From contig JBKQOA010000019.1 of NCBI GenBank assembly GCA_052145735.1, positions 2,783 through 66,782 on the forward strand: a stretch of 64,000 nt of DNA. The letters are read 5' to 3'. Both the position numbers and the translations under genes were made by a program. Positions within the stretch are counted from its first letter, which is position 1. Each line of letters opens with the position of its first letter. Below, in pieces: positions 1-64,000 of the stretch. The notes beneath the pieces are model-generated. The model had not been told where the DNA came from. It was given only the letters and a program-made list of their open reading frames with translations, and did not search any database. Source of the DNA: Limisphaerales bacterium. Lineage in GTDB: Bacteria > Verrucomicrobiota > Verrucomicrobiia > Limisphaerales > UBA11358.

Positions 1-354
1 CGCGTAATATTTCACCACCCCGACACCGGAGTGGGACTTGAAAATCACGACCAGCAGGCAGTGTTCGTCTACGTTGACGACGAACATGCTGGCATTTTCG
101 CCCTGCTGGTAAATGCTGTTGAAACTGGTTTCGTTGACGAGGCCGGCGATGGTCTGGTTGGCCATGAACGCGCCGGAGGCCAGCGCGCCGATGCTGGTCA
201 TGTCGAAATCATGCGCATCGCCCTGTTGCGTGATGAGGAAGCCGCCCTTGTCGATGATCAGCGTGGCCATCGCTTCGGTGCTGGCGATGAATTCACGCAA
301 CACTCCGTCGAGATGGCGGATGTCTTCCTCGATAAGTTGGGGCAGGGTGGCCAT
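1..354 (-). CDS. mglB: Roadblock/LC7 domain protein, MglB-like GAP (3' end runs off the window)
   Basis: Not in the ORF track. Manual translation from ATG at 354 gives MATLPQLIEEDIRHLDGVLREF...ATLIIDKGGFLITQQG...SIGALASGAFMANQTIAGLVNETSFNSIYQQGENASMFVVNV...LLVVIF...GVGVVKYYA, the MglB pattern. It lies directly downstream of mglA. Confidence 0.88.
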   Translation of the reverse strand, partial: MATLPQLIEEDIRHLDGVLREFIASTEAMATLIIDKGGFLITQQGDAHDFDMTSIGALASGAFMANQTIAGLVNETSFNSIYQQGENASMFVVNVDEHCLLVVIFKSHSGVGVVKYYA

Positions 355-355
355 G

Positions 356-970
356 TCAGGCGTACTGCGGAACGCTTTGGTTGATGAATTTGTGCAACAG
401 GAGGCGCGTGATCATGTTCAGCGACTCGAACACGCCCTCGCATTTGTGCGCCGTGGCGCCGAACGACGGCACCTGCACTTCGCGGTTGTTCAGCAGGTAT
501 TCCATGTATTCCATGGGCGCGGCATTGGGCAGGTCGCGCTTGTTGTATTGCAACACGTAAGGAATTTCCGCGAGGTTGAGTTTGAGCGAATTCAAGTTAT
601 CCACGAGGTTTTGGAAACTATCGACGTTCTCCGGCATTTTTTCGTATTGCGAATCGGCCACGAACACGATGCCGTCCACGCCGCGCAACACCAGTTGCCG
701 GGTGGTGTTGTAAATCACCTGACCGGGCACGGTGTACAGCTGGAACTTGGTCTTGAAACCTTTGATGGTCATGGCTTCGATCGGCAGGAAATCGAAAAAC
801 AGGGTGCGGTCGGAGCTGGTGGCCAGCGACACGAGTTTGCCCTTGTTGCCTGCGGCGGTTTGCACATGGTCATGGACCTGCACGAGGTTGGTCGTCTTGC
901 CGCCCATCGCCGGGCCGTAATAGACGATTTTGACCTGCAGTTCTTTGGTGGCTTGGTTGATGATGGCCAT
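356..970 (-). CDS. mglA: MglA-family small Ras-like GTPase
   Basis: KIVYYGPAMGGKTTNL (G1), DRTLFFDFLP, FQLYTVPGQV (G3), LQYNKRDL (G4). Confidence 0.95.
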   Translation of the reverse strand: MAIINQATKELQVKIVYYGPAMGGKTTNLVQVHDHVQTAAGNKGKLVSLATSSDRTLFFDFLPIEAMTIKGFKTKFQLYTVPGQVIYNTTRQLVLRGVDGIVFVADSQYEKMPENVDSFQNLVDNLNSLKLNLAEIPYVLQYNKRDLPNAAPMEYMEYLLNNREVQVPSFGATAHKCEGVFESLNMITRLLLHKFINQSVPQYA

Positions 971-974
971 AGGA

Positions 975-2879
975 TTATTGTTTTTTTCTGTCGAGTTCGG
1001 CGGCCAGGGCGGCCAGTTGGGCGCTGGGCAGTGATTCGCCCGCTTTTCCGAAGGCGGCGAAATAAACCGCGTTCACGCGGAAAATCCTCCAGGGCACGTT
1101 GCCGACGGTGAAATTGAAATTATTCAACGAGCCCATCCGCAATTCCTTGGTACTCTGGCTCACGCGGTCGAAAATCTGCGGCAAAAACGCAGCCAGGGTG
1201 TCGGCGTTCAGATCGGGCGGGACCTGGCTGGCTACCCGCAAACCGTCCGGCAGCGCCACCACCACGCCCACCACCCCGGGCAGGTTCATCGCGCGCTCGA
1301 CGATTTCCTTTGGTGTCGCGTAGCGGCTGGCGAAGTCCGTGGCCGGTTTTTGGAGGTGTTTATATTCGGTTTCGTCCATCCTGGGCGTTTCAGCTTCGTC
1401 GCCCCAGATGTAATAATTGGAGTCCGCGAGCTTGGCGTCCACCGGCTTGAGGGCAGGCCGGGCTGGCGGTGGTTCCGGCAGGGGACGAACGGGCTGCGGC
1501 TCCGGCATCAGCCGGAGAGGCGGCGGTTCCGGAGCGGGCGGCATAGGCTGTGGCTCCGGCATTTTGGCCGGCGGTGGCGGCGGCGACGATTCGGGTTGTG
1601 GAAAACCAAAAAACAAATTAGGGATTTCAGCCGGAGGCTGTGCCGGGGATTGCGTCCGGGGCGCGGCTTTTTGTCGGGCGAAAAACAACGGAGCGATGAC
1701 GCTCAAGGGCAGTTCCAATTCGATGCCGTCATGAACGGATGCCGGCGGCGGCGGTTTGATGAGAGGGCGCAGGTTTCGCCAGGTGAAAGTGATGCGTCCG
1801 CGTTTCAAGGCCGGCTCGATCAAGTGAGTCGGCAGCAAAACCTGGGCATGAGCCAGATTTGACTGTATGATTTCGAGTCGCAGTCCTTCCGGCCAATGTT
1901 CCGAGAGCGCGGTCAGCGGGGCGGAAATGGCCCCCGATTCCATCGGGGCCGGGGCCATGTGGACCGGGGCCGTGTGGACTGGTGCCGCCGGGGCCGGGGC
2001 CGCTGTTGTCGGGGGCGGCGGGGGAATAACGGGTTTCGGCGCGCCGTTGCTGTGGGGTGTGGCCACGTCGGAGGAGAATGAAAATGAAGTGTCATGCGAC
2101 ATGGATGACGGAAGTGGTGTCGTGACGCCTGAAGCCGGGGTAATGGCGCGGGGTACAAACGCCGGCGGTGGAGGGGTGACGGGTATCGGCTGAGCGGGCG
2201 GCGGATTAACGGGTGCGACCATGCGCAATGACTGTGGGTTGGTGCGCCGGGTCAGGTCGGTGGACGGCGTGGGTTTGGTGTTGGATATTTTCGCTCCTTG
2301 TCCGCCGGGGCCGAAGGGTCCGGTGATTTCCTCGGTGACTTCGACGTGTTTTTGCGCGCTGCGGCGTGACAGGCGGGCCGGGTTGAGCCGCGTCAGGATT
2401 TCATTGAGTGGCAACGTCACGGCCTTGGGATCGTGCTCGCCGCCGGAATTGACGAAGACACCCGGGGCGGCCTGGCGCAATTCGCCGAAAGTGATTTTCA
2501 CGGAGCCAAACGCGAGTTGGGTCAGGATTTTTTCCAGCCGGAGGGAAATCATCGAACCCGGTGGCGGTGCCTGAATGACTTTGGCGCGCAAATCCATGGT
2601 CAGCGCTGCCAGGATGGGAGCCAGCGGCAATTGCAATTCGTCCGGGTTTTCCACCGGCGCGTGGGGCGTGGGGAAGGCCGGGGTCGTGGATGCCGGCGGG
2701 GGCGCCATTTGCGGGTGAACAATGGTAACCGGGGTGGCCATCACAGGAGAGACGGGGCTGTGGGAAACGCGCGGCGTCTGGGGCGCGGTGGCATCAGCTT
2801 CATTGTCGTCGAGGCGGCGCAGCAGGCCCCGCAGCAACCCGGCAAATTTTGTTTTCACGCTGTTTGACATGACACTCAT
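975..2879 (-). CDS. Proline-rich multidomain protein with C-terminal Roadblock/LC7 domain
   Basis: C-terminus LPGVVGVVVALPDGLRVAS...ADTLAAFLPQIF...ELRMGSLNNFNF...AVYFAAFG is Roadblock-like; long Pro-rich linkers; ends 4 bp before the mglA start. Confidence 0.8.
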   Translation of the reverse strand: MSVMSNSVKTKFAGLLRGLLRRLDDNEADATAPQTPRVSHSPVSPVMATPVTIVHPQMAPPPASTTPAFPTPHAPVENPDELQLPLAPILAALTMDLRAKVIQAPPPGSMISLRLEKILTQLAFGSVKITFGELRQAAPGVFVNSGGEHDPKAVTLPLNEILTRLNPARLSRRSAQKHVEVTEEITGPFGPGGQGAKISNTKPTPSTDLTRRTNPQSLRMVAPVNPPPAQPIPVTPPPPAFVPRAITPASGVTTPLPSSMSHDTSFSFSSDVATPHSNGAPKPVIPPPPPTTAAPAPAAPVHTAPVHMAPAPMESGAISAPLTALSEHWPEGLRLEIIQSNLAHAQVLLPTHLIEPALKRGRITFTWRNLRPLIKPPPPASVHDGIELELPLSVIAPLFFARQKAAPRTQSPAQPPAEIPNLFFGFPQPESSPPPPPAKMPEPQPMPPAPEPPPLRLMPEPQPVRPLPEPPPARPALKPVDAKLADSNYYIWGDEAETPRMDETEYKHLQKPATDFASRYATPKEIVERAMNLPGVVGVVVALPDGLRVASQVPPDLNADTLAAFLPQIFDRVSQSTKELRMGSLNNFNFTVGNVPWRIFRVNAVYFAAFGKAGESLPSAQLAALAAELDRKKQ

Positions 2880-3199
2880 ACATCACACTCACTGTCCATC
2901 AACCGACAGGTTCCTTGGTTTTAGCAGGAAGCACGCCAACGGCTGGTTTGGGGTTCGACTTCAGGGCCCGCTTCCTTGAAGGTTGCCGGAAGCGCCGGGT
3001 CGGCGGGAAATTTGTCTCAGCGTTGGACTCCTTTGTCCCCAGTCTGTTCAGATTGTGGCATTTAAATTTTCCGGCCGACCTGTCCCAATTGGGAACGCCG
3101 ATTGCTTCTTCCTTGTCAGGTATAAGATTTAATAGCGCTGTTGGCACTTTTCGCACTTGTGTTTGCGGGGCGGCGGCGTTAGCGATTAACGCCATTGGA

Positions 3200-4270
3200 A
3201 TGGAAATGCGTCATAAAATTCTCGTCCTGGATGACGATGCAGCCTGGCTGGGGTTGTGCAATGAATTGTTCACCCACCTGCCCAGCAAGCCGGAAATCCG
3301 CACTGTGGCATCGGGTGCGCGCGCCCTGGCGCTCATGGAAACCGAGCCGTTCCGGCTGTTGATCTGCGATTTGAAGATGCCGCGCATGGACGGTTTGCAG
3401 GTATTGTCCATCGTCCGCCGCCGGTTTCCCGAATTGCGCACGGTCGTGTTGAGCGGTCTGGAGGACGAGGAATTTCGTTCGCGCGCCTACGCCCTGGGCG
3501 TGGATTTGTTCTGGCTCAAAACCGACATGCAGTCCAATTCGCAGATGTTCCTGGACTGCATCGAATCGCTTTTGGGGCGCGACATGGAGGGCGGCTTCCG
3601 GGGCATCCAAAGCAAAAGCCTCATGGACATCATCCAGATGGAATGCCTTTCGCGCAGTTCCACCATGCTGCGCATCACCCGCGGATCGCTCGTGGCCAAA
3701 CTTTGGATCCAGGATGGTGAATTGATTGACGCGGAAACCGAAGGGGCCCGCGGCGAGGCGGCGTTTCTGCGGATTCTCGCGTGGAAATCGGGCACGTTTG
3801 AAAATCTGCCCGCCGAGCCCGGGCGCGAACGCACCATTCTCAAGCCGGTCAACGCCCTGCTGCTGGAGTCCGCGCAGGCAATCGATGAAACCGCGGATGC
3901 CATCGCCTCTGAATCCATCGAACAAACCGCCCATCGGAAGACCATTTGGAAACTGGCGTTGCTGACACGCGAAGGCGCGGAATTCGTCATCGTCGTGCCG
4001 TCCGATGGCCAGGGTGAAACCGAGACCATGGGCATGCCACCCTCCGAACCGCTGGCCAAATGGGCGCGCCGCGTCGGCGAAACCGCCAAACGCCTCGGCG
4101 AACGGATCGAGGTCGGACCCCTGATACACGTTGCCAGTCATAATCTGGAACGTCAGATGCTGGTTTTGAACCGGGAAAACAAAAGTTTTCTCATCGGCTG
4201 GCCGCCGCAGGCGGAACCCGGCCCCTTGTTGGAAAAAAGCAAAAAACTGGTTTCGTCATGGGATTCTTAA
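3200..4270 (+). CDS. Response regulator: receiver domain + DUF4388/PATAN-like domain + Roadblock-like C-terminus
   Basis: KILVLDDD...LLICDLKMPRMDG receiver; SLMDIIQMECL...KLWIQDGELIDAE...GEAAFLRILAWKSGTF resembles DUF4388; start placed at ATG 3200 (or 3206). Confidence 0.85.
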   Translation: MEMRHKILVLDDDAAWLGLCNELFTHLPSKPEIRTVASGARALALMETEPFRLLICDLKMPRMDGLQVLSIVRRRFPELRTVVLSGLEDEEFRSRAYALGVDLFWLKTDMQSNSQMFLDCIESLLGRDMEGGFRGIQSKSLMDIIQMECLSRSSTMLRITRGSLVAKLWIQDGELIDAETEGARGEAAFLRILAWKSGTFENLPAEPGRERTILKPVNALLLESAQAIDETADAIASESIEQTAHRKTIWKLALLTREGAEFVIVVPSDGQGETETMGMPPSEPLAKWARRVGETAKRLGERIEVGPLIHVASHNLERQMLVLNRENKSFLIGWPPQAEPGPLLEKSKKLVSSWDS

Positions 4271-4575
4271 AACGATTTTTCCGTTCCCGGGCGGCAGTGC
4301 AGCAACTGCCGACCGGCAGTTTGACCGTGGACCGCAACGGCCAGGTGGTCACGACCACGGTCTCATCCGCCTATCCCAAGGCGTTGCTGCGCGACATCGG
4401 TCACGAAGTGCTGGGCCTCTTTCAGGAGGCGCGCGCGGCCCAGATGCCGCTGGCTGAGATCAGCCTCCATTTCGCCAGCCTCCGCATCACCGCCCGCGAA
4501 TTGCGCGGTGGCGCCATCATTTTTCTTTTCCCGCAAGCCGCCTTTTCGCCCACGACAACCGCACCACACTTATGA
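4258..4575 (+). CDS. Hypothetical protein, possible divergent Roadblock/longin-like fold
   Basis: Overlaps the end of the upstream gene; GSLTVDRNGQVVTTT, then a helix, then ISLHFASLRITARELRGGAIIFL. Confidence 0.65.
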   Translation: MGFLKRFFRSRAAVQQLPTGSLTVDRNGQVVTTTVSSAYPKALLRDIGHEVLGLFQEARAAQMPLAEISLHFASLRITARELRGGAIIFLFPQAAFSPTTTAPHL

Positions 4576-4964
4576 CTGCCAAAGAACTCAACCAATTGGT
4601 CACCCAGATCGAAACGCACATCGAGTGCTGGAAACAGTTCAACCATTTCATCAACGTCGCGCGCGGAAAGAAGTTCGGGCCGGCGGAGGAGAGCCATTTC
4701 CTCGAAATCAAAAGCATCATTGTGCAGGAGATTGAGTTGATTTACGCCGCCATTGAAGTCGCCTCGCCCACGCGCGACGAAATCCATGCGCTCATCGGCA
4801 ATGCGCCGTCGTTGCGTTACCTCGGCGAAATGAGCGAAGGCGCGCTCCGGGGCCTGGAAGCCCAGTGGCACAAGATTTACATCGCCTGGCACTCCATCCT
4901 GGGCCAGCTCAAGGTCAAACAGCACGGCGAGGAAGTGAAGTCGTTCTGGGGCGCAAAAAAATAG
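4572..4964 (+). CDS. Hypothetical, predicted all-helical protein
   Basis: ATGA overlap with the preceding gene; protein-like composition. Confidence 0.75.
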   Translation: MTAKELNQLVTQIETHIECWKQFNHFINVARGKKFGPAEESHFLEIKSIIVQEIELIYAAIEVASPTRDEIHALIGNAPSLRYLGEMSEGALRGLEAQWHKIYIAWHSILGQLKVKQHGEEVKSFWGAKK

Positions 4965-5074
4965 CGCCGGCGTCACTTCTTTCTTGCCTGCCGCGCCGGT
5001 TTCGCGTCCAAATGATCCCTGCCTGACCGGCCGGTCGCAGCCAGTCCACGGATGAACAGGGGAATTTCATAAAC

Positions 5075-5935
5075 ATGCTCAATTATTTTCAAATTCTGAT
5101 TTTGGCGCTGATTCAAGGCGCGTGCGAGTTGCTGCCGGTTTCAAGCTCGGCCCACGTCATCGCGGCGGAAAAACTTATGAAACTGGATCCAGCGAGCCCC
5201 GAAATGGTCATGTTGCTCGTCATGTTGCACACCGGAACCATGTTCGCGGTCATCGCCTACTTCTGGAAAAACTGGCAACGTGACTATTTCACCGCTCCGG
5301 GAAAACTCCGGTGGTTTGCCATCCAGATTGTGGTGGCGACCTTTTGTACCGGAATCGTGGGTTACGGATTGAAGGAGGTCATCGAGAAAATCTTCATGCG
5401 CGGCGTGCCGCACGCCGAGGTCGAGGACTTGTTCTCCAATCTGCCGTTGATCGCGGGAGCGCTGGCGGCGGTCGGAGCCTTGATTATTTACGCCGGACTG
5501 CGCGAGGAAAAATCACCGCGCCATTCAGAAATTCAGCCGATGCACTCGTGCTGGATCGGCATCGTCCAGGGCATCTGCCTGCCCTTTCGGGGATTTTCGC
5601 GTTCGGGTTCGACCATTTCCACCGGCCTGCTGCTCGGCCTGCCGAAGCAGAATCTGGAGGAATTCAGTTTTGCGCTGGCCGTGGTCCTGACGCCGCCGGT
5701 GATCGCCAAGGAGGCTCTCCGTCTGCTCAAACAACACGCCTTGAGCGGCCAGGGTTCCGTCCTGCATCTTTTCGTGCCGGGCCTCGTTGGCATGGTGTTC
5801 AGCTTTATGGCCGGGCTGCTGGCGTTGAAATGGCTTTCCCGCTGGCTGGAGCGCGGGCGTTGGAAACTCTTTGGCTATTATTGCCTGGTGGCGGCGGCGG
5901 GCATGTTGCTCCTCCATTTCAAGCTGCCGCGTTAA
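5075..5935 (+). CDS. uppP: Undecaprenyl-diphosphate phosphatase (BacA/UppP)
   Basis: IQGACELLPVSSSAH and GFSRSGSTI motifs; multiple TM segments. Confidence 0.92.
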   Translation: MLNYFQILILALIQGACELLPVSSSAHVIAAEKLMKLDPASPEMVMLLVMLHTGTMFAVIAYFWKNWQRDYFTAPGKLRWFAIQIVVATFCTGIVGYGLKEVIEKIFMRGVPHAEVEDLFSNLPLIAGALAAVGALIIYAGLREEKSPRHSEIQPMHSCWIGIVQGICLPFRGFSRSGSTISTGLLLGLPKQNLEEFSFALAVVLTPPVIAKEALRLLKQHALSGQGSVLHLFVPGLVGMVFSFMAGLLALKWLSRWLERGRWKLFGYYCLVAAAGMLLLHFKLPR

Positions 5936-5978
5936 ATCACCGCATCCGATTTTGGTTTCAATCCGCCGGTTGCGTAAA

Positions 5979-6551
5979 TCACTGCGCTGGTGCCGGAATG
6001 AAAATCTTCTTCCCGACAATCAGATTTTTCGGATCCAGTCCGGGGTTCGCCTTCAAAATCTGGTCGGTGGTCACCTTGATCCCCTGGTCACGATACGCCT
6101 TGGCAATTGCCAGCAGGGTGTCGCCACGCTGGATGGTATAATCGTAACCTTTTTGCGGACCGTTGGCCGGGGTCGAATTGTCGGTCGTGGTCGTGGAAAC
6201 GGCCGGTGGCGACTTGTGTCCCGAAGTCGGGCCGCCGACCTTGCCGAGTTTCTCGATTTCCTTCAAAATCAGTTCCCGGTCCGCCAGCCGTTTCTTGTCA
6301 ACATCCTGGATCTGGTCGGTGAGTTTCTGCAAGTCGTCCGCGTTCGCGCCGGGCCCGCCCGCCTTGTCGCGCAGGTCGCTGATTTCCTTTTCCAGCGCGT
6401 CGATGCGCTTTTTCTGCACATCCAGCGTTTCTTGCAGGTCCCGAATGTGGCCGTTGAGTTCGTTGATTTGCTGCTGGGTCGCGTCATCCTGGGCGCGCGC
6501 GGCGGCAAATGAAAGGCTGAGGATAAAAAACCAAACCAAGATTCGTTTCAT
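5979..6551 (-). CDS. Secreted coiled-coil protein with C-terminal LysM domain
   Basis: Signal peptide; YTIQRGDTLLAIAKAY...ILKANPGLDPKNLIVGKKIFIP. Confidence 0.9.
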   Translation of the reverse strand: MKRILVWFFILSLSFAAARAQDDATQQQINELNGHIRDLQETLDVQKKRIDALEKEISDLRDKAGGPGANADDLQKLTDQIQDVDKKRLADRELILKEIEKLGKVGGPTSGHKSPPAVSTTTTDNSTPANGPQKGYDYTIQRGDTLLAIAKAYRDQGIKVTTDQILKANPGLDPKNLIVGKKIFIPAPAQ

Positions 6552-6581
6552 GCGCCGAAAATAAACCTCCCTGCGCCCGCG

Positions 6582-7904
6582 TCAAGCCGCGTCCAGCCGT
6601 CCGTAACGCCGGATTTGCGGCCAGACCCAGGCCACCGCCAGGACGGTCAAAATGGTTCCGACGCCGCCGGACACGACTGAAACCACCGCCCCGGTGACAA
6701 TGGTGTGGCCCAGGGTCGGCCCGAAGATTTGCGCGACGGTGCCGGACTCGAACCCGCCCAGTTCGTTGGACGTGCTGATGAAGAGGTTGTTGACGGCGGA
6801 GACGCGTCCGCGCTTGTCATCCGGCGTGAGCATCTGCACCAGCGTGTGCCGCACCACCACGCTGACGTTGTCCACCGCGCCGCACGTGAACAGCATGAGA
6901 ATCGAGAACCAGAACCATGTTGAAAACCCGAACCCGATCGTGGCCAGCCCGAAAACCGTAACGGCCAGCAACATCGCGCGCCCAGCCTTTTGCAGTGGCG
7001 GACGGTGATTCAAAATAAACACGCAAAGCAGGGAACCCATCGGCAGCGCCGCCTGCAAAACTCCAAGCCCGGCCGGCCCGACGAACAGGATGTCCCTGGC
7101 ATAAATCGGCAGCAACGCCGTTGCGCCGCCCAGCAGCACCGCGAACATGTCGAGCGAGAGAATCCCCAAAATTATTTTGCTCGCATAGACGAACTTAAAC
7201 CCCGTCAACAGCGCCTGGAGCGTCATGGGTTCCTTGACGACGACGGTGTGTTGCCGGCGCACCCGGCTGATAAACCCGCAAAAGACCAGCGACGTCAGCG
7301 CATTGATGGCATAAACGGGCGCCGCCGGGGACGCGGAATGATGTCCGGCCATCCAGGCGATCATTCCGCCGGCCGTGGCCGGGCCGATGATGCTGGACAG
7401 ATAAAACACGCTGACGTTCCAGTTCACCGCGCGCGGGAACACCTTGCGGTCCACCAGCGCCGGCAAAAAAGCGGCGTTGGCCGCCCACATGAATGTGCGT
7501 GCGGTGCCGCCGACAAACAGGCAGAGATAAATCCAGCCGACCGGCGCCCGGAGCACCGAAATCACGGCCACGCTGGCGCTCGCCGCCGCCAGCACCGCCG
7601 TCATCCACATCACCACCCCTTTGCGGTTGTAATTGTCCGCCACGTGCCCCGCCGGCAGCGTGAACAGAATCATCGGGACCATTTGCGTGAGTCCCACCAG
7701 GCCCAGCGCCAGCGCCGAACCGGTGCGTTCGTAAAGTTCCCAGCCGATGGCCATGGCGAACATCTGCTGGCCGAGCAACGCCACCAGGCGGCCCAGGAGA
7801 TAAAACGTGAAGTCCCGGTTCCGGAAAATGGCATAGGGATGGTCGTCGTCGGTTTTCACCGGCGGCGGCAAATCTTCAGGCAATTCAATTTCGTCCATGG
7901 ACAC
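6582..7904 (-). CDS. MFS transporter (EntS/H+ antiporter-like)
   Basis: About 12 hydrophobic segments; AGHVADNYNRK; TPDDKRGRVSAVN. Confidence 0.9.
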   Translation of the reverse strand: MSMDEIELPEDLPPPVKTDDDHPYAIFRNRDFTFYLLGRLVALLGQQMFAMAIGWELYERTGSALALGLVGLTQMVPMILFTLPAGHVADNYNRKGVVMWMTAVLAAASASVAVISVLRAPVGWIYLCLFVGGTARTFMWAANAAFLPALVDRKVFPRAVNWNVSVFYLSSIIGPATAGGMIAWMAGHHSASPAAPVYAINALTSLVFCGFISRVRRQHTVVVKEPMTLQALLTGFKFVYASKIILGILSLDMFAVLLGGATALLPIYARDILFVGPAGLGVLQAALPMGSLLCVFILNHRPPLQKAGRAMLLAVTVFGLATIGFGFSTWFWFSILMLFTCGAVDNVSVVVRHTLVQMLTPDDKRGRVSAVNNLFISTSNELGGFESGTVAQIFGPTLGHTIVTGAVVSVVSGGVGTILTVLAVAWVWPQIRRYGRLDAA

Positions 7905-8004
7905 AATGGTGTTTAATCTAGCCTAAATTCCCCGCTGGTCGAGTGCTCAGAAATGGCCGGGCCTTGATTTGCAGACGCCGCAGACCGTTGCTACCATCAT
8001 TCGC

Positions 8005-8172
8005 ATGGACGACCAAAACAGAAACCCGCCCCGCTACCGATGGCCGTGGTTTGTGTTGGCGGCGTTTTTGCTGGGCGTGATCCTGGCGATTGTGTGGATG
8101 AGCTGCGCCGTCCACCGGGAAAGACAGGAACGCGACGTGAACGCCCCTTTGCCTGGCGCGCCGGCGCGCTAA
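8005..8172 (+). CDS. Small single-TM membrane protein
   Basis: MDDQNRNPPRYRWPWFVLAAFLLGVILAIVWM; preceded by TTGCAG-17 bp-TACCAT promoter-like motif (7969-7997). Confidence 0.6.
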   Translation: MDDQNRNPPRYRWPWFVLAAFLLGVILAIVWMSCAVHRERQERDVNAPLPGAPAR

Positions 8173-9587
8173 TGGCTGTTCTTCAAGATCCCTTGGAGTT
8201 CTTTGACGACATCGGGATTCTTGTCTGCCACGTTGTTGGTTTCGCCCGGGTCCGTTTTGACGTTGTAAAGTTCCAGCGGCGCGTCGGCCTTCGGTTGCAC
8301 GGATTCCCAGTCACCCAGGCGGACCGTGTGCCACACATTGCGTCCGCGAAGTTCCCAGTGGAAAAATTCGTGCCGGTTGGTCTGAGTCCGGCCGGACAAC
8401 GCCGGCAGGACGGAAAGGCCGTCCAGATTTGGCGGCGCATTGGTGATAGAGGCCATGTCCGTCACCGTTGGCAGGAAATCCCAGGCTGCCCAGGTAAAAT
8501 CGCTGACCCGCCCGGCAGGAATTTTACCCGGCCAATAAGCAATCATTGGCACCCGCAACCCGCCTTCGTAAGGAGTGTCGCGGCCGCCGCGAAACGGGCC
8601 GGCGCTCCGGAAAAATTTTGGGTCCACGGCGCCATTCATTTGCGGCCCGGTGTCGCTCGTGAAAAAAACCACCGTGTTGCTCTCCAGCTTCAGCTTTTTC
8701 AACTGTTCGAGCAACTCACCGATGCCGGCGTCCAGCCGTCCAATCAAGGCCGCCTTGTTTTTTTCCGGCTGCGGCCACGGTTCCTCGGAATAAGGCGCGT
8801 CGGTGGGAACCTCCCCGTTGCCGGAGGCCGGGATTTTATAATGGACCAGCAGGAAAAAGGGCCGGTAATGGTTGAATTGGTTGGGCTGGTACATTTTGAC
8901 GAAATTCAGCATGGCTTTCGTGTACAAATCAGGGGTGTAATCGCCCTTCTTCCCGCCGGTGTTGGGATACAGCATTTCCCGGCCGATGAAATCCTCCCTT
9001 TGATTGTTCGTCGGGTTGAGCAGGCCCCCGGGCGCGTAACGCCACATGTAATCGGCATAAAAATTCTCCGCGTCGGCCGGGTCAAAATAGCCGGCAAATT
9101 CGTCGAAACCCTTGTGCCAGGGCGCGCCCGCCGTGCCGTCATCGCCCAGAATCCATTCGCCGATCAGGCCGGTGTGATAGCCGGATTGTTTGAGCACCTG
9201 CGCCACGGTGACATCATCCGCCGCCAGCGGCACGTCCACGTCCGCGCGCTGTCTCAGATGCCCCGGTTCCCGGCCCAGCAGGAGTGCCGCACATGCCGGC
9301 GAGCTCGCGGCGCCGCCCGCATGATAATCCGTGGCGCGCACGCCCCCGGCGGCCAGCCGGTCCAGATTCGGTGTCTGAAACTTGCTCTGGCCATAGCAGC
9401 TTAAATCGCCGTAACCGAGCCCGTCGGCCACAATCAAAATGATGTTCGGCTGGCGGACGGGGGCGGAGTTGGTCAGGACAAACGACAATTCCGCGCGGAC
9501 AACCGGTGAAAATCCCGACAGTGCCGCGCCCGAGAGCAACGCCAGGATGAGCATCCGGCAGGAACCATGGAAGCAGGTTGATTTCAT
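8169..9587 (-). CDS. Sulfatase-family protein with degenerate active site
   Basis: PNIILIVADGLGYGDL, TPNLDRLA, YEGGLRVPMI, ELYNVKTDPGETNNVA; CxPxR motif replaced by SSPAC. Confidence 0.88.
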   Translation of the reverse strand: MKSTCFHGSCRMLILALLSGAALSGFSPVVRAELSFVLTNSAPVRQPNIILIVADGLGYGDLSCYGQSKFQTPNLDRLAAGGVRATDYHAGGAASSPACAALLLGREPGHLRQRADVDVPLAADDVTVAQVLKQSGYHTGLIGEWILGDDGTAGAPWHKGFDEFAGYFDPADAENFYADYMWRYAPGGLLNPTNNQREDFIGREMLYPNTGGKKGDYTPDLYTKAMLNFVKMYQPNQFNHYRPFFLLVHYKIPASGNGEVPTDAPYSEEPWPQPEKNKAALIGRLDAGIGELLEQLKKLKLESNTVVFFTSDTGPQMNGAVDPKFFRSAGPFRGGRDTPYEGGLRVPMIAYWPGKIPAGRVSDFTWAAWDFLPTVTDMASITNAPPNLDGLSVLPALSGRTQTNRHEFFHWELRGRNVWHTVRLGDWESVQPKADAPLELYNVKTDPGETNNVADKNPDVVKELQGILKNSH

Positions 9588-9662
9588 TGTGAATTTGGAT
9601 TCTGGAAAGGCCGGTGCGTTCAAGCAATTCTTTTCGGCGGCGATCCAATTTATCGCGCCGGA

Positions 9663-11675
9663 TTATTGGACGGCGGGGGGATGGATTGGGGCGGATCCGG
9701 CCGGCATCTCCTTCGGCCCCGGTCGGGGATAATCCAGTTGGTAGAGGCGCAGCCGCATGGGGGATTGATAGCAGCGGGTCGAACCCGATTCAGTGGCGGC
9801 GGAAATGGTCAGGGAAGTCACTTCCCAGCCCATCAGATCGCGCTCTCCGTCAACGGAAGCCAGCGCAACGAACGATTCGTTATCATTGATCAATGGCGAC
9901 AACAGGAATCCGCTGCGGGCCATGTCAGGAACCAGGCGGAAGTCGAGGCGCCGGCCATTGCGGAGGGACACCGCCAGCCTCAACATTGGTGGTTTGTGAA
10001 GCACGGAAACCGCCGATCCCAAAACAGATTTGTTTATTTCCATTTCCGCCCAGAGCCGGCCGTGATTGGTGGCGGGCAGCCGGATGGGTTCGCCGAATAC
10101 GACTGGCTGGTCGCCGAGCGGTTGGAGGTGATATTCCCGGGGTGTGGCCGACTGTTTCAAAAGCACAAATGTCCCCATTGCGTCCGCGACATCGTAGCGG
10201 GTCAATAATTCCGGCCACGAACGGCCGTCATCCAGTGATGGGAAATGGTCGTCGACCGGCCGGATTTCGAAAAGAATGTTGCTGGCGGCGCGATTGCTTC
10301 TCAGAAATGCGGCATTCAATTCCGCCAGTTCCGGCGTATAGGCGGAATAACTTTGAATGACCGGGCGCGGATGATAAGGCAGGCCGTGGGCCAGGAGTGC
10401 GGCCTGGTTCCAAGGGTAGACGTCCACGTTCCCGGCCACGGGTGGGACCGGGAATATATTCCGAATCTGCATGAGATAGGTTTCGTAGTCCTTCCGCAAA
10501 TGGCCCGGGTCGGAGAGCCATTTTATCGGGGCCAGCAGGCTTTTACGGTCAAAGGTGCGGGCCAATTGCGCCAGCGGTTCGTTGATCGGATACTGGTCCA
10601 CGGGGGCGGAAGAGGAAAAACATAAAAGAACGGCCAGCAGGAACAAACTGGCCCTCCCCGCCCATGATTTTTTTCCTGACCTGACCGGCCAGGTCACCGC
10701 CAGACACGCCAGCCCGACGACCAAAAGCATCAGCACGGCTTTGACCGTGTGCATGTCGTCACAGCGCACATAACCCTGTTTGAAAGTCAGGAAAACAATC
10801 GCGCCCAACCCGGTGATGGGAAGCAGGCCGAAATACCGGTGCCGCTGCCACGCCGCGTACCCCGTTAATGCGACCATGAGCAGGGCCGCCAGCAGGAACC
10901 AAAGGACATCCTGGACTTCCGTTTCTCCGGCCTTGCTCATCGCTTCGGTGTACCCCCCGGTGATTTGCCAGGAGTTGCGCAGAAACGGTGCAAGCGAACC
11001 CAGGCTTTGCCGGGCGGCGACCCAAAAAAGCAGAACGCTGGCCGCAAACAGCACTGCAACCCAGGGAAACTGCCGTTGCCGGAAAACATTGTCCGTGGCA
11101 ATGATGGCCACGACGATTGTGGCCTCGATCAGGCCGGAGAACTTCATGAGGCTGAGGACGCCAAAAGACACGGCCAGCGCTGCCTGGAGCGGCGTGATGG
11201 AGCGATCTTCCACGAAGAAATGCAAAAACAAGAGCATCACCGACCAGGCGACCAGCCGAACATCAATGCTTTGTTCCACGGTCACGCCGGCCACGGTGAC
11301 AAACCCGATCAGCCAGAGCCAGGAAATCAAGGTGTGACGGGAAAGATGACAGGCCATCCGCCACCCCGCCCACCAAAACACCAGTGACAGCAGAGTCCAT
11401 ACGATCAGGGAAGTTGTGAAGGTCGACGGAGTATAGCCTCCGCCCAGAAAGCCCCACGGACCATAGGTAAAAATGAAGTCACGGCCAAACTGCCAATGAT
11501 GTTCAAAGGCCGTGTGCAGCGCCAGCATCCACGAGTTGTCCAGGATCGAATTGTGAAATTGTGGCGAGAAAGGCAGGAACCTGAATAAAGTGTAAAGCAG
11601 CGCCGTCGCCGCGGCCAGCCAGCGTATCGCGGTCAGCCAACGCCCGTTTTTTGGGAGAGCATCCGCCGTGATCAT
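9663..11675 (-). CDS. Multi-pass membrane protein with soluble C-terminal domain (possible GT-C-like glycosyltransferase)
   Basis: Many TM helices; LDNSW and FGRDFIFTYGPWGF near the N-terminus; ATGA overlap with the upstream transporter gene. Confidence 0.7.
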   Translation of the reverse strand: MITADALPKNGRWLTAIRWLAAATALLYTLFRFLPFSPQFHNSILDNSWMLALHTAFEHHWQFGRDFIFTYGPWGFLGGGYTPSTFTTSLIVWTLLSLVFWWAGWRMACHLSRHTLISWLWLIGFVTVAGVTVEQSIDVRLVAWSVMLLFLHFFVEDRSITPLQAALAVSFGVLSLMKFSGLIEATIVVAIIATDNVFRQRQFPWVAVLFAASVLLFWVAARQSLGSLAPFLRNSWQITGGYTEAMSKAGETEVQDVLWFLLAALLMVALTGYAAWQRHRYFGLLPITGLGAIVFLTFKQGYVRCDDMHTVKAVLMLLVVGLACLAVTWPVRSGKKSWAGRASLFLLAVLLCFSSSAPVDQYPINEPLAQLARTFDRKSLLAPIKWLSDPGHLRKDYETYLMQIRNIFPVPPVAGNVDVYPWNQAALLAHGLPYHPRPVIQSYSAYTPELAELNAAFLRSNRAASNILFEIRPVDDHFPSLDDGRSWPELLTRYDVADAMGTFVLLKQSATPREYHLQPLGDQPVVFGEPIRLPATNHGRLWAEMEINKSVLGSAVSVLHKPPMLRLAVSLRNGRRLDFRLVPDMARSGFLLSPLINDNESFVALASVDGERDLMGWEVTSLTISAATESGSTRCYQSPMRLRLYQLDYPRPGPKEMPAGSAPIHPPAVQ

Positions 11676-12961
11676 TCCCATGCGGCTTTCCTCCCAAAGT
11701 TGGAATCCAGGGGGATCCGCCGCGCAACGATGAAACTGGGAATCGTCGCCAGCAGCACCCACACGAAGAAATGCGGATAACCGAGGTGTTCCTGCAGCAA
11801 GCCGCTCCACATCCCGGGCAACATCATGCCCAGCGTCATGAAGCCGGTGCAAATCGCGTAGTGCGCGGTCTGGTGTACGCCCCGCGCGATGTAAATCATG
11901 TAAAGCATGAACGCGGTGAAGCCGAACCCGTAGCCGAATTGTTCCACCACGACGCCCGTGCCGACGGCGAGCAGTTTATCCGGCCGGGCATAGGCCAGCC
12001 AGACAAAAACCGCGTCGGGCAGGTGGATCGCCAGCAGCATCGGCCACAACCAGAATTTCAGTCCGTGGCGCGAGACAACAAACCCGCCGAGCAGCGCGCC
12101 GGCCACGAAGGCGATATTCCCGACCGTGCCGTAAATGATGCTGATGTCGTCAATGGCCAGCCCCAACCCACCGGTTGCCGGCGGTGCGTGCAAAAAAATC
12201 GGGATGATTTTCACCAGCTGCGCTTCGCCCAGCCGGTAGAGCAGCAGGAAAAGCAGCAGCACGACAATTTTCGGTTTTTGAAAAAATGACCCGAAGGTTG
12301 TGAAAAATCCGGTCCGGAAATTCCCGGTTTCCCCGGAGACCTTGGGTTCATCCGATGCCGGGCGCGGCAGGATGAAACGGTGATAGGCGCCCAGAGCCAG
12401 AAAAATTACCGCGGCGAGCGCGAATGCCGCCGACCAGCCGAAGGCCGGGTTGCCGGTGTGCCGGGACAGCCGACCGGCAAGGTACACCAGACCGCCTTGC
12501 GCGGAAATTTTTCCGACGTTGAAAAACACGCTGCGAAATCCAATGAAGAAGGACTGCTCGCGCTCCGTCGTTGCCAGCATGTAAAAGCCGTCGGCCGCGA
12601 TGTCATGGGTGGCGGAACTGAAAGCCAATAATCCCAGAAAAACGATTGTCCATTGGACAAAATGGGATGCAGGAATCATCAGGGCCGCCCCGGCCAGGCC
12701 CAGGCCCAGCAGCAGTTGCATTGTCCAGATCCACAGCCGCCGGGTTTTCAGGATGTCCACGGCTGGGCTCCACAAGGGCTTGAGGACCCAGGGCAGATAA
12801 AGCCAGCTGGTGAAAAATGCCGTGGCTTCATTCGATACGCCCAGGTCGTTGTACAGCATGACGGACACCGTGGCCACCAGCGCATTCGGCATACCTTCGG
12901 CAAAATACACCGTGGGAATCCAAAGCCACGGGTGGCGGGGGCTGGTTTGGGCGTCGGCCAT
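11672..12961 (-). CDS. AmpG-like MFS permease
   Basis: YFAEGMP, LPWVLKPLWSP, SATHDIAADGFY motifs. Confidence 0.88.
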   Translation of the reverse strand: MADAQTSPRHPWLWIPTVYFAEGMPNALVATVSVMLYNDLGVSNEATAFFTSWLYLPWVLKPLWSPAVDILKTRRLWIWTMQLLLGLGLAGAALMIPASHFVQWTIVFLGLLAFSSATHDIAADGFYMLATTEREQSFFIGFRSVFFNVGKISAQGGLVYLAGRLSRHTGNPAFGWSAAFALAAVIFLALGAYHRFILPRPASDEPKVSGETGNFRTGFFTTFGSFFQKPKIVVLLLFLLLYRLGEAQLVKIIPIFLHAPPATGGLGLAIDDISIIYGTVGNIAFVAGALLGGFVVSRHGLKFWLWPMLLAIHLPDAVFVWLAYARPDKLLAVGTGVVVEQFGYGFGFTAFMLYMIYIARGVHQTAHYAICTGFMTLGMMLPGMWSGLLQEHLGYPHFFVWVLLATIPSFIVARRIPLDSNFGRKAAWE

Positions 12962-13045
12962 CCATGTTTGAGTAGCAGGTTAAAGCCGCCGGGGCAAAAA
13001 TTTTCCGGCTTGCACTTTGGCCCGCACCCTGCGTTGAGTCAGGGT

Positions 13046-13786
13046 GTGACCGGCGCATTTATCAACGCCTTGGGTATTCTGATTGGCGCGTTGTTGGGAT
13101 TGGCGATGCTCCAATCGCTGTCCCTCCGCACGCAGGTTTTCTTCCGTTCGGCGCTGGGCGCCTTCACTATTTTTTTCGGCCTGCAACTGGTGTGGTTGAG
13201 CCTCCCGGAAGCTTTTCTGCCGGCGTTGAAGCAGCTTTTCATCGCCGGCGTTGCCGTGACCCTCGGGTTTTGGCTGGGCCGGCTGCTGCACCTGCAAAAA
13301 CTGTCGAATCATCTGGGCCGTTACGCGGGCCGCCTGGTCGCCGCCGCCCAATCAGACGCGCCGCGCAGAATGGGTGACGGGTTCATCGCCTGTACCATTT
13401 TATTTTGTGCCGCGCCCCTGGGCCTGCTCGGCGCGGTGACGGATGGGTTTCCCACCGGGGACAGCGGCTTCGGCTATTTTTACCTGCTCGTCGTCAAAGC
13501 GGTGATGGACGGCCTGGCCATGACCGGTTTCGTGAGGGTGTTCGGCTGGCCGTCCGCCCTGTCGGCGTTCCCGGTTTTTGGGCTTTTCAGCGGTATCACG
13601 CTGGCCTGCCAGGTTTGGGCGAGGCCGTTGCTTCAGGCGCACGGTCTGGTGGAATCGGTCGATGCCGCCGCCGGGTTCATCGCCTGCGCCATAGCGCTGA
13701 TGATTTTTGAAGTCCGCCGGGTGGAACTGGCGAATTTTCTGCCGGGCCTCGCTGTCGCGCCGCTGCTGGCCTGGTGGCTGAAATAG
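13046..13786 (+). CDS. DUF554-family membrane protein
   Basis: TGAFINALGILIG, GFIACTILFC, KAVMDG, ELANFLPGL; GTG start inferred. Confidence 0.8.
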   Translation: MTGAFINALGILIGALLGLAMLQSLSLRTQVFFRSALGAFTIFFGLQLVWLSLPEAFLPALKQLFIAGVAVTLGFWLGRLLHLQKLSNHLGRYAGRLVAAAQSDAPRRMGDGFIACTILFCAAPLGLLGAVTDGFPTGDSGFGYFYLLVVKAVMDGLAMTGFVRVFGWPSALSAFPVFGLFSGITLACQVWARPLLQAHGLVESVDAAAGFIACAIALMIFEVRRVELANFLPGLAVAPLLAWWLK

Positions 13787-13837
13787 TGATTGGTCGAAAA
13801 CTGCGGGAATTCAATCATCCTTGAATGCACATTGTTC

Positions 13838-13923
13838 CGAGAACGAGAACGACGACGAGAACGATTGTAAAACCATTTGTTTCCGGCCTGGATTTTTTCT
13901 TTGCGTTCTTTGCGTTCTTTGCG
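13838..13923. repeat. Short tandem arrays (CGAGAA/CGACGA hexamers; TTCTTTGCG x3)
   Basis: CGAGAACGAGAACGACGACGAGAACGA at 13838-13864 and three exact TTCTTTGCG at 13897-13923. Confidence 0.85.
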
Positions 13924-13937
13924 GTTAATCTGGCGAC

Positions 13938-14642
13938 ATGAACTGCATCGTCACCGCCGGGCCGACCTATGAGACGCTGGACGACGTGCGGCGGCTCACG
14001 AATTTCTCGACCGGCCGCCTCGGCACGGAACTGGCCAATTTTCTGGCGGCGCGGGGCCACAAGGTGATTCTGCTCGTTGGCGAATCAACCACGTATTCCG
14101 GCGAACGGCGCGCGCAGCGGGTGGAGACCTTCACCACGACGACCGATCTGCGCGAAAAGCTGAAAGCGGTATCAGCCAAAAAAGTGGATGCGATTTTTCA
14201 CGCGGCGGCGGTCAGCGATTTTGTTTTCGGAAGAATTTTCACGCCCAACGAATCCGGCAAACTGGCCGAAATCAAGGCGGCCAGCAAAATTCCCACCCGG
14301 CAGGGCAAGCTGCTCGTCGAGCTGGTGCCAACACCAAAGGTCATCGCCGCGTTGCGCGGCTGGTTTCCGCGAACGCGGATCGTGGGATGGAAATTTGAAG
14401 CGGACGGCGGGCGCGCCGATGTTCTCAACGCCGCGAAACGGCAGCTGGCCGAATGTTCAACCGATTTGTGCGTGGCGAACGGTCCGGCTTACGGTGAGGG
14501 ATTTGGCCTGGTGGCGAGGGACGGCAAAACGGTGCATCTGGCGAGTGCGCCGCTGTTGTTTGAGGCCCTGGAAAAATCTCTGCAGCCGCCCCGCCCCGCC
14601 CCGGCGGCCAGCCGGGTTCCCGGAATCCGGGGCGCCGCCTGA
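13938..14642 (+). CDS. coaB: Stand-alone phosphopantothenate-cysteine ligase (CoaB/DFP domain)
   Basis: IVTAGPTYETLDDVRRLTNFSTGRLG, HAAAVSDF, VGWKFE, CVAN. Confidence 0.82.
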   Translation: MNCIVTAGPTYETLDDVRRLTNFSTGRLGTELANFLAARGHKVILLVGESTTYSGERRAQRVETFTTTTDLREKLKAVSAKKVDAIFHAAAVSDFVFGRIFTPNESGKLAEIKAASKIPTRQGKLLVELVPTPKVIAALRGWFPRTRIVGWKFEADGGRADVLNAAKRQLAECSTDLCVANGPAYGEGFGLVARDGKTVHLASAPLLFEALEKSLQPPRPAPAASRVPGIRGAA

Positions 14643-14659
14643 GCGCGACGGCGGTATTT

Positions 14660-16372
14660 TCACGCCTCAAAATTTTTCAACTGCCGCAAGCCCAGTTTCA
14701 ACGGCAGCCAGCCGATGCAAAAGGACAGCGCCACAAAGCCGGTGATGCCTTCGACCGCCCAGTCTTCGTGCGCGTGCAGGCCGGCGGCGCCAAACACCAG
14801 CAACAGCACGGAGGCCAGGATGTAAAGCGAACTCAGCACGAAGCACAGCGTGCCGCCAAAACCGCTGACGATTTTGTTCGGGTTGGTCTCCTTCAGATTC
14901 GGATAGAGGACGCCCAGTCCGATGGCGAGGCCATTGAGGGCGAAGGTCATCACGGTAATCACTGCGGCAAAAAACAACACGCGGTCCCAGGTCATCTTGA
15001 GCAGGTAGCAGGACAGGGTGATGAGGCCGGAGGTGACAAACAGCGACATGACACTGGCCAGCCAGAACTTGGTTTTGACCACCCGGGCCATGCCCATGGG
15101 CGCCATGCCGATGATCCACAGCCTCCAGCCTTCCAGCGAAAATTGCGGAAATACAAACCGCGTCGTCACCGAGGCCAGGTTCAGCGAGCAAATGCCAAGA
15201 TTCAGAAAGGCGACCAGATTGATCCAAAAGGGACTGGCCAACTGGTGGGTGAAGTTGCGCAGGTTGATGACATAGACGCCGAGCAGGCCGAACAACATCA
15301 TCGATTGCCCCCATTGCGTGGTGTCCCGCCAGAACATGCGCAGGTCCTTGACCGCCAGTGCGCGCGTGTCACGGTCGAGCCAGAACAACTTCCCCATGAT
15401 GCTTTCGAGCCAGCCGGCGGAAAATCGGCGGTTCGGCCGCGCGCGAAGCCAGTTCCGACCGCTGCCGGCGCGGCTTTGCACCGCCGAGGCCGTGTTGTAA
15501 AACACCCCGCCGAAGCGCGTGAACGCAATGCCGCCAAAAAACAACGTGTGACTCAACAACACCAGGGCGAAAAACAACGCGCCGCGCAGAATGCCTTCGG
15601 CCCATTGCAACACCGACGCGGACAGCCAATAGCTGGGCAGAAAAGGAAACAGGGTGAACCGGGTTTTGGCGAGCAGTTGATCCAGCGCCTCCAGCGTGCG
15701 CTTGTCGAGCATATCGTCGTTGACCGGCTGGGCCTGCCACCAGAACGCCGCCAATGCCAGCAACACGGTGGCCGTTCCGATCATGGCGAGCTGAAAACTG
15801 CGCCGGTCCAGAAATCTCCCCACCCAGATGGCCAGCACCGCGCCCAACACCCCCGGCAGCACGATGAACAGCGCAATCAACAGCGGCGTTACCAGGTAAA
15901 AATGCCAGGGCACTCCGCGCACCAGGCCAAACGCCGCCAGCAACGGCGCAATCAAAAAGACAAACGCCCACGATGCCAGCACCGTGGATTCGATGAATTT
16001 CCACCGGAAAATGGTCTGGGTGGGAACCGGCAGCGTCAACAGAAACGCCGTCTCCCGGTTGCGGAACAGGTTGGTGTACCCGATGATAAGATTGCTCAGC
16101 AACAGGAGCGCGAACAAAAAGGCGAACAGGACATACAGCAGCCGCTCGGTGAGTACCGCGCCCAGACCCGGGAATTTGGCGATGAATCTCAGTCCGTGGT
16201 AGAACAACGCGAACGACACGACAAGATAGCCGATGACAAACAGCGCGATGACGCTCGTGAGCAGCCACGATTGATTGCGCACGGACAAAAATCGGCGCCA
16301 GCTTTGCAGCGCGTTGATGCGCACCACCAACCATAACAGCGGGGGCCTTGGTTGAACGAAATCCGCAGGCAC
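14660..16372 (-). CDS. Putative ABC transporter permease
   Basis: About 12 TM; RETAFLLTLP, KDLRMFWRD, FSLEG motifs. Confidence 0.8.
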   Translation of the reverse strand: MPADFVQPRPPLLWLVVRINALQSWRRFLSVRNQSWLLTSVIALFVIGYLVVSFALFYHGLRFIAKFPGLGAVLTERLLYVLFAFLFALLLLSNLIIGYTNLFRNRETAFLLTLPVPTQTIFRWKFIESTVLASWAFVFLIAPLLAAFGLVRGVPWHFYLVTPLLIALFIVLPGVLGAVLAIWVGRFLDRRSFQLAMIGTATVLLALAAFWWQAQPVNDDMLDKRTLEALDQLLAKTRFTLFPFLPSYWLSASVLQWAEGILRGALFFALVLLSHTLFFGGIAFTRFGGVFYNTASAVQSRAGSGRNWLRARPNRRFSAGWLESIMGKLFWLDRDTRALAVKDLRMFWRDTTQWGQSMMLFGLLGVYVINLRNFTHQLASPFWINLVAFLNLGICSLNLASVTTRFVFPQFSLEGWRLWIIGMAPMGMARVVKTKFWLASVMSLFVTSGLITLSCYLLKMTWDRVLFFAAVITVMTFALNGLAIGLGVLYPNLKETNPNKIVSGFGGTLCFVLSSLYILASVLLLVFGAAGLHAHEDWAVEGITGFVALSFCIGWLPLKLGLRQLKNFEA

Positions 16373-16452
16373 GGCGTCAAATTAGCGCTGCAGGGCGCCG
16401 GGCGCAATCCTTGCGGCAGGTCCGACCGGTTTTGGAGTGGTTAAAATCGCCA

Positions 16453-17232
16453 ATGAAATTCAACAAAATCAGCCGCCGCCGGTTTATTCTGGCCACATTG
16501 TTGTTAGCGCCTTGTGCGGTGGTTGGCGACGTTGAATGGATCGAGCCTCAGTGGGTCAAAATTCGCCGGCTGCGCCTGACTGATGACAAACCGACTCATC
16601 GCTTTGTTCATTTCAGCGATTTGCATCACAAAGGTGACCGCGCCCACACGCAGTCCGTGGTGAACATGATCAATTCCCTGTCGCCGGATTTTGTGTGTTT
16701 CACCGGCGACATCATGGAGGAGGGGCAATTCCTGCCGGAGGCGCTCGAACTCCTGTCCGGCATCAAATCACCCCTGTATGGTGTTCCGGGGAACCACGAT
16801 TATTGGAGCCGCGTGCCGTTTGAGGGCATCAGGCAATGCTTTGCCAGCACTGGCGGCGCCTGGCTCGTGGATGAACAACGGGTCGTTGGCGGCGGGAAAA
16901 TCAATCTCGCCGGCATGGCCCGCCTGGGGTCCGGACATCCTTTGCCCTCCGCCAATCCCGGGATGAAAAACATCCTGCTGGTGCACTATCCCGCCTGGGT
17001 CAAACGATTGGGAGGTCAAAAATTTGACTTGATGCTGGCGGGACACTCCCACGGCGGCCAGGTGCGCATTCCCTTTTACGGGCCGATCATGATTCCCTTT
17101 GCCGTGGATGAATATGATTTGGGGTTGTTTCAAACCGACGCCGGCCCGCTGTACGTCAATCCCGGCATCGGTTGGTTTCCGGTCCCGATCCGTTTCAACT
17201 GCCGCCCCGAAATCACGGTGATCGAAATTTAA
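16453..17232 (+). CDS. Metallophosphoesterase (calcineurin-like) with Tat-like signal
   Basis: SRRRFI; SDLH, FTGD, GNHD, GHSHGGQ motifs. Confidence 0.9.
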   Translation: MKFNKISRRRFILATLLLAPCAVVGDVEWIEPQWVKIRRLRLTDDKPTHRFVHFSDLHHKGDRAHTQSVVNMINSLSPDFVCFTGDIMEEGQFLPEALELLSGIKSPLYGVPGNHDYWSRVPFEGIRQCFASTGGAWLVDEQRVVGGGKINLAGMARLGSGHPLPSANPGMKNILLVHYPAWVKRLGGQKFDLMLAGHSHGGQVRIPFYGPIMIPFAVDEYDLGLFQTDAGPLYVNPGIGWFPVPIRFNCRPEITVIEI

Positions 17233-17291
17233 ACCGCCGCCGGTCCCATTTGCCGTTGAAGCCGCGTTGAACGGTTTGTATTGTGCGGCCA

Positions 17292-19415
17292 ATGTCGCCG
17301 CCGGAAACCAGAACCTCTCCGCTCGCCGTGCCCGTCAACTCGCTTTGGGGTGTCGGCGGCGAACGCGCGGCACAACTCGCGCGGCTCGGCATTCACACCG
17401 TCGAGGATTTGCTCCTGCACCGGCCACGGCGATACGAGGACCGCCGCCATTTCCGCACCATCGCCGAACTGACGATGGAGGAACCGGCCACCGCACGCGG
17501 CACGATCATTGCGTCCGGCCTCAAACGGTTTCGCGGCGGCAGCAAATCGGTCTTTGAAATCATCCTCGACGACGGCACGGCGCGGCTGCATTGCCGCTGG
17601 TGGAACCTGCCGTTCATGGAAAAGTATTTCGCCATGGGCGACGAGGTTTTCGTTTACGGAAAACTGAGCGAAACCAAGCCGCGAGTGATGACGCATCCCG
17701 AAACCGAGGTCATCGAAGACGGCGAGGAGGGTTTCATCCACATCAACCGCATCGCGCCGGTGTATCCGCTCACGGAAGGGTTGCCGCAACGCTGGCTGCG
17801 CGGACTGATCTGGCGCACGCTGGAAAAATTCGAGCGGCACATTGCCGAACCGTGGGCGACACAATGGATGGGGGGCGTCACTCCGTGCGCGCCGTCGTCC
17901 GAAACCACGGAGCGGCGCGCAGAGGATTGCGCGCCCTGCCAACATTTCCCGACCCGGGCCAACGCGGTGCACATGACGCATTTCCCGGAAGAACTGACCG
18001 ACGTGGAAATCGCGCGGCAACGGCTGGCGCTGGATGAATTCATTGAATTGCAGGTCCAAATCCGGCGGCGCCGGGACAATTTCGAGGCCAAATCCCGCGC
18101 CCTGCCGTGCGGCGGCGACAATCATCTGATGAAACCTTTTCTGGCCCGGCTCGGCTTCAAACTCACCGGGGCGCAGACCCGGGTGCTCCGCGAAATCCGC
18201 GCCGACATGGGTGGGGCGCACCCGATGCGGCGCTTGTTGCAGGGGGACGTGGGGTCGGGCAAAACCGCCGTGGCCGCCTGCACGGCGTTGATGGCGCTGG
18301 AAAGCGGCTTCAACGCGGCGTTGATGGCCCCGACGGAAATTCTGGCCGAGCAACATTTTCGGAATTTTGAGAAGTGGTTTGAGCCGCTGGGAGTCAAAGT
18401 TGAACTGCAAACGGGAAGCCGGAAAACATCCGACATCGAACATCCAACTCCGATCAATCGCGAGCACGCATCGAACATCCAATCGCCCGGCGATCACGCA
18501 TCACTTTTCATCGGCACCCACGCCCTGCTCACGTCCGGATTTGATCTGCCCAAGCTCGGCTTGATTATCATTGATGAACAACACAAGTTCGGCGTGGCCC
18601 AACGGGAGCAACTCGTGCGCAAGGGCCGTTATCCCCATCTGCTGGTGATGACGGCCACGCCGATTCCGCGCACGCTCGGCCTCACGCTTTACGGCGACCT
18701 TGATGTTTCGGTGATTGACGAGCTGCCCGGTGGCCGCGGCCGGATTAAAACGTTTGTCCGCACGGCCGACAAGCTACCAAAGGTCCGGGAATTCATCCGC
18801 CAGAAACTCGCCGCCGGACGGCAGGTTTACGTGGTCTATCCCCGCATCGAGGAATCCGGCGCAAAAGGATTGAAAGCGGTGACGAAAGAATTTGAGAATC
18901 TGAAACGGTTGCTCGCGCCATTTCGCGTCGGCCTGCTACATGGACGGTTGAAGAGCCGGGAAAAAGAGGAGGCCATGGCCGCGTTTCGGGCGAACACGGT
19001 GAACGTACTGCTCGCCACGTCCCTCATCGAAGTCGGGGTGGATGTGCCGAACGCGACGGTGATGCTGGTCGAAAACGCCGAAGCTTTTGGGCTGGCGCAA
19101 TTGCACCAGTTGCGCGGGCGCATCGGACGCGGCGCGCATGAGTCGTATTGCATCCTGATTTCCGACGCGAAAACCGGGGAGGCGGACGGGCGTTTGCAGG
19201 TGCTGGAGCAGACCAGTGATGGTTTTCGCATCGCGGAGGCGGACTTGAAGTTGCGCGGACCGGGCGAACTGCTCGGCCGGGAGCAGAGCGGTCTGCCGGA
19301 GTTCCGTTTCGGCAATCTGGCGGAGGATTTGCATCTGATCCGGCGGGCGCGGGAATTGGCGGCGCAAATCACGGACGCATCCATCCCCGAAAAACGGCGC
19401 ACCATGACGCCGTAA
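17292..19415 (+). CDS. recG: ATP-dependent DNA helicase RecG
   Basis: LLQGDVGSGKT, APTEILAEQH, IIDEQHKFG, MTATPIPRTL, QLHQLRGRIGRG, DLKLRGPGE. Confidence 0.97.
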   Translation: MSPPETRTSPLAVPVNSLWGVGGERAAQLARLGIHTVEDLLLHRPRRYEDRRHFRTIAELTMEEPATARGTIIASGLKRFRGGSKSVFEIILDDGTARLHCRWWNLPFMEKYFAMGDEVFVYGKLSETKPRVMTHPETEVIEDGEEGFIHINRIAPVYPLTEGLPQRWLRGLIWRTLEKFERHIAEPWATQWMGGVTPCAPSSETTERRAEDCAPCQHFPTRANAVHMTHFPEELTDVEIARQRLALDEFIELQVQIRRRRDNFEAKSRALPCGGDNHLMKPFLARLGFKLTGAQTRVLREIRADMGGAHPMRRLLQGDVGSGKTAVAACTALMALESGFNAALMAPTEILAEQHFRNFEKWFEPLGVKVELQTGSRKTSDIEHPTPINREHASNIQSPGDHASLFIGTHALLTSGFDLPKLGLIIIDEQHKFGVAQREQLVRKGRYPHLLVMTATPIPRTLGLTLYGDLDVSVIDELPGGRGRIKTFVRTADKLPKVREFIRQKLAAGRQVYVVYPRIEESGAKGLKAVTKEFENLKRLLAPFRVGLLHGRLKSREKEEAMAAFRANTVNVLLATSLIEVGVDVPNATVMLVENAEAFGLAQLHQLRGRIGRGAHESYCILISDAKTGEADGRLQVLEQTSDGFRIAEADLKLRGPGELLGREQSGLPEFRFGNLAEDLHLIRRARELAAQITDASIPEKRRTMTP
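17866..17940. repeat. REP-like inverted doublet inside recG
   Basis: GGGGCGTCACTCCGTGCGCGCCG ... CGGCGCGCAGAGGATTGCGCGCCCTGCC; the right arm is itself a hairpin with a GCAG foot. Confidence 0.75.
18425..18487. repeat. Heptamer array (AACATCC/GACATCG) inside recG
   Basis: AACATCC GACATCG AACATCC AACTCCG ... GCATCG AACATCC AATCGCC. Confidence 0.7.
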
Positions 19416-19613
19416 TTCAACTCAAGGGGAAAGCGGTCCCTGGATGCGACCTGGAACCACCCCAATGGAGCGGTCCATGGGGGAGTTCACCGGACATGGC
19501 TGCCCTGCTGGCGGGGGCGGGGGCGCGCCGCAATTTCGACGGTGACGTCATTGGGTCACAAATTTGGCATGGTGTCCGGGGGCCCCGTGCCGGTTTTGTT
19601 TTCAGAATTAAAT

Positions 19614-19641
19614 TTGACAGCCACCGGCCGCCGTTTATCTT
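19614..19641 (+). promoter_or_regulatory. Sigma70-like promoter
   Basis: TTGACA-16 bp-TATCTT just upstream of ATG 19656. Confidence 0.6.
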
Positions 19642-19655
19642 AGTCGGACAATATT

Positions 19656-20099
19656 ATGGCTGACATTCCACAGAACATTCCGGGCGCCCCCATCGGCGCT
19701 GTGCCACCGGTTAAAAAGGAAACCGGCAAGGTCCAGCCCAAGAAGGAAACCGTCCGCATCAATTTACCACCCAAGCCATCCACGGCACCGACCATCAAGC
19801 TGCCGACATTGCCGCCCGGCGGTCCGACCGGCGCTCCCAGTGCCGTACCCCTGCCCGGCACCGCGGCAAAAACTGCGCCGGCGCCGGCAACGACTGCCGC
19901 GCCCCGGGCCACAGCCGCAGCCGCGCCCGCGGCTCAACCCCGTTCCACGCCGACGGTTCAAAGGGCGGCACCGGTCAGTGTCCCCACCATCGGCGCCCTC
20001 GATCAAATTTTGGTCATGGCCGCGGCAGTGGCCGGATTGCTCGCCATCGGCACCGTGGTTTGGATGTTGCTGATTCTCAAAAACGCAATCATCAGTTGA
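19656..20099 (+). CDS. Pro/Ala-rich protein with C-terminal TM anchor
   Basis: KKETGKVQPKKETVRINLPPKP motif, low-complexity linker, one hydrophobic C-terminal helix. Confidence 0.75.
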   Translation: MADIPQNIPGAPIGAVPPVKKETGKVQPKKETVRINLPPKPSTAPTIKLPTLPPGGPTGAPSAVPLPGTAAKTAPAPATTAAPRATAAAAPAAQPRSTPTVQRAAPVSVPTIGALDQILVMAAAVAGLLAIGTVVWMLLILKNAIIS

Positions 20100-20150
20100 C
20101 CCCGGTTTGAACTTATTTTGATTTCCGCCAAAAACCATTTCATTTGACGT

Positions 20151-20483
20151 ATGGCTTCTCCCCTGATCGTTGCGCTGACCCAGGAAAACTTCGCGCAGCT
20201 GGTTTTGCAGTCGCCGGTGCCGGTGCTCGTGGATTTCTGGGCGGAATGGTGCGGCCCGTGCAAAATGATCGCCCCGCTTCTCGACGAACTCGCCGACGAA
20301 TACGATGGCAAGGTGAAGATTGGCAAGGTGAACATTGACGAACAGCAGGCGCTGGCCGCCGAGTACGGCATTCGCGCCATTCCCACCCTGCTCCTCTTCA
20401 ACAAAGGCCAGGTTGCCGATCAGATTGTCGGCGCGCGCAGCAAACGCGATTTCAAGACCAGCCTCGACCGCGTCGCGGCCTGA
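20151..20483 (+). CDS. trxA: Thioredoxin
   Basis: [16 protein letters not shown]. Confidence 0.97.
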
Positions 20484-20499
20484 TTCCGGGGCGAGCGTT

Positions 20500-21501
20500 A
20501 TGTCGCTCATCATCACCCCCCGCCAGTTCACCCAGCGCGCCGAGTTGTATCATCAGCTCAATCAGTTCACGTCCGCCGGCATTCCCATCGTCCGCGCCCT
20601 GGAGCAAATCAAACGCAGCCCGCCCGCGGCTGCCTACGGCGAACCCTTGCAGCGCCTGCTCGCCGGCCTGGCCAGGGGCGCAACGCTGACCGAATCGTTA
20701 CAGGCTCTCGATTGGCTGCCCGAGTTTGACCTGGCCTTGATCGGAGCCGGCGAAAAAAGCGGGCGGCTCGATGCCTGTTTTCGCCTGCTCGCCGATTATT
20801 ACAACGACCGCGCGCGTATCGCGCGCCAGGTCATCGCCGATTTGATTTACCCGATCGGGCTGCTACACATGGCCATTTTCATTTTCCCCTTTGCGCAATT
20901 TTTCGCGTCCGGCAATTTGTTCGTTTACCTGGCAAAAACCTTCGGCATTCTGATTCCCCTCTATACCGTTGGAGCGCTGTTGATTTATGCCACGCAAAGC
21001 AGACACGGCGAAGACTGGCGCGCACGCATCGAGTCTTTACTGCGCCCGATCCCCATCCTGGGCACGGCGCGGCACTATCTCGCGCTGTCCCGGCTGGCTG
21101 CGGCGCTCGAAGCACTCATCAGTGCCGGGGTCAACATCTTCGAGGCCTGGGACCTGGCCGCCAACGCGAGCGGCTCGCCGGCCCTGCGACGTACGATTGC
21201 CGCATGGAAACCGCGCCTGGTCGCCGGTCAAATGCCATCCGAAGCCGTGCGCGCCTGCCCGCTGTTCCCGGAAACCTTTGCCAATCTTTATGCCAGCGGC
21301 GAGATCAGCGGCAAACTCGACGAATCGCTCCGCAACCTGAACCGGTTTTACAATGAGGATGGCACGCGCAAGCTCCACGCTTTCGCGCAATGGACACCGC
21401 GGCTCGTTTATCTGCTCGTCGCGCTGATGATCGCCTATAAAGTCGTCCAGTTCTACCTGGGTTACTTCAACCAAATCTCCACCATCACCAACGGGTTTTA
21501 A
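20500..21501 (+). CDS. Type II secretion/type IV pilus platform protein (GspF/PilC family)
   Basis: Two T2SSF repeats: AGIPI...AGEKSGRLD and AGVNI...SGEISGKLDESL. Confidence 0.88.
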   Translation: MSLIITPRQFTQRAELYHQLNQFTSAGIPIVRALEQIKRSPPAAAYGEPLQRLLAGLARGATLTESLQALDWLPEFDLALIGAGEKSGRLDACFRLLADYYNDRARIARQVIADLIYPIGLLHMAIFIFPFAQFFASGNLFVYLAKTFGILIPLYTVGALLIYATQSRHGEDWRARIESLLRPIPILGTARHYLALSRLAAALEALISAGVNIFEAWDLAANASGSPALRRTIAAWKPRLVAGQMPSEAVRACPLFPETFANLYASGEISGKLDESLRNLNRFYNEDGTRKLHAFAQWTPRLVYLLVALMIAYKVVQFYLGYFNQISTITNGF

Positions 21502-21543
21502 TTCCGCTTTGCGCACCGGTTCCTCGCAAATTAAATTTGCCGC

Positions 21544-22692
21544 ATGACCTTGACCGAACTGCTCGCCCATGAGGAACTTCGCCGGAGCGAATTCCCCGTC
21601 GCCCGTGATAAGATCTTCCTGGCGCATGCCGGGGTTTGTCCGCTGCCGCAACGCGTGGCCGGGGCCATTTCCGGATGCGCGCAGGGAAGCACACTGGGCG
21701 ACCAGGAAGCTTTTGTCATCCACCGTCTGAACGACGCGCGCAAATTTGGTGCGCAATTGCTCCATTGCCACCCGGAGGAGGTCGCGCTCGTCGGGCCGAC
21801 GTCACTCGGGTTGAGCTTTGTTGCCGCCGGGCTGAAGTTTCGCAAGGGCGACAACATCCTCATTTATCACGATGATTATCCATCGAACGTTTATCCATGG
21901 ATGGCCCTGGCCGAACGCGGCGTCGAGGTGCGCCTGCTCAACACCCGCGGCCTTGGCATCATCCGTCCGCAGGATGTGATGGGGCAGGTGGACGAAAACA
22001 CGCGGCTGGTCGCGCTCGCGTCCTGCCATTTCATCAGCGGTTACCGGCTGGACCACCAGGCCATCGGCAAGTTTCTTCGCGGACGCGGCATTTTGTTCTG
22101 CCTGGACGCGATTCAAACCCTGGGCGCATTTCCGACGACGGTGGAGCACGTGGATTTTCTCGCCGCCGACGCGCACAAATGGCTGCTCGGTCCCTGTGGC
22201 GCGGGCCTGCTCTACGTCCGGCGAGAGTTGCAGGAAAAGCTGAGCCCGCCGGTTTACGGCTGGCACAACGTGCGCAATCCGAATTTCGTCGCGCAGGAAC
22301 AAATCGTCTTCCGCAGCGGCGCGGCCAAATACGAGGCCGGCACGCACAATTTGCTCGGCCTGGTCGGATTGATTGCTGCGATGGAACTGGTCCTGGAAAT
22401 CGGCGTGGACAACGTTGCCGCCGAATTGCTGCGCAAACGCGCGGTGCTGGTGCCGGCCTTGCAGGCGAAAGGCTTCACGGTGTTGAATGCAGACGCGAAA
22501 CCGGAAAACGCCAGCGGCATCGTTTCCTTTCACCAACCCGGCAACGACCTTGCGGGGTTGCACAAAAAATTGACCGAGGCCGGAGTCGTCACGTCCTTGC
22601 GCACCGACCGCCAGGGACAAAATCACCTGCGCCTCTCGCCGCATTTTTACAACACGAACGCGGAATTGCAGCGCCTGCTGGAGTTGCTGTAA
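21544..22692 (+). CDS. Class V PLP-dependent aminotransferase (cysteine desulfurase-like)
   Basis: LDAIQTLG, ADAHKWLLGPCG, YEAGT, RLSPHFYN. Confidence 0.9.
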   Translation: MTLTELLAHEELRRSEFPVARDKIFLAHAGVCPLPQRVAGAISGCAQGSTLGDQEAFVIHRLNDARKFGAQLLHCHPEEVALVGPTSLGLSFVAAGLKFRKGDNILIYHDDYPSNVYPWMALAERGVEVRLLNTRGLGIIRPQDVMGQVDENTRLVALASCHFISGYRLDHQAIGKFLRGRGILFCLDAIQTLGAFPTTVEHVDFLAADAHKWLLGPCGAGLLYVRRELQEKLSPPVYGWHNVRNPNFVAQEQIVFRSGAAKYEAGTHNLLGLVGLIAAMELVLEIGVDNVAAELLRKRAVLVPALQAKGFTVLNADAKPENASGIVSFHQPGNDLAGLHKKLTEAGVVTSLRTDRQGQNHLRLSPHFYNTNAELQRLLELL

Positions 22693-22709
22693 ACGGCCGA
22701 CAGTTGCCA

Positions 22710-24860
22710 TCACGACTCATCCTGCCGGCTGTAGTCGCGAATCGAAGCCCGCCACCACGGTGCGAGTGATTCACCTGAACGCAGCCAGGCTTCATGATGC
22801 AGCCAGACCATGGTGTGCGAGTCGGTCATGATCAACGATCTTTCGGCCGGGGTCAATTGGTCCGGCCCTCCAGCCAGCAGTTTTTCACCCAGCATGCGGA
22901 CCCTGGGACTGCCCACACCCAGGGCGGCAAACTGCTCGGCATAAACCGGATTAAATTGTTTCTCGCGCAGCAATGTGACGTGAATGGCGTTGACGTAAGG
23001 GTCGAGCACCGCCTCCGCCAGCCCCGCATGCGGGCGGCGCGGGGACGGGTCTTCGGTGAGTTCGTGGACTTTCATGTTCGCGCGGAGCGCCACCAATTCC
23101 GCCGGCGGCGCGATTTCCTCCGGGGTCAGGAAAATGCCGAGCCGGCGCGCGCGGGTGCCGACGCTGCGCCGGCTGGTGAAAACGCTCAACGGAATGGAGA
23201 GCACCATTCCGGCGAGCACCGGCGTGAACCACCAGAACAGCGATGGCCCGAGTCGCCACATGAAGGCGCCCCAAACCAGCCCGATCAACGTGTGCCCCCA
23301 ATGCCGCCGTACGGCAAACGTCCAGGCCGTGCCGTCGGCGGCGCGTTTTTGCGGCCCCCATCCCACACTGACCCCGAGCAGGTTGGTGACGACAAAGCGC
23401 GTATGCCACAGCATCAGCAACGGCGCGTGCAGCGTGGAAAAAACGGTTTCAGCCACCACGCTGCCGGCGGCGCGTTGGAGCCCACCAAAGGTGCGCCGGC
23501 GCTGCGGGTCATACGCCAGTTCAATCAACGCGAGCACCTTCGGCATCATGATGACGACCATGCAAATGACGAAAATCAACAGGGCATGAGCCGTGCCGCT
23601 CAGGTTCAGATACGGGGTGAAGGCATGCACGGTGATGTTTGACAGGCCCGTATAACTCTGAAACCAGTAAATCCAGTTGAAGGTGAGCAGGAATGCCAGC
23701 CACAACGGTCCGGCCAGATAACCGCAGATTCCCAGCATCAAATGCAACCGGCTCACGCCGCGCAGCCCACGGGCGAACAGCACGAGGCCATGCTGCAAAT
23801 TGCCCTGGCACCAGCGGCGCTCGCGCTGGGCATTTTCAATCATGGCCTGCGGGGCTTCCTCGTAGCTGCCTTCGAGATCGTAGGCAAACCAGGCTTCCCA
23901 GTTTTCGCGCAACAGCAATGCCGCCTCGACAAAATCATGGCTGAGAATCTGGCCGCCAAACGGCTTGCGCCCGGGCAGTTGCGGCAGGTCGCAATACTGC
24001 ATGAACGGCTCGGTGCGGATCAGCGCGTTGTGCCCCCAGTAATTGCCCAAATCGAGCGCCCAGTAGTTCAGGCCGGCGATAAAGATGGGCGCATAAAGCC
24101 GGTTGGAAAATTGTTGAATCCGCCCGAAAAGCGACTCGCCGTTGACCGTGGCGGGCACGGTCTGGATCAGGCCGGCGGTCGGATGTGCCTCCATTAATTT
24201 CACCAGATCCACGAGGGTTTCACCCCGCATGACGCTGTCGGCGTCGCAGACCATGAAGTAGCGGTAGCGACGACCCCAGGCGTTGAGAAAATCGCGGACG
24301 TTGCCGCTCTTGCGGCCTTCATTGTTGAGCCGGCGGCGATAGTAAATGCGGCCCAGCGCGTCCAGCTCGCGGACCAAATCGCACCAGCGACGTTCCTCCT
24401 CGACGCGCTTGTCCGGGTCGGCGGAATCACTCAAAATGAAAAAGTCGAACCGTTCCAGCTGGCCGGTCTTTTGGAGCGATTCATACGTCGCGCGCAGACC
24501 TTCGTAAACCCGCACGATGTCCTCGTTGTATATCGGAAAGACAACCGCAGTGCTGATACCCGCAATGTCCTGGTCGCGGTAGTTTTTCAGCCGGGTGATG
24601 CACCATGGCGTGCCGAACATCCGCAGGAAAAAACCGTACACGCCATGCATGGCCCCGACGGCAATGAACAAAAACAAAACCACGAACAGGGCCAGCAGCA
24701 GGGTGCGCGAGGCCGACCAACCCGTTCGCCAGAGCAGGTCGGCGAACAACCACGACACCACACCGGTGAGCAGCACGGCCGACGAATAAAACAGAAACAG
24801 GCGCCGGCCGTGCAGGGGACGCGGCGTGTTGGCTGCCAAAATGGTCGGGGCGTCGGCCAT
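22710..24860 (-). CDS. opgH: Periplasmic glucan biosynthesis glucosyltransferase OpgH/MdoH
   Basis: PIYNED, RKSGNV, DADSVM, YWGHNA, ILSHDFVEAA, RRWCQGNLQH. Confidence 0.95.
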   Translation of the reverse strand: MADAPTILAANTPRPLHGRRLFLFYSSAVLLTGVVSWLFADLLWRTGWSASRTLLLALFVVLFLFIAVGAMHGVYGFFLRMFGTPWCITRLKNYRDQDIAGISTAVVFPIYNEDIVRVYEGLRATYESLQKTGQLERFDFFILSDSADPDKRVEEERRWCDLVRELDALGRIYYRRRLNNEGRKSGNVRDFLNAWGRRYRYFMVCDADSVMRGETLVDLVKLMEAHPTAGLIQTVPATVNGESLFGRIQQFSNRLYAPIFIAGLNYWALDLGNYWGHNALIRTEPFMQYCDLPQLPGRKPFGGQILSHDFVEAALLLRENWEAWFAYDLEGSYEEAPQAMIENAQRERRWCQGNLQHGLVLFARGLRGVSRLHLMLGICGYLAGPLWLAFLLTFNWIYWFQSYTGLSNITVHAFTPYLNLSGTAHALLIFVICMVVIMMPKVLALIELAYDPQRRRTFGGLQRAAGSVVAETVFSTLHAPLLMLWHTRFVVTNLLGVSVGWGPQKRAADGTAWTFAVRRHWGHTLIGLVWGAFMWRLGPSLFWWFTPVLAGMVLSIPLSVFTSRRSVGTRARRLGIFLTPEEIAPPAELVALRANMKVHELTEDPSPRRPHAGLAEAVLDPYVNAIHVTLLREKQFNPVYAEQFAALGVGSPRVRMLGEKLLAGGPDQLTPAERSLIMTDSHTMVWLHHEAWLRSGESLAPWWRASIRDYSRQDES

Positions 24861-24861
24861 G

Positions 24862-25518
24862 TCAGCGATAGATCTGTGTGAACCAATCCACCACCCCGGA
24901 CAGGTTGGATTTCAGCTGTTCGAACCCTCCGTGGGCAAGCCAGAAAATCCCGACGAGCAGCAGCGCGAATCCGGTCCAGGCCAGCACCATCCGGAGATAT
25001 GGGATCCGGCCGAGATTGGTCAGCGTGGCAATCGGGCCGAGGTCCAGCGGACGCGGCGTCATCTTGGAAAGCTGGAAATCCGGGCCGGCGCGCAAAAAAC
25101 TCTCGCGCATGGCGCTGATGAATTCCTCCGGCCACGGCCCCGGCCGCAGGAATTGTTCCTGCCATCGGCCCGGCATGTCGGCCAGCAGCAGGGCCAGCCG
25201 GCCACGGGTCGAGAGCGTCTGGTCGCTTCCCACCGGTGATTCCTGCAGCACCTCCGCAAACCATTCCGTCACCAGATGATCCATTTCCTCGGCGGCGAGC
25301 TGGGTGGCAGAACGATTGGGCTCGGCCGGCGCGCGGTGGGCGGCACGCTCGAGCACGCGCAGCACCAGCTGGCCGAGCAGGGCCTTGTTGCGAACGCGCA
25401 GGGCGTGGAAATAATTCTCCACCTTCTCATAGGCGGCGTTCCATTCTTCCAGCGGGCGCCCCGCCAGCTGGCCCGAAGTATCGGTCAGCGCCCCAATGCC
25501 ATTCACGGCGGACTCCAT
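24862..25518 (-). CDS. Hypothetical protein with C-terminal TM, inside the opg operon
   Basis: Tightly coupled between opgG and opgH; WNAAYEKVENYFHAL... Confidence 0.75.
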   Translation of the reverse strand: MESAVNGIGALTDTSGQLAGRPLEEWNAAYEKVENYFHALRVRNKALLGQLVLRVLERAAHRAPAEPNRSATQLAAEEMDHLVTEWFAEVLQESPVGSDQTLSTRGRLALLLADMPGRWQEQFLRPGPWPEEFISAMRESFLRAGPDFQLSKMTPRPLDLGPIATLTNLGRIPYLRMVLAWTGFALLLVGIFWLAHGGFEQLKSNLSGVVDWFTQIYR

Positions 25519-27065
25519 TGGTACGTCCAGGTTTCGCTCAAAATATTGGTCCCCTTTTGCAAGGTGCAGCGCAGGTCAACCGGATCGTTCCCGCCGGACT
25601 TGGGTTGCATTTTCAAAATGACGCGCCAGGTGCCCGCCTCACGGTTGCGCAGGACTTGATTGAAATAAATCGCCGCATTGGTGCTGCAATTGGCAATGGC
25701 CTGGGGCGGATCATTTTCAGGAATGGCGTCGAGCGCCGGCCCGTCGAAATCAATCACGAATTGCCGGCCATTGGCACCGTTGACGTCAAGTCCCACCCGC
25801 GTGGACACGACCCTGTTTTCGGACAATCGGTTCGTTTCGCCCAGCCAGCGGAGCGTGTAGTTGAACCGACAGGGTTGCAGCGGCAGCGGTTTGTTTTTGG
25901 GGTCCCAAAATACAACGATGTTGTCGAAACCCTCGTAATTCGCCGTCAATTCCACCAGATGCAAATCGCCCTCGCCCCAGTTGCCGCGGGGTTCGACCCA
26001 CACGCTCGGTTCCAATTGAAACGAGGTGAAGATATCTTGATACGCCGCGAATGAATGCTCGCGCTGCAACAAACCGTATCCGCGTATATTCGGGGCAGAA
26101 AAAATCTGGTGCCGCATGACCGGGGGATTGTCGAGCGGATGCCAGAACACCTCGCCGTTGTTCATGCGGACCAGCAGTCCGTCGCTGTCATGGACTTCGG
26201 GCCGGTAGTCATCGAATTTGCGCTCCGAGTTTTTGCCGAACCAAAACATGCTCGTCAGTGGCGCCCAACCGATGGTTTTGATCGGCAATCGCGCCGCGTT
26301 CACAGCGTGAATCTGGTTCGTTTCGCGGAAAAACAGCACCGCTTCAACCTCCACCACGGTGGTATCACCCGGCCGGATGAGAAATTGATACGCCCCCGCA
26401 CAACTGACGCTGTCGAGGATGGCATACATCGTTAACTGGTCATCGTCCCTTTGCGGTTTCCCCAGCCACCAGTCGGTAAAAATGGGAAATTCCTCCGGAC
26501 GGTCCGGTTCGCCGCAATCCAGGGCGAGTCCGCGCGCGGACTGGCCGTACCGCTGACCCTTGCCGAGCAGACGGAAATAGCTCGCGCCGAGAAACGCGCC
26601 GATTTCATCCCACTTGTTCGTGTCATTCAATTGGTTCAGCAGGCGGAACCCGGCGTAACCCGTGTCCGTGGGGATCTCGTTCTGAATGTGCAAGGCGCGG
26701 TAATTAAAAAATTCCTGCACGAACCGGATGGGTTGCACATGGGTGGCCGTGAATTCATAAACATGCACCGGCTCCTGATAGAGGTAGCCCGGATGAAAGA
26801 ACTCCACGCGGAACAGCAGGTCATCCGCCGCCCACAACGCCCGATCATGGCGGAATTCAATCTCGCGATACTTGTCGTAGTCGAGATTCTCCTGCCGCAA
26901 AACCTTGGGCAAATCAGCGCGTGGCGAGTGAAACGGCTGGCGCGCGCGTTCGAGGGCGCGCTGCGCCACGTAGTCCAAATTGACCTCGGCGGATTCCGCC
27001 CCGATCAAGGTTGTCCCGGCCAGCATCAGTCCGATGGTTGAAATCAGGCAACTACATCGCCACAT
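25503..27065 (-). CDS. opgG: Periplasmic glucan biosynthesis protein OpgG/OpgD
   Basis: FLGASYFR, YGQSARGLA, APLTSMFWFG, RPEVHDSDGL, SETWTYQW. Confidence 0.93.
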   Translation of the reverse strand: MWRCSCLISTIGLMLAGTTLIGAESAEVNLDYVAQRALERARQPFHSPRADLPKVLRQENLDYDKYREIEFRHDRALWAADDLLFRVEFFHPGYLYQEPVHVYEFTATHVQPIRFVQEFFNYRALHIQNEIPTDTGYAGFRLLNQLNDTNKWDEIGAFLGASYFRLLGKGQRYGQSARGLALDCGEPDRPEEFPIFTDWWLGKPQRDDDQLTMYAILDSVSCAGAYQFLIRPGDTTVVEVEAVLFFRETNQIHAVNAARLPIKTIGWAPLTSMFWFGKNSERKFDDYRPEVHDSDGLLVRMNNGEVFWHPLDNPPVMRHQIFSAPNIRGYGLLQREHSFAAYQDIFTSFQLEPSVWVEPRGNWGEGDLHLVELTANYEGFDNIVVFWDPKNKPLPLQPCRFNYTLRWLGETNRLSENRVVSTRVGLDVNGANGRQFVIDFDGPALDAIPENDPPQAIANCSTNAAIYFNQVLRNREAGTWRVILKMQPKSGGNDPVDLRCTLQKGTNILSETWTYQWSPP

Positions 27066-27160
27066 CCGGTAAATGAGAACTGAAGCGGGCCAAATATGCA
27101 AGTTCAGCCGGGAACTTGAAGTGATTGAACCCCAATGGATTACGACTGTGAACCGGCCGT

Positions 27161-28300
27161 TTAGTCCAATGTCTGCCGGTAGCGTTTGATGCCGATGGCC
27201 AGCATCACAAGCAAAAACAACGCGATGGGCCATAAATCGGGAGCAATTTCAGCCAAACCGTTCCCTTTCAACAAAATTCCGCGCACGACCCTCAGATAAT
27301 GCGTCAACGGCAGGACTTCACCGATATCCTGTGCCCAACCCGGCATGCCGCGAAAGGGAAACATGTAACCCGACAGCAACAATGACGGCAGGAAAAAGAA
27401 GAACGCCATCTGCACCGCCTGCAGCTGGTTTTTGGCGATGGTTGAGAAGGTAATGCCGACGGCAAGGTTGGCCGCAATGAAGAAAAAGGTCAGCACCAGC
27501 AACAAAGGCACGCTGCCAACGATCGGCACGTCGAACAGAAACTTCGCCGCAATCAAAATCAGAAAGACCTGGATGTAACCGACCATGATGTACGGGATGA
27601 TTTTGCCAATCATCACCTCGCCGGGACGCGCCGGGGTCGAAAGCAGGTTTTCCATCGTGCCCCGCTCGCGTTCCCTCGTGATGGCCAGCGCCGTGATGAT
27701 GATCATGGTCATCGTCAGCATCACCCCCATGAGTCCGGGCACGATGTTGTACTGGGTGATGTTTTCCGGATTGTAATGCTGATGCACCACCAGGTTGAAT
27801 GGAGGAGGTGCGCCGCGCAATTTCGCCAACGGCCCGGTCAGGTCACGGTCCAACACGGTGGTCGCCAGCAGATTGATGGCAGCGATGGCGTAACCGACCG
27901 CCGAGGGATCGGTGGCATCGGCTTCCAGCAGCAAATCGGGCCGTTCGCCGCGCAGCAGCTGGCGCGAAAAATCCACCGGAATGTGTACGGCAAACTGAAC
28001 CGTGCCCCGGGCGAGCAACGTTTGAATCTCCGCCTCGTTCTTCGGTTCGCGGACAATGTCGAAATAACTGCTGTTGTGCAAACCCCACACGATGGTCCGC
28101 GAATACACGCTGTTGTCCGCTGAATAAACCGCCGTGGGCAGGTGCTTCGGATCGGAGTTGATGGCGTAGCCGAACAGGATGAGCTGAACCATCGGGATGC
28201 CGATCATCATGGCAAACGTCATCCGGTCGCGGCGCATCTGGATGAATTCCTTGGCCACAATCGCGCCGAACCGCCGCCAGTTGAATTCGTGCAGTTTCAC
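27161..28300 (-). CDS. ABC-2 type permease (YbhR/S-like)
   Basis: KEFIQMRRD, ITRERERGTMENLL, GKIIPY; GTG start overlaps the ATPase stop. Confidence 0.92.
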   Translation of the reverse strand: MKLHEFNWRRFGAIVAKEFIQMRRDRMTFAMMIGIPMVQLILFGYAINSDPKHLPTAVYSADNSVYSRTIVWGLHNSSYFDIVREPKNEAEIQTLLARGTVQFAVHIPVDFSRQLLRGERPDLLLEADATDPSAVGYAIAAINLLATTVLDRDLTGPLAKLRGAPPPFNLVVHQHYNPENITQYNIVPGLMGVMLTMTMIIITALAITRERERGTMENLLSTPARPGEVMIGKIIPYIMVGYIQVFLILIAAKFLFDVPIVGSVPLLLVLTFFFIAANLAVGITFSTIAKNQLQAVQMAFFFFLPSLLLSGYMFPFRGMPGWAQDIGEVLPLTHYLRVVRGILLKGNGLAEIAPDLWPIALFLLVMLAIGIKRYRQTLD

Positions 28301-29223
28301 GAAAAATTGTCCCGGGCCGTTTCCATCAGGCTGATGAACACGTCCTCCAGCCCGGATTCGATTTGTTGCCAGCGATAGGCGCCCGTCATCCACGGCCCCA
28401 CGCTTTCGCGCAATGCCGCCGCGTCGCGCCCGCTGACATGCATCGTCGTGCCGAAGGCAACCACCTGTTCCACCCCGGGCCGGCCGCGGATTTTTTCCGC
28501 CAGGGCCGGCAAATCCGGGCCGGCAACCTCCCAGGTCGTCAACCCCGCCGCCTGCACGACTTCCTCAACGCTACCCCGGGTGAGCAGATTGCCATAGGCA
28601 ATGTAGGCCAGCCGGTGGCAGCGCTCGGCCTCGTCCATGTAATGCGTCGTGATGAGCACCGTCAGTCCGCCGGCCGCAAGCTGGTGAATTTCCTCCCAGA
28701 AATCACGGCGCGCCTTGGGATCCACGCCCGCCGTCGGCTCGTCGAGCAGCAGCAACTGCGGGTCGTGAATGAGGCAGGCGGACAAGGCCAGCCGTTGTTT
28801 CCAACCGCCGGAAAGCGTTCCGGCCAGTTGCCGGCGGCGCGCGGTCATGCCGAGGCGTTCCAGGCTTTTATCAACGGCGGCCTTGCGCGCCGGCACGCCG
28901 TAAATTTGCGCGATGAAATCCAGGTTTTCCTCGATGGTCAGGTCTTCGTAAAAGCTGAACCGCTGGGTCATGTAGCCGATGTTCTTCTTGATCTCGCGGG
29001 AATCGCTGCGGATGTCAAAGCCCAGACACGTGCCGCTACCACCATCAGGCGTAAGCAAACCGCAGAGCATGCGCAAAAATGTCGTTTTGCCGCTGCCGTT
29101 CGGGCCCAGAAAACCGTAGATCTCGCCGCGCCGCACCTGCATGGGAATGTTGTTCACGACCGTGCGGTTGCCGAACCGCTTCGTGATGCCCTGCACATCA
29201 ATCACGAGATCGTTCGCGCTCAT
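28297..29223 (-). CDS. ABC transporter ATP-binding protein
   Basis: GPNGSGKT, LSGGWKQR, LLLDEPT. Confidence 0.95.
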   Translation of the reverse strand: MSANDLVIDVQGITKRFGNRTVVNNIPMQVRRGEIYGFLGPNGSGKTTFLRMLCGLLTPDGGSGTCLGFDIRSDSREIKKNIGYMTQRFSFYEDLTIEENLDFIAQIYGVPARKAAVDKSLERLGMTARRRQLAGTLSGGWKQRLALSACLIHDPQLLLLDEPTAGVDPKARRDFWEEIHQLAAGGLTVLITTHYMDEAERCHRLAYIAYGNLLTRGSVEEVVQAAGLTTWEVAGPDLPALAEKIRGRPGVEQVVAFGTTMHVSGRDAAALRESVGPWMTGAYRWQQIESGLEDVFISLMETARDNFS

Positions 29224-29226
29224 AAC

Positions 29227-30039
29227 TCACGGATTCAACCGTACGTCCACCGGCTGGCCGGGACGAAGGTCGGCCGCATCGGCGGGGGGAAATTTTGCCT
29301 CGATCATATAAACCAGCTTGGCCCGGTTCTCGCGGCTGTAAATCACCGGCGGCGTGAATTCGGCTTCGGTGGAAATGTAATTGACCGTCGCCGGATAGGC
29401 ATGCGGACCGCCGTCAAACGTCACGGTCACGGTCTCGCCAGGTTTGATTTTCGGCAACTCCGCCTGGGGAACAAAAAAACGCACCTTGAGGTTGGCCGGC
29501 GGCAACAGCTCGACGACCGGATTGCCGGCCGCAACCCATTCGCCGACCCGGTACAACGTGTCATGCACCATCGCGTTCGTGGGGGCAAATTGCTGCTTTT
29601 GATCGAATGACCAGCGCGCCTTGTCCAGCGCGGCGGTTTGTGCTTCCACCTGGGCCTGGTCGGCGTCGCGCTGGGCCCGGGCCTGGTCGAGTTCCTCAGC
29701 CGAGATGACCCCTTGATCCTGTCGCAATTGCACACGGCGGGTGAACGCGGCTTCGGAAAGCACCAGGTTGGCCTGCGCCTGCGCCAGGTTCTTTTTGGCT
29801 TGATCCAACGTGGCCGCCTCAGAACCGCGTTCCAACTCGAACAACAACCGGCCGCCGGCTATTTCGTCACCGCGCGCCACGGCCAGATTCGTCAGCGCGC
29901 CCCCGAGCGGGGATGCGACATAAACATATTCACCTTCGATGTAACCTTGAAAGACATTCAAAGAATCCGGAGAGCAACCCGCCAGCAACACAACGGCGAG
30001 CCCCACCACCAATCCCAGCATGACGCAGTTCGTTTTCAT
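29227..30039 (-). CDS. HlyD-family periplasmic adaptor
   Basis: Lipobox LAGC; QGYIEGE; AEFTPPVIYS; LRPGQPVDV. Confidence 0.9.
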   Translation of the reverse strand: MKTNCVMLGLVVGLAVVLLAGCSPDSLNVFQGYIEGEYVYVASPLGGALTNLAVARGDEIAGGRLLFELERGSEAATLDQAKKNLAQAQANLVLSEAAFTRRVQLRQDQGVISAEELDQARAQRDADQAQVEAQTAALDKARWSFDQKQQFAPTNAMVHDTLYRVGEWVAAGNPVVELLPPANLKVRFFVPQAELPKIKPGETVTVTFDGGPHAYPATVNYISTEAEFTPPVIYSRENRAKLVYMIEAKFPPADAADLRPGQPVDVRLNP

Positions 30040-30079
30040 TGACGCCTTCAGTCCACAACAACAATGGACATAATTTGGG

Positions 30080-30117
30080 TTGACATGTCAAACAAATGTT
30101 TTAATTATCTGTTTGAA
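30080..30117. promoter_or_regulatory. Probable TetR operator/divergent promoter
   Basis: Perfect palindrome TTGACATGTCAA (30080-30091) overlapping a TCAAACA...TGTTTGA inverted repeat, between the divergent efflux operon and tetR. Confidence 0.65.
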
Positions 30118-30119
30118 AC

Positions 30120-30821
30120 ATGAATTTGAAATCCATGGCGGGCCCGGAAGCCAGCCTGCATGACGAGACTCGCCGTCAATTGCTGGAGGCGGCCGGCGAA
30201 GTTTTTGCCACGGCCGGTTTCCGCAACGCGACGGTGCGCGAAATCTGCCGGCGGGCCGGCGCCAACATTGCCGCCGTCAATTACCATTTTGGTGACAAGG
30301 AGGGTCTCTACGCCGAGGTCCTGCGGTATGCGCAACAAAAGGCGTTTGAAAAGTATCCTCTGTTGCCGGGTGTGGACATGGATGCCTCCCCCACGGACAA
30401 ATTACGCGCTTTTGTCCGTTCCTTCCTGCTCCGGATTTTCGACAGTGAGCCGACGGCCTGGTTCGGGAAAATGATGCTGCGGGAGATGATTGAGCCGACC
30501 GGCGCTCTGGATTCACTGCTCGAAGAACGGATGCGGCCGATGGCGGACCAAATCCGAGGCATCGTGGCGGAAATTCTCGGCTGTTCGCCCAATGATGACC
30601 AAGCGCGGCTTTGCAGCCTCAGCGTCGTCAGCCAATGCGTGTTCTATCATCATTGCCGGCGGGTGGTGGCACGGCTGTTTCCCGAACAACGGCTGGACGC
30701 CGCGGCCGTCGAGCCATTGGCGGATCACATCACCCGTTTCTCGCTTGCCGCCATGAAACACATGCCCGAACCTAAAACATCGAAATCGCGGCCGCATCCG
30801 TCTGCCCATGGCCGCCGTTAA
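30120..30821 (+). CDS. TetR-family regulator (CecR/YbiH-like)
   Basis: ATVREICRRAGANIAAVNYHFGDKEGLY HTH. Confidence 0.92.
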   Translation: MNLKSMAGPEASLHDETRRQLLEAAGEVFATAGFRNATVREICRRAGANIAAVNYHFGDKEGLYAEVLRYAQQKAFEKYPLLPGVDMDASPTDKLRAFVRSFLLRIFDSEPTAWFGKMMLREMIEPTGALDSLLEERMRPMADQIRGIVAEILGCSPNDDQARLCSLSVVSQCVFYHHCRRVVARLFPEQRLDAAAVEPLADHITRFSLAAMKHMPEPKTSKSRPHPSAHGRR

Positions 30822-30833
30822 AGGACTTTATCC

Positions 30834-32210
30834 ATGAAAAAAATCGTTCTCATTTTGTTTGTCGCTGGCTGCATCGGCGGCTGGACCGCCTTTGGCCAAA
30901 ACACTAACGCCGGCGCCGCAGTGCCTGCCTGGATCACGCGCCCGTTGTCGCTGGCCGATTGTCTCAACATCGCGCTCCAGCAGAACGGCACCATCCTGAA
31001 GGCCAGGAGCGACCTCGAAGCCCAGCAGGGCGTTGTGGTGCAAACGCGGGCGGTCGCCTTGCCGCAACTGACGGCAGGCGGTCAATACAAAGATACCGAG
31101 CGGAGTTCGGTTGAGAATTTTCCCGGCACCACCGCCACCACGCCAGACCAAAACTGGAATGCAAACATCCAACTGGTCCAATCCATCTACGAAGGCGGAA
31201 AATTGGTCGCGGCGTTCAAGGCCGCCACGGCCACCAAAAAACAGGCCATCGCGCAGTTCCAGACCACGCGCGACGACACGTTGCTCGCGGTACGCCTGGC
31301 CTATTACGATGTTTTGCTCGCGGCGCAGCAGATCACCGTGAACCAGGCCTCGGTCGTGCTGCTGCAACAGGAACTGGATGACCAACAACGCCGCTACGCC
31401 GCCGGGACGGTGCCGAAGCTCAATGTGTTGCGGGCTGAAGTCGCCCTGGCCAACCAGCGCCCGGCTCTGATTCAGGCGCAGAACAGTTACCGCATCTCCA
31501 AAAACAACCTATGCAATCTGCTCGGTTATAACCTGCCCCGCGCAGTCTGGGAGGACATTCCCCTGAACTTGACGGACAAGCTGGACGCCGTACCGTACCC
31601 GGTCGATTTGCCGGCGGCGATCCAGCAGGCGCTGGACCGGCGCACTGAACTGACCGCGCTGCGTCAGACGTCAGAATTGCAGCGTTTGAATATCGTCACC
31701 GCCAAGGCCGGCTACAAACCAAATCTTTCGGTTTTTGCCGGCTACACCTGGATCAATGCGCAATTCACGCCGCCCATCGAACTCGATCACTCCATTGATG
31801 GCTATAACGTCGGAGCGCAATTGAGCTGGGACATTTTTGACGGCATGCTGACGCACGGCAAAGTCACCCAGGCCAAGGCGCTTTACGACAAATCCAAGAC
31901 CGACCTGGATGACCGGGCCCGGCAAATTGAACTGGAGGTGCGCACGTCGCATTCCGATTTCATCATGGCGCGGGAAGTCCTGGATTCACAGACCAAGGTG
32001 CAGGAAGAGGCCGAGGAAGCGCTGCGGGAAGCCAGAGCGCGCGCCGATGCCGGCACCGGCACGCAGCTCGACGTGCTGGATGCCCAGACTTCGCTGACCC
32101 AGGCGCGCACGACAGAAGTCCAGGCGTTGCATGACTACGATGCCGCCCGCGCCCGGCTCGAACGCGCCATCGGCGCGGAGATGGTCCAAAATCCGGCCCC
32201 GGCGCCGTGA
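30834..32210 (+). CDS. TolC-family outer membrane efflux protein
   Basis: Signal peptide; two OEP repeats; AGTGTQLDVLDAQ. Confidence 0.92.
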   Translation: MKKIVLILFVAGCIGGWTAFGQNTNAGAAVPAWITRPLSLADCLNIALQQNGTILKARSDLEAQQGVVVQTRAVALPQLTAGGQYKDTERSSVENFPGTTATTPDQNWNANIQLVQSIYEGGKLVAAFKAATATKKQAIAQFQTTRDDTLLAVRLAYYDVLLAAQQITVNQASVVLLQQELDDQQRRYAAGTVPKLNVLRAEVALANQRPALIQAQNSYRISKNNLCNLLGYNLPRAVWEDIPLNLTDKLDAVPYPVDLPAAIQQALDRRTELTALRQTSELQRLNIVTAKAGYKPNLSVFAGYTWINAQFTPPIELDHSIDGYNVGAQLSWDIFDGMLTHGKVTQAKALYDKSKTDLDDRARQIELEVRTSHSDFIMAREVLDSQTKVQEEAEEALREARARADAGTGTQLDVLDAQTSLTQARTTEVQALHDYDAARARLERAIGAEMVQNPAPAP

Positions 32211-32255
32211 TTTGCCGTTGACGACGACGGCGATCATGGGGGACTTTGTCGGCCT

Positions 32256-33809
32256 ATGGCAAAAATCCAGCGGGCGCTGATTTCAGTTTCGGACAAAACG
32301 GGCCTGGTCCCCTTTGCACAGATACTGACCAAAGCCGGAATTGAAATGATTTCAACCGGCGGCACGGCCAAAACGCTGCGCGAGGCCGGGCTGGCGGTGA
32401 AGGACATCAGCGAACACACCGGCTTTCCTGAAATGCTCGACGGCCGCGTCAAGACGCTGCACCCGAAAGTCCACGGCGGTTTGCTGTTCATTCGCGGCAA
32501 TGAAACCCACGAGGCGGCGGTGAAGGCGCATGGCATCACCCCGATTGATCTCGTTGTCGTGAATCTTTATCCCTTCGAGCAAACGGTGGCCAGGCCGGAC
32601 GTCACCTTGCACGATGCGATTGAGAACATGGACATTGGCGGGCCCTCCATGCTCCGCAGCGCGGCGAAAAATCACGAGAGCGTCACTGTCGTGGTTGATC
32701 CGCTGGATTACGCCGAAGTGACGAAACAGATTTCGGCCAATGGCAACACCACGCTGGAATTGCGGCGCCGACTGGCGGCGAAGGTCTTCGCACGCACTGC
32801 GGCTTACGACGGCGCCATTGGCGCGCACCTGCAAAAATTGTTCGATTCCGCGCAAACCTCCGGCCTGCCTTCCTCGCTCCTGATTTCCGCACCCCTGGCA
32901 CAGCCGTTGCGTTACGGGGAAAATCCGCATCAAGCGGCGGCGCTCTATGGCGGTTTCAACGAATTCTTCCAGCAGCTGCACGGCAAGGAACTTTCCTACA
33001 ACAACATCCTGGATTTGACGGCGGCGGCGAATTTGATCGCGGAATTTTCGGACGACCCGCCGACACTGGCGATTTTGAAACACACGAATCCTTGCGGGGT
33101 CGGCCAGGGCGCCAGCCTGGCCGAAGCATGGGACAAGGCGTTTGCCACCGATCGGCAGGCACCGTTCGGCGGCATCATCACCGTCAATCGGCCGCTGGAT
33201 GGCCCCTGCGCCGGGGCGATCGCGGAAATTTTCAGCGAGGTCATTGTTGCCCCGGACTTCACGCCGGAGGCGCTGGCGATTCTGCAAAAGAAGAAGAACC
33301 TGCGATTGCTGAAACTGTTAAAGTCGCCGCTTCAACCTGGAGCGCTGGATTTACGCAGTGTCGGGGCCAATTCGTTTTTGCTGCAGGAGCGTGATTTGAA
33401 AACGGCTACGCGCGCGGATTTGAAAGTGGTGACGAAGCGGCAGCCGACCGACGGGGAATGGCGGGCGATGGTGTTCGGCTGGCGGGCGGTGAAACACGTG
33501 AAGTCGAATGCGATCGTCTATGCGGCGGAGGATCGGACCCTGGGCATTGGCGCAGGGCAGATGAGCCGCGTGGATGCGAGCCGGATTGCGGTCTGGAAGG
33601 CGGGCGAAGCCGGGCTGTCGTTGAAAGGCAGCGTGGTTTGCAGCGACGCGTTTTTTCCGTTCCCTGACGGTCTGATGGCAGCGGCAAAAGCTGGCGCGAC
33701 GGCGGCGATTCAACCGGGCGGTTCGGTGCGGGACACGGAAGTGATTGCAGCGGCAGACGAACAGGACATGGCCATGGCCTTCACCGGCGAGCGACATTTC
33801 CGCCATTAA
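32256..33809 (+). CDS. purH: Bifunctional AICAR transformylase/IMP cyclohydrolase
   Basis: [40 protein letters not shown]. Confidence 0.98.
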
Positions 33810-34195
33810 CGGAGGAGCCAGTAAATCAGTCCAAACTGGCCGGCGGTAACGGCGGCCAGCAATACCCAGACGAATGCTTCCCGCAGGCGCAGACTGCGCT
33901 GGCGGGCCGCGGTTATCCAGAACTGTAGTTTGGCAGAACCGACGGTGACAATATCGCCGCTCCGAAGAGTTGCGGTCTCGACCGGTTCGCCGTTGATGGC
34001 CGCCAGGGCCTTGGGCGCAGTGGCGAGGGTGAAACCTTTCAACCGGTCAAATTTCAGCGTGAGGTGCTGGTCCCAAACACCATCGTCGTCCAGTTGCAGT
34101 TCGTTACCCGGCGCACGTCCGATGCGGAAAGGAAAACGGCGGGCGACCGATTGGGCGCCCGCCTTTTTACCGGAAAGAATGTTGCACTGAATCAT
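33806..34195 (-). CDS. FHA domain protein with C-terminal TM
   Basis: [11 protein letters not shown]...GVWDQHL...INGE...[10 protein letters not shown]. Confidence 0.8.
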
Positions 34196-34842
34196 CACCA
34201 GATCCGGCGGGGGACCTGGACCTGATCGTTGGGATAAACCAGCGGGTCCTGGGATGGATCCTGAAGGGCTTTGTCGCAATTGACTTTGATGCGCTGGCCG
34301 TTGGAACGGATGAGCCAGACCTTTTTGTGATTGGCGAAATCGGTAAAGTCACCCGCAGTGGTAATGGCCTTGGTGACGGTCATTTGGCCGGTGTAGAGCT
34401 GGCGGCCGGGAGCCTTGACTTCGCCGGTAACATAGTAGACGCGATCTCCGGTATTCACCGTGACCGTTAGATGGCGGTAATACTTCGGCACATAGAGGTC
34501 GTGGATTGTGTTTTGCAGTTCGCCCGCCGTTCTGCCGGCCGCTTGAACATGGCCGATATCGGGCATGGTGATGGTGCCGTCTTCTTTGATGGGCTCCATA
34601 TGCGGCTCCACGGCTTCCGGCAGACCGGACAAGGTCACGGTGACGGTGTCCCCAACATGAAAGCGGGCAACTTGCGCCGCCGCATCGCCCGGAGTCGGCG
34701 AACCGGTCATCGTGGGCGACATGGGGTTGTCGGAAAAGAGTGGATCACTGTACGACGAGTAACATCCGGTCAAGGCGACGCCGGCAAACAGCAGACCCAA
34801 GGCAAATAATATCCGACTGGAAGTTTTCCAGAATAATTTCAT
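34195..34842 (-). CDS. Polysaccharide export lipoprotein (Wza/Poly_export-SLBB)
   Basis: Lipobox LTGC; DGTITMPDIGHVQAAGRT; YVTGEVKAPG. Confidence 0.88.
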   Translation of the reverse strand: MKLFWKTSSRILFALGLLFAGVALTGCYSSYSDPLFSDNPMSPTMTGSPTPGDAAAQVARFHVGDTVTVTLSGLPEAVEPHMEPIKEDGTITMPDIGHVQAAGRTAGELQNTIHDLYVPKYYRHLTVTVNTGDRVYYVTGEVKAPGRQLYTGQMTVTKAITTAGDFTDFANHKKVWLIRSNGQRIKVNCDKALQDPSQDPLVYPNDQVQVPRRIW

Positions 34843-34873
34843 CTCTCTTATCCTTGCGAAACTACGCACACAA

Positions 34874-37045
34874 TCAATACTTTTGTTTGATGCCAACCAC
34901 ATCGGTGTCGTCGGAATCTTTTCCCTTGGCCGCGGGTTCCTGCGCGTTTTCGTCCTGCTGGTAGTAATAACCACCGTGGTAGTAACCGGTGTAGTAGTAA
35001 TAACTTTCGTCCTGCGACATGTTGATGTTGTTGAGAAGGATGCCAATCAGGTTGCCGCCGACTTTTTCGATCAATTGCTTGGCGCGGATGCTCATGGGCT
35101 GCGGGTAGCGGCGGTATTGAATAACCTGAATGACCATGTCCACTTCACTGGCCAGAACCGAGGCGTCACTCACCCCCAGAACGGGGGGAGAATCGAAGAA
35201 GATGAAATCGTATCGCTGCTTCAATTCGGCAACCATTTCCTTCATTTGCGCCGAACCGAGAATGCTCATCGAAGTGCTGGGCAGCTTGCCGCTGGCCATG
35301 AAGTCAAGCATGGCCACGGAGGTGGGCAGGATGACTTCTTCGAGTTTGTTTTGTTTCAGCAGATAATTGGTCAGGCCGAGGTTGTTGCCGACATGCAGCA
35401 CCTTGTGCAGGGTCGGACGGCGCAGATCGGAATCCACCACCAAGACCCGCTGGCCGGCCTGGGCAAACACGGTGGCCAGATTCACCGTGGTGATGGACTT
35501 GCCTTCACCGGCGCCGGCGCTGACGACGACGACCGTGTTGAGCTTTTCGTCCTTGCGCGAGAACAGGATGTTGGTGCGCAGCACGCGGTAAGCCTCGGCG
35601 TGCGGGCTTTCGGGCCCTTCGTCCACCAAGTAGCCTACGTTCTGCGGGATGACGCCCAGCACCGGCGCCTGGAACGCCCGCTCGACCTCGTCGATCGTCT
35701 TGACGCTGGTATCCAGATATTCGATGAAGAAGGCAAGACCGACGCCCATGACCAAACCGATAATGACTCCGAGAATAATGTTCAAGGCTTTGTTGGGTTT
35801 GACCGGGCTTTCTCCCGGTTCGGCCGGGCCGGTAATTTCCACGATTGAGCTCTTGGGAATTTCCAGATCCAGCTTGGTCCCTTCGATTTTGGCGGCCAGC
35901 AGTTTGTTGAATTCCATCATGTTCCCCAGCTTGCGTTTCCCTTCCCAATATGGCTGGCCGCGGATGGCTTCGGCCATGTCCTTGGCCTTGGCCTCTTCCA
36001 GCGAAGCCGTGAGCGAGTCGAGCGCGGCTTTCTCCGACTGGGCCTGGTTTTCCAGGCCGTTCATGATGCCGGCCACCCGGTCGTCAATCTGGTGATTCAA
36101 TTCATCAATCATGGATTGGACACGGGTGACGTGCAAATCAGCCGGCGAATAATCGTTGGTCAAGGTGGCGTACGTCTGTTCTGATACGTCCAATTTATTC
36201 AACAAGTCGCTCAAGGCCGCATCGGGAACCAGCGTGGGGAGAACATCCCTCAGCTTGACCGTACTGAGGGCCTGCAGTTGAGTCAGTTGTTTCTCCAGCT
36301 TCATGTAGCGCGTCTCGCCTTCAAGGCGCATGGCATTGTAGTTGCGCAATTGTTCCTGCGTGAGCGTGGGACTGGGCACGGTGGAGTTGGGATCATTGTC
36401 GTTAATGCCCAATTCCTTGCGCAGATTGTCCACGTTGGTCCGGACGGCCTGGATTTGCTCTTCTTCCGACTTGAACTCTTCCTCCAAAACCTTGATGCCA
36501 TTGAGGGTGAGTTGCTTGCGCTGGTTCAGACGGTAGTTCTTATACGCATCGGCAATGGCATTGGCCAGACGCGCCGCCTCGTTTTTATCTTCGCTAAAGA
36601 CAGTGATTTCGATGAGTTTGGTGTTGCGCACGGGAAGCAGGCTCATTCGCCGCTTGAGAAATTCCATGGTCTCGGGCGTTTTGAGCGTTTCGCCGCCGTT
36701 GTATTTTTTGCCCCATTCGACGTTCAAGTTAAGCGCTTCAATCACTTTGCCCAATACCACACGATCCTGGATGATGACGAATTCGGTCTGGATAAAATAG
36801 GGATCGTAAGGACTCATGGTCGTCGAACCGGTGATGCCTGCAATGTCTGTAACGATGTCGGGCTCAATCCGGATTCGGACCGTGCTGGCGTAGGATTCGG
36901 GCAAAAGGAAGGTTACTGCCGTGGCGACAATGGCGGTAATCAGAAAAACCGTGATGATGATGGCCTTGCGAATGCGGATGATGCGCCAATAATCCAGGAA
37001 GTGTAACCGGTTTTCCTGTTGCGGCTGTATTTGCGATGAATCCAT
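34874..37045 (-). CDS. Polysaccharide co-polymerase/tyrosine autokinase (Wzc-like)
   Basis: Wzz-like N-terminus, AEAYRVLRTN, GEGKS, DSDLRRP, DSPP, C-terminal Tyr cluster YYYYTGYYHGGYYY. Confidence 0.93.
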   Translation of the reverse strand: MDSSQIQPQQENRLHFLDYWRIIRIRKAIIITVFLITAIVATAVTFLLPESYASTVRIRIEPDIVTDIAGITGSTTMSPYDPYFIQTEFVIIQDRVVLGKVIEALNLNVEWGKKYNGGETLKTPETMEFLKRRMSLLPVRNTKLIEITVFSEDKNEAARLANAIADAYKNYRLNQRKQLTLNGIKVLEEEFKSEEEQIQAVRTNVDNLRKELGINDNDPNSTVPSPTLTQEQLRNYNAMRLEGETRYMKLEKQLTQLQALSTVKLRDVLPTLVPDAALSDLLNKLDVSEQTYATLTNDYSPADLHVTRVQSMIDELNHQIDDRVAGIMNGLENQAQSEKAALDSLTASLEEAKAKDMAEAIRGQPYWEGKRKLGNMMEFNKLLAAKIEGTKLDLEIPKSSIVEITGPAEPGESPVKPNKALNIILGVIIGLVMGVGLAFFIEYLDTSVKTIDEVERAFQAPVLGVIPQNVGYLVDEGPESPHAEAYRVLRTNILFSRKDEKLNTVVVVSAGAGEGKSITTVNLATVFAQAGQRVLVVDSDLRRPTLHKVLHVGNNLGLTNYLLKQNKLEEVILPTSVAMLDFMASGKLPSTSMSILGSAQMKEMVAELKQRYDFIFFDSPPVLGVSDASVLASEVDMVIQVIQYRRYPQPMSIRAKQLIEKVGGNLIGILLNNINMSQDESYYYYTGYYHGGYYYQQDENAQEPAAKGKDSDDTDVVGIKQKY

Positions 37046-37133
37046 ATGTCGAAAAAGTAATGAGAGCCAGTGTACTCTGACCCGTTGTCCGGTTAAACGT
37101 TCAAAGTATTCAATTTAACACGGCTGGCCAAGG

Positions 37134-38393
37134 CTAATAGGTGGCTGAAACCCCAAAATAGACCCGGTTGCGATTATACCCGTTCCCCGGAACTTGGGAC
37201 TGAAGATCATCGAAGTTGTAACCGACTTCAGCTGAAAAATGCGGATTGAAGCTATAAGAGAGATTCACGCCCAAATTATAGAAATCATCAGCCTGATTGT
37301 TGTAGGCACCCTGGTTGTAAACCTGGTGTGACCAGTTGCCAACGATGCTGCCCAACAGCCTGGGTGTCAATTTATGGTTGATGGAAGCGTACAGCGAGGA
37401 CGTGTCCTGATATTGGGTGAGCTGCCCCTGGTTGTTAACCGCAACGGTCTGCGAGGCGTTTTCCGTCTGGGTAAAACCAAGCTGGGCGTAGCAGCCCGGC
37501 AAATAGGTGTAAATCAACGAAATATTTGCGTAAGGGTTGAGCGAAGTCGAACCGGATTCATTATAGCTGTCGGTGTATTGAAACCCAACCCGGCCGTTAA
37601 AGCTCAAATTCGCAAGCATGCTGTGCGAAGCCCCAACATACCCAAAGTACGAACGGTTGTTGCGACTGTCGCTGTAAAAAGTCGTTGGGCCGTATTGAGC
37701 AATCGGCTCGCCTGCCGTGTAATCGACCCAACCAAACATGCCGCCGATGAAAGCCATGGTTTCCCGCGCGACAGCCATTTGCAAATCCAGCGAAACCGAT
37801 TGCTCAATCCGGTTCAGCGTGCCGGCCAGACTGGGGTTGGCTGCCGTGCCGTTGGCATTCTCATAATCGTAAATTGTATTTTGATAGCCGAGTTGGGTGC
37901 TCCACAACCGTGTCCATTCCGTGTTCAGCGACAGGGTGGCCGTGTTGCGTATGTTATTGCCATCGACGCGCTTGTCCTGGCCGCCGCCAATCAGTTCGGG
38001 TTCCTGCCCCACCACAAACGAATCCAGCACCTTCCCCTGCCAGCGTTCGCTGAAAGCGTGGTCCACCCACAAATCGAATTGATGGGTCTGGTCAATCGGG
38101 TCTTGACCCAAGTTCTCCCGCTCCTGGTAATAATACATTCCGTAAGTATAACGCAGCCCCAACTCGGTTTGTTGCAGCGCCATGTTCAGGTCCAATTGGG
38201 GGGAAAGCTCAAAACCGGCACTGCCTTGTTTCTGTGCCGCGGTGAGATAATTGTCGTCGTAAAATCCCCGCAAGGTGCCCGAAACGCTCCATATTTTGGC
38301 GCCCGCGACGGGATTCATGTCAGGAGCGTAAGCACCCTGAAGGCCGGCTGTTCCAGCGGCTATCAGTCCCATGGAAACAAAAAGCTTCTTCAT
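37134..38393 (-). CDS. Outer membrane beta-barrel protein, EPS-associated
   Basis: Signal peptide, amphipathic strands, ends in YNRNRVYFGVSATY; upstream of wzc/wza. Confidence 0.82.
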   Translation of the reverse strand: MKKLFVSMGLIAAGTAGLQGAYAPDMNPVAGAKIWSVSGTLRGFYDDNYLTAAQKQGSAGFELSPQLDLNMALQQTELGLRYTYGMYYYQERENLGQDPIDQTHQFDLWVDHAFSERWQGKVLDSFVVGQEPELIGGGQDKRVDGNNIRNTATLSLNTEWTRLWSTQLGYQNTIYDYENANGTAANPSLAGTLNRIEQSVSLDLQMAVARETMAFIGGMFGWVDYTAGEPIAQYGPTTFYSDSRNNRSYFGYVGASHSMLANLSFNGRVGFQYTDSYNESGSTSLNPYANISLIYTYLPGCYAQLGFTQTENASQTVAVNNQGQLTQYQDTSSLYASINHKLTPRLLGSIVGNWSHQVYNQGAYNNQADDFYNLGVNLSYSFNPHFSAEVGYNFDDLQSQVPGNGYNRNRVYFGVSATY

Positions 38394-38571
38394 AAAGCTA
38401 TCGCACTCGACAATTGCTTTGACCGCTTAAACCGTCAAACATTCAAATTTCCCAAGCGCCGACCATCAGTGATTCAATTGACTCGGCAAACGTTACCAAT
38501 GAAGGGCAAATACAGTCAAAGCATTTTTTTACTATTTCGGGCGGCAAAAAGCCTTTGAAATCCTGCCGGTT

Positions 38572-40323
38572 TCAGTGTCTGAAACGCTTGTCGGCCAGTT
38601 CCTTCCGCAACGATTTTAAAGTTAGGGCATTGACCACGTCGGTCTTTTCCAGCCAGCCCTTGCGCGCAACTCCCGCGCCCAGCCGGAGAAAACCGGCATG
38701 CTCATTCCGGTGCGCATCCGGGTTGATGACGCATTTCACGCCCTTGCTTTTTGCATAAGGCCACGACCGCCAGTCCAAATCAAACCGGTGGGGATTGCAG
38801 TTCAACTCGATCCAGGTTCCCGTTGCGGCGCACGCATCAATCACCGCCTCCACATTGACGGGATACGGCTCGCGTTCCAGAAGCAGCCGACCGGTCAGGT
38901 GGCCGATAAGGTGGACGAATTTGTTTTCCGCCGCCCGGATCAAGCGCTTCGTATTCTCCGCTTCATTGCCGGCCGGAACGTGCAAGCTCGCCACCACGAC
39001 GTCCAGTTCCGAGAGCAACTCGTCGTCGAAATCCAGTCGGTCACGCAAAATGTCCACTTCGGTCCCGGCAAGCAGGCGAAAGTCAGTGTCGCGCCCGGCC
39101 AGCCGGTCGTTGATCTTTTTGATTTCCTTGATTTGCTGCCGAACGCGTTTTGCGTCGAGTCCGTTCGCCTGAAATGACGATTTTGAGTGGTCGGTGATGG
39201 CCCAGTATTCCAGTCCGAGGTCGTCCATGTATTCCGCAATTTCTTCAAGCTGAGCGTGGCCGTCGCTCCAGGTCGAGTGGTTGTGCAATGAACCCTTCAA
39301 ATCCGTCCATTCGACGAGCCGGGGCAAATCGTCTTTCTCTCCCGCCGCAAATTCGCCGTGGTCCTCGCGCAACTCGGGCGGAACAAACGGCAGATCCAGC
39401 TTCGCATAAATCTCCGCTTCGTCCCGGCAGGGCGTGAGCAGCTTCGGATCGCGTGTCTCGGTTTTCGATTTGAACAGGCCGTATTCGTTGAGTCGCAGGC
39501 CCCGCTGGATGGCGCGCTGGCGCATGACGATGTTGTGCTCCTTGCTGCCGGTGAAATACGCGAGGGCAAAGGGAAACTCCCGGTCGCTCACCACGCGCAA
39601 ATCACACTGGAAACCGCCGGCCAGAATCACGCTCGCCTTGGTCTCGCCCTGGGCGGTGATTTGGGCGACATCCGGTTGCGCAACGAAGCATTCGATCACT
39701 TCCGCCGGTTTTTTCGAGGACGCGAGCAAATCAATGTCGCCAATGACCTCCCTGAACCGCCGCAAGCTGCCGGCCGCGCTGCAACGAATCACCTCGGGAT
39801 GTGCGCGCAAGCCATCGAGCAACGGCTCGGCGGCGCGCAGCGCATCGCTCAACAAATGTTTCGCCGCATAAGTCCGCCGGCGCTGAATGCCTTCGAGCAG
39901 ATTGGTCTGCGTTTTTTCGCCGAAACCGTCCAGTTCCGCGACCTTGCCGCTTTGGCAGGCGGCTTCGAGTTTTTTCACCGAATCCACCGCCAGTTTTTGG
40001 TTGAGCGCCTGGATTTTTCTCGGCCCCAGCCCGGGAATGGCAAGCATCTCCATCAACCCCGGTGGAATTGAGGCTTTGAGCTCGTCGTAATAAGCCAGCC
40101 TGCCGGTTTCAACCAGTTCGGTGATTTTCCGTTCCAAGGCCTCGCCGATTCCCTTGATTTCGCCCAGGCGTTTTTCGGCGACGATTTTTCCCAGGTGTTC
40201 GGCAAGGTTCTCCAAGGTGCGCGCGGCGTTCGCATAGGCACGGGTCTTGAACGGATTTTCACCCTTCAATTCCAGCAGTGTCCCAATTTCGGCCAAAATC
40301 CCCGCAACTTGTTCTTTGTCCAT
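38572..40323 (-). CDS. polX: DNA polymerase X family/PHP exonuclease
   Basis: ENPFKTRAY, GSLRR...GDIDLL, YFTGSKEHN, LHNHSTWSDG, ITDHS, NPDAH. Confidence 0.95.
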   Translation of the reverse strand: MDKEQVAGILAEIGTLLELKGENPFKTRAYANAARTLENLAEHLGKIVAEKRLGEIKGIGEALERKITELVETGRLAYYDELKASIPPGLMEMLAIPGLGPRKIQALNQKLAVDSVKKLEAACQSGKVAELDGFGEKTQTNLLEGIQRRRTYAAKHLLSDALRAAEPLLDGLRAHPEVIRCSAAGSLRRFREVIGDIDLLASSKKPAEVIECFVAQPDVAQITAQGETKASVILAGGFQCDLRVVSDREFPFALAYFTGSKEHNIVMRQRAIQRGLRLNEYGLFKSKTETRDPKLLTPCRDEAEIYAKLDLPFVPPELREDHGEFAAGEKDDLPRLVEWTDLKGSLHNHSTWSDGHAQLEEIAEYMDDLGLEYWAITDHSKSSFQANGLDAKRVRQQIKEIKKINDRLAGRDTDFRLLAGTEVDILRDRLDFDDELLSELDVVVASLHVPAGNEAENTKRLIRAAENKFVHLIGHLTGRLLLEREPYPVNVEAVIDACAATGTWIELNCNPHRFDLDWRSWPYAKSKGVKCVINPDAHRNEHAGFLRLGAGVARKGWLEKTDVVNALTLKSLRKELADKRFRH

Positions 40324-40559
40324 GCCGCTGAGTATAAACGCGTTCGGATGAACTCGAAAGAGAAAGTAAAGCAAGACGTGAACTCATTCCGGCCCGGAAA
40401 ATGCTTATTTGACCACAAAACCGGTCGGAATAGGCATCAGAACCCGTTTTTGTGATGAGCCGGATTAAGTTGGTTCGGAAGGGTTCAGGCAGCAGTTCGA
40501 AAGTGCATGAAGCTGTGAATTTTTGCGTTAACAATTGAAGTGCAACCGGAAATAAAAAA

Positions 40560-42575
40560 ATGAATTTCTTGGGCATGGATGTTTCGGATTTCTCGCAGCA
40601 ATACCTGCGGGCAGCACTGATGGTGTCGCTGCTGAGCGTATGGTTGCTGGTCGGTCTTTTCTATTACCTCAACCATTACACCAAGCGAGAGTATTTCACC
40701 GTCTGGACAGCGGCCTGGCTGTTTTATGCGTTGTGGTTGACGCTCGGACTCAAATTCCAGGACGTCCCGCCCGAGAGCACAATTTTCAAGCTTAAGCAGT
40801 GTTGCGTGGCCGTTTCGGCGGTCTTTCTTTTGTGGGGCAGCCTGCGCTTTCTGAGCATCCCGGTCCCGCAAAGGTTGTTTGGCCTGTTCATGCTGTTCCT
40901 CCTGGCCTGGACTTTCGTCATCCCCCATGTTCTTACCCAGGCGCTGGATCCCAAGGTCAGAATAATGGAAATGCAACTGCCGGTTTTTATCCTGCTCGGT
41001 TTGGGCAGTGTGTTTGCCGGAGTTTGCTTCTACCGGCTGCGAAAGAAGATGCCGTTCGTGGGCGCGGGAATGTTGTCGCTGGGCTTCCTGCTCTGGGGCC
41101 TTTACCTCACGAGTTATCCCTTGTCCCAGCAGGATGACCACCTTAAAAGCGCCGGCTTTTTTGTGGCCGCCGTGCTGCAACTCTTCATCGCCGTCAGCAT
41201 GATCGTGCTCGTGCTGGAGGAAGTGCGGTACAAAAACGAACAGGTGCTGGCCGAAATCGCCGCCGTCCGTTCGGAGAAAGAGGCATTGCAGGTAAAAGTC
41301 ATCACCACCGAGGAACAATGCCGCAGCCTTTACGATCAGGTGCGCCTCACCGAGGGACTGCAGAAAGCCTACGAAGAACTGCGCCGGACCCAGCAGGTGG
41401 TGGTGCAGCAGGAGCGCCTCCGGGCCCTGGGCCAGATGGCCAGCGGGGTGGCTCACGATGTCAACAACGCTTTGTCTCCCATTGTCGCCTATTCGGAACT
41501 GCTGCTCAACACCCTGCCGGACCTGCCGGAGGTTTCACGGCATTACCTGCAAACCATCAATCAGGCGGGCGGAGACATCGCTCAAATCGTCGCCCGCATG
41601 CGGGAGTTCTACCGCCGCCGCACCGAGACGGAGCCATTGACCGAGGTGAATGTCAACCAAGCCATCGAAGAAGTGACTGAACTCACCCGCCCGCGCTGGC
41701 GCGACCTGCCGCAACGCGAAGGCATTTCCATCCAGATTCAGCATGAACTGGATCCCCACCTGCCGCTGCTGTTGAGCGACCCGGCGGAACTCCGGGAAGC
41801 GCTGATCAACCTCGTCTTCAATGCGGTGGACGCCCTGCCACAAGGCGGCACCATCACCTTGATCACCCGGTCCACCACCCGCCCCCCCGCGGGCCAGAAC
41901 GGGGATGCCGAGCGGCAAATTCAGGTCGAAGTGCGGGACAACGGCATCGGCATGGATGAGAAAACCCGGCAACGTTGTTTGGAACCGTTCTTTTCCACCA
42001 AAGCCCAGCGCGGTGGCACCGGCCTGGGTCTGGCGATGGTCTATGGCATGACGCAACGCCACGACGGCAGCATTGAGATCGACAGTGCTCCCGGCTGTGG
42101 CACCTGTATCCGGCTCACTTTCCCCGTCCGGGAAAAAGCTTCCCCAGCCGGTCGGGATTCCCAGCCCCAGGCCAAACCCAATCGTTCGCTTAATATCCTT
42201 TGCATTGATGACGATGCGCAGGTCCGGCAACTCCTGAATGATTGTCTCACCCACTTCAATCATCGGGTGGTGGTGGCCTCCGGCGGAAAGCACGGGATGG
42301 AATTGTTCCGCACCGCCATGTTGAAAAACCAGCCCTACGAAGTGGTCATCACCGATTTGGGCATGCCGGACATTGATGGCCACCATGTGGCCCGGACGGT
42401 CAAGGCCGAATCTCCCAACACGCCCGTCATCATGATGACCGGTTGGGGCACGACCATGCGGGATGACGGAGAAAAGGCTCCGGAGGTGGACGCGGTGATC
42501 GGCAAGCCGCCGCATATGCAGGAATTGAACGATCTGCTGCTCCGCGTTACCACGTCGGTCAAACACCGCCCTTGA
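40560..42575 (+). CDS. Membrane-bound hybrid histidine kinase with receiver domain
   Basis: About 7 TM; GVAHDVNN H-box; NLVFNA; DNGIGM; GTGLGL; C-terminal ITDLGMP receiver. Confidence 0.93.
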
Positions 42576-42654
42576 AACGTTGCCGGGGACCGAAGTCCCC
42601 GCCCGCCGGCATTTTTTCGTGCCGTTTTGCGCCCGGGCCGCTAAGTTCAAACCC

Positions 42655-43449
42655 ATGTCACGGATCGCGAAACGGCCGGTGGCCCTCACCATTGCGGGTT
42701 CCGACAGCGGCGGCGGCGCGGGCGTCCAGGCCGATTTGAAAACCTTCGCCGCATTGGGCGTTCATGGCGTGAGCGCCATCACCTGCCTCACCGCGCAAAA
42801 TCCCCGGCGCGTTCTCGCTGTTGAACCGTGTTCGCCCAAAATCGTGCGGCAACAAATCGAAGCCGTGTTCGCGGAATTGCCGCCGACAGCAGTGAAAACG
42901 GGAATGTTGTTTTCGGCGGAAATCATCCGCACCGTGGTTGGTTCTTTAAAAGCAAAAAAGGCTGTGCTGCTTGTGGTGGACCCGGTCATGATTTCAACCA
43001 GCGGAGCGACCCTGCTGCAACCGGCGGCCATCAAAACCCTGCGCGAGCGGTTGCTTCCGCTGGCAGACCTGGTCACGCCCAACCTCGACGAAACCGGAAT
43101 CCTGACCGGACGCAAGATTGTTTCCGTTGAAGACATGCGCCGGGCGGCCCGGGAAATTCATGCCCGTTACGGCAGCGCCGTGCTGGTCAAGGGCGGCCAT
43201 CTGCGCGGAATGCGCGAAGCCGTGGACATTTTTTTTGACGGCCGGACGGAACTGCTGTTAAGCGCACCGTTCGTCCGGGGCGTTTCAACGCATGGCACCG
43301 GCTGCACTTATTCGGCGGCCATCACGGCAGCGCTGGCATTGGGTCATGATTTGCCGCAGGCGGTTGAAATCGGCAAACGCCATGTGACCGCCGCCATCTC
43401 GCGGAGTTATCGCATCGGAAACCATTTCGCCCTCGGACATTTTGCCTGA
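42655..43449 (+). CDS. thiD: Hydroxymethylpyrimidine/phosphomethylpyrimidine kinase
   Basis: IAGSDSGGGAGVQADLK, VKTGML, TPNL, THGTGCT. Confidence 0.96.
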   Translation: MSRIAKRPVALTIAGSDSGGGAGVQADLKTFAALGVHGVSAITCLTAQNPRRVLAVEPCSPKIVRQQIEAVFAELPPTAVKTGMLFSAEIIRTVVGSLKAKKAVLLVVDPVMISTSGATLLQPAAIKTLRERLLPLADLVTPNLDETGILTGRKIVSVEDMRRAAREIHARYGSAVLVKGGHLRGMREAVDIFFDGRTELLLSAPFVRGVSTHGTGCTYSAAITAALALGHDLPQAVEIGKRHVTAAISRSYRIGNHFALGHFA

Positions 43450-43460
43450 GCGCGAAATGC

Positions 43461-45023
43461 TCACGGTCGCCACAACCGGAAAAACTGGCTGGTGTTCGTG
43501 ACACCCGCAACCACCGAGTTTTGATTGTTGGTCACCACGGGAGCCGGACCGTTGGTGTTCCACGAAACCGGCGCGTTGAGATTGGTGGCCGATTCCAGAA
43601 CAAAGCCGGCAGGATAAACCGGCCATTGGAAGACTACGTTGGTGCCGGATCTGACGATCCCCAACGACATGGAGAAAAATTCAAATGCCAGCGCATAGGT
43701 TTCGCTGCTGCTGACATAACTCCCGCCGGCCTTCCAAACCTGCAAATCATACCGTCCCGGCGGGAGGTTGGGCACAAAGAGGTGCTCCACGTTGTCCACG
43801 GCGCTGGTGCAGACGGCGACGAGATTGCTGTTGGCGGTGTTGTATAAAAACAAGTTGAGGTTGTTGATGGCCGTCTGGTTTCGTTGCCGGTTCCAAACGA
43901 GCGTTGCCGTCGCCGTGAAGGTGACGTCGGTGACGCCGTTCGTGACATTGAAATAATAATGGTTCACCCCGTCGGACGTGGAACTGCTGGTGTTGGTGTT
44001 GAAATCCCAACCGCTCAAGGTGCTGACCGTGCCGCTGGCCCCGGTGGGAGGATGCGCGCCACCGGTGGAAACACTGGTGGCAACAATATAAACATGCCGG
44101 CCGCCGGTGAGCTGCTTGTAGGAATTGAAGACATTCAACACGCCCGCGCCATAGCGCGCGTCCAGTGGCGAGGCTGTCCCGTTCGTCCAATCGGTTGGCT
44201 TGATGGCCCCGTTCAGCAACAACGCTTTCACCGTGCGGATGTCGGCGGCGGAATTGGTATTGCTGCCGCCGTCACCGCGCAATCCGGCTTGCATCAACAC
44301 CGCTGCCGCACCGGCGACCTGCGGCGTGGAATAGCTGGTTTCGCCGGCCGGGGCCATGATGTCCGGCTTGCACCGGCCGTTGTCCAGCGTCGGCCCCACG
44401 CTGGAACCGCCGCCGTAAGCACCGACGCCGATGCCATTGTAACACGTCGCCGGCGGGTTTACCGGCCCGCCATTGCCAATGCCTGAAACAAACAATGTAT
44501 TGTATCGCGCGGCGTAATTGTCGTATTGCGAGTCAATGCTCTGTTGCTGGCTGATGGTGGTTCCGGTAAAGATGAAACTCTGGTTCACCACCGGATCTTT
44601 GATGTTGGCGGGGTTCGCTGTGTCAATGATTGAACCCCAAAAATAATTCACGTCATAATTGTCCACGTGAATGACATTGGTGGCCACACCGCCCGGTATG
44701 CCGTAAAAAATTCCCGCCACCGCGTCCGCATGGCCGGATTCGGTATTGATGGAGTTCGGATAAGTACTCACCGAGCCCAGACTTGAAGTGTAAGTAAAAA
44801 GACTGACCGGCTGTCCGACTCCGCTGGCATCGGGGTTGACCTCCCAATTTGTGGTGCCGTTGTCATACGCCTCCGGCTGCGCCACGCGGATGCCAGAGCC
44901 ATTGACATTGGTCGTTACCGTCTGCAACAGCGTAACGCCGATGGTGTCGAGGTTCTGGGCGCGGACGGCCATTTGCCCCAGGAAAACGAAGGCCAAGAGG
45001 TATTGTGCGCCGCGCAAATTCAT
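43461..45023 (-). CDS. Secreted S8 subtilisin-like serine peptidase with C-terminal beta domains
   Basis: SGHADAVAG (His), SGIGN, KPDIMAP, TSYSTPQVAGAAA (Ser), YGAGVLN. Confidence 0.85.
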   Translation of the reverse strand: MNLRGAQYLLAFVFLGQMAVRAQNLDTIGVTLLQTVTTNVNGSGIRVAQPEAYDNGTTNWEVNPDASGVGQPVSLFTYTSSLGSVSTYPNSINTESGHADAVAGIFYGIPGGVATNVIHVDNYDVNYFWGSIIDTANPANIKDPVVNQSFIFTGTTISQQQSIDSQYDNYAARYNTLFVSGIGNGGPVNPPATCYNGIGVGAYGGGSSVGPTLDNGRCKPDIMAPAGETSYSTPQVAGAAAVLMQAGLRGDGGSNTNSAADIRTVKALLLNGAIKPTDWTNGTASPLDARYGAGVLNVFNSYKQLTGGRHVYIVATSVSTGGAHPPTGASGTVSTLSGWDFNTNTSSSTSDGVNHYYFNVTNGVTDVTFTATATLVWNRQRNQTAINNLNLFLYNTANSNLVAVCTSAVDNVEHLFVPNLPPGRYDLQVWKAGGSYVSSSETYALAFEFFSMSLGIVRSGTNVVFQWPVYPAGFVLESATNLNAPVSWNTNGPAPVVTNNQNSVVAGVTNTSQFFRLWRP

Positions 45024-45293
45024 GGGATTTTTATTTTTTGCCGCAAATTTAATGCCCAACTTCCAACCCCATATCTGAAATTTGAGGCGGTTGCGGATTG
45101 CCCAAAGATAACCATAAATCCGGGAGTGGTCTATTTTGATTTTGTGACGATTGTGAAAAGTTTCGGGATTACTTCCATTTTGGGCCGCAACCGATCGTTT
45201 TCAATTGCGTGAGAATTACCGGTTTTAACATAAATTCCGCCGAACCAAATCACCGCCTTTTCCTTTTGCCGGCGGTGCGCTACACTGCCGGGG

Positions 45294-46037
45294 ATGTCCG
45301 ACACGCTGGTCATCAACGAAATCTATCTGAGTTTGCAGGGCGAAAGCACGTTCGCCGGCCTGCCGTGCATTTTTGTCCGGCTCACCGCCTGCGATTTGCG
45401 CTGCTCCTACTGCGACACCGCCTATGCCTTCACCGCCGGCAAAAAAATGCCGCTGAGTGAGGTCCTGGCGAAAATCAATGAACTGGCTGCGCCATTCAGG
45501 AACCCGTCATCCGCCACTCGTCACGGGTCGCTGCCTTTGGTTGAACTGACCGGCGGCGAACCGCTGCTCCAAACAAATTCCCTGCCGTTGATGAAACAGC
45601 TTTGCGACGACGGTTTCACCGTGCTGCTCGAAACCAGCGGCGCGCACGATATTTCATCGGTTGGCCCCCGGGTTCATCGGATCATGGATTTGAAGTGTCC
45701 CGGCAGCGGCGAGGCCGGCCGCAACCGCTGGGAAAATCTCCGGCATTTGAAGAGCACCGACGAGATAAAATTCGTCATCGGCACCATCGAGGATTATGAA
45801 TGGGCCAGGCGGCAAATCGCCGAACACCGGCTGAATCTGGTATGTCCCCTGCTCTTTTCGTGGGTGCATCCGCTGGCGCCGGAGCAACAGGATAAATCGT
45901 TGAAAAAAGTCCCGGCAGGACAAACGCCGGTTTCCCGGCGTGAATTGGCGGAAAAAATCATGGCTGATGCGCTGCCGGTGCGGTTTCAGGTCCAGATGCA
46001 CAAAATCATCTGGCCGGCGGACCAACGGGGGGTTTAG
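45294..46037 (+). CDS. queE: 7-carboxy-7-deazaguanine synthase (radical SAM)
   Basis: EIYLSLQGE, CDLRCSYCDT, TGGEPL, QMHKIIW. Confidence 0.9.
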   Translation: MSDTLVINEIYLSLQGESTFAGLPCIFVRLTACDLRCSYCDTAYAFTAGKKMPLSEVLAKINELAAPFRNPSSATRHGSLPLVELTGGEPLLQTNSLPLMKQLCDDGFTVLLETSGAHDISSVGPRVHRIMDLKCPGSGEAGRNRWENLRHLKSTDEIKFVIGTIEDYEWARRQIAEHRLNLVCPLLFSWVHPLAPEQQDKSLKKVPAGQTPVSRRELAEKIMADALPVRFQVQMHKIIWPADQRGV

Positions 46038-47341
46038 TGAACAAAAACCGTCAAATGCTTGACGTGCTGCGCGATTATGAATCGCGCAACATCGTGTTCA
46101 TGGAGCCGGATGGTTCGTGGCCCATCGTCTGGGACCGCGCCCGGGACGTTTCCGTCTGGGACGCCAACGGGAAAAAATATCTGGATTTGACGGCGGCCTT
46201 CGGCGTGGCAACCGCCGGCCATGCGAACCCGCACGTCGTCAAAGCCGGCCAAAAACAGATGGCCCGGCTGTTGCATGCCATGGGCGATGTGCATCCGTCC
46301 GCGCGCAAGGCCGAACTCGCCCGCAAATTGAGCCGGATCACCTTCGAGCGCTGGAGCAACGGCAAAAAATCGGGCAAGGTCATCTTCGGTAATTCCGGCT
46401 TTGAAGCCGTTGAAGCCGCGCTCAAAACCGCCGTTCTCGCCACCGGCAGGCACGGCATCATCGCATTCAACGGCGCGTATCATGGATTGGGTTATGGCGC
46501 GCTCAACGCCACGCATCGTGAGTTCTTCCGCGGTCCCTTCCATTCCCAGCTTCGTGAGTTCGGTCACTTCGTGCAGTTTCCCTCCCGGGCCGGCGACGTT
46601 GCCAACATCGAGTGGAACATCCGCCGGCTCTTCCACCGCGAATGGATTGGCGCAATCCTCGTTGAGCCGGTGCAGGGCCGGGGAGGATGCAACGTTCCCC
46701 CCGGGGAATTTCTGCCGGGACTGCGAAAAATTTGCGACGAGCAAGGGGCGCTCCTGATTCTCGACGAAATCTACACCGGCTTTGGCCGCACGGGCAGATG
46801 GTTCGCCTGCGAACACAGCGGCGTCACGCCCGATCTCGTCTGCCTCGGCAAGGCGCTCACCGGCGGTTTCCCGCTTTCGGCCTGCGTCGGGCGGTCGGAC
46901 ATCATGAACACGGCGTGGCCCGCGTCGCGCGGCGAGGCGATTCACACCAGCACGTTCCTTGGCCATCCCGTCGGCTGCGCGATGGCCCTGGAGCAAATCA
47001 AGGAGATCGGAAAACTCGATTTGCCCAAACGCAGCGCGGAACTCGGCGAATTTCTGCTGGGCGAACTGCAAGCGAAGATTCCCCGTGCGAAATTTCAAGT
47101 CGCCGTGCGGGGTCTGGGCTTGATGGCCGGCGTGGAACTGCGTCTGGCCGACGGCAGACCGGCCGCCGCTGCGGTCATGAAGGCCATTAAAACCATGTTG
47201 CGCCGCGGATACATCCTTTTGCCCGAGGGCGAGCACGGCAACGTCATCAGCTTCACCCCGCCTCTCACCATCACCCGGGCACAACTGGTGAAAACTGTAA
47301 AAACGCTGGCCGAAGTTTTGGCCGCCGATGGACACAGATGA
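46037..47341 (+). CDS. Class III PLP-dependent aminotransferase
   Basis: SGFEAVEAALK, EPVQGRGG, DEIYTGFGRTG, GKALTGGFP. Confidence 0.92.
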   Translation: MNKNRQMLDVLRDYESRNIVFMEPDGSWPIVWDRARDVSVWDANGKKYLDLTAAFGVATAGHANPHVVKAGQKQMARLLHAMGDVHPSARKAELARKLSRITFERWSNGKKSGKVIFGNSGFEAVEAALKTAVLATGRHGIIAFNGAYHGLGYGALNATHREFFRGPFHSQLREFGHFVQFPSRAGDVANIEWNIRRLFHREWIGAILVEPVQGRGGCNVPPGEFLPGLRKICDEQGALLILDEIYTGFGRTGRWFACEHSGVTPDLVCLGKALTGGFPLSACVGRSDIMNTAWPASRGEAIHTSTFLGHPVGCAMALEQIKEIGKLDLPKRSAELGEFLLGELQAKIPRAKFQVAVRGLGLMAGVELRLADGRPAAAAVMKAIKTMLRRGYILLPEGEHGNVISFTPPLTITRAQLVKTVKTLAEVLAADGHR

Positions 47342-47445
47342 ATCAGATGACTGGATTAATGGATAGTTGGATGCTTGGATTATTGGGTGGAAACGCAACC
47401 ACCCATCCTTCATTTATCCATCAATCCATTCATCCATAAATCCAC
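47327..47445. repeat. Opposed 8-mer tandem arrays forming an imperfect inverted repeat
   Basis: GGATTAAT GGATAGTT GGATGCTT GGATTATT, then TTATCCAT CAATCCAT TCATCCAT AAATCCA. Confidence 0.8.
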
Positions 47446-47450
47446 CCCGA

Positions 47451-48338
47451 ATGAAACTTTCCGAAATGCGCAATCTGTTGACGAAACGGAACATTCAACT
47501 CACCAAATCCCTCGGCCAGAATTTTCTGCACGATGCCAATCAACTCCGCCGCATCGTTGAAGCGGCGGAATTGACCAAAGGGGACAGGGTGCTGGAAATC
47601 GGGCCGGGGCTGGGACCATTGACTGAATTGCTTTTAAAAAATGCGGGCAAAGTTCTGGCGATTGAGAAGGACGCGCGGCTAGTGGAAGTGTTGTGCGAAC
47701 GATTTGGTTTGGAGTCCCGGCTTCAGCCGGTCAGGCCCATACCAGCCTCGCCGCCTGAAGGCGGGACTCCGAACCTTGATCTGCGCCACGATGACGCGCT
47801 GGAATACTTGAAACGTGAACCGCGCGACTGGAGCGATTGGAAACTCGTGGCGAACCTGCCCTATTCCGTGGCCTCGCCGATCCTGGTGGAACTGGCCCAG
47901 TCACCCCAACGGCCGGAACGGATGGTCGCCACGCTGCAACTCGAAGTTGCCCGGCGGCTCATGGCCGGGGCCGGCGACGAGGATTATGGCGTGTTGACGC
48001 TGTTGGTGCAGCTCGATTACGAGCCGCGCGAGTGGTTCAAGATTCCGGCCGGCTGTTTCTTTCCAGCCCCGGACGTGGATTCGGCATGCGTGATTTTAAT
48101 CCGCCGGGAAGCTCCGCCTCTGCCTGAAAGCCAGCGTGAAACCTTTGTGAAAATCGTGAAACGCTCGTTTTCCCAGCGGCGGAAGATGATGGCCAAGCTG
48201 CTGCGCGAAGACTGGCCGGCGGAACAATTAACCCGGGTATTCGAAGATTTGAAGATCCCGCCGCAGGTAAGGGCGGAGAAGTTGGGTCTGGAACAATTTG
48301 TGGCGTTGACGGGAAAACTTTTCAGCATTGAATCCTGA
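47451..48338 (+). CDS. rsmA: 16S rRNA adenine dimethyltransferase KsgA
   Basis: KSLGQNFL, VLEIGPGLG, VANLPY, FFPAPDVDS, FSQRRKM. Confidence 0.96.
   Translation: MKLSEMRNLLTKRNIQLTKSLGQNFLHDANQLRRIVEAAELTKGDRVLEIGPGLGPLTELLLKNAGKVLAIEKDARLVEVLCERFGLESRLQPVRPIPASPPEGGTPNLDLRHDDALEYLKREPRDWSDWKLVANLPYSVASPILVELAQSPQRPERMVATLQLEVARRLMAGAGDEDYGVLTLLVQLDYEPREWFKIPAGCFFPAPDVDSACVILIRREAPPLPESQRETFVKIVKRSFSQRRKMMAKLLREDWPAEQLTRVFEDLKIPPQVRAEKLGLEQFVALTGKLFSIES
47706..47775. repeat. REP doublet (REPIN-like) inside rsmA
   Basis: GGTTTGGAGTC-CCGGCTTCAGCCGG-N20-CCGCCTGAAGGCGG-GACTCCGAACC. Confidence 0.88.
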
Positions 48339-48434
48339 TTGAGGTTGACCGCATGGTCCTTAACCTGGCATTGTAATGTAAGTTCAGCTTTTAGGTCTGA
48401 GTCCGATAATCAGTAAACGAACTCATCAACAGTT

Positions 48435-49406
48435 ATGAAAACAAGCAAGTTGGCTTCCGCGATTATCGCAGCCACACTCGCGTTGTGGACTTCCAACGCC
48501 CAAGCCCAAGTTCTCCAACCATTCCCAAAGCTCAACTTCGACCTGGTTGCCGCACAGCAGGAGCTTGATGTCTATGAAACATCTTCCAACGTTTTTGTAT
48601 CCACAATCAAAACCTTCAGAATCACCAACAAGGACCTTTTGAAATTTCTGGCAACGGCCTTAAACACGAACTGGCCTGCTGGCGCACAACTGGCACGGGA
48701 CGGCATTGGCATTATTGTCGTGGACAAAACGGGCACGAACAATGTTTTTGACGTTAGCACAGGGATGAATGCCGGCGATACGAATGTCGTTTTCTTTAGC
48801 ATGGATTCCGACTGCACGGTTGTCAGGTCTGAACTGGAGGTCAAGGGCAGGCTGATTGCCTTCACTAACGAATTCGGCCCGGGAGTCGGTATTAGTGGCA
48901 ACAGTGGGAGTATCAGTGCCCAGGGGAGTGACTTCGGGGAGATTTCCTTTCACCTCTTTTTTGAACAGGATGGCGTCACCAACACGGACCTTTATTTTGA
49001 TGGCCTTAATGCAACCGAGTTCCATTCAATTAGGGTCCTGACCGCCAACAAAAGCATCGTGTACGACATCACCAGTGAACAGGCACCAGTCACCGGCGAC
49101 GGCACATTCGATAATACCTGGACCGTGATAAAAGGCAAAGTGACTGGCTCATCGAAGTGGAATTCTCCCGTTCCCAACCCAGCACAACTCAATCCAGTAC
49201 AACTCAATCCAGTACAACCATTCACCAATATATTTACTCCACCGACAAATTGGCCGTCACCAATACTATTGACGAATATAATATCAAGATCAACGAATCT
49301 GCCGCCGCTACAGCCAAACACCAATACAATAATAATTTACCCCTATACCAATATATTCGTCTTCACATCGGGCATAACATTTACCAATACAATCACCATA
49401 AACTGA
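48435..49406 (+). CDS. Secreted hypothetical protein, lower GC, Thr/Asn/Pro-rich tail
   Basis: Signal peptide ...SNAQA; 15-bp repeat encoding PAQLNPVQLNPVQ. Confidence 0.75.
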   Translation: MKTSKLASAIIAATLALWTSNAQAQVLQPFPKLNFDLVAAQQELDVYETSSNVFVSTIKTFRITNKDLLKFLATALNTNWPAGAQLARDGIGIIVVDKTGTNNVFDVSTGMNAGDTNVVFFSMDSDCTVVRSELEVKGRLIAFTNEFGPGVGISGNSGSISAQGSDFGEISFHLFFEQDGVTNTDLYFDGLNATEFHSIRVLTANKSIVYDITSEQAPVTGDGTFDNTWTVIKGKVTGSSKWNSPVPNPAQLNPVQLNPVQPFTNIFTPPTNWPSPILLTNIISRSTNLPPLQPNTNTIIIYPYTNIFVFTSGITFTNTITIN

Positions 49407-49584
49407 CTAATATCAACGAATCCATCACCGCCAATAATAACAACCGAACCGCCGCAGGCAAAAGGGTGGACATCTTTCGCTGAACCTTTTCTGCCGTCAC
49501 GCGTGTGCCTTGTCGGCGTGTCGGCGAAACAAGGCGCGATACATCTTGGCTTTGCTTCGTTACTCTGTTCCTTTGTCGTAAAAG

Positions 49585-50097
49585 ATGAGCAACGAAATTC
49601 TTGACGTCGTCAACGAGCACGACATGGTGATTGACCGCCGGCCGCGGCACGAGGTGCACCGGCTGGGGCTGAAGCACCGCGCCGTGCATGTGCTCGTGTT
49701 CAATGCCCGCGGCGAGGTCTTCCTGCAAAAACGCTCGCTGAAGAAGGACACCGCCGCCGGACTGTGGGATTCGTCGTCGTCCGGCCATGTGGATTCCGGC
49801 GAGGATTACGACGCCTGCGCCGTGCGGGAGTTGCGCGAGGAAATCGGACTGCGGGCCGATGGACCCCCGGAACGGCTTTTCAAAATCGAGGCGCGGCCGG
49901 AAACCGGCTGGGAATTCTGCTGGGTTTACCGCTGCGCCAGCGAGGGGCCCTTTGAGTTGAATCCCGACGAAATCGCGTATGGCGAATGGTTCACGCCGGA
50001 CAAAGTCACCCGCTGGATGGCGGAGAAACCGGGGGACTTTGCCAGCGCCTTCCGGTGGGTTTGGAAATTATTTCTCGCGGTCCGGACACAAACTTGA
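49585..50097 (+). CDS. NUDIX hydrolase (IPP isomerase/YfcD-like)
   Basis: HRAVHVLVFN, GHVDSGEDYDACAVRELREEIG. Confidence 0.9.
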   Translation: MSNEILDVVNEHDMVIDRRPRHEVHRLGLKHRAVHVLVFNARGEVFLQKRSLKKDTAAGLWDSSSSGHVDSGEDYDACAVRELREEIGLRADGPPERLFKIEARPETGWEFCWVYRCASEGPFELNPDEIAYGEWFTPDKVTRWMAEKPGDFASAFRWVWKLFLAVRTQT

Positions 50098-50142
50098 GTT
50101 TCGCTCCTTTACTTGCGGCAAAAATGGGGTAGTTATTTACCC

Positions 50143-50772
50143 ATGCAAGATTTTTTGGTTCCCATTGTCGTCGAGCAGACCGGCCGCGGCGAGCGCAGTT
50201 GGGATATTTACTCGCGCCTGCTCGTGGACCGTATCCTTTTCCTCGGCACGCCCGTGGATGACATGGTCTCGAACGTGGTCATCGCGCAGCTTTTGTTCCT
50301 GCAAATGTCCGATCCCAAAAAAGACATCCATCTCTACATCAACTCGCCGGGCGGCAGCGTCACGGCGGGATTGGCGATTTACGACACCATGCAATATCTC
50401 ACCTGCGACGTGAATACCTATTGCGTCGGGCAGGCGGCCAGCATGGGCGCAGTCCTGCTCGCGGCAGGCACGAAGGGCAAACGTTACGCGCTGCCCAATG
50501 CCCGCATCATGATTCACCAGCCGTGGGGCGGCGTGCAGGGCCAGGCCACCGACATCAGCATTCAGGCCAAGGAAATTCTGCGTCTCAAGGACCGGATCAA
50601 CGAAATCCTCGCCAAGCACACCGGCAAAACCTTCGAAAGCATCGGCAAAGACACCGACCGCGATAATTTCATGTCGGCCGAGGAAGCCAAAAAATACGGC
50701 TTGGTGGATCAGGTCGTGCAATCCCGGAAGGAAATCCCGGGCCTGACGGAGAAAACTTCGGCCCCAGTCTGA
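50143..50772 (+). CDS. clpP: ATP-dependent Clp protease proteolytic subunit
   Basis: [31 protein letters not shown]. Confidence 0.97.
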
Positions 50773-50805
50773 TTCTGGCCGGCATCATGCTGTCGTAAAT
50801 CCTCC

Positions 50806-52095
50806 GTGGCCCGACCGAATAACATCACCATGTGCAGTTTCTGCGGCAAATCGCACGCGGAAGTGCGCAAACTCATTGCCGGGCCGGATGTTTACATCTG
50901 CGACAACTGCATCATCCTGTGCAAGAATGTCCTCGACCGCGAATTTCAACTTCAGGACCAGAAGAAACAGCCTAAATTCTCCGTGCCCAAGCCGGCGGTC
51001 ATTAAACGGCAACTGGACCTTTATTGCGTCGGCCAGGACCACGCCAAGAAAACGTTGGCCGTGGCGGTGCATAATCATTACAAGCGCATCCAGCCGGAGC
51101 CGGCGGCGAAAAATGACGAAGGCGGCAAGCCTTCACCCCAACCGCATGCTGATGTCGAAATTGAAAAGAGCAACATCCTGATGATCGGGCCGACCGGTTC
51201 CGGCAAAACGCTGCTGGCCCGGACCCTGGCCAAAATCCTCGACGTGCCGTTTGCCATCGCCGACGCGACCACCCTGACCGAGGCCGGTTACGTGGGTGAG
51301 GACGTGGAAAACATTATTTTGCGGCTGTTGCAAAACGCCGATTACGACGTGAAGCGCGCCCAGCGCGGCATCGTTTATATTGACGAAATTGACAAAATCG
51401 CGCGCAAGGCCGATGGCCCGTCCATCACGCGCGACGTTTCGGGCGAGGGCGTGCAACAGGCGCTTTTGAAAATCCTGGAAGGCACGGTCTGCAACGTGCC
51501 CCCGCAGGGCGGCCGCAAACATCCGCAGCAGGAATACATCCGCGTGGACACCACGGACATTTTGTTCATCTGCGGCGGGGCCTTCGTCGGCGTGGAAAAG
51601 GTCATCCAGCGGCGGCTGGGCCGGCACACCATGGGTTTTGGCGCGATTGAGGAATCGAAGAAAGGCGCCAGCGCGGCGCGCGACGAGATTTTGCAGCACA
51701 TCGAGCCGGAGGACCTGCTCAATTTCGGCTTCATTCCCGAATTTGTCGGCCGGCTGCCGGTCGTGACGACGCTCGCCGAATTGACCGAGCCGCAACTGGT
51801 CTCCATTCTCACCGAGCCGAAAAACGCGCTGACGAAACAATACGCCAAACTCATGGCCATGGAAGGCGCGGAGCTGGAATTCACCCCGGATGCCCTGCAT
51901 GAACTGGCCACCCAGGCGCTGAAAAAAGGCACGGGCGCGCGCGCCTTGCGCGGGTTGATTGAAAAACTGATGCTCGATTTGATGTACGAGGCGCCGGACA
52001 ACGGCAGCATCATTCACGTTAAAATCACCCGGCCTGTGGTGCTGGGCGAAAGCAAACCGATCGTGCGGCGCAAACAGGATCAGGAAGCTGCCTGA
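50806..52095 (+). CDS. clpX: ATP-dependent Clp protease ATPase
   Basis: CSFCGK zinc finger, [32 protein letters not shown]. Confidence 0.98.
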
Positions 52096-52107
52096 ACCCG
52101 AAGCCGG

Positions 52108-52545
52108 TCACTCACCGATATCTTCGTTCCAAAGCTCCGGGCGCGCCTGGATGAAATCGCGCATGAGTTCGATGCAGGTTGGGTCCTGCAGCACCTCCAC
52201 CGTCACGCCTTGCGCACGGATGTATTCCTCCGGTCCTTGAAAAGTTTTGCTTTCTCCAACGACCACGCGCGGAATTTTATAGAGCAAAATCGCGCCGCTG
52301 CACATCGGACACGGCGAAAGCGTTGAATACAGCACACAGCGTCGATAGACCGACGCCTTGAGCCGGCCGGCATTTTCCAGGCAATTCATTTCCGCATGAT
52401 GAATCACGCTGCCGCGCTGCACCCGCTGGTTGTGGCCGCGCCCGATGATTTTGCCGTCCAGCACCAGCACCGAACCGATGGGGATGCCGCCTGCCGCCAG
52501 CCCTTTTCGGGCTTCGTCAATCGCCGCCTGGAGAAAAGCGTCCAC
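52108..52545 (-). CDS. Cytosine/nucleoside deaminase
   Basis: HAE and PCPMC zinc motifs; WNEDIGE terminus. Confidence 0.9.
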   Translation of the reverse strand: MDAFLQAAIDEARKGLAAGGIPIGSVLVLDGKIIGRGHNQRVQRGSVIHHAEMNCLENAGRLKASVYRRCVLYSTLSPCPMCSGAILLYKIPRVVVGESKTFQGPEEYIRAQGVTVEVLQDPTCIELMRDFIQARPELWNEDIGE

Positions 52546-52580
52546 GTGCGGATTGAAACACTTTTTCGGAGGAATAACAA

Positions 52581-52632
52581 GGCAGGGCCTGCGCGCTGCG
52601 CTGTCCGGACACCGCAGCGCGGCGTCCCTGCC
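52581..52632. repeat. Intergenic REP-like doublet
   Basis: GGCAGGGCCTGCGCGCTGCGCTGTCC / GGACACCGCAGCGCGGCGTCCCTGCC inverted arms. Confidence 0.8.
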
Positions 52633-52635
52633 GTT

Positions 52636-53613
52636 TTATCGGGCAAAAATCTGGCGGATCACGTCCTCAATCGGCACTTCCTGGATGTCAATGTCGCTCA
52701 CGGGCAGTTCGTCCAGCAGCGCCTTGCACGCCGGAATGACGCGGTCGCGTTTGACCTTGAGCGTGATGGCGCCGGGAGTTTTTTCGACGACTTCACCGTA
52801 ACGAGCCAGATTTTCCGCCGGGTAATCGTTCGCCTTTTCACACTGAATCGTGACGAATTTGAAATCAGCGAATCGATCCACGATTTCGCTGAGTTTGCCG
52901 TCGAAGAAGATTTTGCCGTGGTCAATGATGATGACGCGGTCGCAAAGCGCCTGGATGTCGGCCATGTAATGGCTGGTGAGCAAAATGGTGGTTTGTTGCT
53001 CCGCGTTGTGACGGCGGATGAATTCGCGGACCACCTTCTGGGAAACGACATCCAGGCCGATGGTCGGTTCGTCGAGGAACAACACCTTGGGCTGGTGCAG
53101 CAGCGAGGCGATCAACTCCATCTTCATGCGTTCGCCGAGCGAAAGCTCGCGCACGCTGATGTTGAGCTTGTCGCGGACGCTGAGCATTTCGCTCATCTCG
53201 GCGATGGTGCGCTCGAAGCGGTCGGCGGGGATGCCGTAAATTTTTGCGTTCAGTTCGAGCGATTCACGCGCGGGCAGGTCCCACCAAAGCTGGTTTTTCT
53301 GGCCGAGCACGAGCGCGAACTGGCGGCGGTAGCCGTCGGCGCGCTCCCACGGGACGTAACCGAGCACGCGGGCCGAGCCGCCGGTGGGATAAAGCAGGCC
53401 GGCGAGCATCTTGAGCGTGGTGGTCTTGCCCGCTCCGTTCGGGCCGAGAAAACCGACGAGTTCGCCGGGCTCGATCTTGAAGCTGACGTTGTTGACGGCA
53501 ACAAGTTGCTCGTACTGGCGGTGAAAAAGCCCCTTGATCGCGCCGGCAAACCCCGGCTGCTTTTTATAAGTGCGAAAGGTCTTGGTCAGACCGCTGACTT
53601 CAATGACCGGCAT
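52636..53613 (-). CDS. ABC transporter ATP-binding protein
   Basis: GPNGAGKTT, LSLGERMK, LFLDEPTIGLD. Confidence 0.94.
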   Translation of the reverse strand: MPVIEVSGLTKTFRTYKKQPGFAGAIKGLFHRQYEQLVAVNNVSFKIEPGELVGFLGPNGAGKTTTLKMLAGLLYPTGGSARVLGYVPWERADGYRRQFALVLGQKNQLWWDLPARESLELNAKIYGIPADRFERTIAEMSEMLSVRDKLNISVRELSLGERMKMELIASLLHQPKVLFLDEPTIGLDVVSQKVVREFIRRHNAEQQTTILLTSHYMADIQALCDRVIIIDHGKIFFDGKLSEIVDRFADFKFVTIQCEKANDYPAENLARYGEVVEKTPGAITLKVKRDRVIPACKALLDELPVSDIDIQEVPIEDVIRQIFAR

Positions 53614-53617
53614 TGGA

Positions 53618-53670
53618 CAAGTTTCAAGTTTCAAGTTTTTGTTCAACTGAAAACTGCGAACACTTGAAAC
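53618..53670. repeat. Opposed heptamer arrays (CAAGTTT / AAACT)
   Basis: CAAGTTT x3, then AACTGAAAACTGCGAACACTTGAAAC, filling the gap between dnaA and the ABC gene. Confidence 0.78.
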
Positions 53671-55031
53671 TACCGCATCAACTGCTTCTCGAGATAATGG
53701 ACCACCTGACGCACGTTGGCGTCCACCTCCATGCGGTCTTTGACGAGGCGGCAGGCATGCAACACCGTGCCGTGATCACGTCCACCGAAGGCTTCGCCAA
53801 TGGTGTTGAGCGAGCTTTCCGTCATCTGACGGGAGAGAAACATCGCCACCTGACGCGGAAACGCAATGTTTTCCGGCCGGCGCTTGCTGGTCATGTCCGC
53901 CAGGCGGATGTCAAAGTGCTCGGCCACCTTTTTCTGGATGACCTCGATGCTGATGGACAGGCGGCCTTCCTCGTGCAGGATTTCGCGCAGCAGCCCCTCG
54001 ACAACTTCGATGGTCAGCTTCTTGCCGGTGAGCGACGCGTAGGAAGCCACGCGGATGAGCGCGCCTTCAAGCCGGCGGACGTTGGTGCGGATGCGATTGG
54101 CCAGAAAATTCATGACATCCTCCGGCAACGTTACGCCCATGAGTTGCGCCTTCTTGTTGAGAATGGCGAGGCGCATTTCAACGTCCGGCGGCTGCAGGTC
54201 CGTCACCAGCCCCCACTCGAAGCGGGAAACGAGGCGGTGTTCGAGCCCCTGGATTTCGCTGGCCGGGCGGTCGCAGGTGAGCACGATTTGCTTGTGCGAC
54301 TCGTGCAGGGCGTTGAAGGTGTGGAAAAACTCCTCCTGGATGCGTTCCTTGCCGGCGAGAAATTGAATGTCGTCAATCAGCAACACGTCGGTCTGGCGGT
54401 ATTTCTTGCGGAATTTGACGAGCAGATTGTTCTGAATGGCGTCAATGTATTCGTTGGTGAACTTCTCGGATGAAACATAGGCCACCCGCGCGCCTTTCTT
54501 GCTGCCGGCGACGTGTTGCCCGATGGCATGAAGCAGATGGGTTTTGCCCAAGCCGACCCCGCCGTAAAGGAAAAGCGGGTTGTAGGATTTGCCGGGCGCT
54601 TGCGCCACCGCTAGGGCGGCGGCATAGGCAAAGTTGTTGTTGTTGCCCACCACGAATGATTCAAAGGTGTTTTTGGGATTGAAATGCAGTTCGCTGTTGG
54701 TCGAACGTTCATGGGCGGGTTCGGCCGCTCTGGTCGATTTGACCAGGGCGGGCTGGGGCGCGGTGAGGACCGGCGCGCCACCCGCGGCGATTTTGAATTT
54801 GATCTGCAATTCGCGACCGGCGGCGGTGGCAAAGGCGTCCTGCAGGAGACTGAGGTAATTGTCCTTGAGCCACACTCCGCAAAATTCGTTTGCCGCCTCC
54901 AGCGTGACATGGGTGCCGTCAATGGCACAGGCCCGCAGCGGCGCGAACCACATGTTGTAGGTGTCGTTATTCAGCTTGGAACGCAGGTGTTCCCGTGCGG
55001 AATTCCAAATCTTTTCAGCCGAAAGTTGCAT
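53670..55031 (-). CDS. dnaA: Chromosomal replication initiator DnaA
   Basis: YNPLFLYGGVGLGKTHL, LLIDDIQF, QEEFFHTFN, RRLEGAL, FGGRDHGTVLHA. Confidence 0.98.
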   Translation of the reverse strand: MQLSAEKIWNSAREHLRSKLNNDTYNMWFAPLRACAIDGTHVTLEAANEFCGVWLKDNYLSLLQDAFATAAGRELQIKFKIAAGGAPVLTAPQPALVKSTRAAEPAHERSTNSELHFNPKNTFESFVVGNNNNFAYAAALAVAQAPGKSYNPLFLYGGVGLGKTHLLHAIGQHVAGSKKGARVAYVSSEKFTNEYIDAIQNNLLVKFRKKYRQTDVLLIDDIQFLAGKERIQEEFFHTFNALHESHKQIVLTCDRPASEIQGLEHRLVSRFEWGLVTDLQPPDVEMRLAILNKKAQLMGVTLPEDVMNFLANRIRTNVRRLEGALIRVASYASLTGKKLTIEVVEGLLREILHEEGRLSISIEVIQKKVAEHFDIRLADMTSKRRPENIAFPRQVAMFLSRQMTESSLNTIGEAFGGRDHGTVLHACRLVKDRMEVDANVRQVVHYLEKQLMR

Positions 55032-55059
55032 TTGTACCTTATCAAAAAGCCCGTTATTT

Positions 55060-55375
55060 AAGCGGTTTATTCACCTGGCTTCCAACCCGGGGTTGGTCGT
55101 CGGTTTCCACCAATGATGCCTTGGCCACAAGCCATCGTCCGGATAAAGCAGCCGCCCGTTTGATTCGATTTGCCAAAGGCTTCATTTTATTCTTAAAACA
55201 AACTGCTTGCTTTCAACAACTTACGAACAACAAAATTCACAACACCACCGTTTGTCTGGTCAAAATGATGAAACGCCCCAAACAACTTCAATCAACGTGA
55301 GCGTTTTATGTCATTGGACCGAAAGTTTCTAGGATAACATATTAACTTTTGTTCACGAGTTATTCACAGGGGCCG
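55060..55375. promoter_or_regulatory. AT-rich dnaA upstream region with DnaA-box-like 9-mers (autoregulation or oriC candidate)
   Basis: TTATTCACA at 55360-55368, TTATTCACC at 55067-55075, plus weaker TTGTTCACG, TTGGCCACA, CCGGATAA, TAGGATAA. Confidence 0.6.
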
Positions 55376-55426
55376 GAATCAAAGTTTTGTTTGTTTTCCT
55401 TCATGTTTTGATGCGTGACACCTGAT

Positions 55427-55795
<369 letters not shown>

Positions 55796-55989
55796 TCAAA
55801 TGATTTTAACACCGGGACCCGGACTGTAAACAGGAATTTTCGCCAGCCCCATTCCGGGCCGGTTAATTGACGCAACCTCCCTGAAATCAACGGTCAGGAC
55901 GCGCCGTCTAATCAAATGGCCCGTCGTCTTTATATTATCTAATACTTTGACTATGCTGTTTGACAAAAATTAGAAGTTATGATTAATTG

Positions 55990-56165
55990 GCGCAGTGCAA
56001 GGCGGAACAGGGGGCGGTTGCACAGTGTTCTTTGATTTTTAACTGATTTCGATCTGCGTTTTGGTACAAACCCAGATTGGAGTTCTCCGTAATCCTACGT
56101 TGTACTCATTCAAAAATTCCCCGGGTCTCTCGGTCACCCTCTGGCTGTTTGACCCGGTTTTTCTT
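55990..56165 (+). ncRNA. Candidate structured small RNA
   Basis: Upstream TTGACA at 55960; three stem-loops, the last followed by a T tract; ileS has its own promoter downstream. Confidence 0.35.
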
Positions 56166-56208
56166 CTCTATTTTGACCGTTTCCAACAAATTCAGCCTTG
56201 GGCCCTCG

Positions 56209-56237
56209 TTGACACTGCATTTAGCGGCTGTTACCGT
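56209..56237 (+). promoter_or_regulatory. Sigma70-like promoter of ileS
   Basis: TTGACA-17 bp-TACCGT with extended TG, just upstream of ATG 56251. Confidence 0.6.
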
Positions 56238-56250
56238 TCGCGCTTCTAAA

Positions 56251-59175
56251 ATGGCGACGGACTATAAAAATACGCTCAACCTGCCGCAAACCGGCTTTCC
56301 CATGAAGGCCGACCTCGTCGCCCGGGAACCGGAACGGCTTGAAAAATGGGAAACGGCCGGCCTTTACTCAAAAATCCAGGCCCTGCGTGTCGGCGCGGAA
56401 AAATTTGTCCTGCACGATGGCCCGCCCTTTGCCAACGGCGATGTCCATATTGGCACCGCGCTGAACAAGATCCTCAAGGACATCATCATCAAATACAAAT
56501 CCCTGCGTGGCTTCAACGCACCCTACATCCCCGGCTGGGATTGTCACGGTCTGCCCATCGAGTTCAAGGTCTCGCAGGAAATGCGCAAGGCGGGCGACAC
56601 CAGTGCCGACGCCGCCACCATCCGCAAGGCCTGTGAAGCCTATGCCCGCAAATACATTGATATCCAGCGGACCCAGTTCAAACGCCTCGGCGTGCTGGGC
56701 GATTGGGACAATCCGTATCTCACCCTGGACAAGGAATACGAAGCCGACGAACTGCGCCTGTTTGCCGACATCGTCGAAAAAGGTTTCGTGTATCGCGGCA
56801 AAAAGCCGGTTTATTGGAGCATTCCCTGCCGCACCGCGCTGGCTGAGGCCGAGGTGGAATATCACGACCACGTCAGCCAGAGCATTTACGTGAAATTTCC
56901 GGTCGTCGGCGAGCCTGGCACGTTTGTCCTAATCTGGACGACGACACCTTGGACGCTCCCGGCCAATCTGGCTGTGGCGTACAACGACAAATTCCAATAC
57001 GTCCAGGTCGAAGTCGGCGGCGAAAAATATATTTTGTTTCGCGGGTTGCTGCCCGTGGTCGCCGAAAAATGCGGCTGGAGCGGTTTTAAGGAGCAGCCGT
57101 TCCCCGCGGAAAAACTGGCCGCCCTGCAATTTCAGCATCCGTTTTGCAGCCGCACCGGCAAGTTCCATCCGGCCGAATTTGTCACCAGCGACACCGGCAC
57201 GGGCTTCGTTCACATCGCCCCCGGCCATGGCTTGGAAGATTACGGCCTCGGCTCGAAGGTGGGGCTGCCGATTTACTCGCCGGTGGACGACGACGGCAAA
57301 TTCGCCCACACGAATGATTTGCCCGTGGACCAGCAGATGCCCGCCGGGATGGTCGGCAAATCCATCCTCGAAAAACATGGCAAGAGCGACGCGAACGAGG
57401 CCGTCTTGCACGAATTGCGGGTCCGCCACGCACTGCTCCACCAGGAAAACTATCACCACAGTTATCCGCACTGCTGGCGCAGCAAAACACCAATCATCTT
57501 CCGCGCCATGGACCAGTGGTTCATCGAAATCGACCACGTAGCCGCGCTTGTCAAAGCGCGGACTGAATCTTCCGCCGGCAGCGCCCGCGTTTTGACAAAC
57601 GCGGCTACGTTCCGTCAGGAAGCGATCGCCGAAATTGACCGCGTGAAATGGGTGCCGGACTGGGGCGTCAATCGCATCAAAAGCGCGGTGCAGACCCGCC
57701 CGGACTGGTGCATTTCCCGCCAGCGAACCTGGGGCGTGCCGATTCCCGCGTTTTACGACACCAAGGGTGAACCGATTCTTGACGCCCAAATCGTCCGCCA
57801 CGCCGCCGATTTGATTGAAAAAAACGGCTCGAACGTCTGGTTTGAAAAAACCGCCGCCGAGCTCTGGTCGCTCGTAAAACCCAAGGATTGGAAAGGCGCG
57901 GAGCCTGTCGCCAAATCCAACGACACGCTCGATGTGTGGATTGATTCGGGTTCGTCCTCGCGCTCGGTGTTGATGCGGCGGGCGGAACTTTCTCATTCCG
58001 CAATCCGCAATCCGCAATCCGCATTGGACTGGCAGGCCGACGTTTACCTCGAAGGCAGCGACCAGCATCGCGGCTGGTTCCAATCATCGTTGCTGCTGTC
58101 GCTGGCGGGCAACGGCGCCGCGCCGTTCAGGAAGGTGCTCACGCATGGATTCATGGTGGATGCCGACCGTGAAAAAATTTCCAAGAGCAAACAGGACCAG
58201 GGCATTTATGAAAAACCACAGACCGCCGAAGCATACATAAAAAAGCACGGCGCAGACATCGTCCGCCTGTGGGTGGCGTCGCAGGACTACCGCAACGACA
58301 TCGTCGTGAGCGAGGAACGCATCGCCAAGGTCGCCGAGACCTATCGCGGCATCCGCAACGCCCTGCGCTACCAGCTTTCAAACCTTTACGACTTCGATCC
58401 GGCAAAGCACGCCGTGCCCGACGACAAGCTGACCGGTCTTGACCGCTGGATTCTCGGTGAATTTTCGAAGCTGGAGCAGGAGGTCATCAAGGCCTACGAC
58501 GACTACGAATTCCATGTGGTTTATCAAAAAGTCAGCCAGTTCGTGGCTGTGGAGTTGTCCTCGATCTACCACGACGTCATCAAGGACCGGCTTTACACCG
58601 ACCCGGCCAATTCGCATCGCCGCCGCTCGACCCAGACCACGCTGCACCGGCTCGTAACCGGTCTGTGCCAGATGCTCGCACCGATCCTTGCGTTCACGGC
58701 GGATGAAGCGTGGGAATTTGTGCCGGGGAAAAAGGTGAATTCGGTTCATGAAGCGAATTTGGAAAATGTAGAATTTAATTTGACCAATTCTGAGCAAATT
58801 GCGTGGAAGACATTGTTTAGACTACGCGAAACTGTGTTGCCGAAACTTGAAGAGAAGCGTCAGCAAAAGATGATTGGCAAATCGCTAGATGTACATGTTT
58901 ACACCATCTTCGCTCCGAACGTGGCAGCACAGGCGACGATTGATATTGTTAAAAAATATCAGCATGAGTTCAAAGAATTGCTAAATATTTCCCAATTTAC
59001 ATTTAAACAAGATGTGTCAGGACAATTTAGCGGCGAAATAGATTTTAATGTTTTTCAGGCCGACGGCCAGAAATGCGAGCGCTGCTGGCATTGGGAAACG
59101 GATGTTGGCTCGAATTCCGAGCATCCAACGATTTGCAGCCGTTGCGTGGAAGCTGTGTTGCAATTCAAGGCGTAA
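56251..59175 (+). CDS. ileS: Isoleucine--tRNA ligase
   Basis: LHDGPPFANGDVHIG, PGWDCHGLPIE, WTTTPWTLP, EGSDQHRGWF, KISKS, CERCW...CSRC. Confidence 0.98.
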   Translation: MATDYKNTLNLPQTGFPMKADLVAREPERLEKWETAGLYSKIQALRVGAEKFVLHDGPPFANGDVHIGTALNKILKDIIIKYKSLRGFNAPYIPGWDCHGLPIEFKVSQEMRKAGDTSADAATIRKACEAYARKYIDIQRTQFKRLGVLGDWDNPYLTLDKEYEADELRLFADIVEKGFVYRGKKPVYWSIPCRTALAEAEVEYHDHVSQSIYVKFPVVGEPGTFVLIWTTTPWTLPANLAVAYNDKFQYVQVEVGGEKYILFRGLLPVVAEKCGWSGFKEQPFPAEKLAALQFQHPFCSRTGKFHPAEFVTSDTGTGFVHIAPGHGLEDYGLGSKVGLPIYSPVDDDGKFAHTNDLPVDQQMPAGMVGKSILEKHGKSDANEAVLHELRVRHALLHQENYHHSYPHCWRSKTPIIFRAMDQWFIEIDHVAALVKARTESSAGSARVLTNAATFRQEAIAEIDRVKWVPDWGVNRIKSAVQTRPDWCISRQRTWGVPIPAFYDTKGEPILDAQIVRHAADLIEKNGSNVWFEKTAAELWSLVKPKDWKGAEPVAKSNDTLDVWIDSGSSSRSVLMRRAELSHSAIRNPQSALDWQADVYLEGSDQHRGWFQSSLLLSLAGNGAAPFRKVLTHGFMVDADREKISKSKQDQGIYEKPQTAEAYIKKHGADIVRLWVASQDYRNDIVVSEERIAKVAETYRGIRNALRYQLSNLYDFDPAKHAVPDDKLTGLDRWILGEFSKLEQEVIKAYDDYEFHVVYQKVSQFVAVELSSIYHDVIKDRLYTDPANSHRRRSTQTTLHRLVTGLCQMLAPILAFTADEAWEFVPGKKVNSVHEANLENVEFNLTNSEQIAWKTLFRLRETVLPKLEEKRQQKMIGKSLDVHVYTIFAPNVAAQATIDIVKKYQHEFKELLNISQFTFKQDVSGQFSGEIDFNVFQADGQKCERCWHWETDVGSNSEHPTICSRCVEAVLQFKA
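57536..57610. repeat. GTAG-type REP doublet inside ileS (75 bp)
   Basis: ACGTAG-CCGCGCTTGTCAAAGCGCGG-N23-CCGCGTTTTGACAAACGCGG-CTACGT. Confidence 0.9.
57995..58025. repeat. Heptamer array (AATCCGC) inside ileS
   Basis: ATTCCGC AATCCGC AATCCGC AATCCGC ATT encoding HSAIRNPQSAL. Confidence 0.85.
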
Positions 59176-59196
59176 TTGAGTCGGTAAAGATTTTTC

Positions 59197-59399
59197 AGCC
59201 TCACCGAGGTATCAGACAATAGCCCGCAGTTTCAACTGCGGGTTTGCGTTCCCAAAACCAATCAAGCCCCGGCGGGGCGAAAGAAATTGGGGTTGAAATT
59301 ATTACACCGTTTTCCGCCGTCCCTCCGGGACTCATTTCATTTTGTTCGTAAAACCCACGGTTGAAACCGTGGGCTATTGCCTTCCGTCGCTCCGCGGCT
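59197..59399. repeat. Composite ~200 bp inverted repeat of REP-like hairpins
   Basis: ATAGCCCGCAGTTTCAACTGCGGG...AGCCCCGGCGGGGCGAAAGAAA vs TTTCCGCCGTCCCTCCGGGACT...CCCACGGTTGAAACCGTGGGCTAT. Confidence 0.85.
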
Positions 59400-59486
59400 T
59401 TCATTCCGGCTGTCCGGAACAATTCCACGGGAGAACACGCCTGGCGCCGGCCAATGCTTCCGCCTCGTTACGCCGGCGTCTGCTTC

Positions 59487-60089
59487 TCATCCGTTCCAAT
59501 CGCCCGTGCTCAGGTAGCGTTTGAGCTTTTCCTTGAGCGTTTCGCGGCCGCGATGGATGAGCGATTTCGTGGCCGATAGCGAGCATTTCAGGACATCGGC
59601 GATTTCCTCGTAGCTCAAATCGTCCTGCCGGCAGAGCAAAATGGCGCTGCGCTGGTTTTCCGGCAGCCCCGCCAGCGCCTCCTCGATTTTCTGCGCCAGT
59701 TCGCCCTGCAACAGATTTTCCGGCGGCGCCAGCTGCGATTTGTCCTCGTATTGCTGGCGCGGCTGATCCTCGTGTTCGGCGTGGGTTTCTTCGATGGATT
59801 CGGCGGGATGCCGCGAACGGCGGCGGAGTTCGTTCAGGCACAGGTTGCGCGCAATGGTGAACAGCCAGGTGGAAAATTTCGCCGTTTGCCGGTAGCGGCT
59901 GCGGGATTTATAGACCTGCAGGAAGACGTTTTGCGCCAGGTCCTCGGCCTCGGTCTCGTCGCGCAGCGAGCGGAAGATGAAATTCATCACCGGCTGCTTG
60001 TATTTTTTCACCAGTTCGGCGAACGCCGCCCGGTCGCCGCGTTTGACGCGCAGCATCAGGACGGCATCGGGATCGGGTTGGGCCGGCAT
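59487..60089 (-). CDS. ECF sigma-70 factor (RpoE-like)
   Basis: GDRAAFAELV, AEDLAQNVF, FSTWLFTIARN, LSYEEIA...KSLIHRGR. Confidence 0.94.
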   Translation of the reverse strand: MPAQPDPDAVLMLRVKRGDRAAFAELVKKYKQPVMNFIFRSLRDETEAEDLAQNVFLQVYKSRSRYRQTAKFSTWLFTIARNLCLNELRRRSRHPAESIEETHAEHEDQPRQQYEDKSQLAPPENLLQGELAQKIEEALAGLPENQRSAILLCRQDDLSYEEIADVLKCSLSATKSLIHRGRETLKEKLKRYLSTGDWNG

Positions 60090-60139
60090 CGCGGCCAAAG
60101 TTTAATCAATGCCGTCCGCACGACAAGGATTCCTGTCAG

Positions 60140-60200
60140 GTCTTCAGTCTTCGGTTTTCAGTTTTTTGTGCTGAAAACTTGAAACTTGAAACTCGAAACT
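60140..60200. repeat. Opposed heptamer arrays (GTYTTCR / GAAACTY)
   Basis: GTCTTCA GTCTTCG GTTTTCA GTTTT, then GAAAACTT GAAACTT GAAACTC GAAACT. Confidence 0.82.
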
Positions 60201-60214
60201 CAATCATTCCACCC

Positions 60215-62998
60215 GTGCAGGACCTGATCAAAAAAATCGAAGCCGACGCCGAGGTGCGTCTGCCGTCGCCGCCGAACAGCGATACGGCGGAAAAGCTTGC
60301 GCGTTACAAGGCCTTTCTCAAGGTCGAGACGCACCGCCTCAAATTGCAGCACCGCGCCGGTGTGGGCGGGCGCGAAATCTGCGAGGCGCGCGCGGCCATC
60401 CTCGACGCGCTGTTGCGGCATCTGTGGGTGGAGGCCAAGAGCAGCCTGTCGCCGCAGGCGCAGAAGGAGTTTCCGCCGCTCGCGCTGGTGGCCATCGGCG
60501 GCTACGGCCGCGCCGAGCTGAACCCGCACAGCGACATTGACTTCATGTTTCTGCACGACGGCCAGATCGCGGCGAACCGGCCGCTGCCGTACCTGTCCAA
60601 GCTGATTGACGGCGTGCTATATCCGTTGTGGGACGTCGGCCTGAAGGTCGGCCACGCCGTGCGGAGCATCGAGGATTGCGTCAAGGTGGCCAACACCGAC
60701 ATGCAATCGAAAACGTCACTCATCGAGGCGCGGCTCATCATCGGCAGCGAAGTGTTGTTCAACAAATTCCAGAAGGCGCTCGTAAGCCGGTGCGTCGTGG
60801 GTTTCGAGGAAAAATACATCGCGATGCGGCTGGAAGACCAGGCGACGCGGCGGAGCAAGTTCGGCAATTCGGCCTGCATGCAGGAACCGAACATCAAAAA
60901 CGGCTGCGGCGGCCTGCGCGACTTCCAGAACCTGCTCTGGATGACCTTTTTCAAATACACCACCCGTTCGCTGAAGGAATTGCAGGAGCGCGAATTTGTC
61001 ACCGGGGCCGAGCGCAAACAGCTCGAGGCCGCCTACGATTTCCTGCTGCGGGTGCGGACGGAGCTGCATTACCACGCGGACCGCCCGCTGGATGTGCTGG
61101 GGAAAAATCTGCAGCCCGCCATCGCGCATGCGCTCGGCTACGGCGACCGTTCCCCCAGCCAGCGCATCGAAAAATTCATGCGCGACCTCTACACGCACAT
61201 GCGGAACATCCTGCTCATCACCCGCACGCTCGAGCAGCGCATGGCGTTGCTCTCGCCGCCGCAGAAACGGCTGGCGGCGTTGCGCGCCTGGCTGCCCAAA
61301 CGCACCCGGACGGTGGAGCCGGTGGACGGGTTTTTGTTCGTGGACGGGGAAATCCGCGCCGCGTCCAACCGCGTTTTCCGGGACTCGCCCCGCCGTTTGA
61401 TGCGGGTATTCCTGCACGCGCAGCAGCATCGCCTGCAATTAAACCCCGATCTCGCGCAGCTCATCCGCAACCAGGTTTCGCTCGTGGACCGCGATTTCCT
61501 GAACGACGAGCACGTGCGCGAAACGTTCCTGACCATTCTCGAACGGCGCGGGAGCGTCGCGCCCATCCTGCGCGCGATGCACGAGGTGAACCTGCTCGGC
61601 AAATACATCCCCGAGTTCGGCCGGCTCACCTGCCTGGTGCAGCACGAGTTTTATCACCAATACGCCGCCGACGAACACACACTGGTCTGCCTGGAACAGC
61701 TCGACCGGATCTGGGAGGCGCAGGAGGAACCCTACAAACATTACGCGCCCCTGTTTCAAGGCCTGGAGCGGCCGGGCCTGCTTTACCTCGCGCTGTTGCT
61801 GCATGACGTCGGCAAATCGGAACATCACAAACAGGGCCGCCACGCCGAAGTCAGCGCGGAGATGGCCCTGCGCGCCGCCAAACGGCTGCGGCTGGATGGT
61901 TCGGCCTCCGACACGCTGCACGCCGTCATCGAACATCATCTGCTCATGGCCAGTGTGTCCCAACGGCGCGACCTCGACGATCCCACCGTCATCCGGAACT
62001 TCGCCCGGCAGATGAAAACACCCGAGGGGCTGAACCTGCTCACGCTGCTGACGTTCGCCGATTCGCAGGGCACGAGCGACAAGCTCTGGAACAGCTTCAA
62101 GGATCTGCTGCTCTGGCAACTGTACGAGCGCGCGCTGGCGTTGCTCACCGGCGGCACGGAATTCGTCCGCGCCTCCCAGAAGCAACGCGAGGAGCTGCTG
62201 CGGGAGGTCCGTGAACTGGCGCCGAAATCCATCGGTGACGAGGAACTCAACGCGCATTTCGCCGCGCTGCCAGCGCGTTACTTTGAAATTCACACCGCCC
62301 GGGACATTGCGGATGACCTCGAACTGGCGCACCGCTTCATGCACCGGCAGGTGGTGGCCGAGGAGCGCGTGTTGTCGCCCGCGACGGCGTGGCAGGACGA
62401 ACCCGACCGCGGCTACAACCTCGTCCGGGTCTGCACCTGGGACCGGGCCGGGCTGTTCAGCAAAATCGCCGGCTCGTTCAGCGCCGTCGGGTTGAACATC
62501 CTCAGCGCGCAGATTTTCACGCGCACCGACGGTGTGGTGCTCGACAAATTTTTCGTCAACGACGCCAAAACCGGCAGTCTGGCCCCACGGGAGGAGCACG
62601 GCAAATTCGACACCCTGCTCGACCAGGTGCTGAACGACGAAACCGTGGAGCTGTCCGCGCTCATTGCGCGCCAGGTTGTGGCGCGCCCGGTTTACCAGGC
62701 GTACGCCGGCGAGCGGATGACGACGCAGATCCATTTCGACAACGAGGCTTCGGACGCCCGCACCATCATTGAAATCGAGACGGAAGACCGGCTGGGACTG
62801 CTCTACGCCATTTCGCAGGCGTTTGCCGAACTCGCGCTGGACATTTCCGGGGCGCGCATTGTGACCGAACGCGGCGCGGCCATCGACAGTTTTTACGTGC
62901 GCGAGTTGGACGGCAGCAAGGTGGTATCGCCGGAACGGCAAACTTTGATTGAAAACCGATTGCGTGAAGCCATCAGCCGGCTCGAGGCCGCGGTTTGA
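60215..62998 (+). CDS. glnD: [Protein-PII] uridylyltransferase
   Basis: AIGGYGRAELNPHSDIDF, EPNIKNGCGGLRD, HQYAADEH, LLHDVGK, two ACT domains (DRAGLF, DRLGLL). Confidence 0.96.
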   Translation: MQDLIKKIEADAEVRLPSPPNSDTAEKLARYKAFLKVETHRLKLQHRAGVGGREICEARAAILDALLRHLWVEAKSSLSPQAQKEFPPLALVAIGGYGRAELNPHSDIDFMFLHDGQIAANRPLPYLSKLIDGVLYPLWDVGLKVGHAVRSIEDCVKVANTDMQSKTSLIEARLIIGSEVLFNKFQKALVSRCVVGFEEKYIAMRLEDQATRRSKFGNSACMQEPNIKNGCGGLRDFQNLLWMTFFKYTTRSLKELQEREFVTGAERKQLEAAYDFLLRVRTELHYHADRPLDVLGKNLQPAIAHALGYGDRSPSQRIEKFMRDLYTHMRNILLITRTLEQRMALLSPPQKRLAALRAWLPKRTRTVEPVDGFLFVDGEIRAASNRVFRDSPRRLMRVFLHAQQHRLQLNPDLAQLIRNQVSLVDRDFLNDEHVRETFLTILERRGSVAPILRAMHEVNLLGKYIPEFGRLTCLVQHEFYHQYAADEHTLVCLEQLDRIWEAQEEPYKHYAPLFQGLERPGLLYLALLLHDVGKSEHHKQGRHAEVSAEMALRAAKRLRLDGSASDTLHAVIEHHLLMASVSQRRDLDDPTVIRNFARQMKTPEGLNLLTLLTFADSQGTSDKLWNSFKDLLLWQLYERALALLTGGTEFVRASQKQREELLREVRELAPKSIGDEELNAHFAALPARYFEIHTARDIADDLELAHRFMHRQVVAEERVLSPATAWQDEPDRGYNLVRVCTWDRAGLFSKIAGSFSAVGLNILSAQIFTRTDGVVLDKFFVNDAKTGSLAPREEHGKFDTLLDQVLNDETVELSALIARQVVARPVYQAYAGERMTTQIHFDNEASDARTIIEIETEDRLGLLYAISQAFAELALDISGARIVTERGAAIDSFYVRELDGSKVVSPERQTLIENRLREAISRLEAAV

Positions 62999-63078
62999 TC
63001 GCCGCGCAAACCTGTTGCCACCCGCTCCCCGGTCTGGTAGAGGTTGTCCGTATCGGTGCCGGACTGCTTGCGATGGAG

Positions 63079-63152
63079 GCGGGTGTGGTTCAGTGGTAGA
63101 ATGCGGGCTTCCCAAGCCTGAGATGAGGGTTCGATTCCCTTCACCCGCTCCA
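63079..63152 (+). tRNA. tRNA-Gly (CCC)
   Basis: GCGGGTG/CACCCGC acceptor stem, TTCCCAA anticodon loop, GGTTCGATTCC T arm, encoded CCA. Confidence 0.96.
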
Positions 63153-63765
63153 ACCTTGGTTTGAGCCAATGATACCAATGGTTTTTCTCATTTTCTGATT
63201 TTTAAAAATCGCAAAGTGAGAATAAAAGTGAGAATAATGGCGTTCCCTTTCGATGCTTTTGATCAGTAAAAGCGCCTGTTCTCAATGGGTTATTAACGTG
63301 CTGAAAAGTTGACCAGTGAGAATGCTACTAAGTTCTGATTCGAATTTCGACATTTCTCCAGGAATTGAACTGACAAGCCCCCATTTTGTTGATCCGCCTT
63401 GGGCATGGATAACGGTGTCAGCTTTCCCGTCGCCCTCCAGAAGGGCGGTCGCCACGCCAAGCGTCTCTTGTATTGCCGACCACTTTGTTCAGGATGGACA
63501 TTGGTCGACAAATCCCCCCAATGAATCCAACTGCATAGCAGTTGAATTTGGAGCGTTTCCAGCCTTGAAAATCAAGGGCTTGCAAAATCAGAGGGTTAAA
63601 ACGGCGGCTCGGTCTGAATCGTTCCGGCTAAGAGATTACGCAGTATCAAGCCGTCGATTCCGAGGTCCAACAGCCAAGCGGCGCAAAATATTATATTGAA
63701 TTGTAACTTTCTATCCGATGAGGCGGCAGCTAACCTGTGCATCTTTCAATAGAAATTGATTTTGT

Positions 63766-64000
63766 ATGGTTGACCGACTTGAGCCAACGCATTTTCTAAA
63801 CCGTGAATTGAGCTGGCTGGAATTTAATCAGCGCGTGCTTGACCAGGCGCTTGACCCCGCAAATCCCCTGCTTGAACGGCTCAAATTCTTCACCATCGTT
63901 AGTTCCAATCTCGACGAGTTCTTCGAGGTGCGCGTAGCGGGGTTGAAACAGCAGATTGAAAGTGGCCGGGGCGATCGTAGCGTGGATGGCCTCACACCAA
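63766..64000 (+). CDS. ppk1: Polyphosphate kinase 1 (5' part; runs off the window)
   Basis: Manual translation [25 protein letters not shown]...[27 protein letters not shown]. Confidence 0.93.

Follow-up and report, generated by a model that had tools for sequence, protein, structure and literature searches.

A six-gene MglA locus with several Roadblock-fold domains in the verrucomicrobial order Limisphaerales

MglA and MglB form the best-studied Ras-like polarity switch of bacteria, and to our knowledge the partners of this pair are known almost only from Myxococcus. An MglA locus within a stretch of 64,000 nucleotides (the window) from a Limisphaerales bacterium raises the question of whether two operons that lie back to back, one of them encoding MglA and MglB, act as a single functional module, and what such a module would do. 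The answer favored here, held with moderate confidence, is that the two operons form one functional module: an MglA/MglB switch of the Myxococcus type, with lineage-specific partners, that is conserved across one verrucomicrobial order. The host is a soil or freshwater verrucomicrobium from a group abundant in both habitats, and a literature search for movement or polarization of this group found nothing in print.

The leftward operon runs from the gene of a proline-rich Roadblock protein (ProRbl) through mglA to mglB, with gaps of 4 nt at the first junction and 1 nt at the second. The rightward operon begins with a gene for a response regulator (REC-PATAN), followed by genes for proteins of 105 aa (P105) and 130 aa (P130); here stops and starts overlap, by 13 nt between the regulator gene and P105 and by 4 nt between P105 and P130. 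All six genes are present, and with gaps or overlaps of 1 to 13 nt they bear out the earlier note's description of two divergent, tightly coupled operons. In the 320 bp intergenic region that divides the operons (2880-3199), 0 sigma-70-like sites were found, compared with 0.8 expected by chance. The usual gene order is mglB-mglA; mglB lies downstream of mglA in every fetched locus in which both genes were found.

The GTPase switch, its regulator and its output

The product of mglA (356-970, minus strand), 204 aa long, is a small GTPase of the Ras superfamily with homology to the solved M. xanthus MglA. Residues 1-193 align with chain 6hjh_A of that protein (E 8.4e-62, 211.9 bits), and chain 3t12_A from Thermus thermophilus is matched at E 9e-58. 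Alignment to M. xanthus MglA reveals the P-loop GPAMGGKT (GxxxxGKT), the switch-I segment DRTLFFDFLP, and the motifs TVPGQ and NKRD, with TxxGQ in place of DxxGQ. The residues needed for GTP cycling are all kept. Full-length homology and these motifs place the protein in the MglA family. Its identity across the order is 75-99%, with the exception of a 58-59% identical variant in family f10.

The left edge of the window cuts mglB (1-354, minus strand) after its first 118 codons, and the full gene (G000:C19:2651-3136) encodes 161 aa. The protein scores 36 bits against Pfam Robl_LC7 and aligns with M. xanthus MglB chain 6h5b_B at E 6.2e-12, homology that identifies it as a true MglB homologue; against the NCBIfam MglB model it reaches 52.7 bits, under the equivalog cut-off of 200. 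The MglB of M. xanthus is described as having a D/E-rich Ct-helix that binds the alpha-5 pocket of MglA (Baranwal et al., PMC6785124), whereas no D/E-rich C-terminal helix of that type was found in the MglB studied here, and its C-terminal extension ends in aromatic and basic residues (LFRKKKK type) in 20 of 35 orthologues. Such a D/E-rich helix marks a subset of MglB proteins, not the entire family.

The first gene of the rightward operon (3200-4270, plus strand) encodes a REC-PATAN-Roadblock response regulator of 356 aa. It comprises a receiver domain (REC, approximately 3218-3523; 60.4 bits in Pfam), a PATAN domain (DUF4388, approximately 3614-3892; 57.4 bits) and a C-terminal tail. Translation is taken to start at an ATG at 3200 that is conserved in an alignment of 17 orthologues, though the open frame begins at 2915. 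Receiver residues D11, D12, D57, and K107 are invariant across the 17 orthologues, and the combination of an intact phospho-acceptor set with a PATAN domain marks the protein, on sequence grounds, as a PATAN response regulator. It is these four invariant residues that suggest control of the module by phosphorylation, in which modification of D57 by a kinase encoded elsewhere would alter how the complex engages MglA or MglB. There are no kinase genes within the locus, and neither CheA nor CheW was found in the genome, which is 92.7% complete. The Frz-type input known from Myxococcus is therefore missing, and the word "self-contained," which the earlier note applied to this switch, was too strong.

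The PATAN domain would relay the state of the complex to the type IV pilus motor, and so determine the site or the timing of pilus formation. In PatA-type regulators of cyanobacteria, PATAN is described as the output domain that binds the pilus motor proteins PilB1 and PilC (Han et al., bioRxiv 10.1101/2021.06.11.447907), an interaction known only for Synechocystis proteins. Both that study and an earlier one (Wuichet and Sogaard-Andersen, 2014, PMC4316618) report that mglA and mglB homologues often lie near PATAN genes. The genome carries six PilT-family genes that score over the cut-off as well as one PilM gene, and at 1 of 45 fetched loci (L049) the gene immediately after mglB encodes a PilT-like ATPase. 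The output of the module is probably type IV pilus polarity. The co-occurrence of pilus genes is uninformative on this point, because PilM is found in 137 of 151 genomes of the order, many of which do not have the module.

This failure of pilus genes to discriminate genomes with the module from those without it also suits an alternative in which the module is the same but MglA is a general spatial switch that serves polar growth, envelope synthesis, or division-site choice. A gene for the undecaprenyl-diphosphatase UppP lies after P130, on the same strand and at most 2 kb away, in 17 of 38 P130 loci, including a genome whose rightward operon is 436 kb from mglA, and a gene for a LysM protein often comes next. 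In addition, terminal motifs of the locus proteins, described below, resemble that of MinD, a division-site protein. However, UppP is absent near P130 in the remaining 21 of the 38 loci, and a gap of 110 nt separates it from P130 whereas genes inside the module overlap. In every characterized case among the sources consulted, both MglA and PATAN act on motility machinery. An output other than pili is thus judged somewhat unlikely, and pilus polarity is retained as the preferred output.

Linkage of the two operons

The distribution of the genes was surveyed in an even draw of 151 genomes sampled from Limisphaerales (by source names). The P130 family occurs in 112 of these; MglA and P130 are both present in 104, P130 alone in 8, MglA alone in 5, and neither in 34. 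Three of the five genomes with MglA alone belong to the one family that has the 58-59% identical MglA variant. All six genes are found in 15 of 20 loci of relatives fetched around mglA, and in 33 of 45 fetched loci when these are chosen around either mglA or P130 hits. Throughout the order the genes are found together, and in most cases side by side.

Divergent operons may nonetheless be independent neighbors, in which case the regulator, P105 and P130 would regulate pili alone while ProRbl, MglA and MglB form a separate switch. The arrangement in some genomes fits this proposal. Of the 104 genomes with mglA and P130, 27 carry the two operons on separate contigs, and each triad is intact when separated, both in genomes of this kind (G037 and others) and in the closed genome G572, where 436 kb lie between them; in the rearranged locus L091 the triads are 7.9 kb apart. 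Despite these cases, the phyletic patterns of the two genes are near-identical over the 151 genomes (both in 104, one in 13, neither in 34), and mglA and P130 lie within 8 kb of each other, with the operons adjacent and divergent, in 76 of the 104 genomes that have both, such that the linkage of the rightward genes to mglAB is kept in the relatives surveyed. A draw of 401 genomes from the phylum contained the P130 family in only 4, and it was present in just 1 of the approximately 398 phylum-draw genomes from outside the order. Furthermore, the Roadblock fold is the one that binds MglA-type GTPases, and within this genome Pfam detects it only at the MglA locus; two further Roadblock domains of the rightward operon come from structure models. 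Independence of the operons is accordingly quite improbable, and the single module remains the preferred reading.

Roadblock folds and lineage-specific partners

Roadblock domains function in pairs, and such dimers bind to small GTPases. As many as four had been claimed for this locus, and all four are supported, those of MglB and the ProRbl C-terminus by Pfam and those of the regulator tail and P105 by AlphaFold2 models searched with Foldseek. The tail (3911-4261, plus strand) is modeled from 31 sequences with a pLDDT of 83.8 and shows the full a-b-b-a-b-b-b-a topology. Its best Foldseek match in the PDB is 7yh1_A (E 4.7e-7), and LAMTOR/p14 chains and the MglB chain 6hjm_S are also matched; all 25 PDB matches listed are Roadblock, Ragulator, MglB, or dynein LC7 chains or complexes containing such chains, with target-normalized TM-scores of 0.64-0.75 for the first ten ranked. 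P105 (4258-4575, plus strand) is modeled from 67 natural sequences with a pLDDT of 88.2 as a minimal Roadblock fold of b-b-a-b-b-b topology that does not have either flanking helix, as in the shortest LAMTOR subunits. Foldseek returned 70 PDB matches for P105 at E<=0.001, with E down to 3e-5, and all 27 that were listed are Roadblock-type chains or complexes that contain one (target-normalized TM-score 0.48-0.56 for the first ten ranked). A language-model search of the ESM Atlas from P105 leads to LAMTOR families at 0.89, and the P105 family is small, since a set of 1.84 billion proteins contains only 207 representatives of it at 50% identity.

At the sequence level, the tail has no Pfam match and P105 has neither a Pfam nor an NCBIfam match, and hhalign comparison of each with the MglB alignment was not significant (probability at most 2.5%); for this reason both Roadblock calls rest on predicted structures. 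That the calls are artefacts of structure prediction, the segments being unrelated small alpha/beta domains, is very improbable, as both models are confident (pLDDT 88 and 84) and built from natural sequences, the Foldseek matches listed are uniformly of the Roadblock family, the language-model search arrives at LAMTOR families independently, and the best PDB sequence match of P105, which reaches only E 0.064, is itself to a Roadblock protein (7yh1). The predicted folds thus support the Roadblock-like character proposed earlier for both the tail and the 105 aa protein.

ProRbl (975-2879, minus strand) is a protein of 634 aa as read from its open reading frame. Its start codon is uncertain, and the database gene call gives 627 aa. 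A basic amphipathic segment at the N-terminus is followed by two modules of approximately 90 aa set in proline-rich linkers and by a C-terminal Roadblock domain; the modules (aa 80-170 and 318-405) are related to each other (internal BLASTP E 6e-5). The Roadblock/LC7 domain occupies the last 135 aa (978-1382, minus strand) and scores 25 bits against Robl_LC7, for which the cut-off is 23. This model is matched by 25 of 31 orthologous C-termini, with a best E of 3.9e-10, and ProRbl homologues carry Roadblock/LC7/MglB family names at JGI and NCBI. Sequence-profile comparison of the C-terminus with MglB was not significant. ProRbl would serve as a flexible scaffold.

P130 (4572-4964, plus strand), a protein of 130 aa, represents a new family in which the motif ECWKQF is invariant and the C-terminus is aromatic-basic. 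It matches nothing in Pfam or NCBIfam, and nothing meaningful among PDB sequences. Mean column identity in 15 orthologues is 70%. Natural fusions join P105 to the tail in some proteins and to P130 in others: the former are found in P0221, a REC-PATAN-tail-P105 protein of 486 aa, and in P0263 (tail-P105), and the latter occur in frame in a gene of locus L039 and in the database proteins P0163, P0174, P0237, and P0256. Complex prediction for P105 and P130 gave a median score of 0.43 over three runs, against 0.01 for the best control. Of 80 solved complexes, 58 reach the mark, as do 2 of 110 mismatched pairs, and passes at or below 0.60 comprise only 7 of the 80 solved complexes together with both of those mismatched pairs. 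The runs share at least 89% of their contacts, with a pLDDT of at least 85 for P130. This weakly suggests that P105 binds P130.

Short aromatic-basic terminal motifs reminiscent of the E. coli MinD tail occur on four of the proteins (P105, P130, MglB, and ProRbl). The C-terminal pattern [LIFWM][FW]x0-2[KR][KR], which was defined post hoc from the same data, is present in 23 of 34 P130 and 20 of 35 MglB orthologues, compared with 34 of 3968 crude open reading frames of the genome. P105 begins with MG[FLI][LI] in 27 of 31 orthologues, resembling the membrane-targeting tail of MinD. The N-terminal GFLKRLF of the L052 orthologue matches a stretch of the E. coli MinD C-terminus at all seven residues, and FLKRLF in the L050 orthologue, which starts with ME, is likewise identical. 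A hydrophobic-moment test separated neither these termini nor the tail of MinD itself from background. In a distant P130 homologue from another class, a hydrophobic, transmembrane-like end replaces the aromatic-basic motif. These termini probably hold the complex at the membrane. Within such a complex, the MglB homodimer would be the GAP, and the extra Roadblock domains probably give a heterodimer of the tail with P105, to which P130 would be bound.

Comparison with known systems and significance

The closest comparison is the Myxococcus polarity module (MglA, MglB, MglC, RomR, RomX, and RomY), with which the locus shares a closely related MglA (E 8e-62) and an MglB homologue. Both systems also feature an additional Roadblock protein beside the GAP (MglC there, three more domains here), a receiver protein, a proline-rich disordered region, and small partners without known domains. 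They differ in how these parts are distributed: the receiver is here on a PATAN-Roadblock protein, whereas RomR is Pro-rich and Glu-rich, and the proline-rich region belongs to a different protein, which has a Roadblock domain of its own. Of the four Roadblock domains here, one is minimal. All six genes are clustered, whereas the polarity genes of Myxococcus are scattered in the genome. No NCBIfam or Pfam model beyond Robl_LC7 matches P105, P130, or ProRbl, although these libraries may lack models of RomX, RomY, and MglC.

Cyanobacterial PatA-type regulators such as PixE and PixG likewise combine a receiver with PATAN/DUF4388. The domain order is reversed here, with REC first, and a Roadblock domain is appended. 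Chemosensory systems, from which the proteins of cyanobacteria derive, were not found in this genome. The Streptomyces conservon (CvnA-D) is described as an operon with an MglA-like GTPase, a Roadblock protein, and two-component signaling (PMC4316618). It differs in having a histidine kinase and DUF742, neither of which Pfam detects in the six locus proteins, and in having no REC-PATAN protein.

The predicted arrangement of several Roadblock-fold units around a small GTPase resembles that of eukaryotic Ragulator (LAMTOR1-5) with the Rag GTPases, and LAMTOR chains are among the best Foldseek matches of the tail and P105 models. There is, however, no detectable sequence relationship, and the membrane anchor, which in Ragulator is lipidated LAMTOR1, would here be amphipathic termini. 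It is possible, but unlikely, that the six proteins form a bacterial, membrane-bound, Ragulator-like platform, in which Roadblock pairs (the tail with P105, the ProRbl domain, and the MglB dimer) would surround MglA, switched by the receiver and acting on the pilus motor. Several weak MinD-like amphipathic termini would hold this platform on the inner membrane, so that attachment would depend on assembly of the complex, and phosphorylation of the receiver would toggle between sequestering and releasing MglB. If this holds, the locus would be a polarity switch that needs no Frz-type chemosensory pathway and reaches the pilus motor by way of PATAN, and P130 would be an adaptor of a new kind for GTPase modules.

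A general link between PATAN genes and mglA was described before (Wuichet and Sogaard-Andersen, 2014, PMC4316618). A literature search found no paper on the six-gene module, in agreement with the earlier note, which knew of no characterized equivalent in Verrucomicrobiota. The module is a hitherto unstudied version of the one that sets cell polarity in Myxococcus. What RomR and RomX do there is still disputed, with RomRX reported not to be a GEF (PMC13408092). As the present locus holds the same domain types (receiver, proline-rich linker, and Roadblock) rearranged in one place, it offers a natural comparison for finding which interactions are essential. The analysis also defines two unannotated protein families, the minimal Roadblock protein P105 and the putatively helical P130, and raises the idea that multivalent amphipathic termini may attach a small-GTPase module to the membrane.

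Organization of the divergent locus

Two divergent, closely packed operons lie at the left end of the window. The leftward operon begins with the gene for ProRbl, a Pro-rich protein of 634 aa (975-2879), followed after a gap of 4 nt by mglA (356-970) and after a further 1 nt by mglB, which runs leftward from 354. The window edge truncates mglB after 118 codons, and the full protein encoded on the genome contig has 161 aa. Beyond mglB, this contig carries a gene for a weakly conserved 160 aa membrane protein and then rtcB; the membrane protein was rejected as a member of the module because it is kept in just one close relative. Across a spacer of 320 bp, the rightward operon opens with a response regulator of 356 aa. 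An upstream TTG at 2915 opens the reading frame, but the ATG at 3200 is the conserved start. The genes for proteins of 105 aa (P105) and 130 aa (P130) follow, the first overlapping the regulator gene by 13 nt and the second overlapping the P105 gene by 4 nt. Scanning 2700-5200 for promoters and terminators gave no signal above chance.

The gene 3′ of P130, after a gap of 110 nt, is uppP, encoding undecaprenyl-diphosphatase (5075-5935), with the next gene at 5979-6551. A UppP gene lies 3′ of P130, on the same strand and within 2 kb, in 17 of the 38 P130-bearing loci; a LysM-protein gene is frequently next in line, and this pairing is kept even when mglA is remote from the rightward operon. A lone T2SSF gene (PilC/GspF-type platform; 20335-21501), ~15 kb downstream of the module, is surrounded by the unrelated genes recG, an aminotransferase gene, a glycosyltransferase gene and mdoG.

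Roadblock domains and their partners

The identity of MglA is clear from its close match to the solved Myxococcus xanthus protein (E 8.4e-62), and alignment of the two shows that the P-loop, the DRTLFFDFLP stretch of switch I, TVPGQ and NKRD are all kept. MglB matches Robl_LC7 at 36 bits and solved MglB chains at E 6e-12. In other families of the order, 5 of the 35 MglB orthologues bear CDGSH-type iron-sulfur motifs in a C-terminal extension (L038:8621-9415, L062:6913-7764, and loci L041, L068 and L070). Pfam finds zf-CDGSH at 64 bits, in two stretches, together with Robl_LC7, in two of these proteins; in the remaining three the motif was recognized by eye at the C-terminus. Such an extension hints at a redox input to the GAP.

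ProRbl as a whole scores 21.2 bits against Robl_LC7, slightly below the cut-off of 23 bits, while the C-terminal 135 aa taken by themselves reach 25 bits. The same model is matched by 25 of 31 orthologous ProRbl C-termini, and homologues are already labelled Roadblock/LC7 proteins by JGI and NCBI. The N-terminal part contains two modules of ~90 aa, set in Pro-rich linkers, that are related to each other (BLASTP E 6e-5) and are without a family match. The regulator combines a receiver domain (60 bits) with DUF4388/PATAN (57 bits), and its residues D11, D12, D57 and K107 do not vary among 17 orthologues. Two further DUF4388/PATAN proteins are encoded elsewhere in the same genome (C152:41733-42029 and C87:14965-15249).

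The last ~125 residues of the regulator (the tail) and P105 match no Pfam or NCBIfam model. With hhalign, none of P105, the full regulator and the C-terminus of ProRbl gave a significant match to an MglB alignment; the profiles are shallow and seem too weak for this purpose because Pfam does detect the Roadblock domain of ProRbl. Structures were predicted from orthologues gathered in related genomes and among 1.84 billion representative proteins. P105 (67 sequences, pLDDT 88.2) is predicted to adopt a b-b-a-b-b-b fold, and a Foldseek search of the PDB with this model returned 70 hits at E<=0.001. Among the matches listed, all are Roadblock-family chains or complexes with one, including an Asgard Roadblock protein (7yh1_A, E 3e-5), Ragulator subunits, Thermus and Myxococcus MglB, and dynein LC7. 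The predicted tail (31 sequences, pLDDT 83.8) has the full a-b-b-a-b-b-b-a fold and retrieves the same set of matches more strongly, with 7yh1_A at E 4.7e-7 and target-normalised TM-scores of 0.64-0.75 across its ten highest-ranked hits. A language-model search with P105 returned LAMTOR families at 0.89, which serves as an independent lead only. Since the listed matches of the tail and P105 are all of Roadblock type, the proposal in the earlier note of up to four Roadblock domains is borne out: the locus encodes four domains of this fold, two recognized by Pfam and two by predicted structure with Foldseek. Pfam places Roadblock domains nowhere else in the genome.

Distribution and linkage in Limisphaerales

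Close homologues carry source names that assign the organism to Limisphaerales (Verrucomicrobiota). MglA is present in 35 of 41 relatives, the window's own genome included. Among 20 relatives' loci around mglA, 15 contain all six genes in the same divergent layout. The five exceptions are one locus where the contig ends after the regulator gene (L040), three with the left triad only (L037, L038 and L051), and one divergent variant (L043). In this variant (L043:3346-9205; genome G033, family f10), a 58% identical MglA is accompanied by a ProRbl-like upstream gene and a downstream gene of 176 aa with no Pfam match; genes for REC-PATAN, P105 and P130 were not found at the locus. The MglA group there is divergent from genes for ExbD, a MotA/TolQ/ExbB channel protein and a weak TonB-like protein.

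An evenly drawn sample of the order (151 genomes) contains 112 genomes with P130 and 109 with MglA: 104 encode the two together, 8 encode only P130 and 5 only MglA, and in the remaining 34 neither was found. The synteny survey agrees with the linkage proposed earlier, as MglA and P130 lie within 8 kb of each other in 76 of the 104 genomes with both (median 4.0 kb). They fall on separate contigs in 27 of the 104, many of these assemblies being fragmented, and are 436 kb apart in one closed genome. Neither triad is broken up at loci where the operons are separated. Across the phylum (a draw of 401 genomes), P130 was found in only four: the window's genome, two others of the same order and one with a distant homologue. 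The P105 family comprises only 207 representatives at 50% identity. Given this frequent co-occurrence within the order and rarity in the phylum, the module is order-specific and passed on as one unit.

P130, protein termini and predicted function

Searches of Pfam, NCBIfam, the ESM Atlas and the PDB connect P130 with no protein of known function; the ESM Atlas gave unnamed verrucomicrobial clusters only, and a PDB profile search gave only chance-level matches to Aar2 (E 0.05). Its orthologues have a mean column identity of 70% and an invariant ECWKQF motif, and long stretches without Pro and Gly suggest a helical protein. Some families of the order encode tandem P130 within one open frame, with three copies (G452 and G529) or two (G454 and G531), as at L057:8516-9700 and L058:7824-8579. 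The distant homologue, of 170 aa (E 1e-16; L075:9844-10356), belongs to a genome of another class of the phylum (G044) and has no mglA nearby. By ORF translation, its neighbours look like housekeeping genes, namely tRNA synthetases, an HU-like protein and a permease. The C-terminal end of this homologue is hydrophobic and transmembrane-like, which fits a membrane role.

Fusions connect the products of the rightward operon. Among database proteins, P0221 (486 aa) joins REC-PATAN, the tail and P105, P0263 is a tail-P105 fragment, and four others are P105-P130 fusions; in G027 (L039), the genes for P105 and P130 are fused in frame. Other long open frames around P130 were rejected as fusions, as a frame check showed them to be stop-free stretches of GC-rich genomes. 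Complex prediction for P105 with P130 scored 0.43 as the median of three runs, against 0.01 for the best control; at least 89% of contacts are shared among runs, and the pLDDT of P130 is at least 85. Of 80 solved complexes, 58 attain the mark for this score, as do 2 of 110 mismatched pairs; at 0.60 or less, it is attained by only 7 of the 80 and by both passing mismatches. The value of 0.43 lends weak support. Because score and fusions point the same way, P105 is likely to bind P130.

A short aromatic-basic motif, a feature absent from the earlier note, stands at one end of four of the six proteins. P105 begins with MG[FLI][LI] in 27 of 31 orthologues, and many ProRbl orthologues have a similar start segment of the MF.F/L.K type; this N-terminal similarity is descriptive only, since a poorly chosen regular expression caught just 12 of 31 P105 and 2 of 36 ProRbl sequences. 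P130 and MglB end in ...LFGKK-type or ...LFRKK-type sequences, a pattern, set after the data were seen, that occurs in 23 of 34 P130 and 20 of 35 MglB orthologues vs 34 of 3968 crude ORFs of the same genome. The C-terminal tail of MinD is an amphipathic membrane-targeting sequence. Seven residues at the P105 N-terminus in L052, GFLKRLF, are identical to part of this tail in E. coli K-12, and the L050 orthologue, which starts with ME, shares FLKRLF with it. A hydrophobic-moment test of the termini was uninformative, as the MinD tail itself ranked no higher than the 45th percentile of the background. The basic tail of MglB is a different device from the C-terminal helix of M. xanthus MglB, described as D/E-rich and binding MglA (PMC6785124).

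A conservon was rejected because the locus encodes neither a kinase nor DUF742. A Frz-like pathway is unlikely, as a search of the genome (92.7% complete) detected no CheA dimerisation or CheW domains. The nearest known system is the polarity module of Myxococcus, with which domain types are shared; here, they are rearranged and gathered in one locus. In line with the earlier note, the mainly open literature searched describes no equivalent module with MglA in Verrucomicrobiota. The module is real, conserved and unstudied, and contains two unannotated protein families, while its mechanism is what we infer. Pilus-related genes of this genome include six of the PilT family above the cut-off, additional T2SSE-type ATPases and a PilM. 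Co-occurrence with type IV pili is not discriminating, since PilM is widespread (137 of 151 genomes of the order) and is found with the module present or absent. At one of 45 loci, in a relative of the same genus (G008), a gene for a PilT-like T2SSE ATPase directly follows mglB (L049:9240-10260). In Synechocystis, PATAN is described as the output domain, binding PilB1 and PilC (10.1101/2021.06.11.447907), and mglA and mglB are reported to lie often near PATAN genes (10.1101/2021.06.11.447907; Wuichet and Sogaard-Andersen, 2014, PMC4316618). By analogy with these PilT and PATAN associations, the most likely output of the module would be control of type IV pilus polarity.

What the first reader, a model, noticed from the sequence alone, without database searches (positions are those of the whole stretch)
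17866..58025. Repeat elements inserted in frame into several conserved housekeeping genes
Seen: six repeat-derived segments lie in coding sequence without breaking the frame: recG 17866-17940 and 18425-18487, queE 45503-45524, rsmA 47706-47775, ileS 57536-57610 and 57995-58025. The same two element classes also occur between genes (13838, 47327, 52581, 53618, 59197, 60140). Known: Rickettsia palindromic elements insert into genes this way, and GTAG/GGAG-footed REP doublets are mobilised by RAYT (TnpA-REP) HUH transposases. Inference: several unrelated REP families plus short-repeat arrays have colonised the proteome and generate new loop peptides. No mobilising transposase is in this window.
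Basis: partly seen in the sequence, partly recalled or inferred. Interest (0 to 1): 0.75.

Follow-up and report, generated by a model that had tools for sequence, protein, structure and literature searches.

The report
REP hairpins translated inside housekeeping genes
Small hairpin-forming mobile repeats and short runs of 7-base repeats sit in frame inside ordinary essential genes of this soil Verrucomicrobium and add floppy loops to the proteins; this is real and very common in the lineage, but the same habit has been described before in related bacteria.

Summary
All six segments lie in frame in recG, a queE-like gene, rsmA and ileS, at loops that are shorter or different in orthologues. Three are REPIN-like hairpin doublets of multi-copy families (24-41 elements per genome). 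One is a 31-nt heptamer array of a 14-locus family. The recG_B and queE segments are degenerate heptamer arrays with no second copy by BLAST.

The habit is genome-wide. 119 of 414 copies of ten REP families lie inside called genes, none in a frame with a stop. 35 of 37 host ORFs are well-known enzymes such as MutS, UvrC, DnaE and AlaRS.

The same loops are hot spots. Seven different palindromes fill one two-codon site of IleS across 27 relatives.

The missing transposase exists outside the window. A RAYT at contig C55 is flanked by the recG repeat family, and relatives have a RAYT flanked by the rsmA family.

Most likely these are selfish REP/REPIN copies tolerated in surface loops and translated. 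Translation itself is untested.

Intragenic GTAG REPs are already in print (Opitutus terrae, Di Nocera 2013; Rickettsia RPEs). This scan found the same in-frame hairpins and arrays, and RAYTs embedded in PriA, in other Verrucomicrobia before. Verdict: new member of a known kind.

The parts
17283..19415 (+). recG, host gene
   Evidence: Pfam RecG_wedge, DEAD, Helicase_C and RecG_dom3_C; 5e-139 to T. maritima RecG 1gm5.
17866..17940 (.). REPIN-like doublet in frame in recG (arms 17871-17894 and 17913-17936), encoding about GGVTPCAPSSETTERRAEDCAPC
   Evidence: I6. DNA fold -28 kcal/mol, z -3.5. The 20-nt arm occurs 40 times at up to 2 mismatches. It aligns with the REPINs that flank the RAYT on C55, but has a 24-nt shorter spacer and the GTAG/CTAC feet changed to GATGG/CTGC. 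13 of 28 relatives have 10-12 residues where G000 has 35.
18425..18487 (+). Two degenerate heptamer arrays (ACATCSR units) in frame in a hypervariable RecG loop
   Evidence: Sequence read. Self-hit only by BLAST. The 16-mer 18433-18448 has at least 6 copies. It is unstructured. Relatives carry other arrays or array hairpins there.
45294..46037 (+). queE-like radical SAM gene, host
   Evidence: Pfam Radical_SAM; orthologues found in 29 of 30 relatives.
45503..45524 (+). Degenerate array of three heptamers (CCGTCAT CCGCCAC TCGTCAC) in frame
   Evidence: By my reading at least 10 of 29 relatives have a clean run of about four 7-nt units at this site, with 9 different units. Two relatives are 21 nt shorter.
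47451..48338 (+). rsmA (ksgA), host gene
   Evidence: Pfam RrnaAD, 3.9e-46; 6e-44 to B. subtilis KsgA 6ifs.
47706..47775 (.). GGAG-footed REPIN doublet in frame in rsmA, encoding GLESRLQPVRPIPASPPEGGTPN
   Evidence: I2. -28.1 kcal/mol, z -8.1. The family has 24 elements, 9 in CDS. In the AlphaFold2 model residues 86-108 are coil with pLDDT 50-75, between helix 75-85 and strand 109-113, and the whole model has mean pLDDT 92.2.
56149..59175 (+). ileS, host gene (the open frame begins at 56077)
   Evidence: Pfam tRNA-synt_1, Anticodon_1 and zf-FPG_IleRS.
57536..57610 (.). GTAG-footed REPIN doublet in frame in ileS. Each arm is GTAG plus an 8-bp hairpin. It encodes VAALVKARTESSAGSARVLTNAAT.
   Evidence: I3. 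-30.3 kcal/mol, z -6.9. The family has 41 elements, 22 in CDS. The empty site gaccacGATAAAttccgc is seen in 11 of 27 relatives. The identical insert lies in a DNA contig of an independent study (X5, 57505-57656, 0 differences).
57995..58025 (+). Heptamer array (AATCCGC, 4.4 units) in frame in ileS, encoding SAIRNPQSA
   Evidence: TRF family AATCCGC: 14 loci, 14 of 14 in called CDS. Relatives carry other units or a REP at this site.
13838..13926 (.). Intergenic short-unit arrays (GAGAAC/GACGAC type at 13838-13864; 9-nt TTCTTTGCG x3 at 13897-13926)
   Evidence: The family ACGAGGACGACG... has 74 segments.
47340..47440 (.). Intergenic hairpin whose two arms are inverted short-unit (TGGAT-type) arrays, upstream of rsmA
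   Evidence: -19.7 kcal/mol, z -4.05.
52574..52639 (.). Intergenic REP palindrome
   Evidence: I1: 33-nt arms, 82%. 10 BLAST HSPs. z -3.57.
53618..53639 (.). Heptamer array (AAACTTG family, 12 loci) at the 5' end of the minus-strand gene 52636-53646. An ATG at 53611-53613 would place the array 4 nt upstream of the start (my reading).
59221..59242 (.). Small multi-copy hairpin 46 nt after the ileS stop codon
   Evidence: 7 BLAST HSPs.
60140..60194 (.). Heptamer arrays in inverted orientation (GTCTTCA... / CTGAAAAC TTGAAAC...) at the start of the next gene

Best explanation
The hairpin inserts are copies of REP/REPIN elements, the short GTAG-footed palindromes that RAYT (HUH, Y1) single-strand-DNA transposases mobilise. 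This Verrucomicrobial lineage (subdivision 3, Limisphaerales-type) carries dozens of such families.

Copies arise all over the genome. Inside genes, the only ones that survive lie in an indel-tolerant surface loop, keep the reading frame (sometimes after small trimming) and have no stop codon. They are then translated as disordered loop peptides that neither help nor harm much.

Few loops tolerate insertions, and every species has its own active families. So the same loops of IleS, RsmA and RecG are filled again and again by different elements.

The heptamer arrays are a second class, with about four units and about 31 nt. They persist at the same loops and keep their periodicity while the unit sequence changes, most likely through slippage or conversion within the array.

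Shown here: multi-copy families; indels relative to orthologues; hot spots; stop-free frames; a RAYT flanked by the recG family; a low-confidence coil in the RsmA model.

Inferred: RAYT-driven spread, translation of the inserts, near-neutrality, and the slippage mechanism for the arrays.
For: - Copy number and location: ileS family 41 elements (22 in CDS, 7 edge, 12 intergenic); recG family 39 (11/3/25); rsmA family 24 (9/1/14).
- Ten families together: 119 of 414 copies lie at least 30 nt inside called CDS, against an 86% coding fraction. 0 of 119 lie in a frame that holds a stop, and most families use several open frames in both orientations.
- Host genes are real: 35 of 37 host ORFs have Pfam families at E<=1e-5, including UvrC, MutS, DnaE, AlaRS, LeuRS, PheT, MetH, GlmS, CarB, UvrD and MnmE.
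- IleS site 1 in 27 relatives: 11 empty, 9 with palindromes, 1 mini-hairpin, 1 remnant, 3 non-palindromic inserts, 2 not parsed. Counting the window, the palindromes fall into 7 families by my reading, and every insert length is a multiple of 3.
- RsmA loop: 48 of 110 rows are at least 23 residues long, against a base length of about 10. They hold at least 7 palindromic families and arrays.
- Metagenome relatives: 9 of 20 Verrucomicrobial IleS loci are filled at site 1, while most other-phylum loci have the 20-residue base length.
- RAYT link: C55:17986-18447 scores 83.8 bits on NF047646 and is flanked by recG-family REPINs. The recG copy aligns to them with a 24-nt spacer deletion and lost TAG foot. 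RAYT genes flanked on both sides by REPs occur in relatives, including the rsmA family.
- RsmA AlphaFold2 model: the insert is coil with pLDDT 50-75 in a fold with mean pLDDT 92.
- The insert is present unchanged in an independent soil DNA data set.
- Intragenic GTAG REPs of Opitutus terrae are in print (PMC3733652, passages read).
Against: - There is no RNA or protein evidence that the inserts are kept; the RNA runs did not cover this organism's insert.
- No RAYT flanked by the ileS family was found, either in G000 or in the 20 RAYT loci of 5 relatives.
- The ileS event is not a simple insertion. 72 nt replace 6 nt, so a 71-nt element needs a further 5-nt loss to stay in frame.
- The same ileS-type REPIN sits at the same codon in G000 and in distant G006, while closer relatives hold other families. 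Flanking identity gives no sign of allele transfer. Random insertion plus selection does not obviously predict this. It may point to site targeting or to replacement at occupied sites.
- The arms stay 84-92% complementary inside coding sequence, which could also reflect selection on DNA or RNA structure.
- The narrow size of the heptamer arrays (second peak at 31-32 nt) is not explained by simple slippage.
- Gene calls come from my own simple caller.
Confidence: 0.78

Rival explanations
1. The hairpins are kept because they work at the nucleic-acid level inside the genes. They might act as mRNA stability or translation-pausing elements, or as DNA sites for gyrase, IHF or RAYT. On this view the peptide is a by-product.
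For: Arms are still 84-92% complementary and fold far better than shuffles. Palindromes at the RsmA site differ between relatives by paired changes in both arms (by reading). Published work ascribes such roles to extragenic REPs (PMC3733652, passages).
Against: Different, unrelated families, arrays or nothing at all occupy the same site in orthologues, so no particular structure is required there. Complementarity can equally reflect young age or insertion of related subfamilies. No expression data exist.
Confidence: 0.1
2. The insert peptides have been recruited for function, as new interaction or regulatory loops of the host enzymes.
For: One composite element is used in a single frame: 10 of 10 and 9 of 11 CDS copies encode GRAGSPLPA...GAHGVT. 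This hints at selection on the peptide or on orientation.
Against: Most families are read in several frames and both orientations. Inserts differ or are absent among close orthologues. The RsmA insert is predicted to be disordered.
Confidence: 0.05
3. The inserts are removed before the mature protein is made, by RNA excision or protein splicing, so they never reach the enzyme.
For: None was found. The idea remains only because expression could not be examined.
Against: Every insert examined keeps the frame and lacks stops: 0 of 119 CDS copies lie in a stop frame, and all IleS site 1 inserts are multiples of 3. An excised element would not need this. No intein or intron family was seen in these genes by Pfam or Rfam.
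Confidence: 0.03
4. The inserts are assembly or binning artefacts of a metagenome-assembled genome.
For: The genome is a 197-contig MAG with 5.17% contamination. Two PriA alleles are present.
Against: A contig from a different study carries the ileS insert with 0 differences. Homologous inserts occur at the same sites in many independent assemblies.
Confidence: 0.01

Closest known systems
Intragenic GTAG-tagged REPs of Opitutus terrae and other bacteria (Di Nocera et al. 2013, BMC Genomics, PMC3733652; passages read)
   Same: Same phylum. Both have GTAG plus a 6-9-bp stem hairpin, several families per genome, singles and dimers encoding about 20-30 residues, and copies in DNA repair or replication genes and tRNA synthetases. 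The proposed mobiliser is a RAYT.
   Different: This is another order (Limisphaerales-type MAG). Here orthologue series show recurrent filling of the same loops by different families. Heptamer arrays share those loops. A larger share of copies is genic (29% of 414 copies). I did not see that paper's supplementary tables, which may list comparable hosts.
Rickettsia palindromic elements (RPE; Ogata et al. 2000 Science, seen only as cited in PMC10969869 and PMC3733652)
   Same: Palindromic repeats inserted in frame in unrelated housekeeping genes, thought to be tolerated at protein surfaces.
   Different: RPEs are about 100-150 bp, belong to an alphaproteobacterial intracellular parasite, and are not sequence-related. 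The elements here are 50-100-bp REP doublets with GTAG feet and a RAYT partner.
REPIN-RAYT systems / REPtrons (Nunvar 2010 PMC2817692; Bertels & Rainey 2011 PMC3116915; search listing and abstracts only)
   Same: Two inverted REPs with a spacer, tens of copies per family, and a RAYT gene flanked by its own REPs (C55 in this genome).
   Different: Classical REPINs are almost wholly extragenic, with usually one RAYT per family. Here a quarter to a half of the copies are genic, and the genome holds 4 NF047646 matches over the cut-off and 2 just below it.
Bacterial heptamer simple-sequence arrays: GGGNATC of Xanthomonas/Nostoc (Rehm 2015, PMC4692102, passages), TAACTGA of Beggiatoaceae (MacGregor 2015, PMC4679880, abstract), cyanobacterial STRR (recalled)
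   Same: 7-nt units, dispersed at hundreds of loci, a preference for about four units, and many copies just upstream of start codons.
   Different: There are 176 different units, most not G-rich, so the published G-quadruplex explanation for four units does not fit. Half of the loci are inside genes and in frame.

Membership tests
REP / REPIN (RAYT-associated) | Short imperfect palindrome (20-40 nt) with a conserved GTAG-type tetranucleotide at one end | tested here: met
   The ileS arm is GTAG plus CCGCGCTT-GTCA-AAGCGCGG. The RAYT-flanking copies of the recG family begin GGTAGGG. The rsmA family has a GGAG foot.
REP / REPIN (RAYT-associated) | Many dispersed copies in the genome | tested here: met
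   41, 39 and 24 elements for the three families. 64 families of 16-mers with at least 6 copies.
REP / REPIN (RAYT-associated) | Occurrence as inverted doublets with a spacer (REPIN) | tested here: met
   All three in-window hairpin inserts are doublets. 9 of 41 ileS-family elements are same-family doublets. The C55 REPINs are about 97 nt.
REP / REPIN (RAYT-associated) | A RAYT gene flanked by REPs of the same family (REPtron) | tested here: met
   recG family: met. The RAYT at C55:17986-18447 (83.8 bits, cut-off 80) has REPINs at 17844-17942, 18443-18540 and 18607-18705. rsmA family: met only in relative G017, with a 73.9-bit RAYT-like gene. ileS family: not found in G000 or in 20 RAYT loci of 5 relatives.
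REP / REPIN (RAYT-associated) | Predominantly extragenic location | tested here: not met
   22 of 41, 11 of 39 and 9 of 24 elements lie inside called CDS. This departs from the name but not from the mechanism. The same was reported for O. terrae.
REP / REPIN (RAYT-associated) | RAYT binds and cleaves its REP on single-stranded DNA | not testable with these tools
   This needs biochemistry. The HUH and Tyr motifs are intact in all 11 of 11 aligned RAYTs.
Rickettsia palindromic elements (RPE) | Sequence membership in the RPE-1 to RPE-10 families of Rickettsia | not tested
   No RPE sequences were at hand. The organism is a Verrucomicrobium (record titles of relatives). Only the way of life is shared.
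Heptamer simple-sequence arrays | Head-to-tail 7-nt units, dispersed at many loci, far above other periods | tested here: met
   TRF finds 400 period-7 loci, the commonest period. Perfect tracts of at least 18 nt: 133 for period 7, against 15 (period 8) and 20 (period 9), with a second peak at 31-32 nt.
Heptamer simple-sequence arrays | Copy-number variation between strains (phase-variation type behaviour) | not tested
   No close strains were available. Orthologous arrays keep about 4 units while the unit sequence changes.

The most novel reading that the evidence does not exclude
In this lineage REP elements are not merely tolerated in genes. They, and even their transposases, are adapted to live inside open reading frames.

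Whole REPtrons are read in frame. These consist of a RAYT with intact HUH and Tyr motifs, bracketed by perfect 22-nt inverted GTAG REPs. They sit inside PriA of this genome (C153, C26) and of relatives, inside AlaRS at two sites, and inside an RM methylase and a DinG-like helicase. If the PriA-embedded RAYT is made as part of the replication-restart helicase, it would be delivered to single-stranded DNA at stalled forks. It could then be the active mobiliser of its 25-56-copy REP family.

The loop hot spots would then reflect hairpin-directed insertion or replacement at already occupied sites, not selection alone.

I found this arrangement in no paper. It was reported several times by this scan in other genomes.
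Probability: 0.3. Interest if true: 0.8.

Novelty: new member of a known kind. Interest (0 to 1): 0.5.

Why it matters
The window shows how far selfish hairpin repeats can penetrate a free-living bacterium's core proteome. Roughly 250 of about 3,400 called genes carry high-copy short repeats, among them replication, repair and translation enzymes.

The orthologue series give natural insertion-tolerance maps for IleS, RsmA, RecG and QueE. They also offer a natural experiment on how new loop peptides arise.

For annotation, these inserts explain odd low-complexity stretches and spurious 'hypothetical' ORFs in Verrucomicrobial MAGs.

The open questions are mechanistic. Why is the same codon hit repeatedly? 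Why do heptamer arrays settle at about four units even when they are not G-rich? Are transposases embedded in PriA or AlaRS active? These could change how REP-RAYT systems are understood.

Tried and rejected
- **RNA evidence.** One run search and one laying of reads. The two metatranscriptome runs gave no cover over 57548-57609. Their contigs are from relatives at 90% identity or less; one carries an empty site. So nothing can be said about transcription or retention.
- **AlphaFold2 of IleS (alignment A2).** Not accepted because the tool was not ready, so the IleS inserts are not mapped on a model.
- **Pfam Y1_Tnp genome search.** It missed the C55 RAYT, and Pfam gives no hit on that protein. 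It was found only by tblastn with a relative's RAYT and by NCBIfam.
- **The palindrome next to the C65 RAYT.** It belongs to a 3-copy family unrelated to the in-gene families.
- **A 14-mer, at-least-4-copy census of the window.** It was swamped by GC-rich coding words and was dropped in favour of 16-mers with at least 6 copies. That census still includes at least two codon-like GC-rich families (45 segments).
- **Automatic sorting of families into hairpin, array and other.** It is rough, because REPIN half-arms fall under 'other'.
- **Test for allele transfer of the ileS insert between G000 and G006.** Flank identity is not raised.
- **The metagenome scan.** It reached only 2 of 64 parts of the collection and gave no close strain, so presence/absence polymorphism could not be studied.
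- **Earlier-findings look-ups by sequence and by relatives.** They returned nothing.
- **Covariation test on the RsmA-site palindromes.** Considered and not run, because independent insertion of subfamilies and in-place compensation cannot be told apart.
Full report
**What is there.** The window is G000:C19:2783-66782, from a 4.39-Mb, 197-contig assembly. Record titles of the nearest relatives name Verrucomicrobiota, Verrucomicrobia subdivision 3, Limisphaerales and Pedosphaera MAGs. Pfam confirms recG (17283-19415), a queE-like radical SAM gene (45294-46037), rsmA (47451-48338) and ileS (open frame 56077-59175; my gene caller starts it at 56149). All six segments lie inside these frames.

**Are they repeats?** Three are inverted repeats: ileS 57536-57610 (26-nt arms, 92%), rsmA 47706-47775 (31 nt, 84%) and recG 17871-17936 (24 nt, 71%). 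As single-stranded DNA they fold at -30.3, -28.1 and -28.0 kcal/mol (z -6.9, -8.1, -3.5), and 0 of 200 shuffles fold as well. Each ileS arm is GTAG plus an 8-bp hairpin, which is the classical REP unit, and the pair is a REPIN-like doublet. BLAST against the own genome gave 37, 36 and 13 HSPs for the ileS, recG and rsmA hairpins and 33 for the ileS heptamer array. recG_B and queE hit only themselves. By reading, those two are degenerate 7-nt arrays, and one 16-mer in recG_B has at least 6 genomic copies. Hence 'partly confirmed': four clear repeat copies and two decayed ones.

**Orthologues.** I fetched each gene from 30 relatives.
- At IleS site 1 the empty state is gaccac-GATAAA-ttccgc. Of 27 relatives, 11 are empty, 9 hold palindromes, 1 a 21-nt mini-hairpin, 1 a remnant and 3 a non-palindromic 30-35-residue insert; 2 could not be parsed.
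- Counting the window, I read 7 different palindrome families there. All lengths are multiples of three, and RNA-parameter fold energies are -21 to -58 kcal/mol.
- On an IleS tree the deep branches are empty. A clade of five, including the window, is filled with four different families.
- RecG site A is 35 residues in G000 and 10-12 residues in 13 of 28 relatives; others hold other palindromes or arrays.
- The RsmA loop was read in 110 rows (window, 29 and 80 loci; some genomes occur twice). 59 rows have 7-16 residues and 48 have 23-72 residues, with at least 7 palindromic families and several heptamer arrays.
- In metagenome contigs, 9 of 20 Verrucomicrobial IleS loci are filled at site 1. 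Most parsed loci of other phyla have the 20-residue base length. Site 2 behaves alike: 21-22 residues elsewhere, 26-50 here.

**Genome-wide census.** With my own codon-usage gene caller (3384 genes, 86% coding) the three families have 41, 39 and 24 elements, of which 22, 11 and 9 lie inside CDS.
- Of the 37 host ORFs outside the window, 35 have Pfam families at E<=1e-5. They include UvrC, MutS, ArgJ, AlaRS, DnaE, aconitase, PheT, LeuRS, NuoL/M, RsmB, PanC, HypF, GlmS, MetH, XerC-type integrase, RsmH, a MiaB-like enzyme, UvrD, MnmE, CarB, RibD, AroE and LpxC-FabZ.
- Over ten families, 119 of 414 copies are genic, and none lies in a frame that contains a stop. Most families are read in several frames and both orientations.
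- One composite element is read in a single frame: 10 of 10 and 9 of 11 copies.
- A k-mer census found 1116 high-copy segments in 64 families. 373 are inside CDS, in 254 genes. At least two of those families are only GC-rich codon-like words.

**The transposase.** There is none on the window's contig. A Pfam-based search found an IS200-type TnpA and a RAYT on C65 whose neighbouring palindrome has only 3 copies. More contiguous relatives hold 8, 9, 8, 2 and 1 NF047646 matches. Stand-alone RAYTs there are flanked on both sides by REPs, among them the recG family (G003) and the rsmA family (G017). tblastn with the G003 RAYT then found a 77%-identical gene in G000 at C55:17986-18447 (83.8 bits, cut-off 80; Pfam misses it). 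It is flanked by three roughly 97-nt REPINs of the recG family, and the GTAG foot of one supplies the stop codon. The recG insert aligns with these REPINs. It has a 24-nt shorter spacer and both feet mutated, which removes the TAG. So the copy was trimmed or selected to fit the frame.

**Structure and expression.** The AlphaFold2 model of RsmA (30-sequence alignment) has mean pLDDT 92.2. The insert (residues 86-108) is coil with pLDDT 50-75 between helix 75-85 and strand 109-113, the position where B. subtilis KsgA has a short loop. A DNA contig from a different study carries the ileS insert with no difference. Whether the inserts are transcribed and translated could not be tested.

**Heptamer arrays.**
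- Period 7 is the commonest tandem period: 400 loci and 176 units, about half in CDS.
- Perfect tracts of at least 18 nt number 133 for period 7 against 15 and 20 for periods 8 and 9. There is a second peak at 31-32 nt (18 tracts, 15 in CDS) and none is longer than 38 nt.
- The unit in ileS (AATCCGC) has no stop on either strand, and all 14 of 14 loci are genic. Units with a stop on one strand are mostly intergenic, often a few bases upstream of start codons or as inverted pairs forming hairpins.
- At the QueE site at least 10 of 29 relatives have about four clean units, with 9 different units. IleS site 2 shows the same pattern.
- The arrays therefore persist and stay periodic while the unit changes. 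I have no tested mechanism for this.

**What is known.** Di Nocera et al. 2013 (PMC3733652, passages) describe GTAG REPs inside genes. [quoted passage not shown] Rickettsia RPEs are the classical case (PMC10969869, passages). A preference for four heptamer units is reported for Xanthomonas and Nostoc and ascribed to G-quadruplexes (PMC4692102, passages). TAACTGA arrays upstream of start codons are reported in Beggiatoaceae (PMC4679880, abstract). This scan reported in-frame heptamer arrays and palindromes in another Verrucomicrobial genome (e1-5126021). The finding is therefore a new member of a known kind. The hot-spot series and the non-G-rich four-unit arrays are additions.

**Noticed on the way.** Two of the RAYT matches in G000 lie inside PriA (C153 and C26). 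The RAYT domain sits between the N-terminal DNA-binding part and the helicase core. It keeps the HUH and Tyr motifs and is bracketed by perfect inverted 22-nt GTAG REPs of a 25-56-copy family, all in frame.
- Related RAYTs sit in PriA of G014, G017 and G030. They also sit in AlaRS of G017, G005 and G020 (one site) and of G030 and G009 (another site), in an RM methylase (G011) and in a DinG-like helicase (G017).
- 498 protein clusters match the PriA-embedded domain at E<=1e-10, and the best 120 are all PriA of about 950-1000 residues.
- I found no paper on this. The scan had reported it in several other genomes, which I saw only after finding it here.

**Limits.** The genome is an incomplete MAG (92.7% complete, 5.2% contaminated). 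Gene calls and family assignments are my own. Counts of 'families' at a site rest on my reading of the arms. Supplementary tables of the cited papers were not read.

Noticed in passing
G000 C153:1-2662 (-) and C26:3-2615 (+); loci L034, L033: A complete REPtron is read in frame inside the replication-restart helicase PriA. It consists of a RAYT domain with intact HUH and Tyr motifs between perfect inverted 22-nt GTAG REPs. The two contigs carry alleles 86% identical in the RAYT part. These could be two strains in the bin or two paralogues.
   Followed up: partly
L340 (G017), L349 (G005), L347 (G020), L348 (G030), L350 (G009), L331 (G011), L343 (G017): Related RAYT domains are embedded in frame in alanyl-tRNA synthetase at two different sites, in an Eco57I/MmeI-type methylase and in a DinG-like helicase. 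They are flanked by REP-encoded peptides.
   Followed up: partly
window 59354-59399 (+): Rfam match to the Acido-Lenti-1 RNA motif (44.9 bits, gathering 37) in the spacer after ileS. Part of it (59352-59369) is a multi-copy word in the genome.
   Followed up: no
G000 genome-wide, e.g. C101:13522-13553, C131:1589-1613; window 53618-53639: Many intergenic heptamer arrays (AAATCGT, AAGGCTG, AAACTTG) end a few bases upstream of a start codon, where a ribosome-binding site would be. Others form inverted pairs that make long hairpins.
   Followed up: partly
G000 C170:243-566 (L162) and C139:5-289 (L163): DUF559 (Vsr-like endonuclease) genes are flanked by CTTCTCCCCGGGGAGAAGG...GAGGGCGAG-type hairpins. 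The same hairpin type fills the RsmA loop of some relatives (peptides LSPSDGER...GEG).
   Followed up: partly
window 63079-63149 (+): A tRNA gene (Rfam, 69.2 bits).
   Followed up: no
L008 (G022) IleS site 1; G000 C70:38625-38692: Composite elements in which heptamer arrays lie inside a REPIN, between its two GTAG arms. This links the two repeat classes physically.
   Followed up: no
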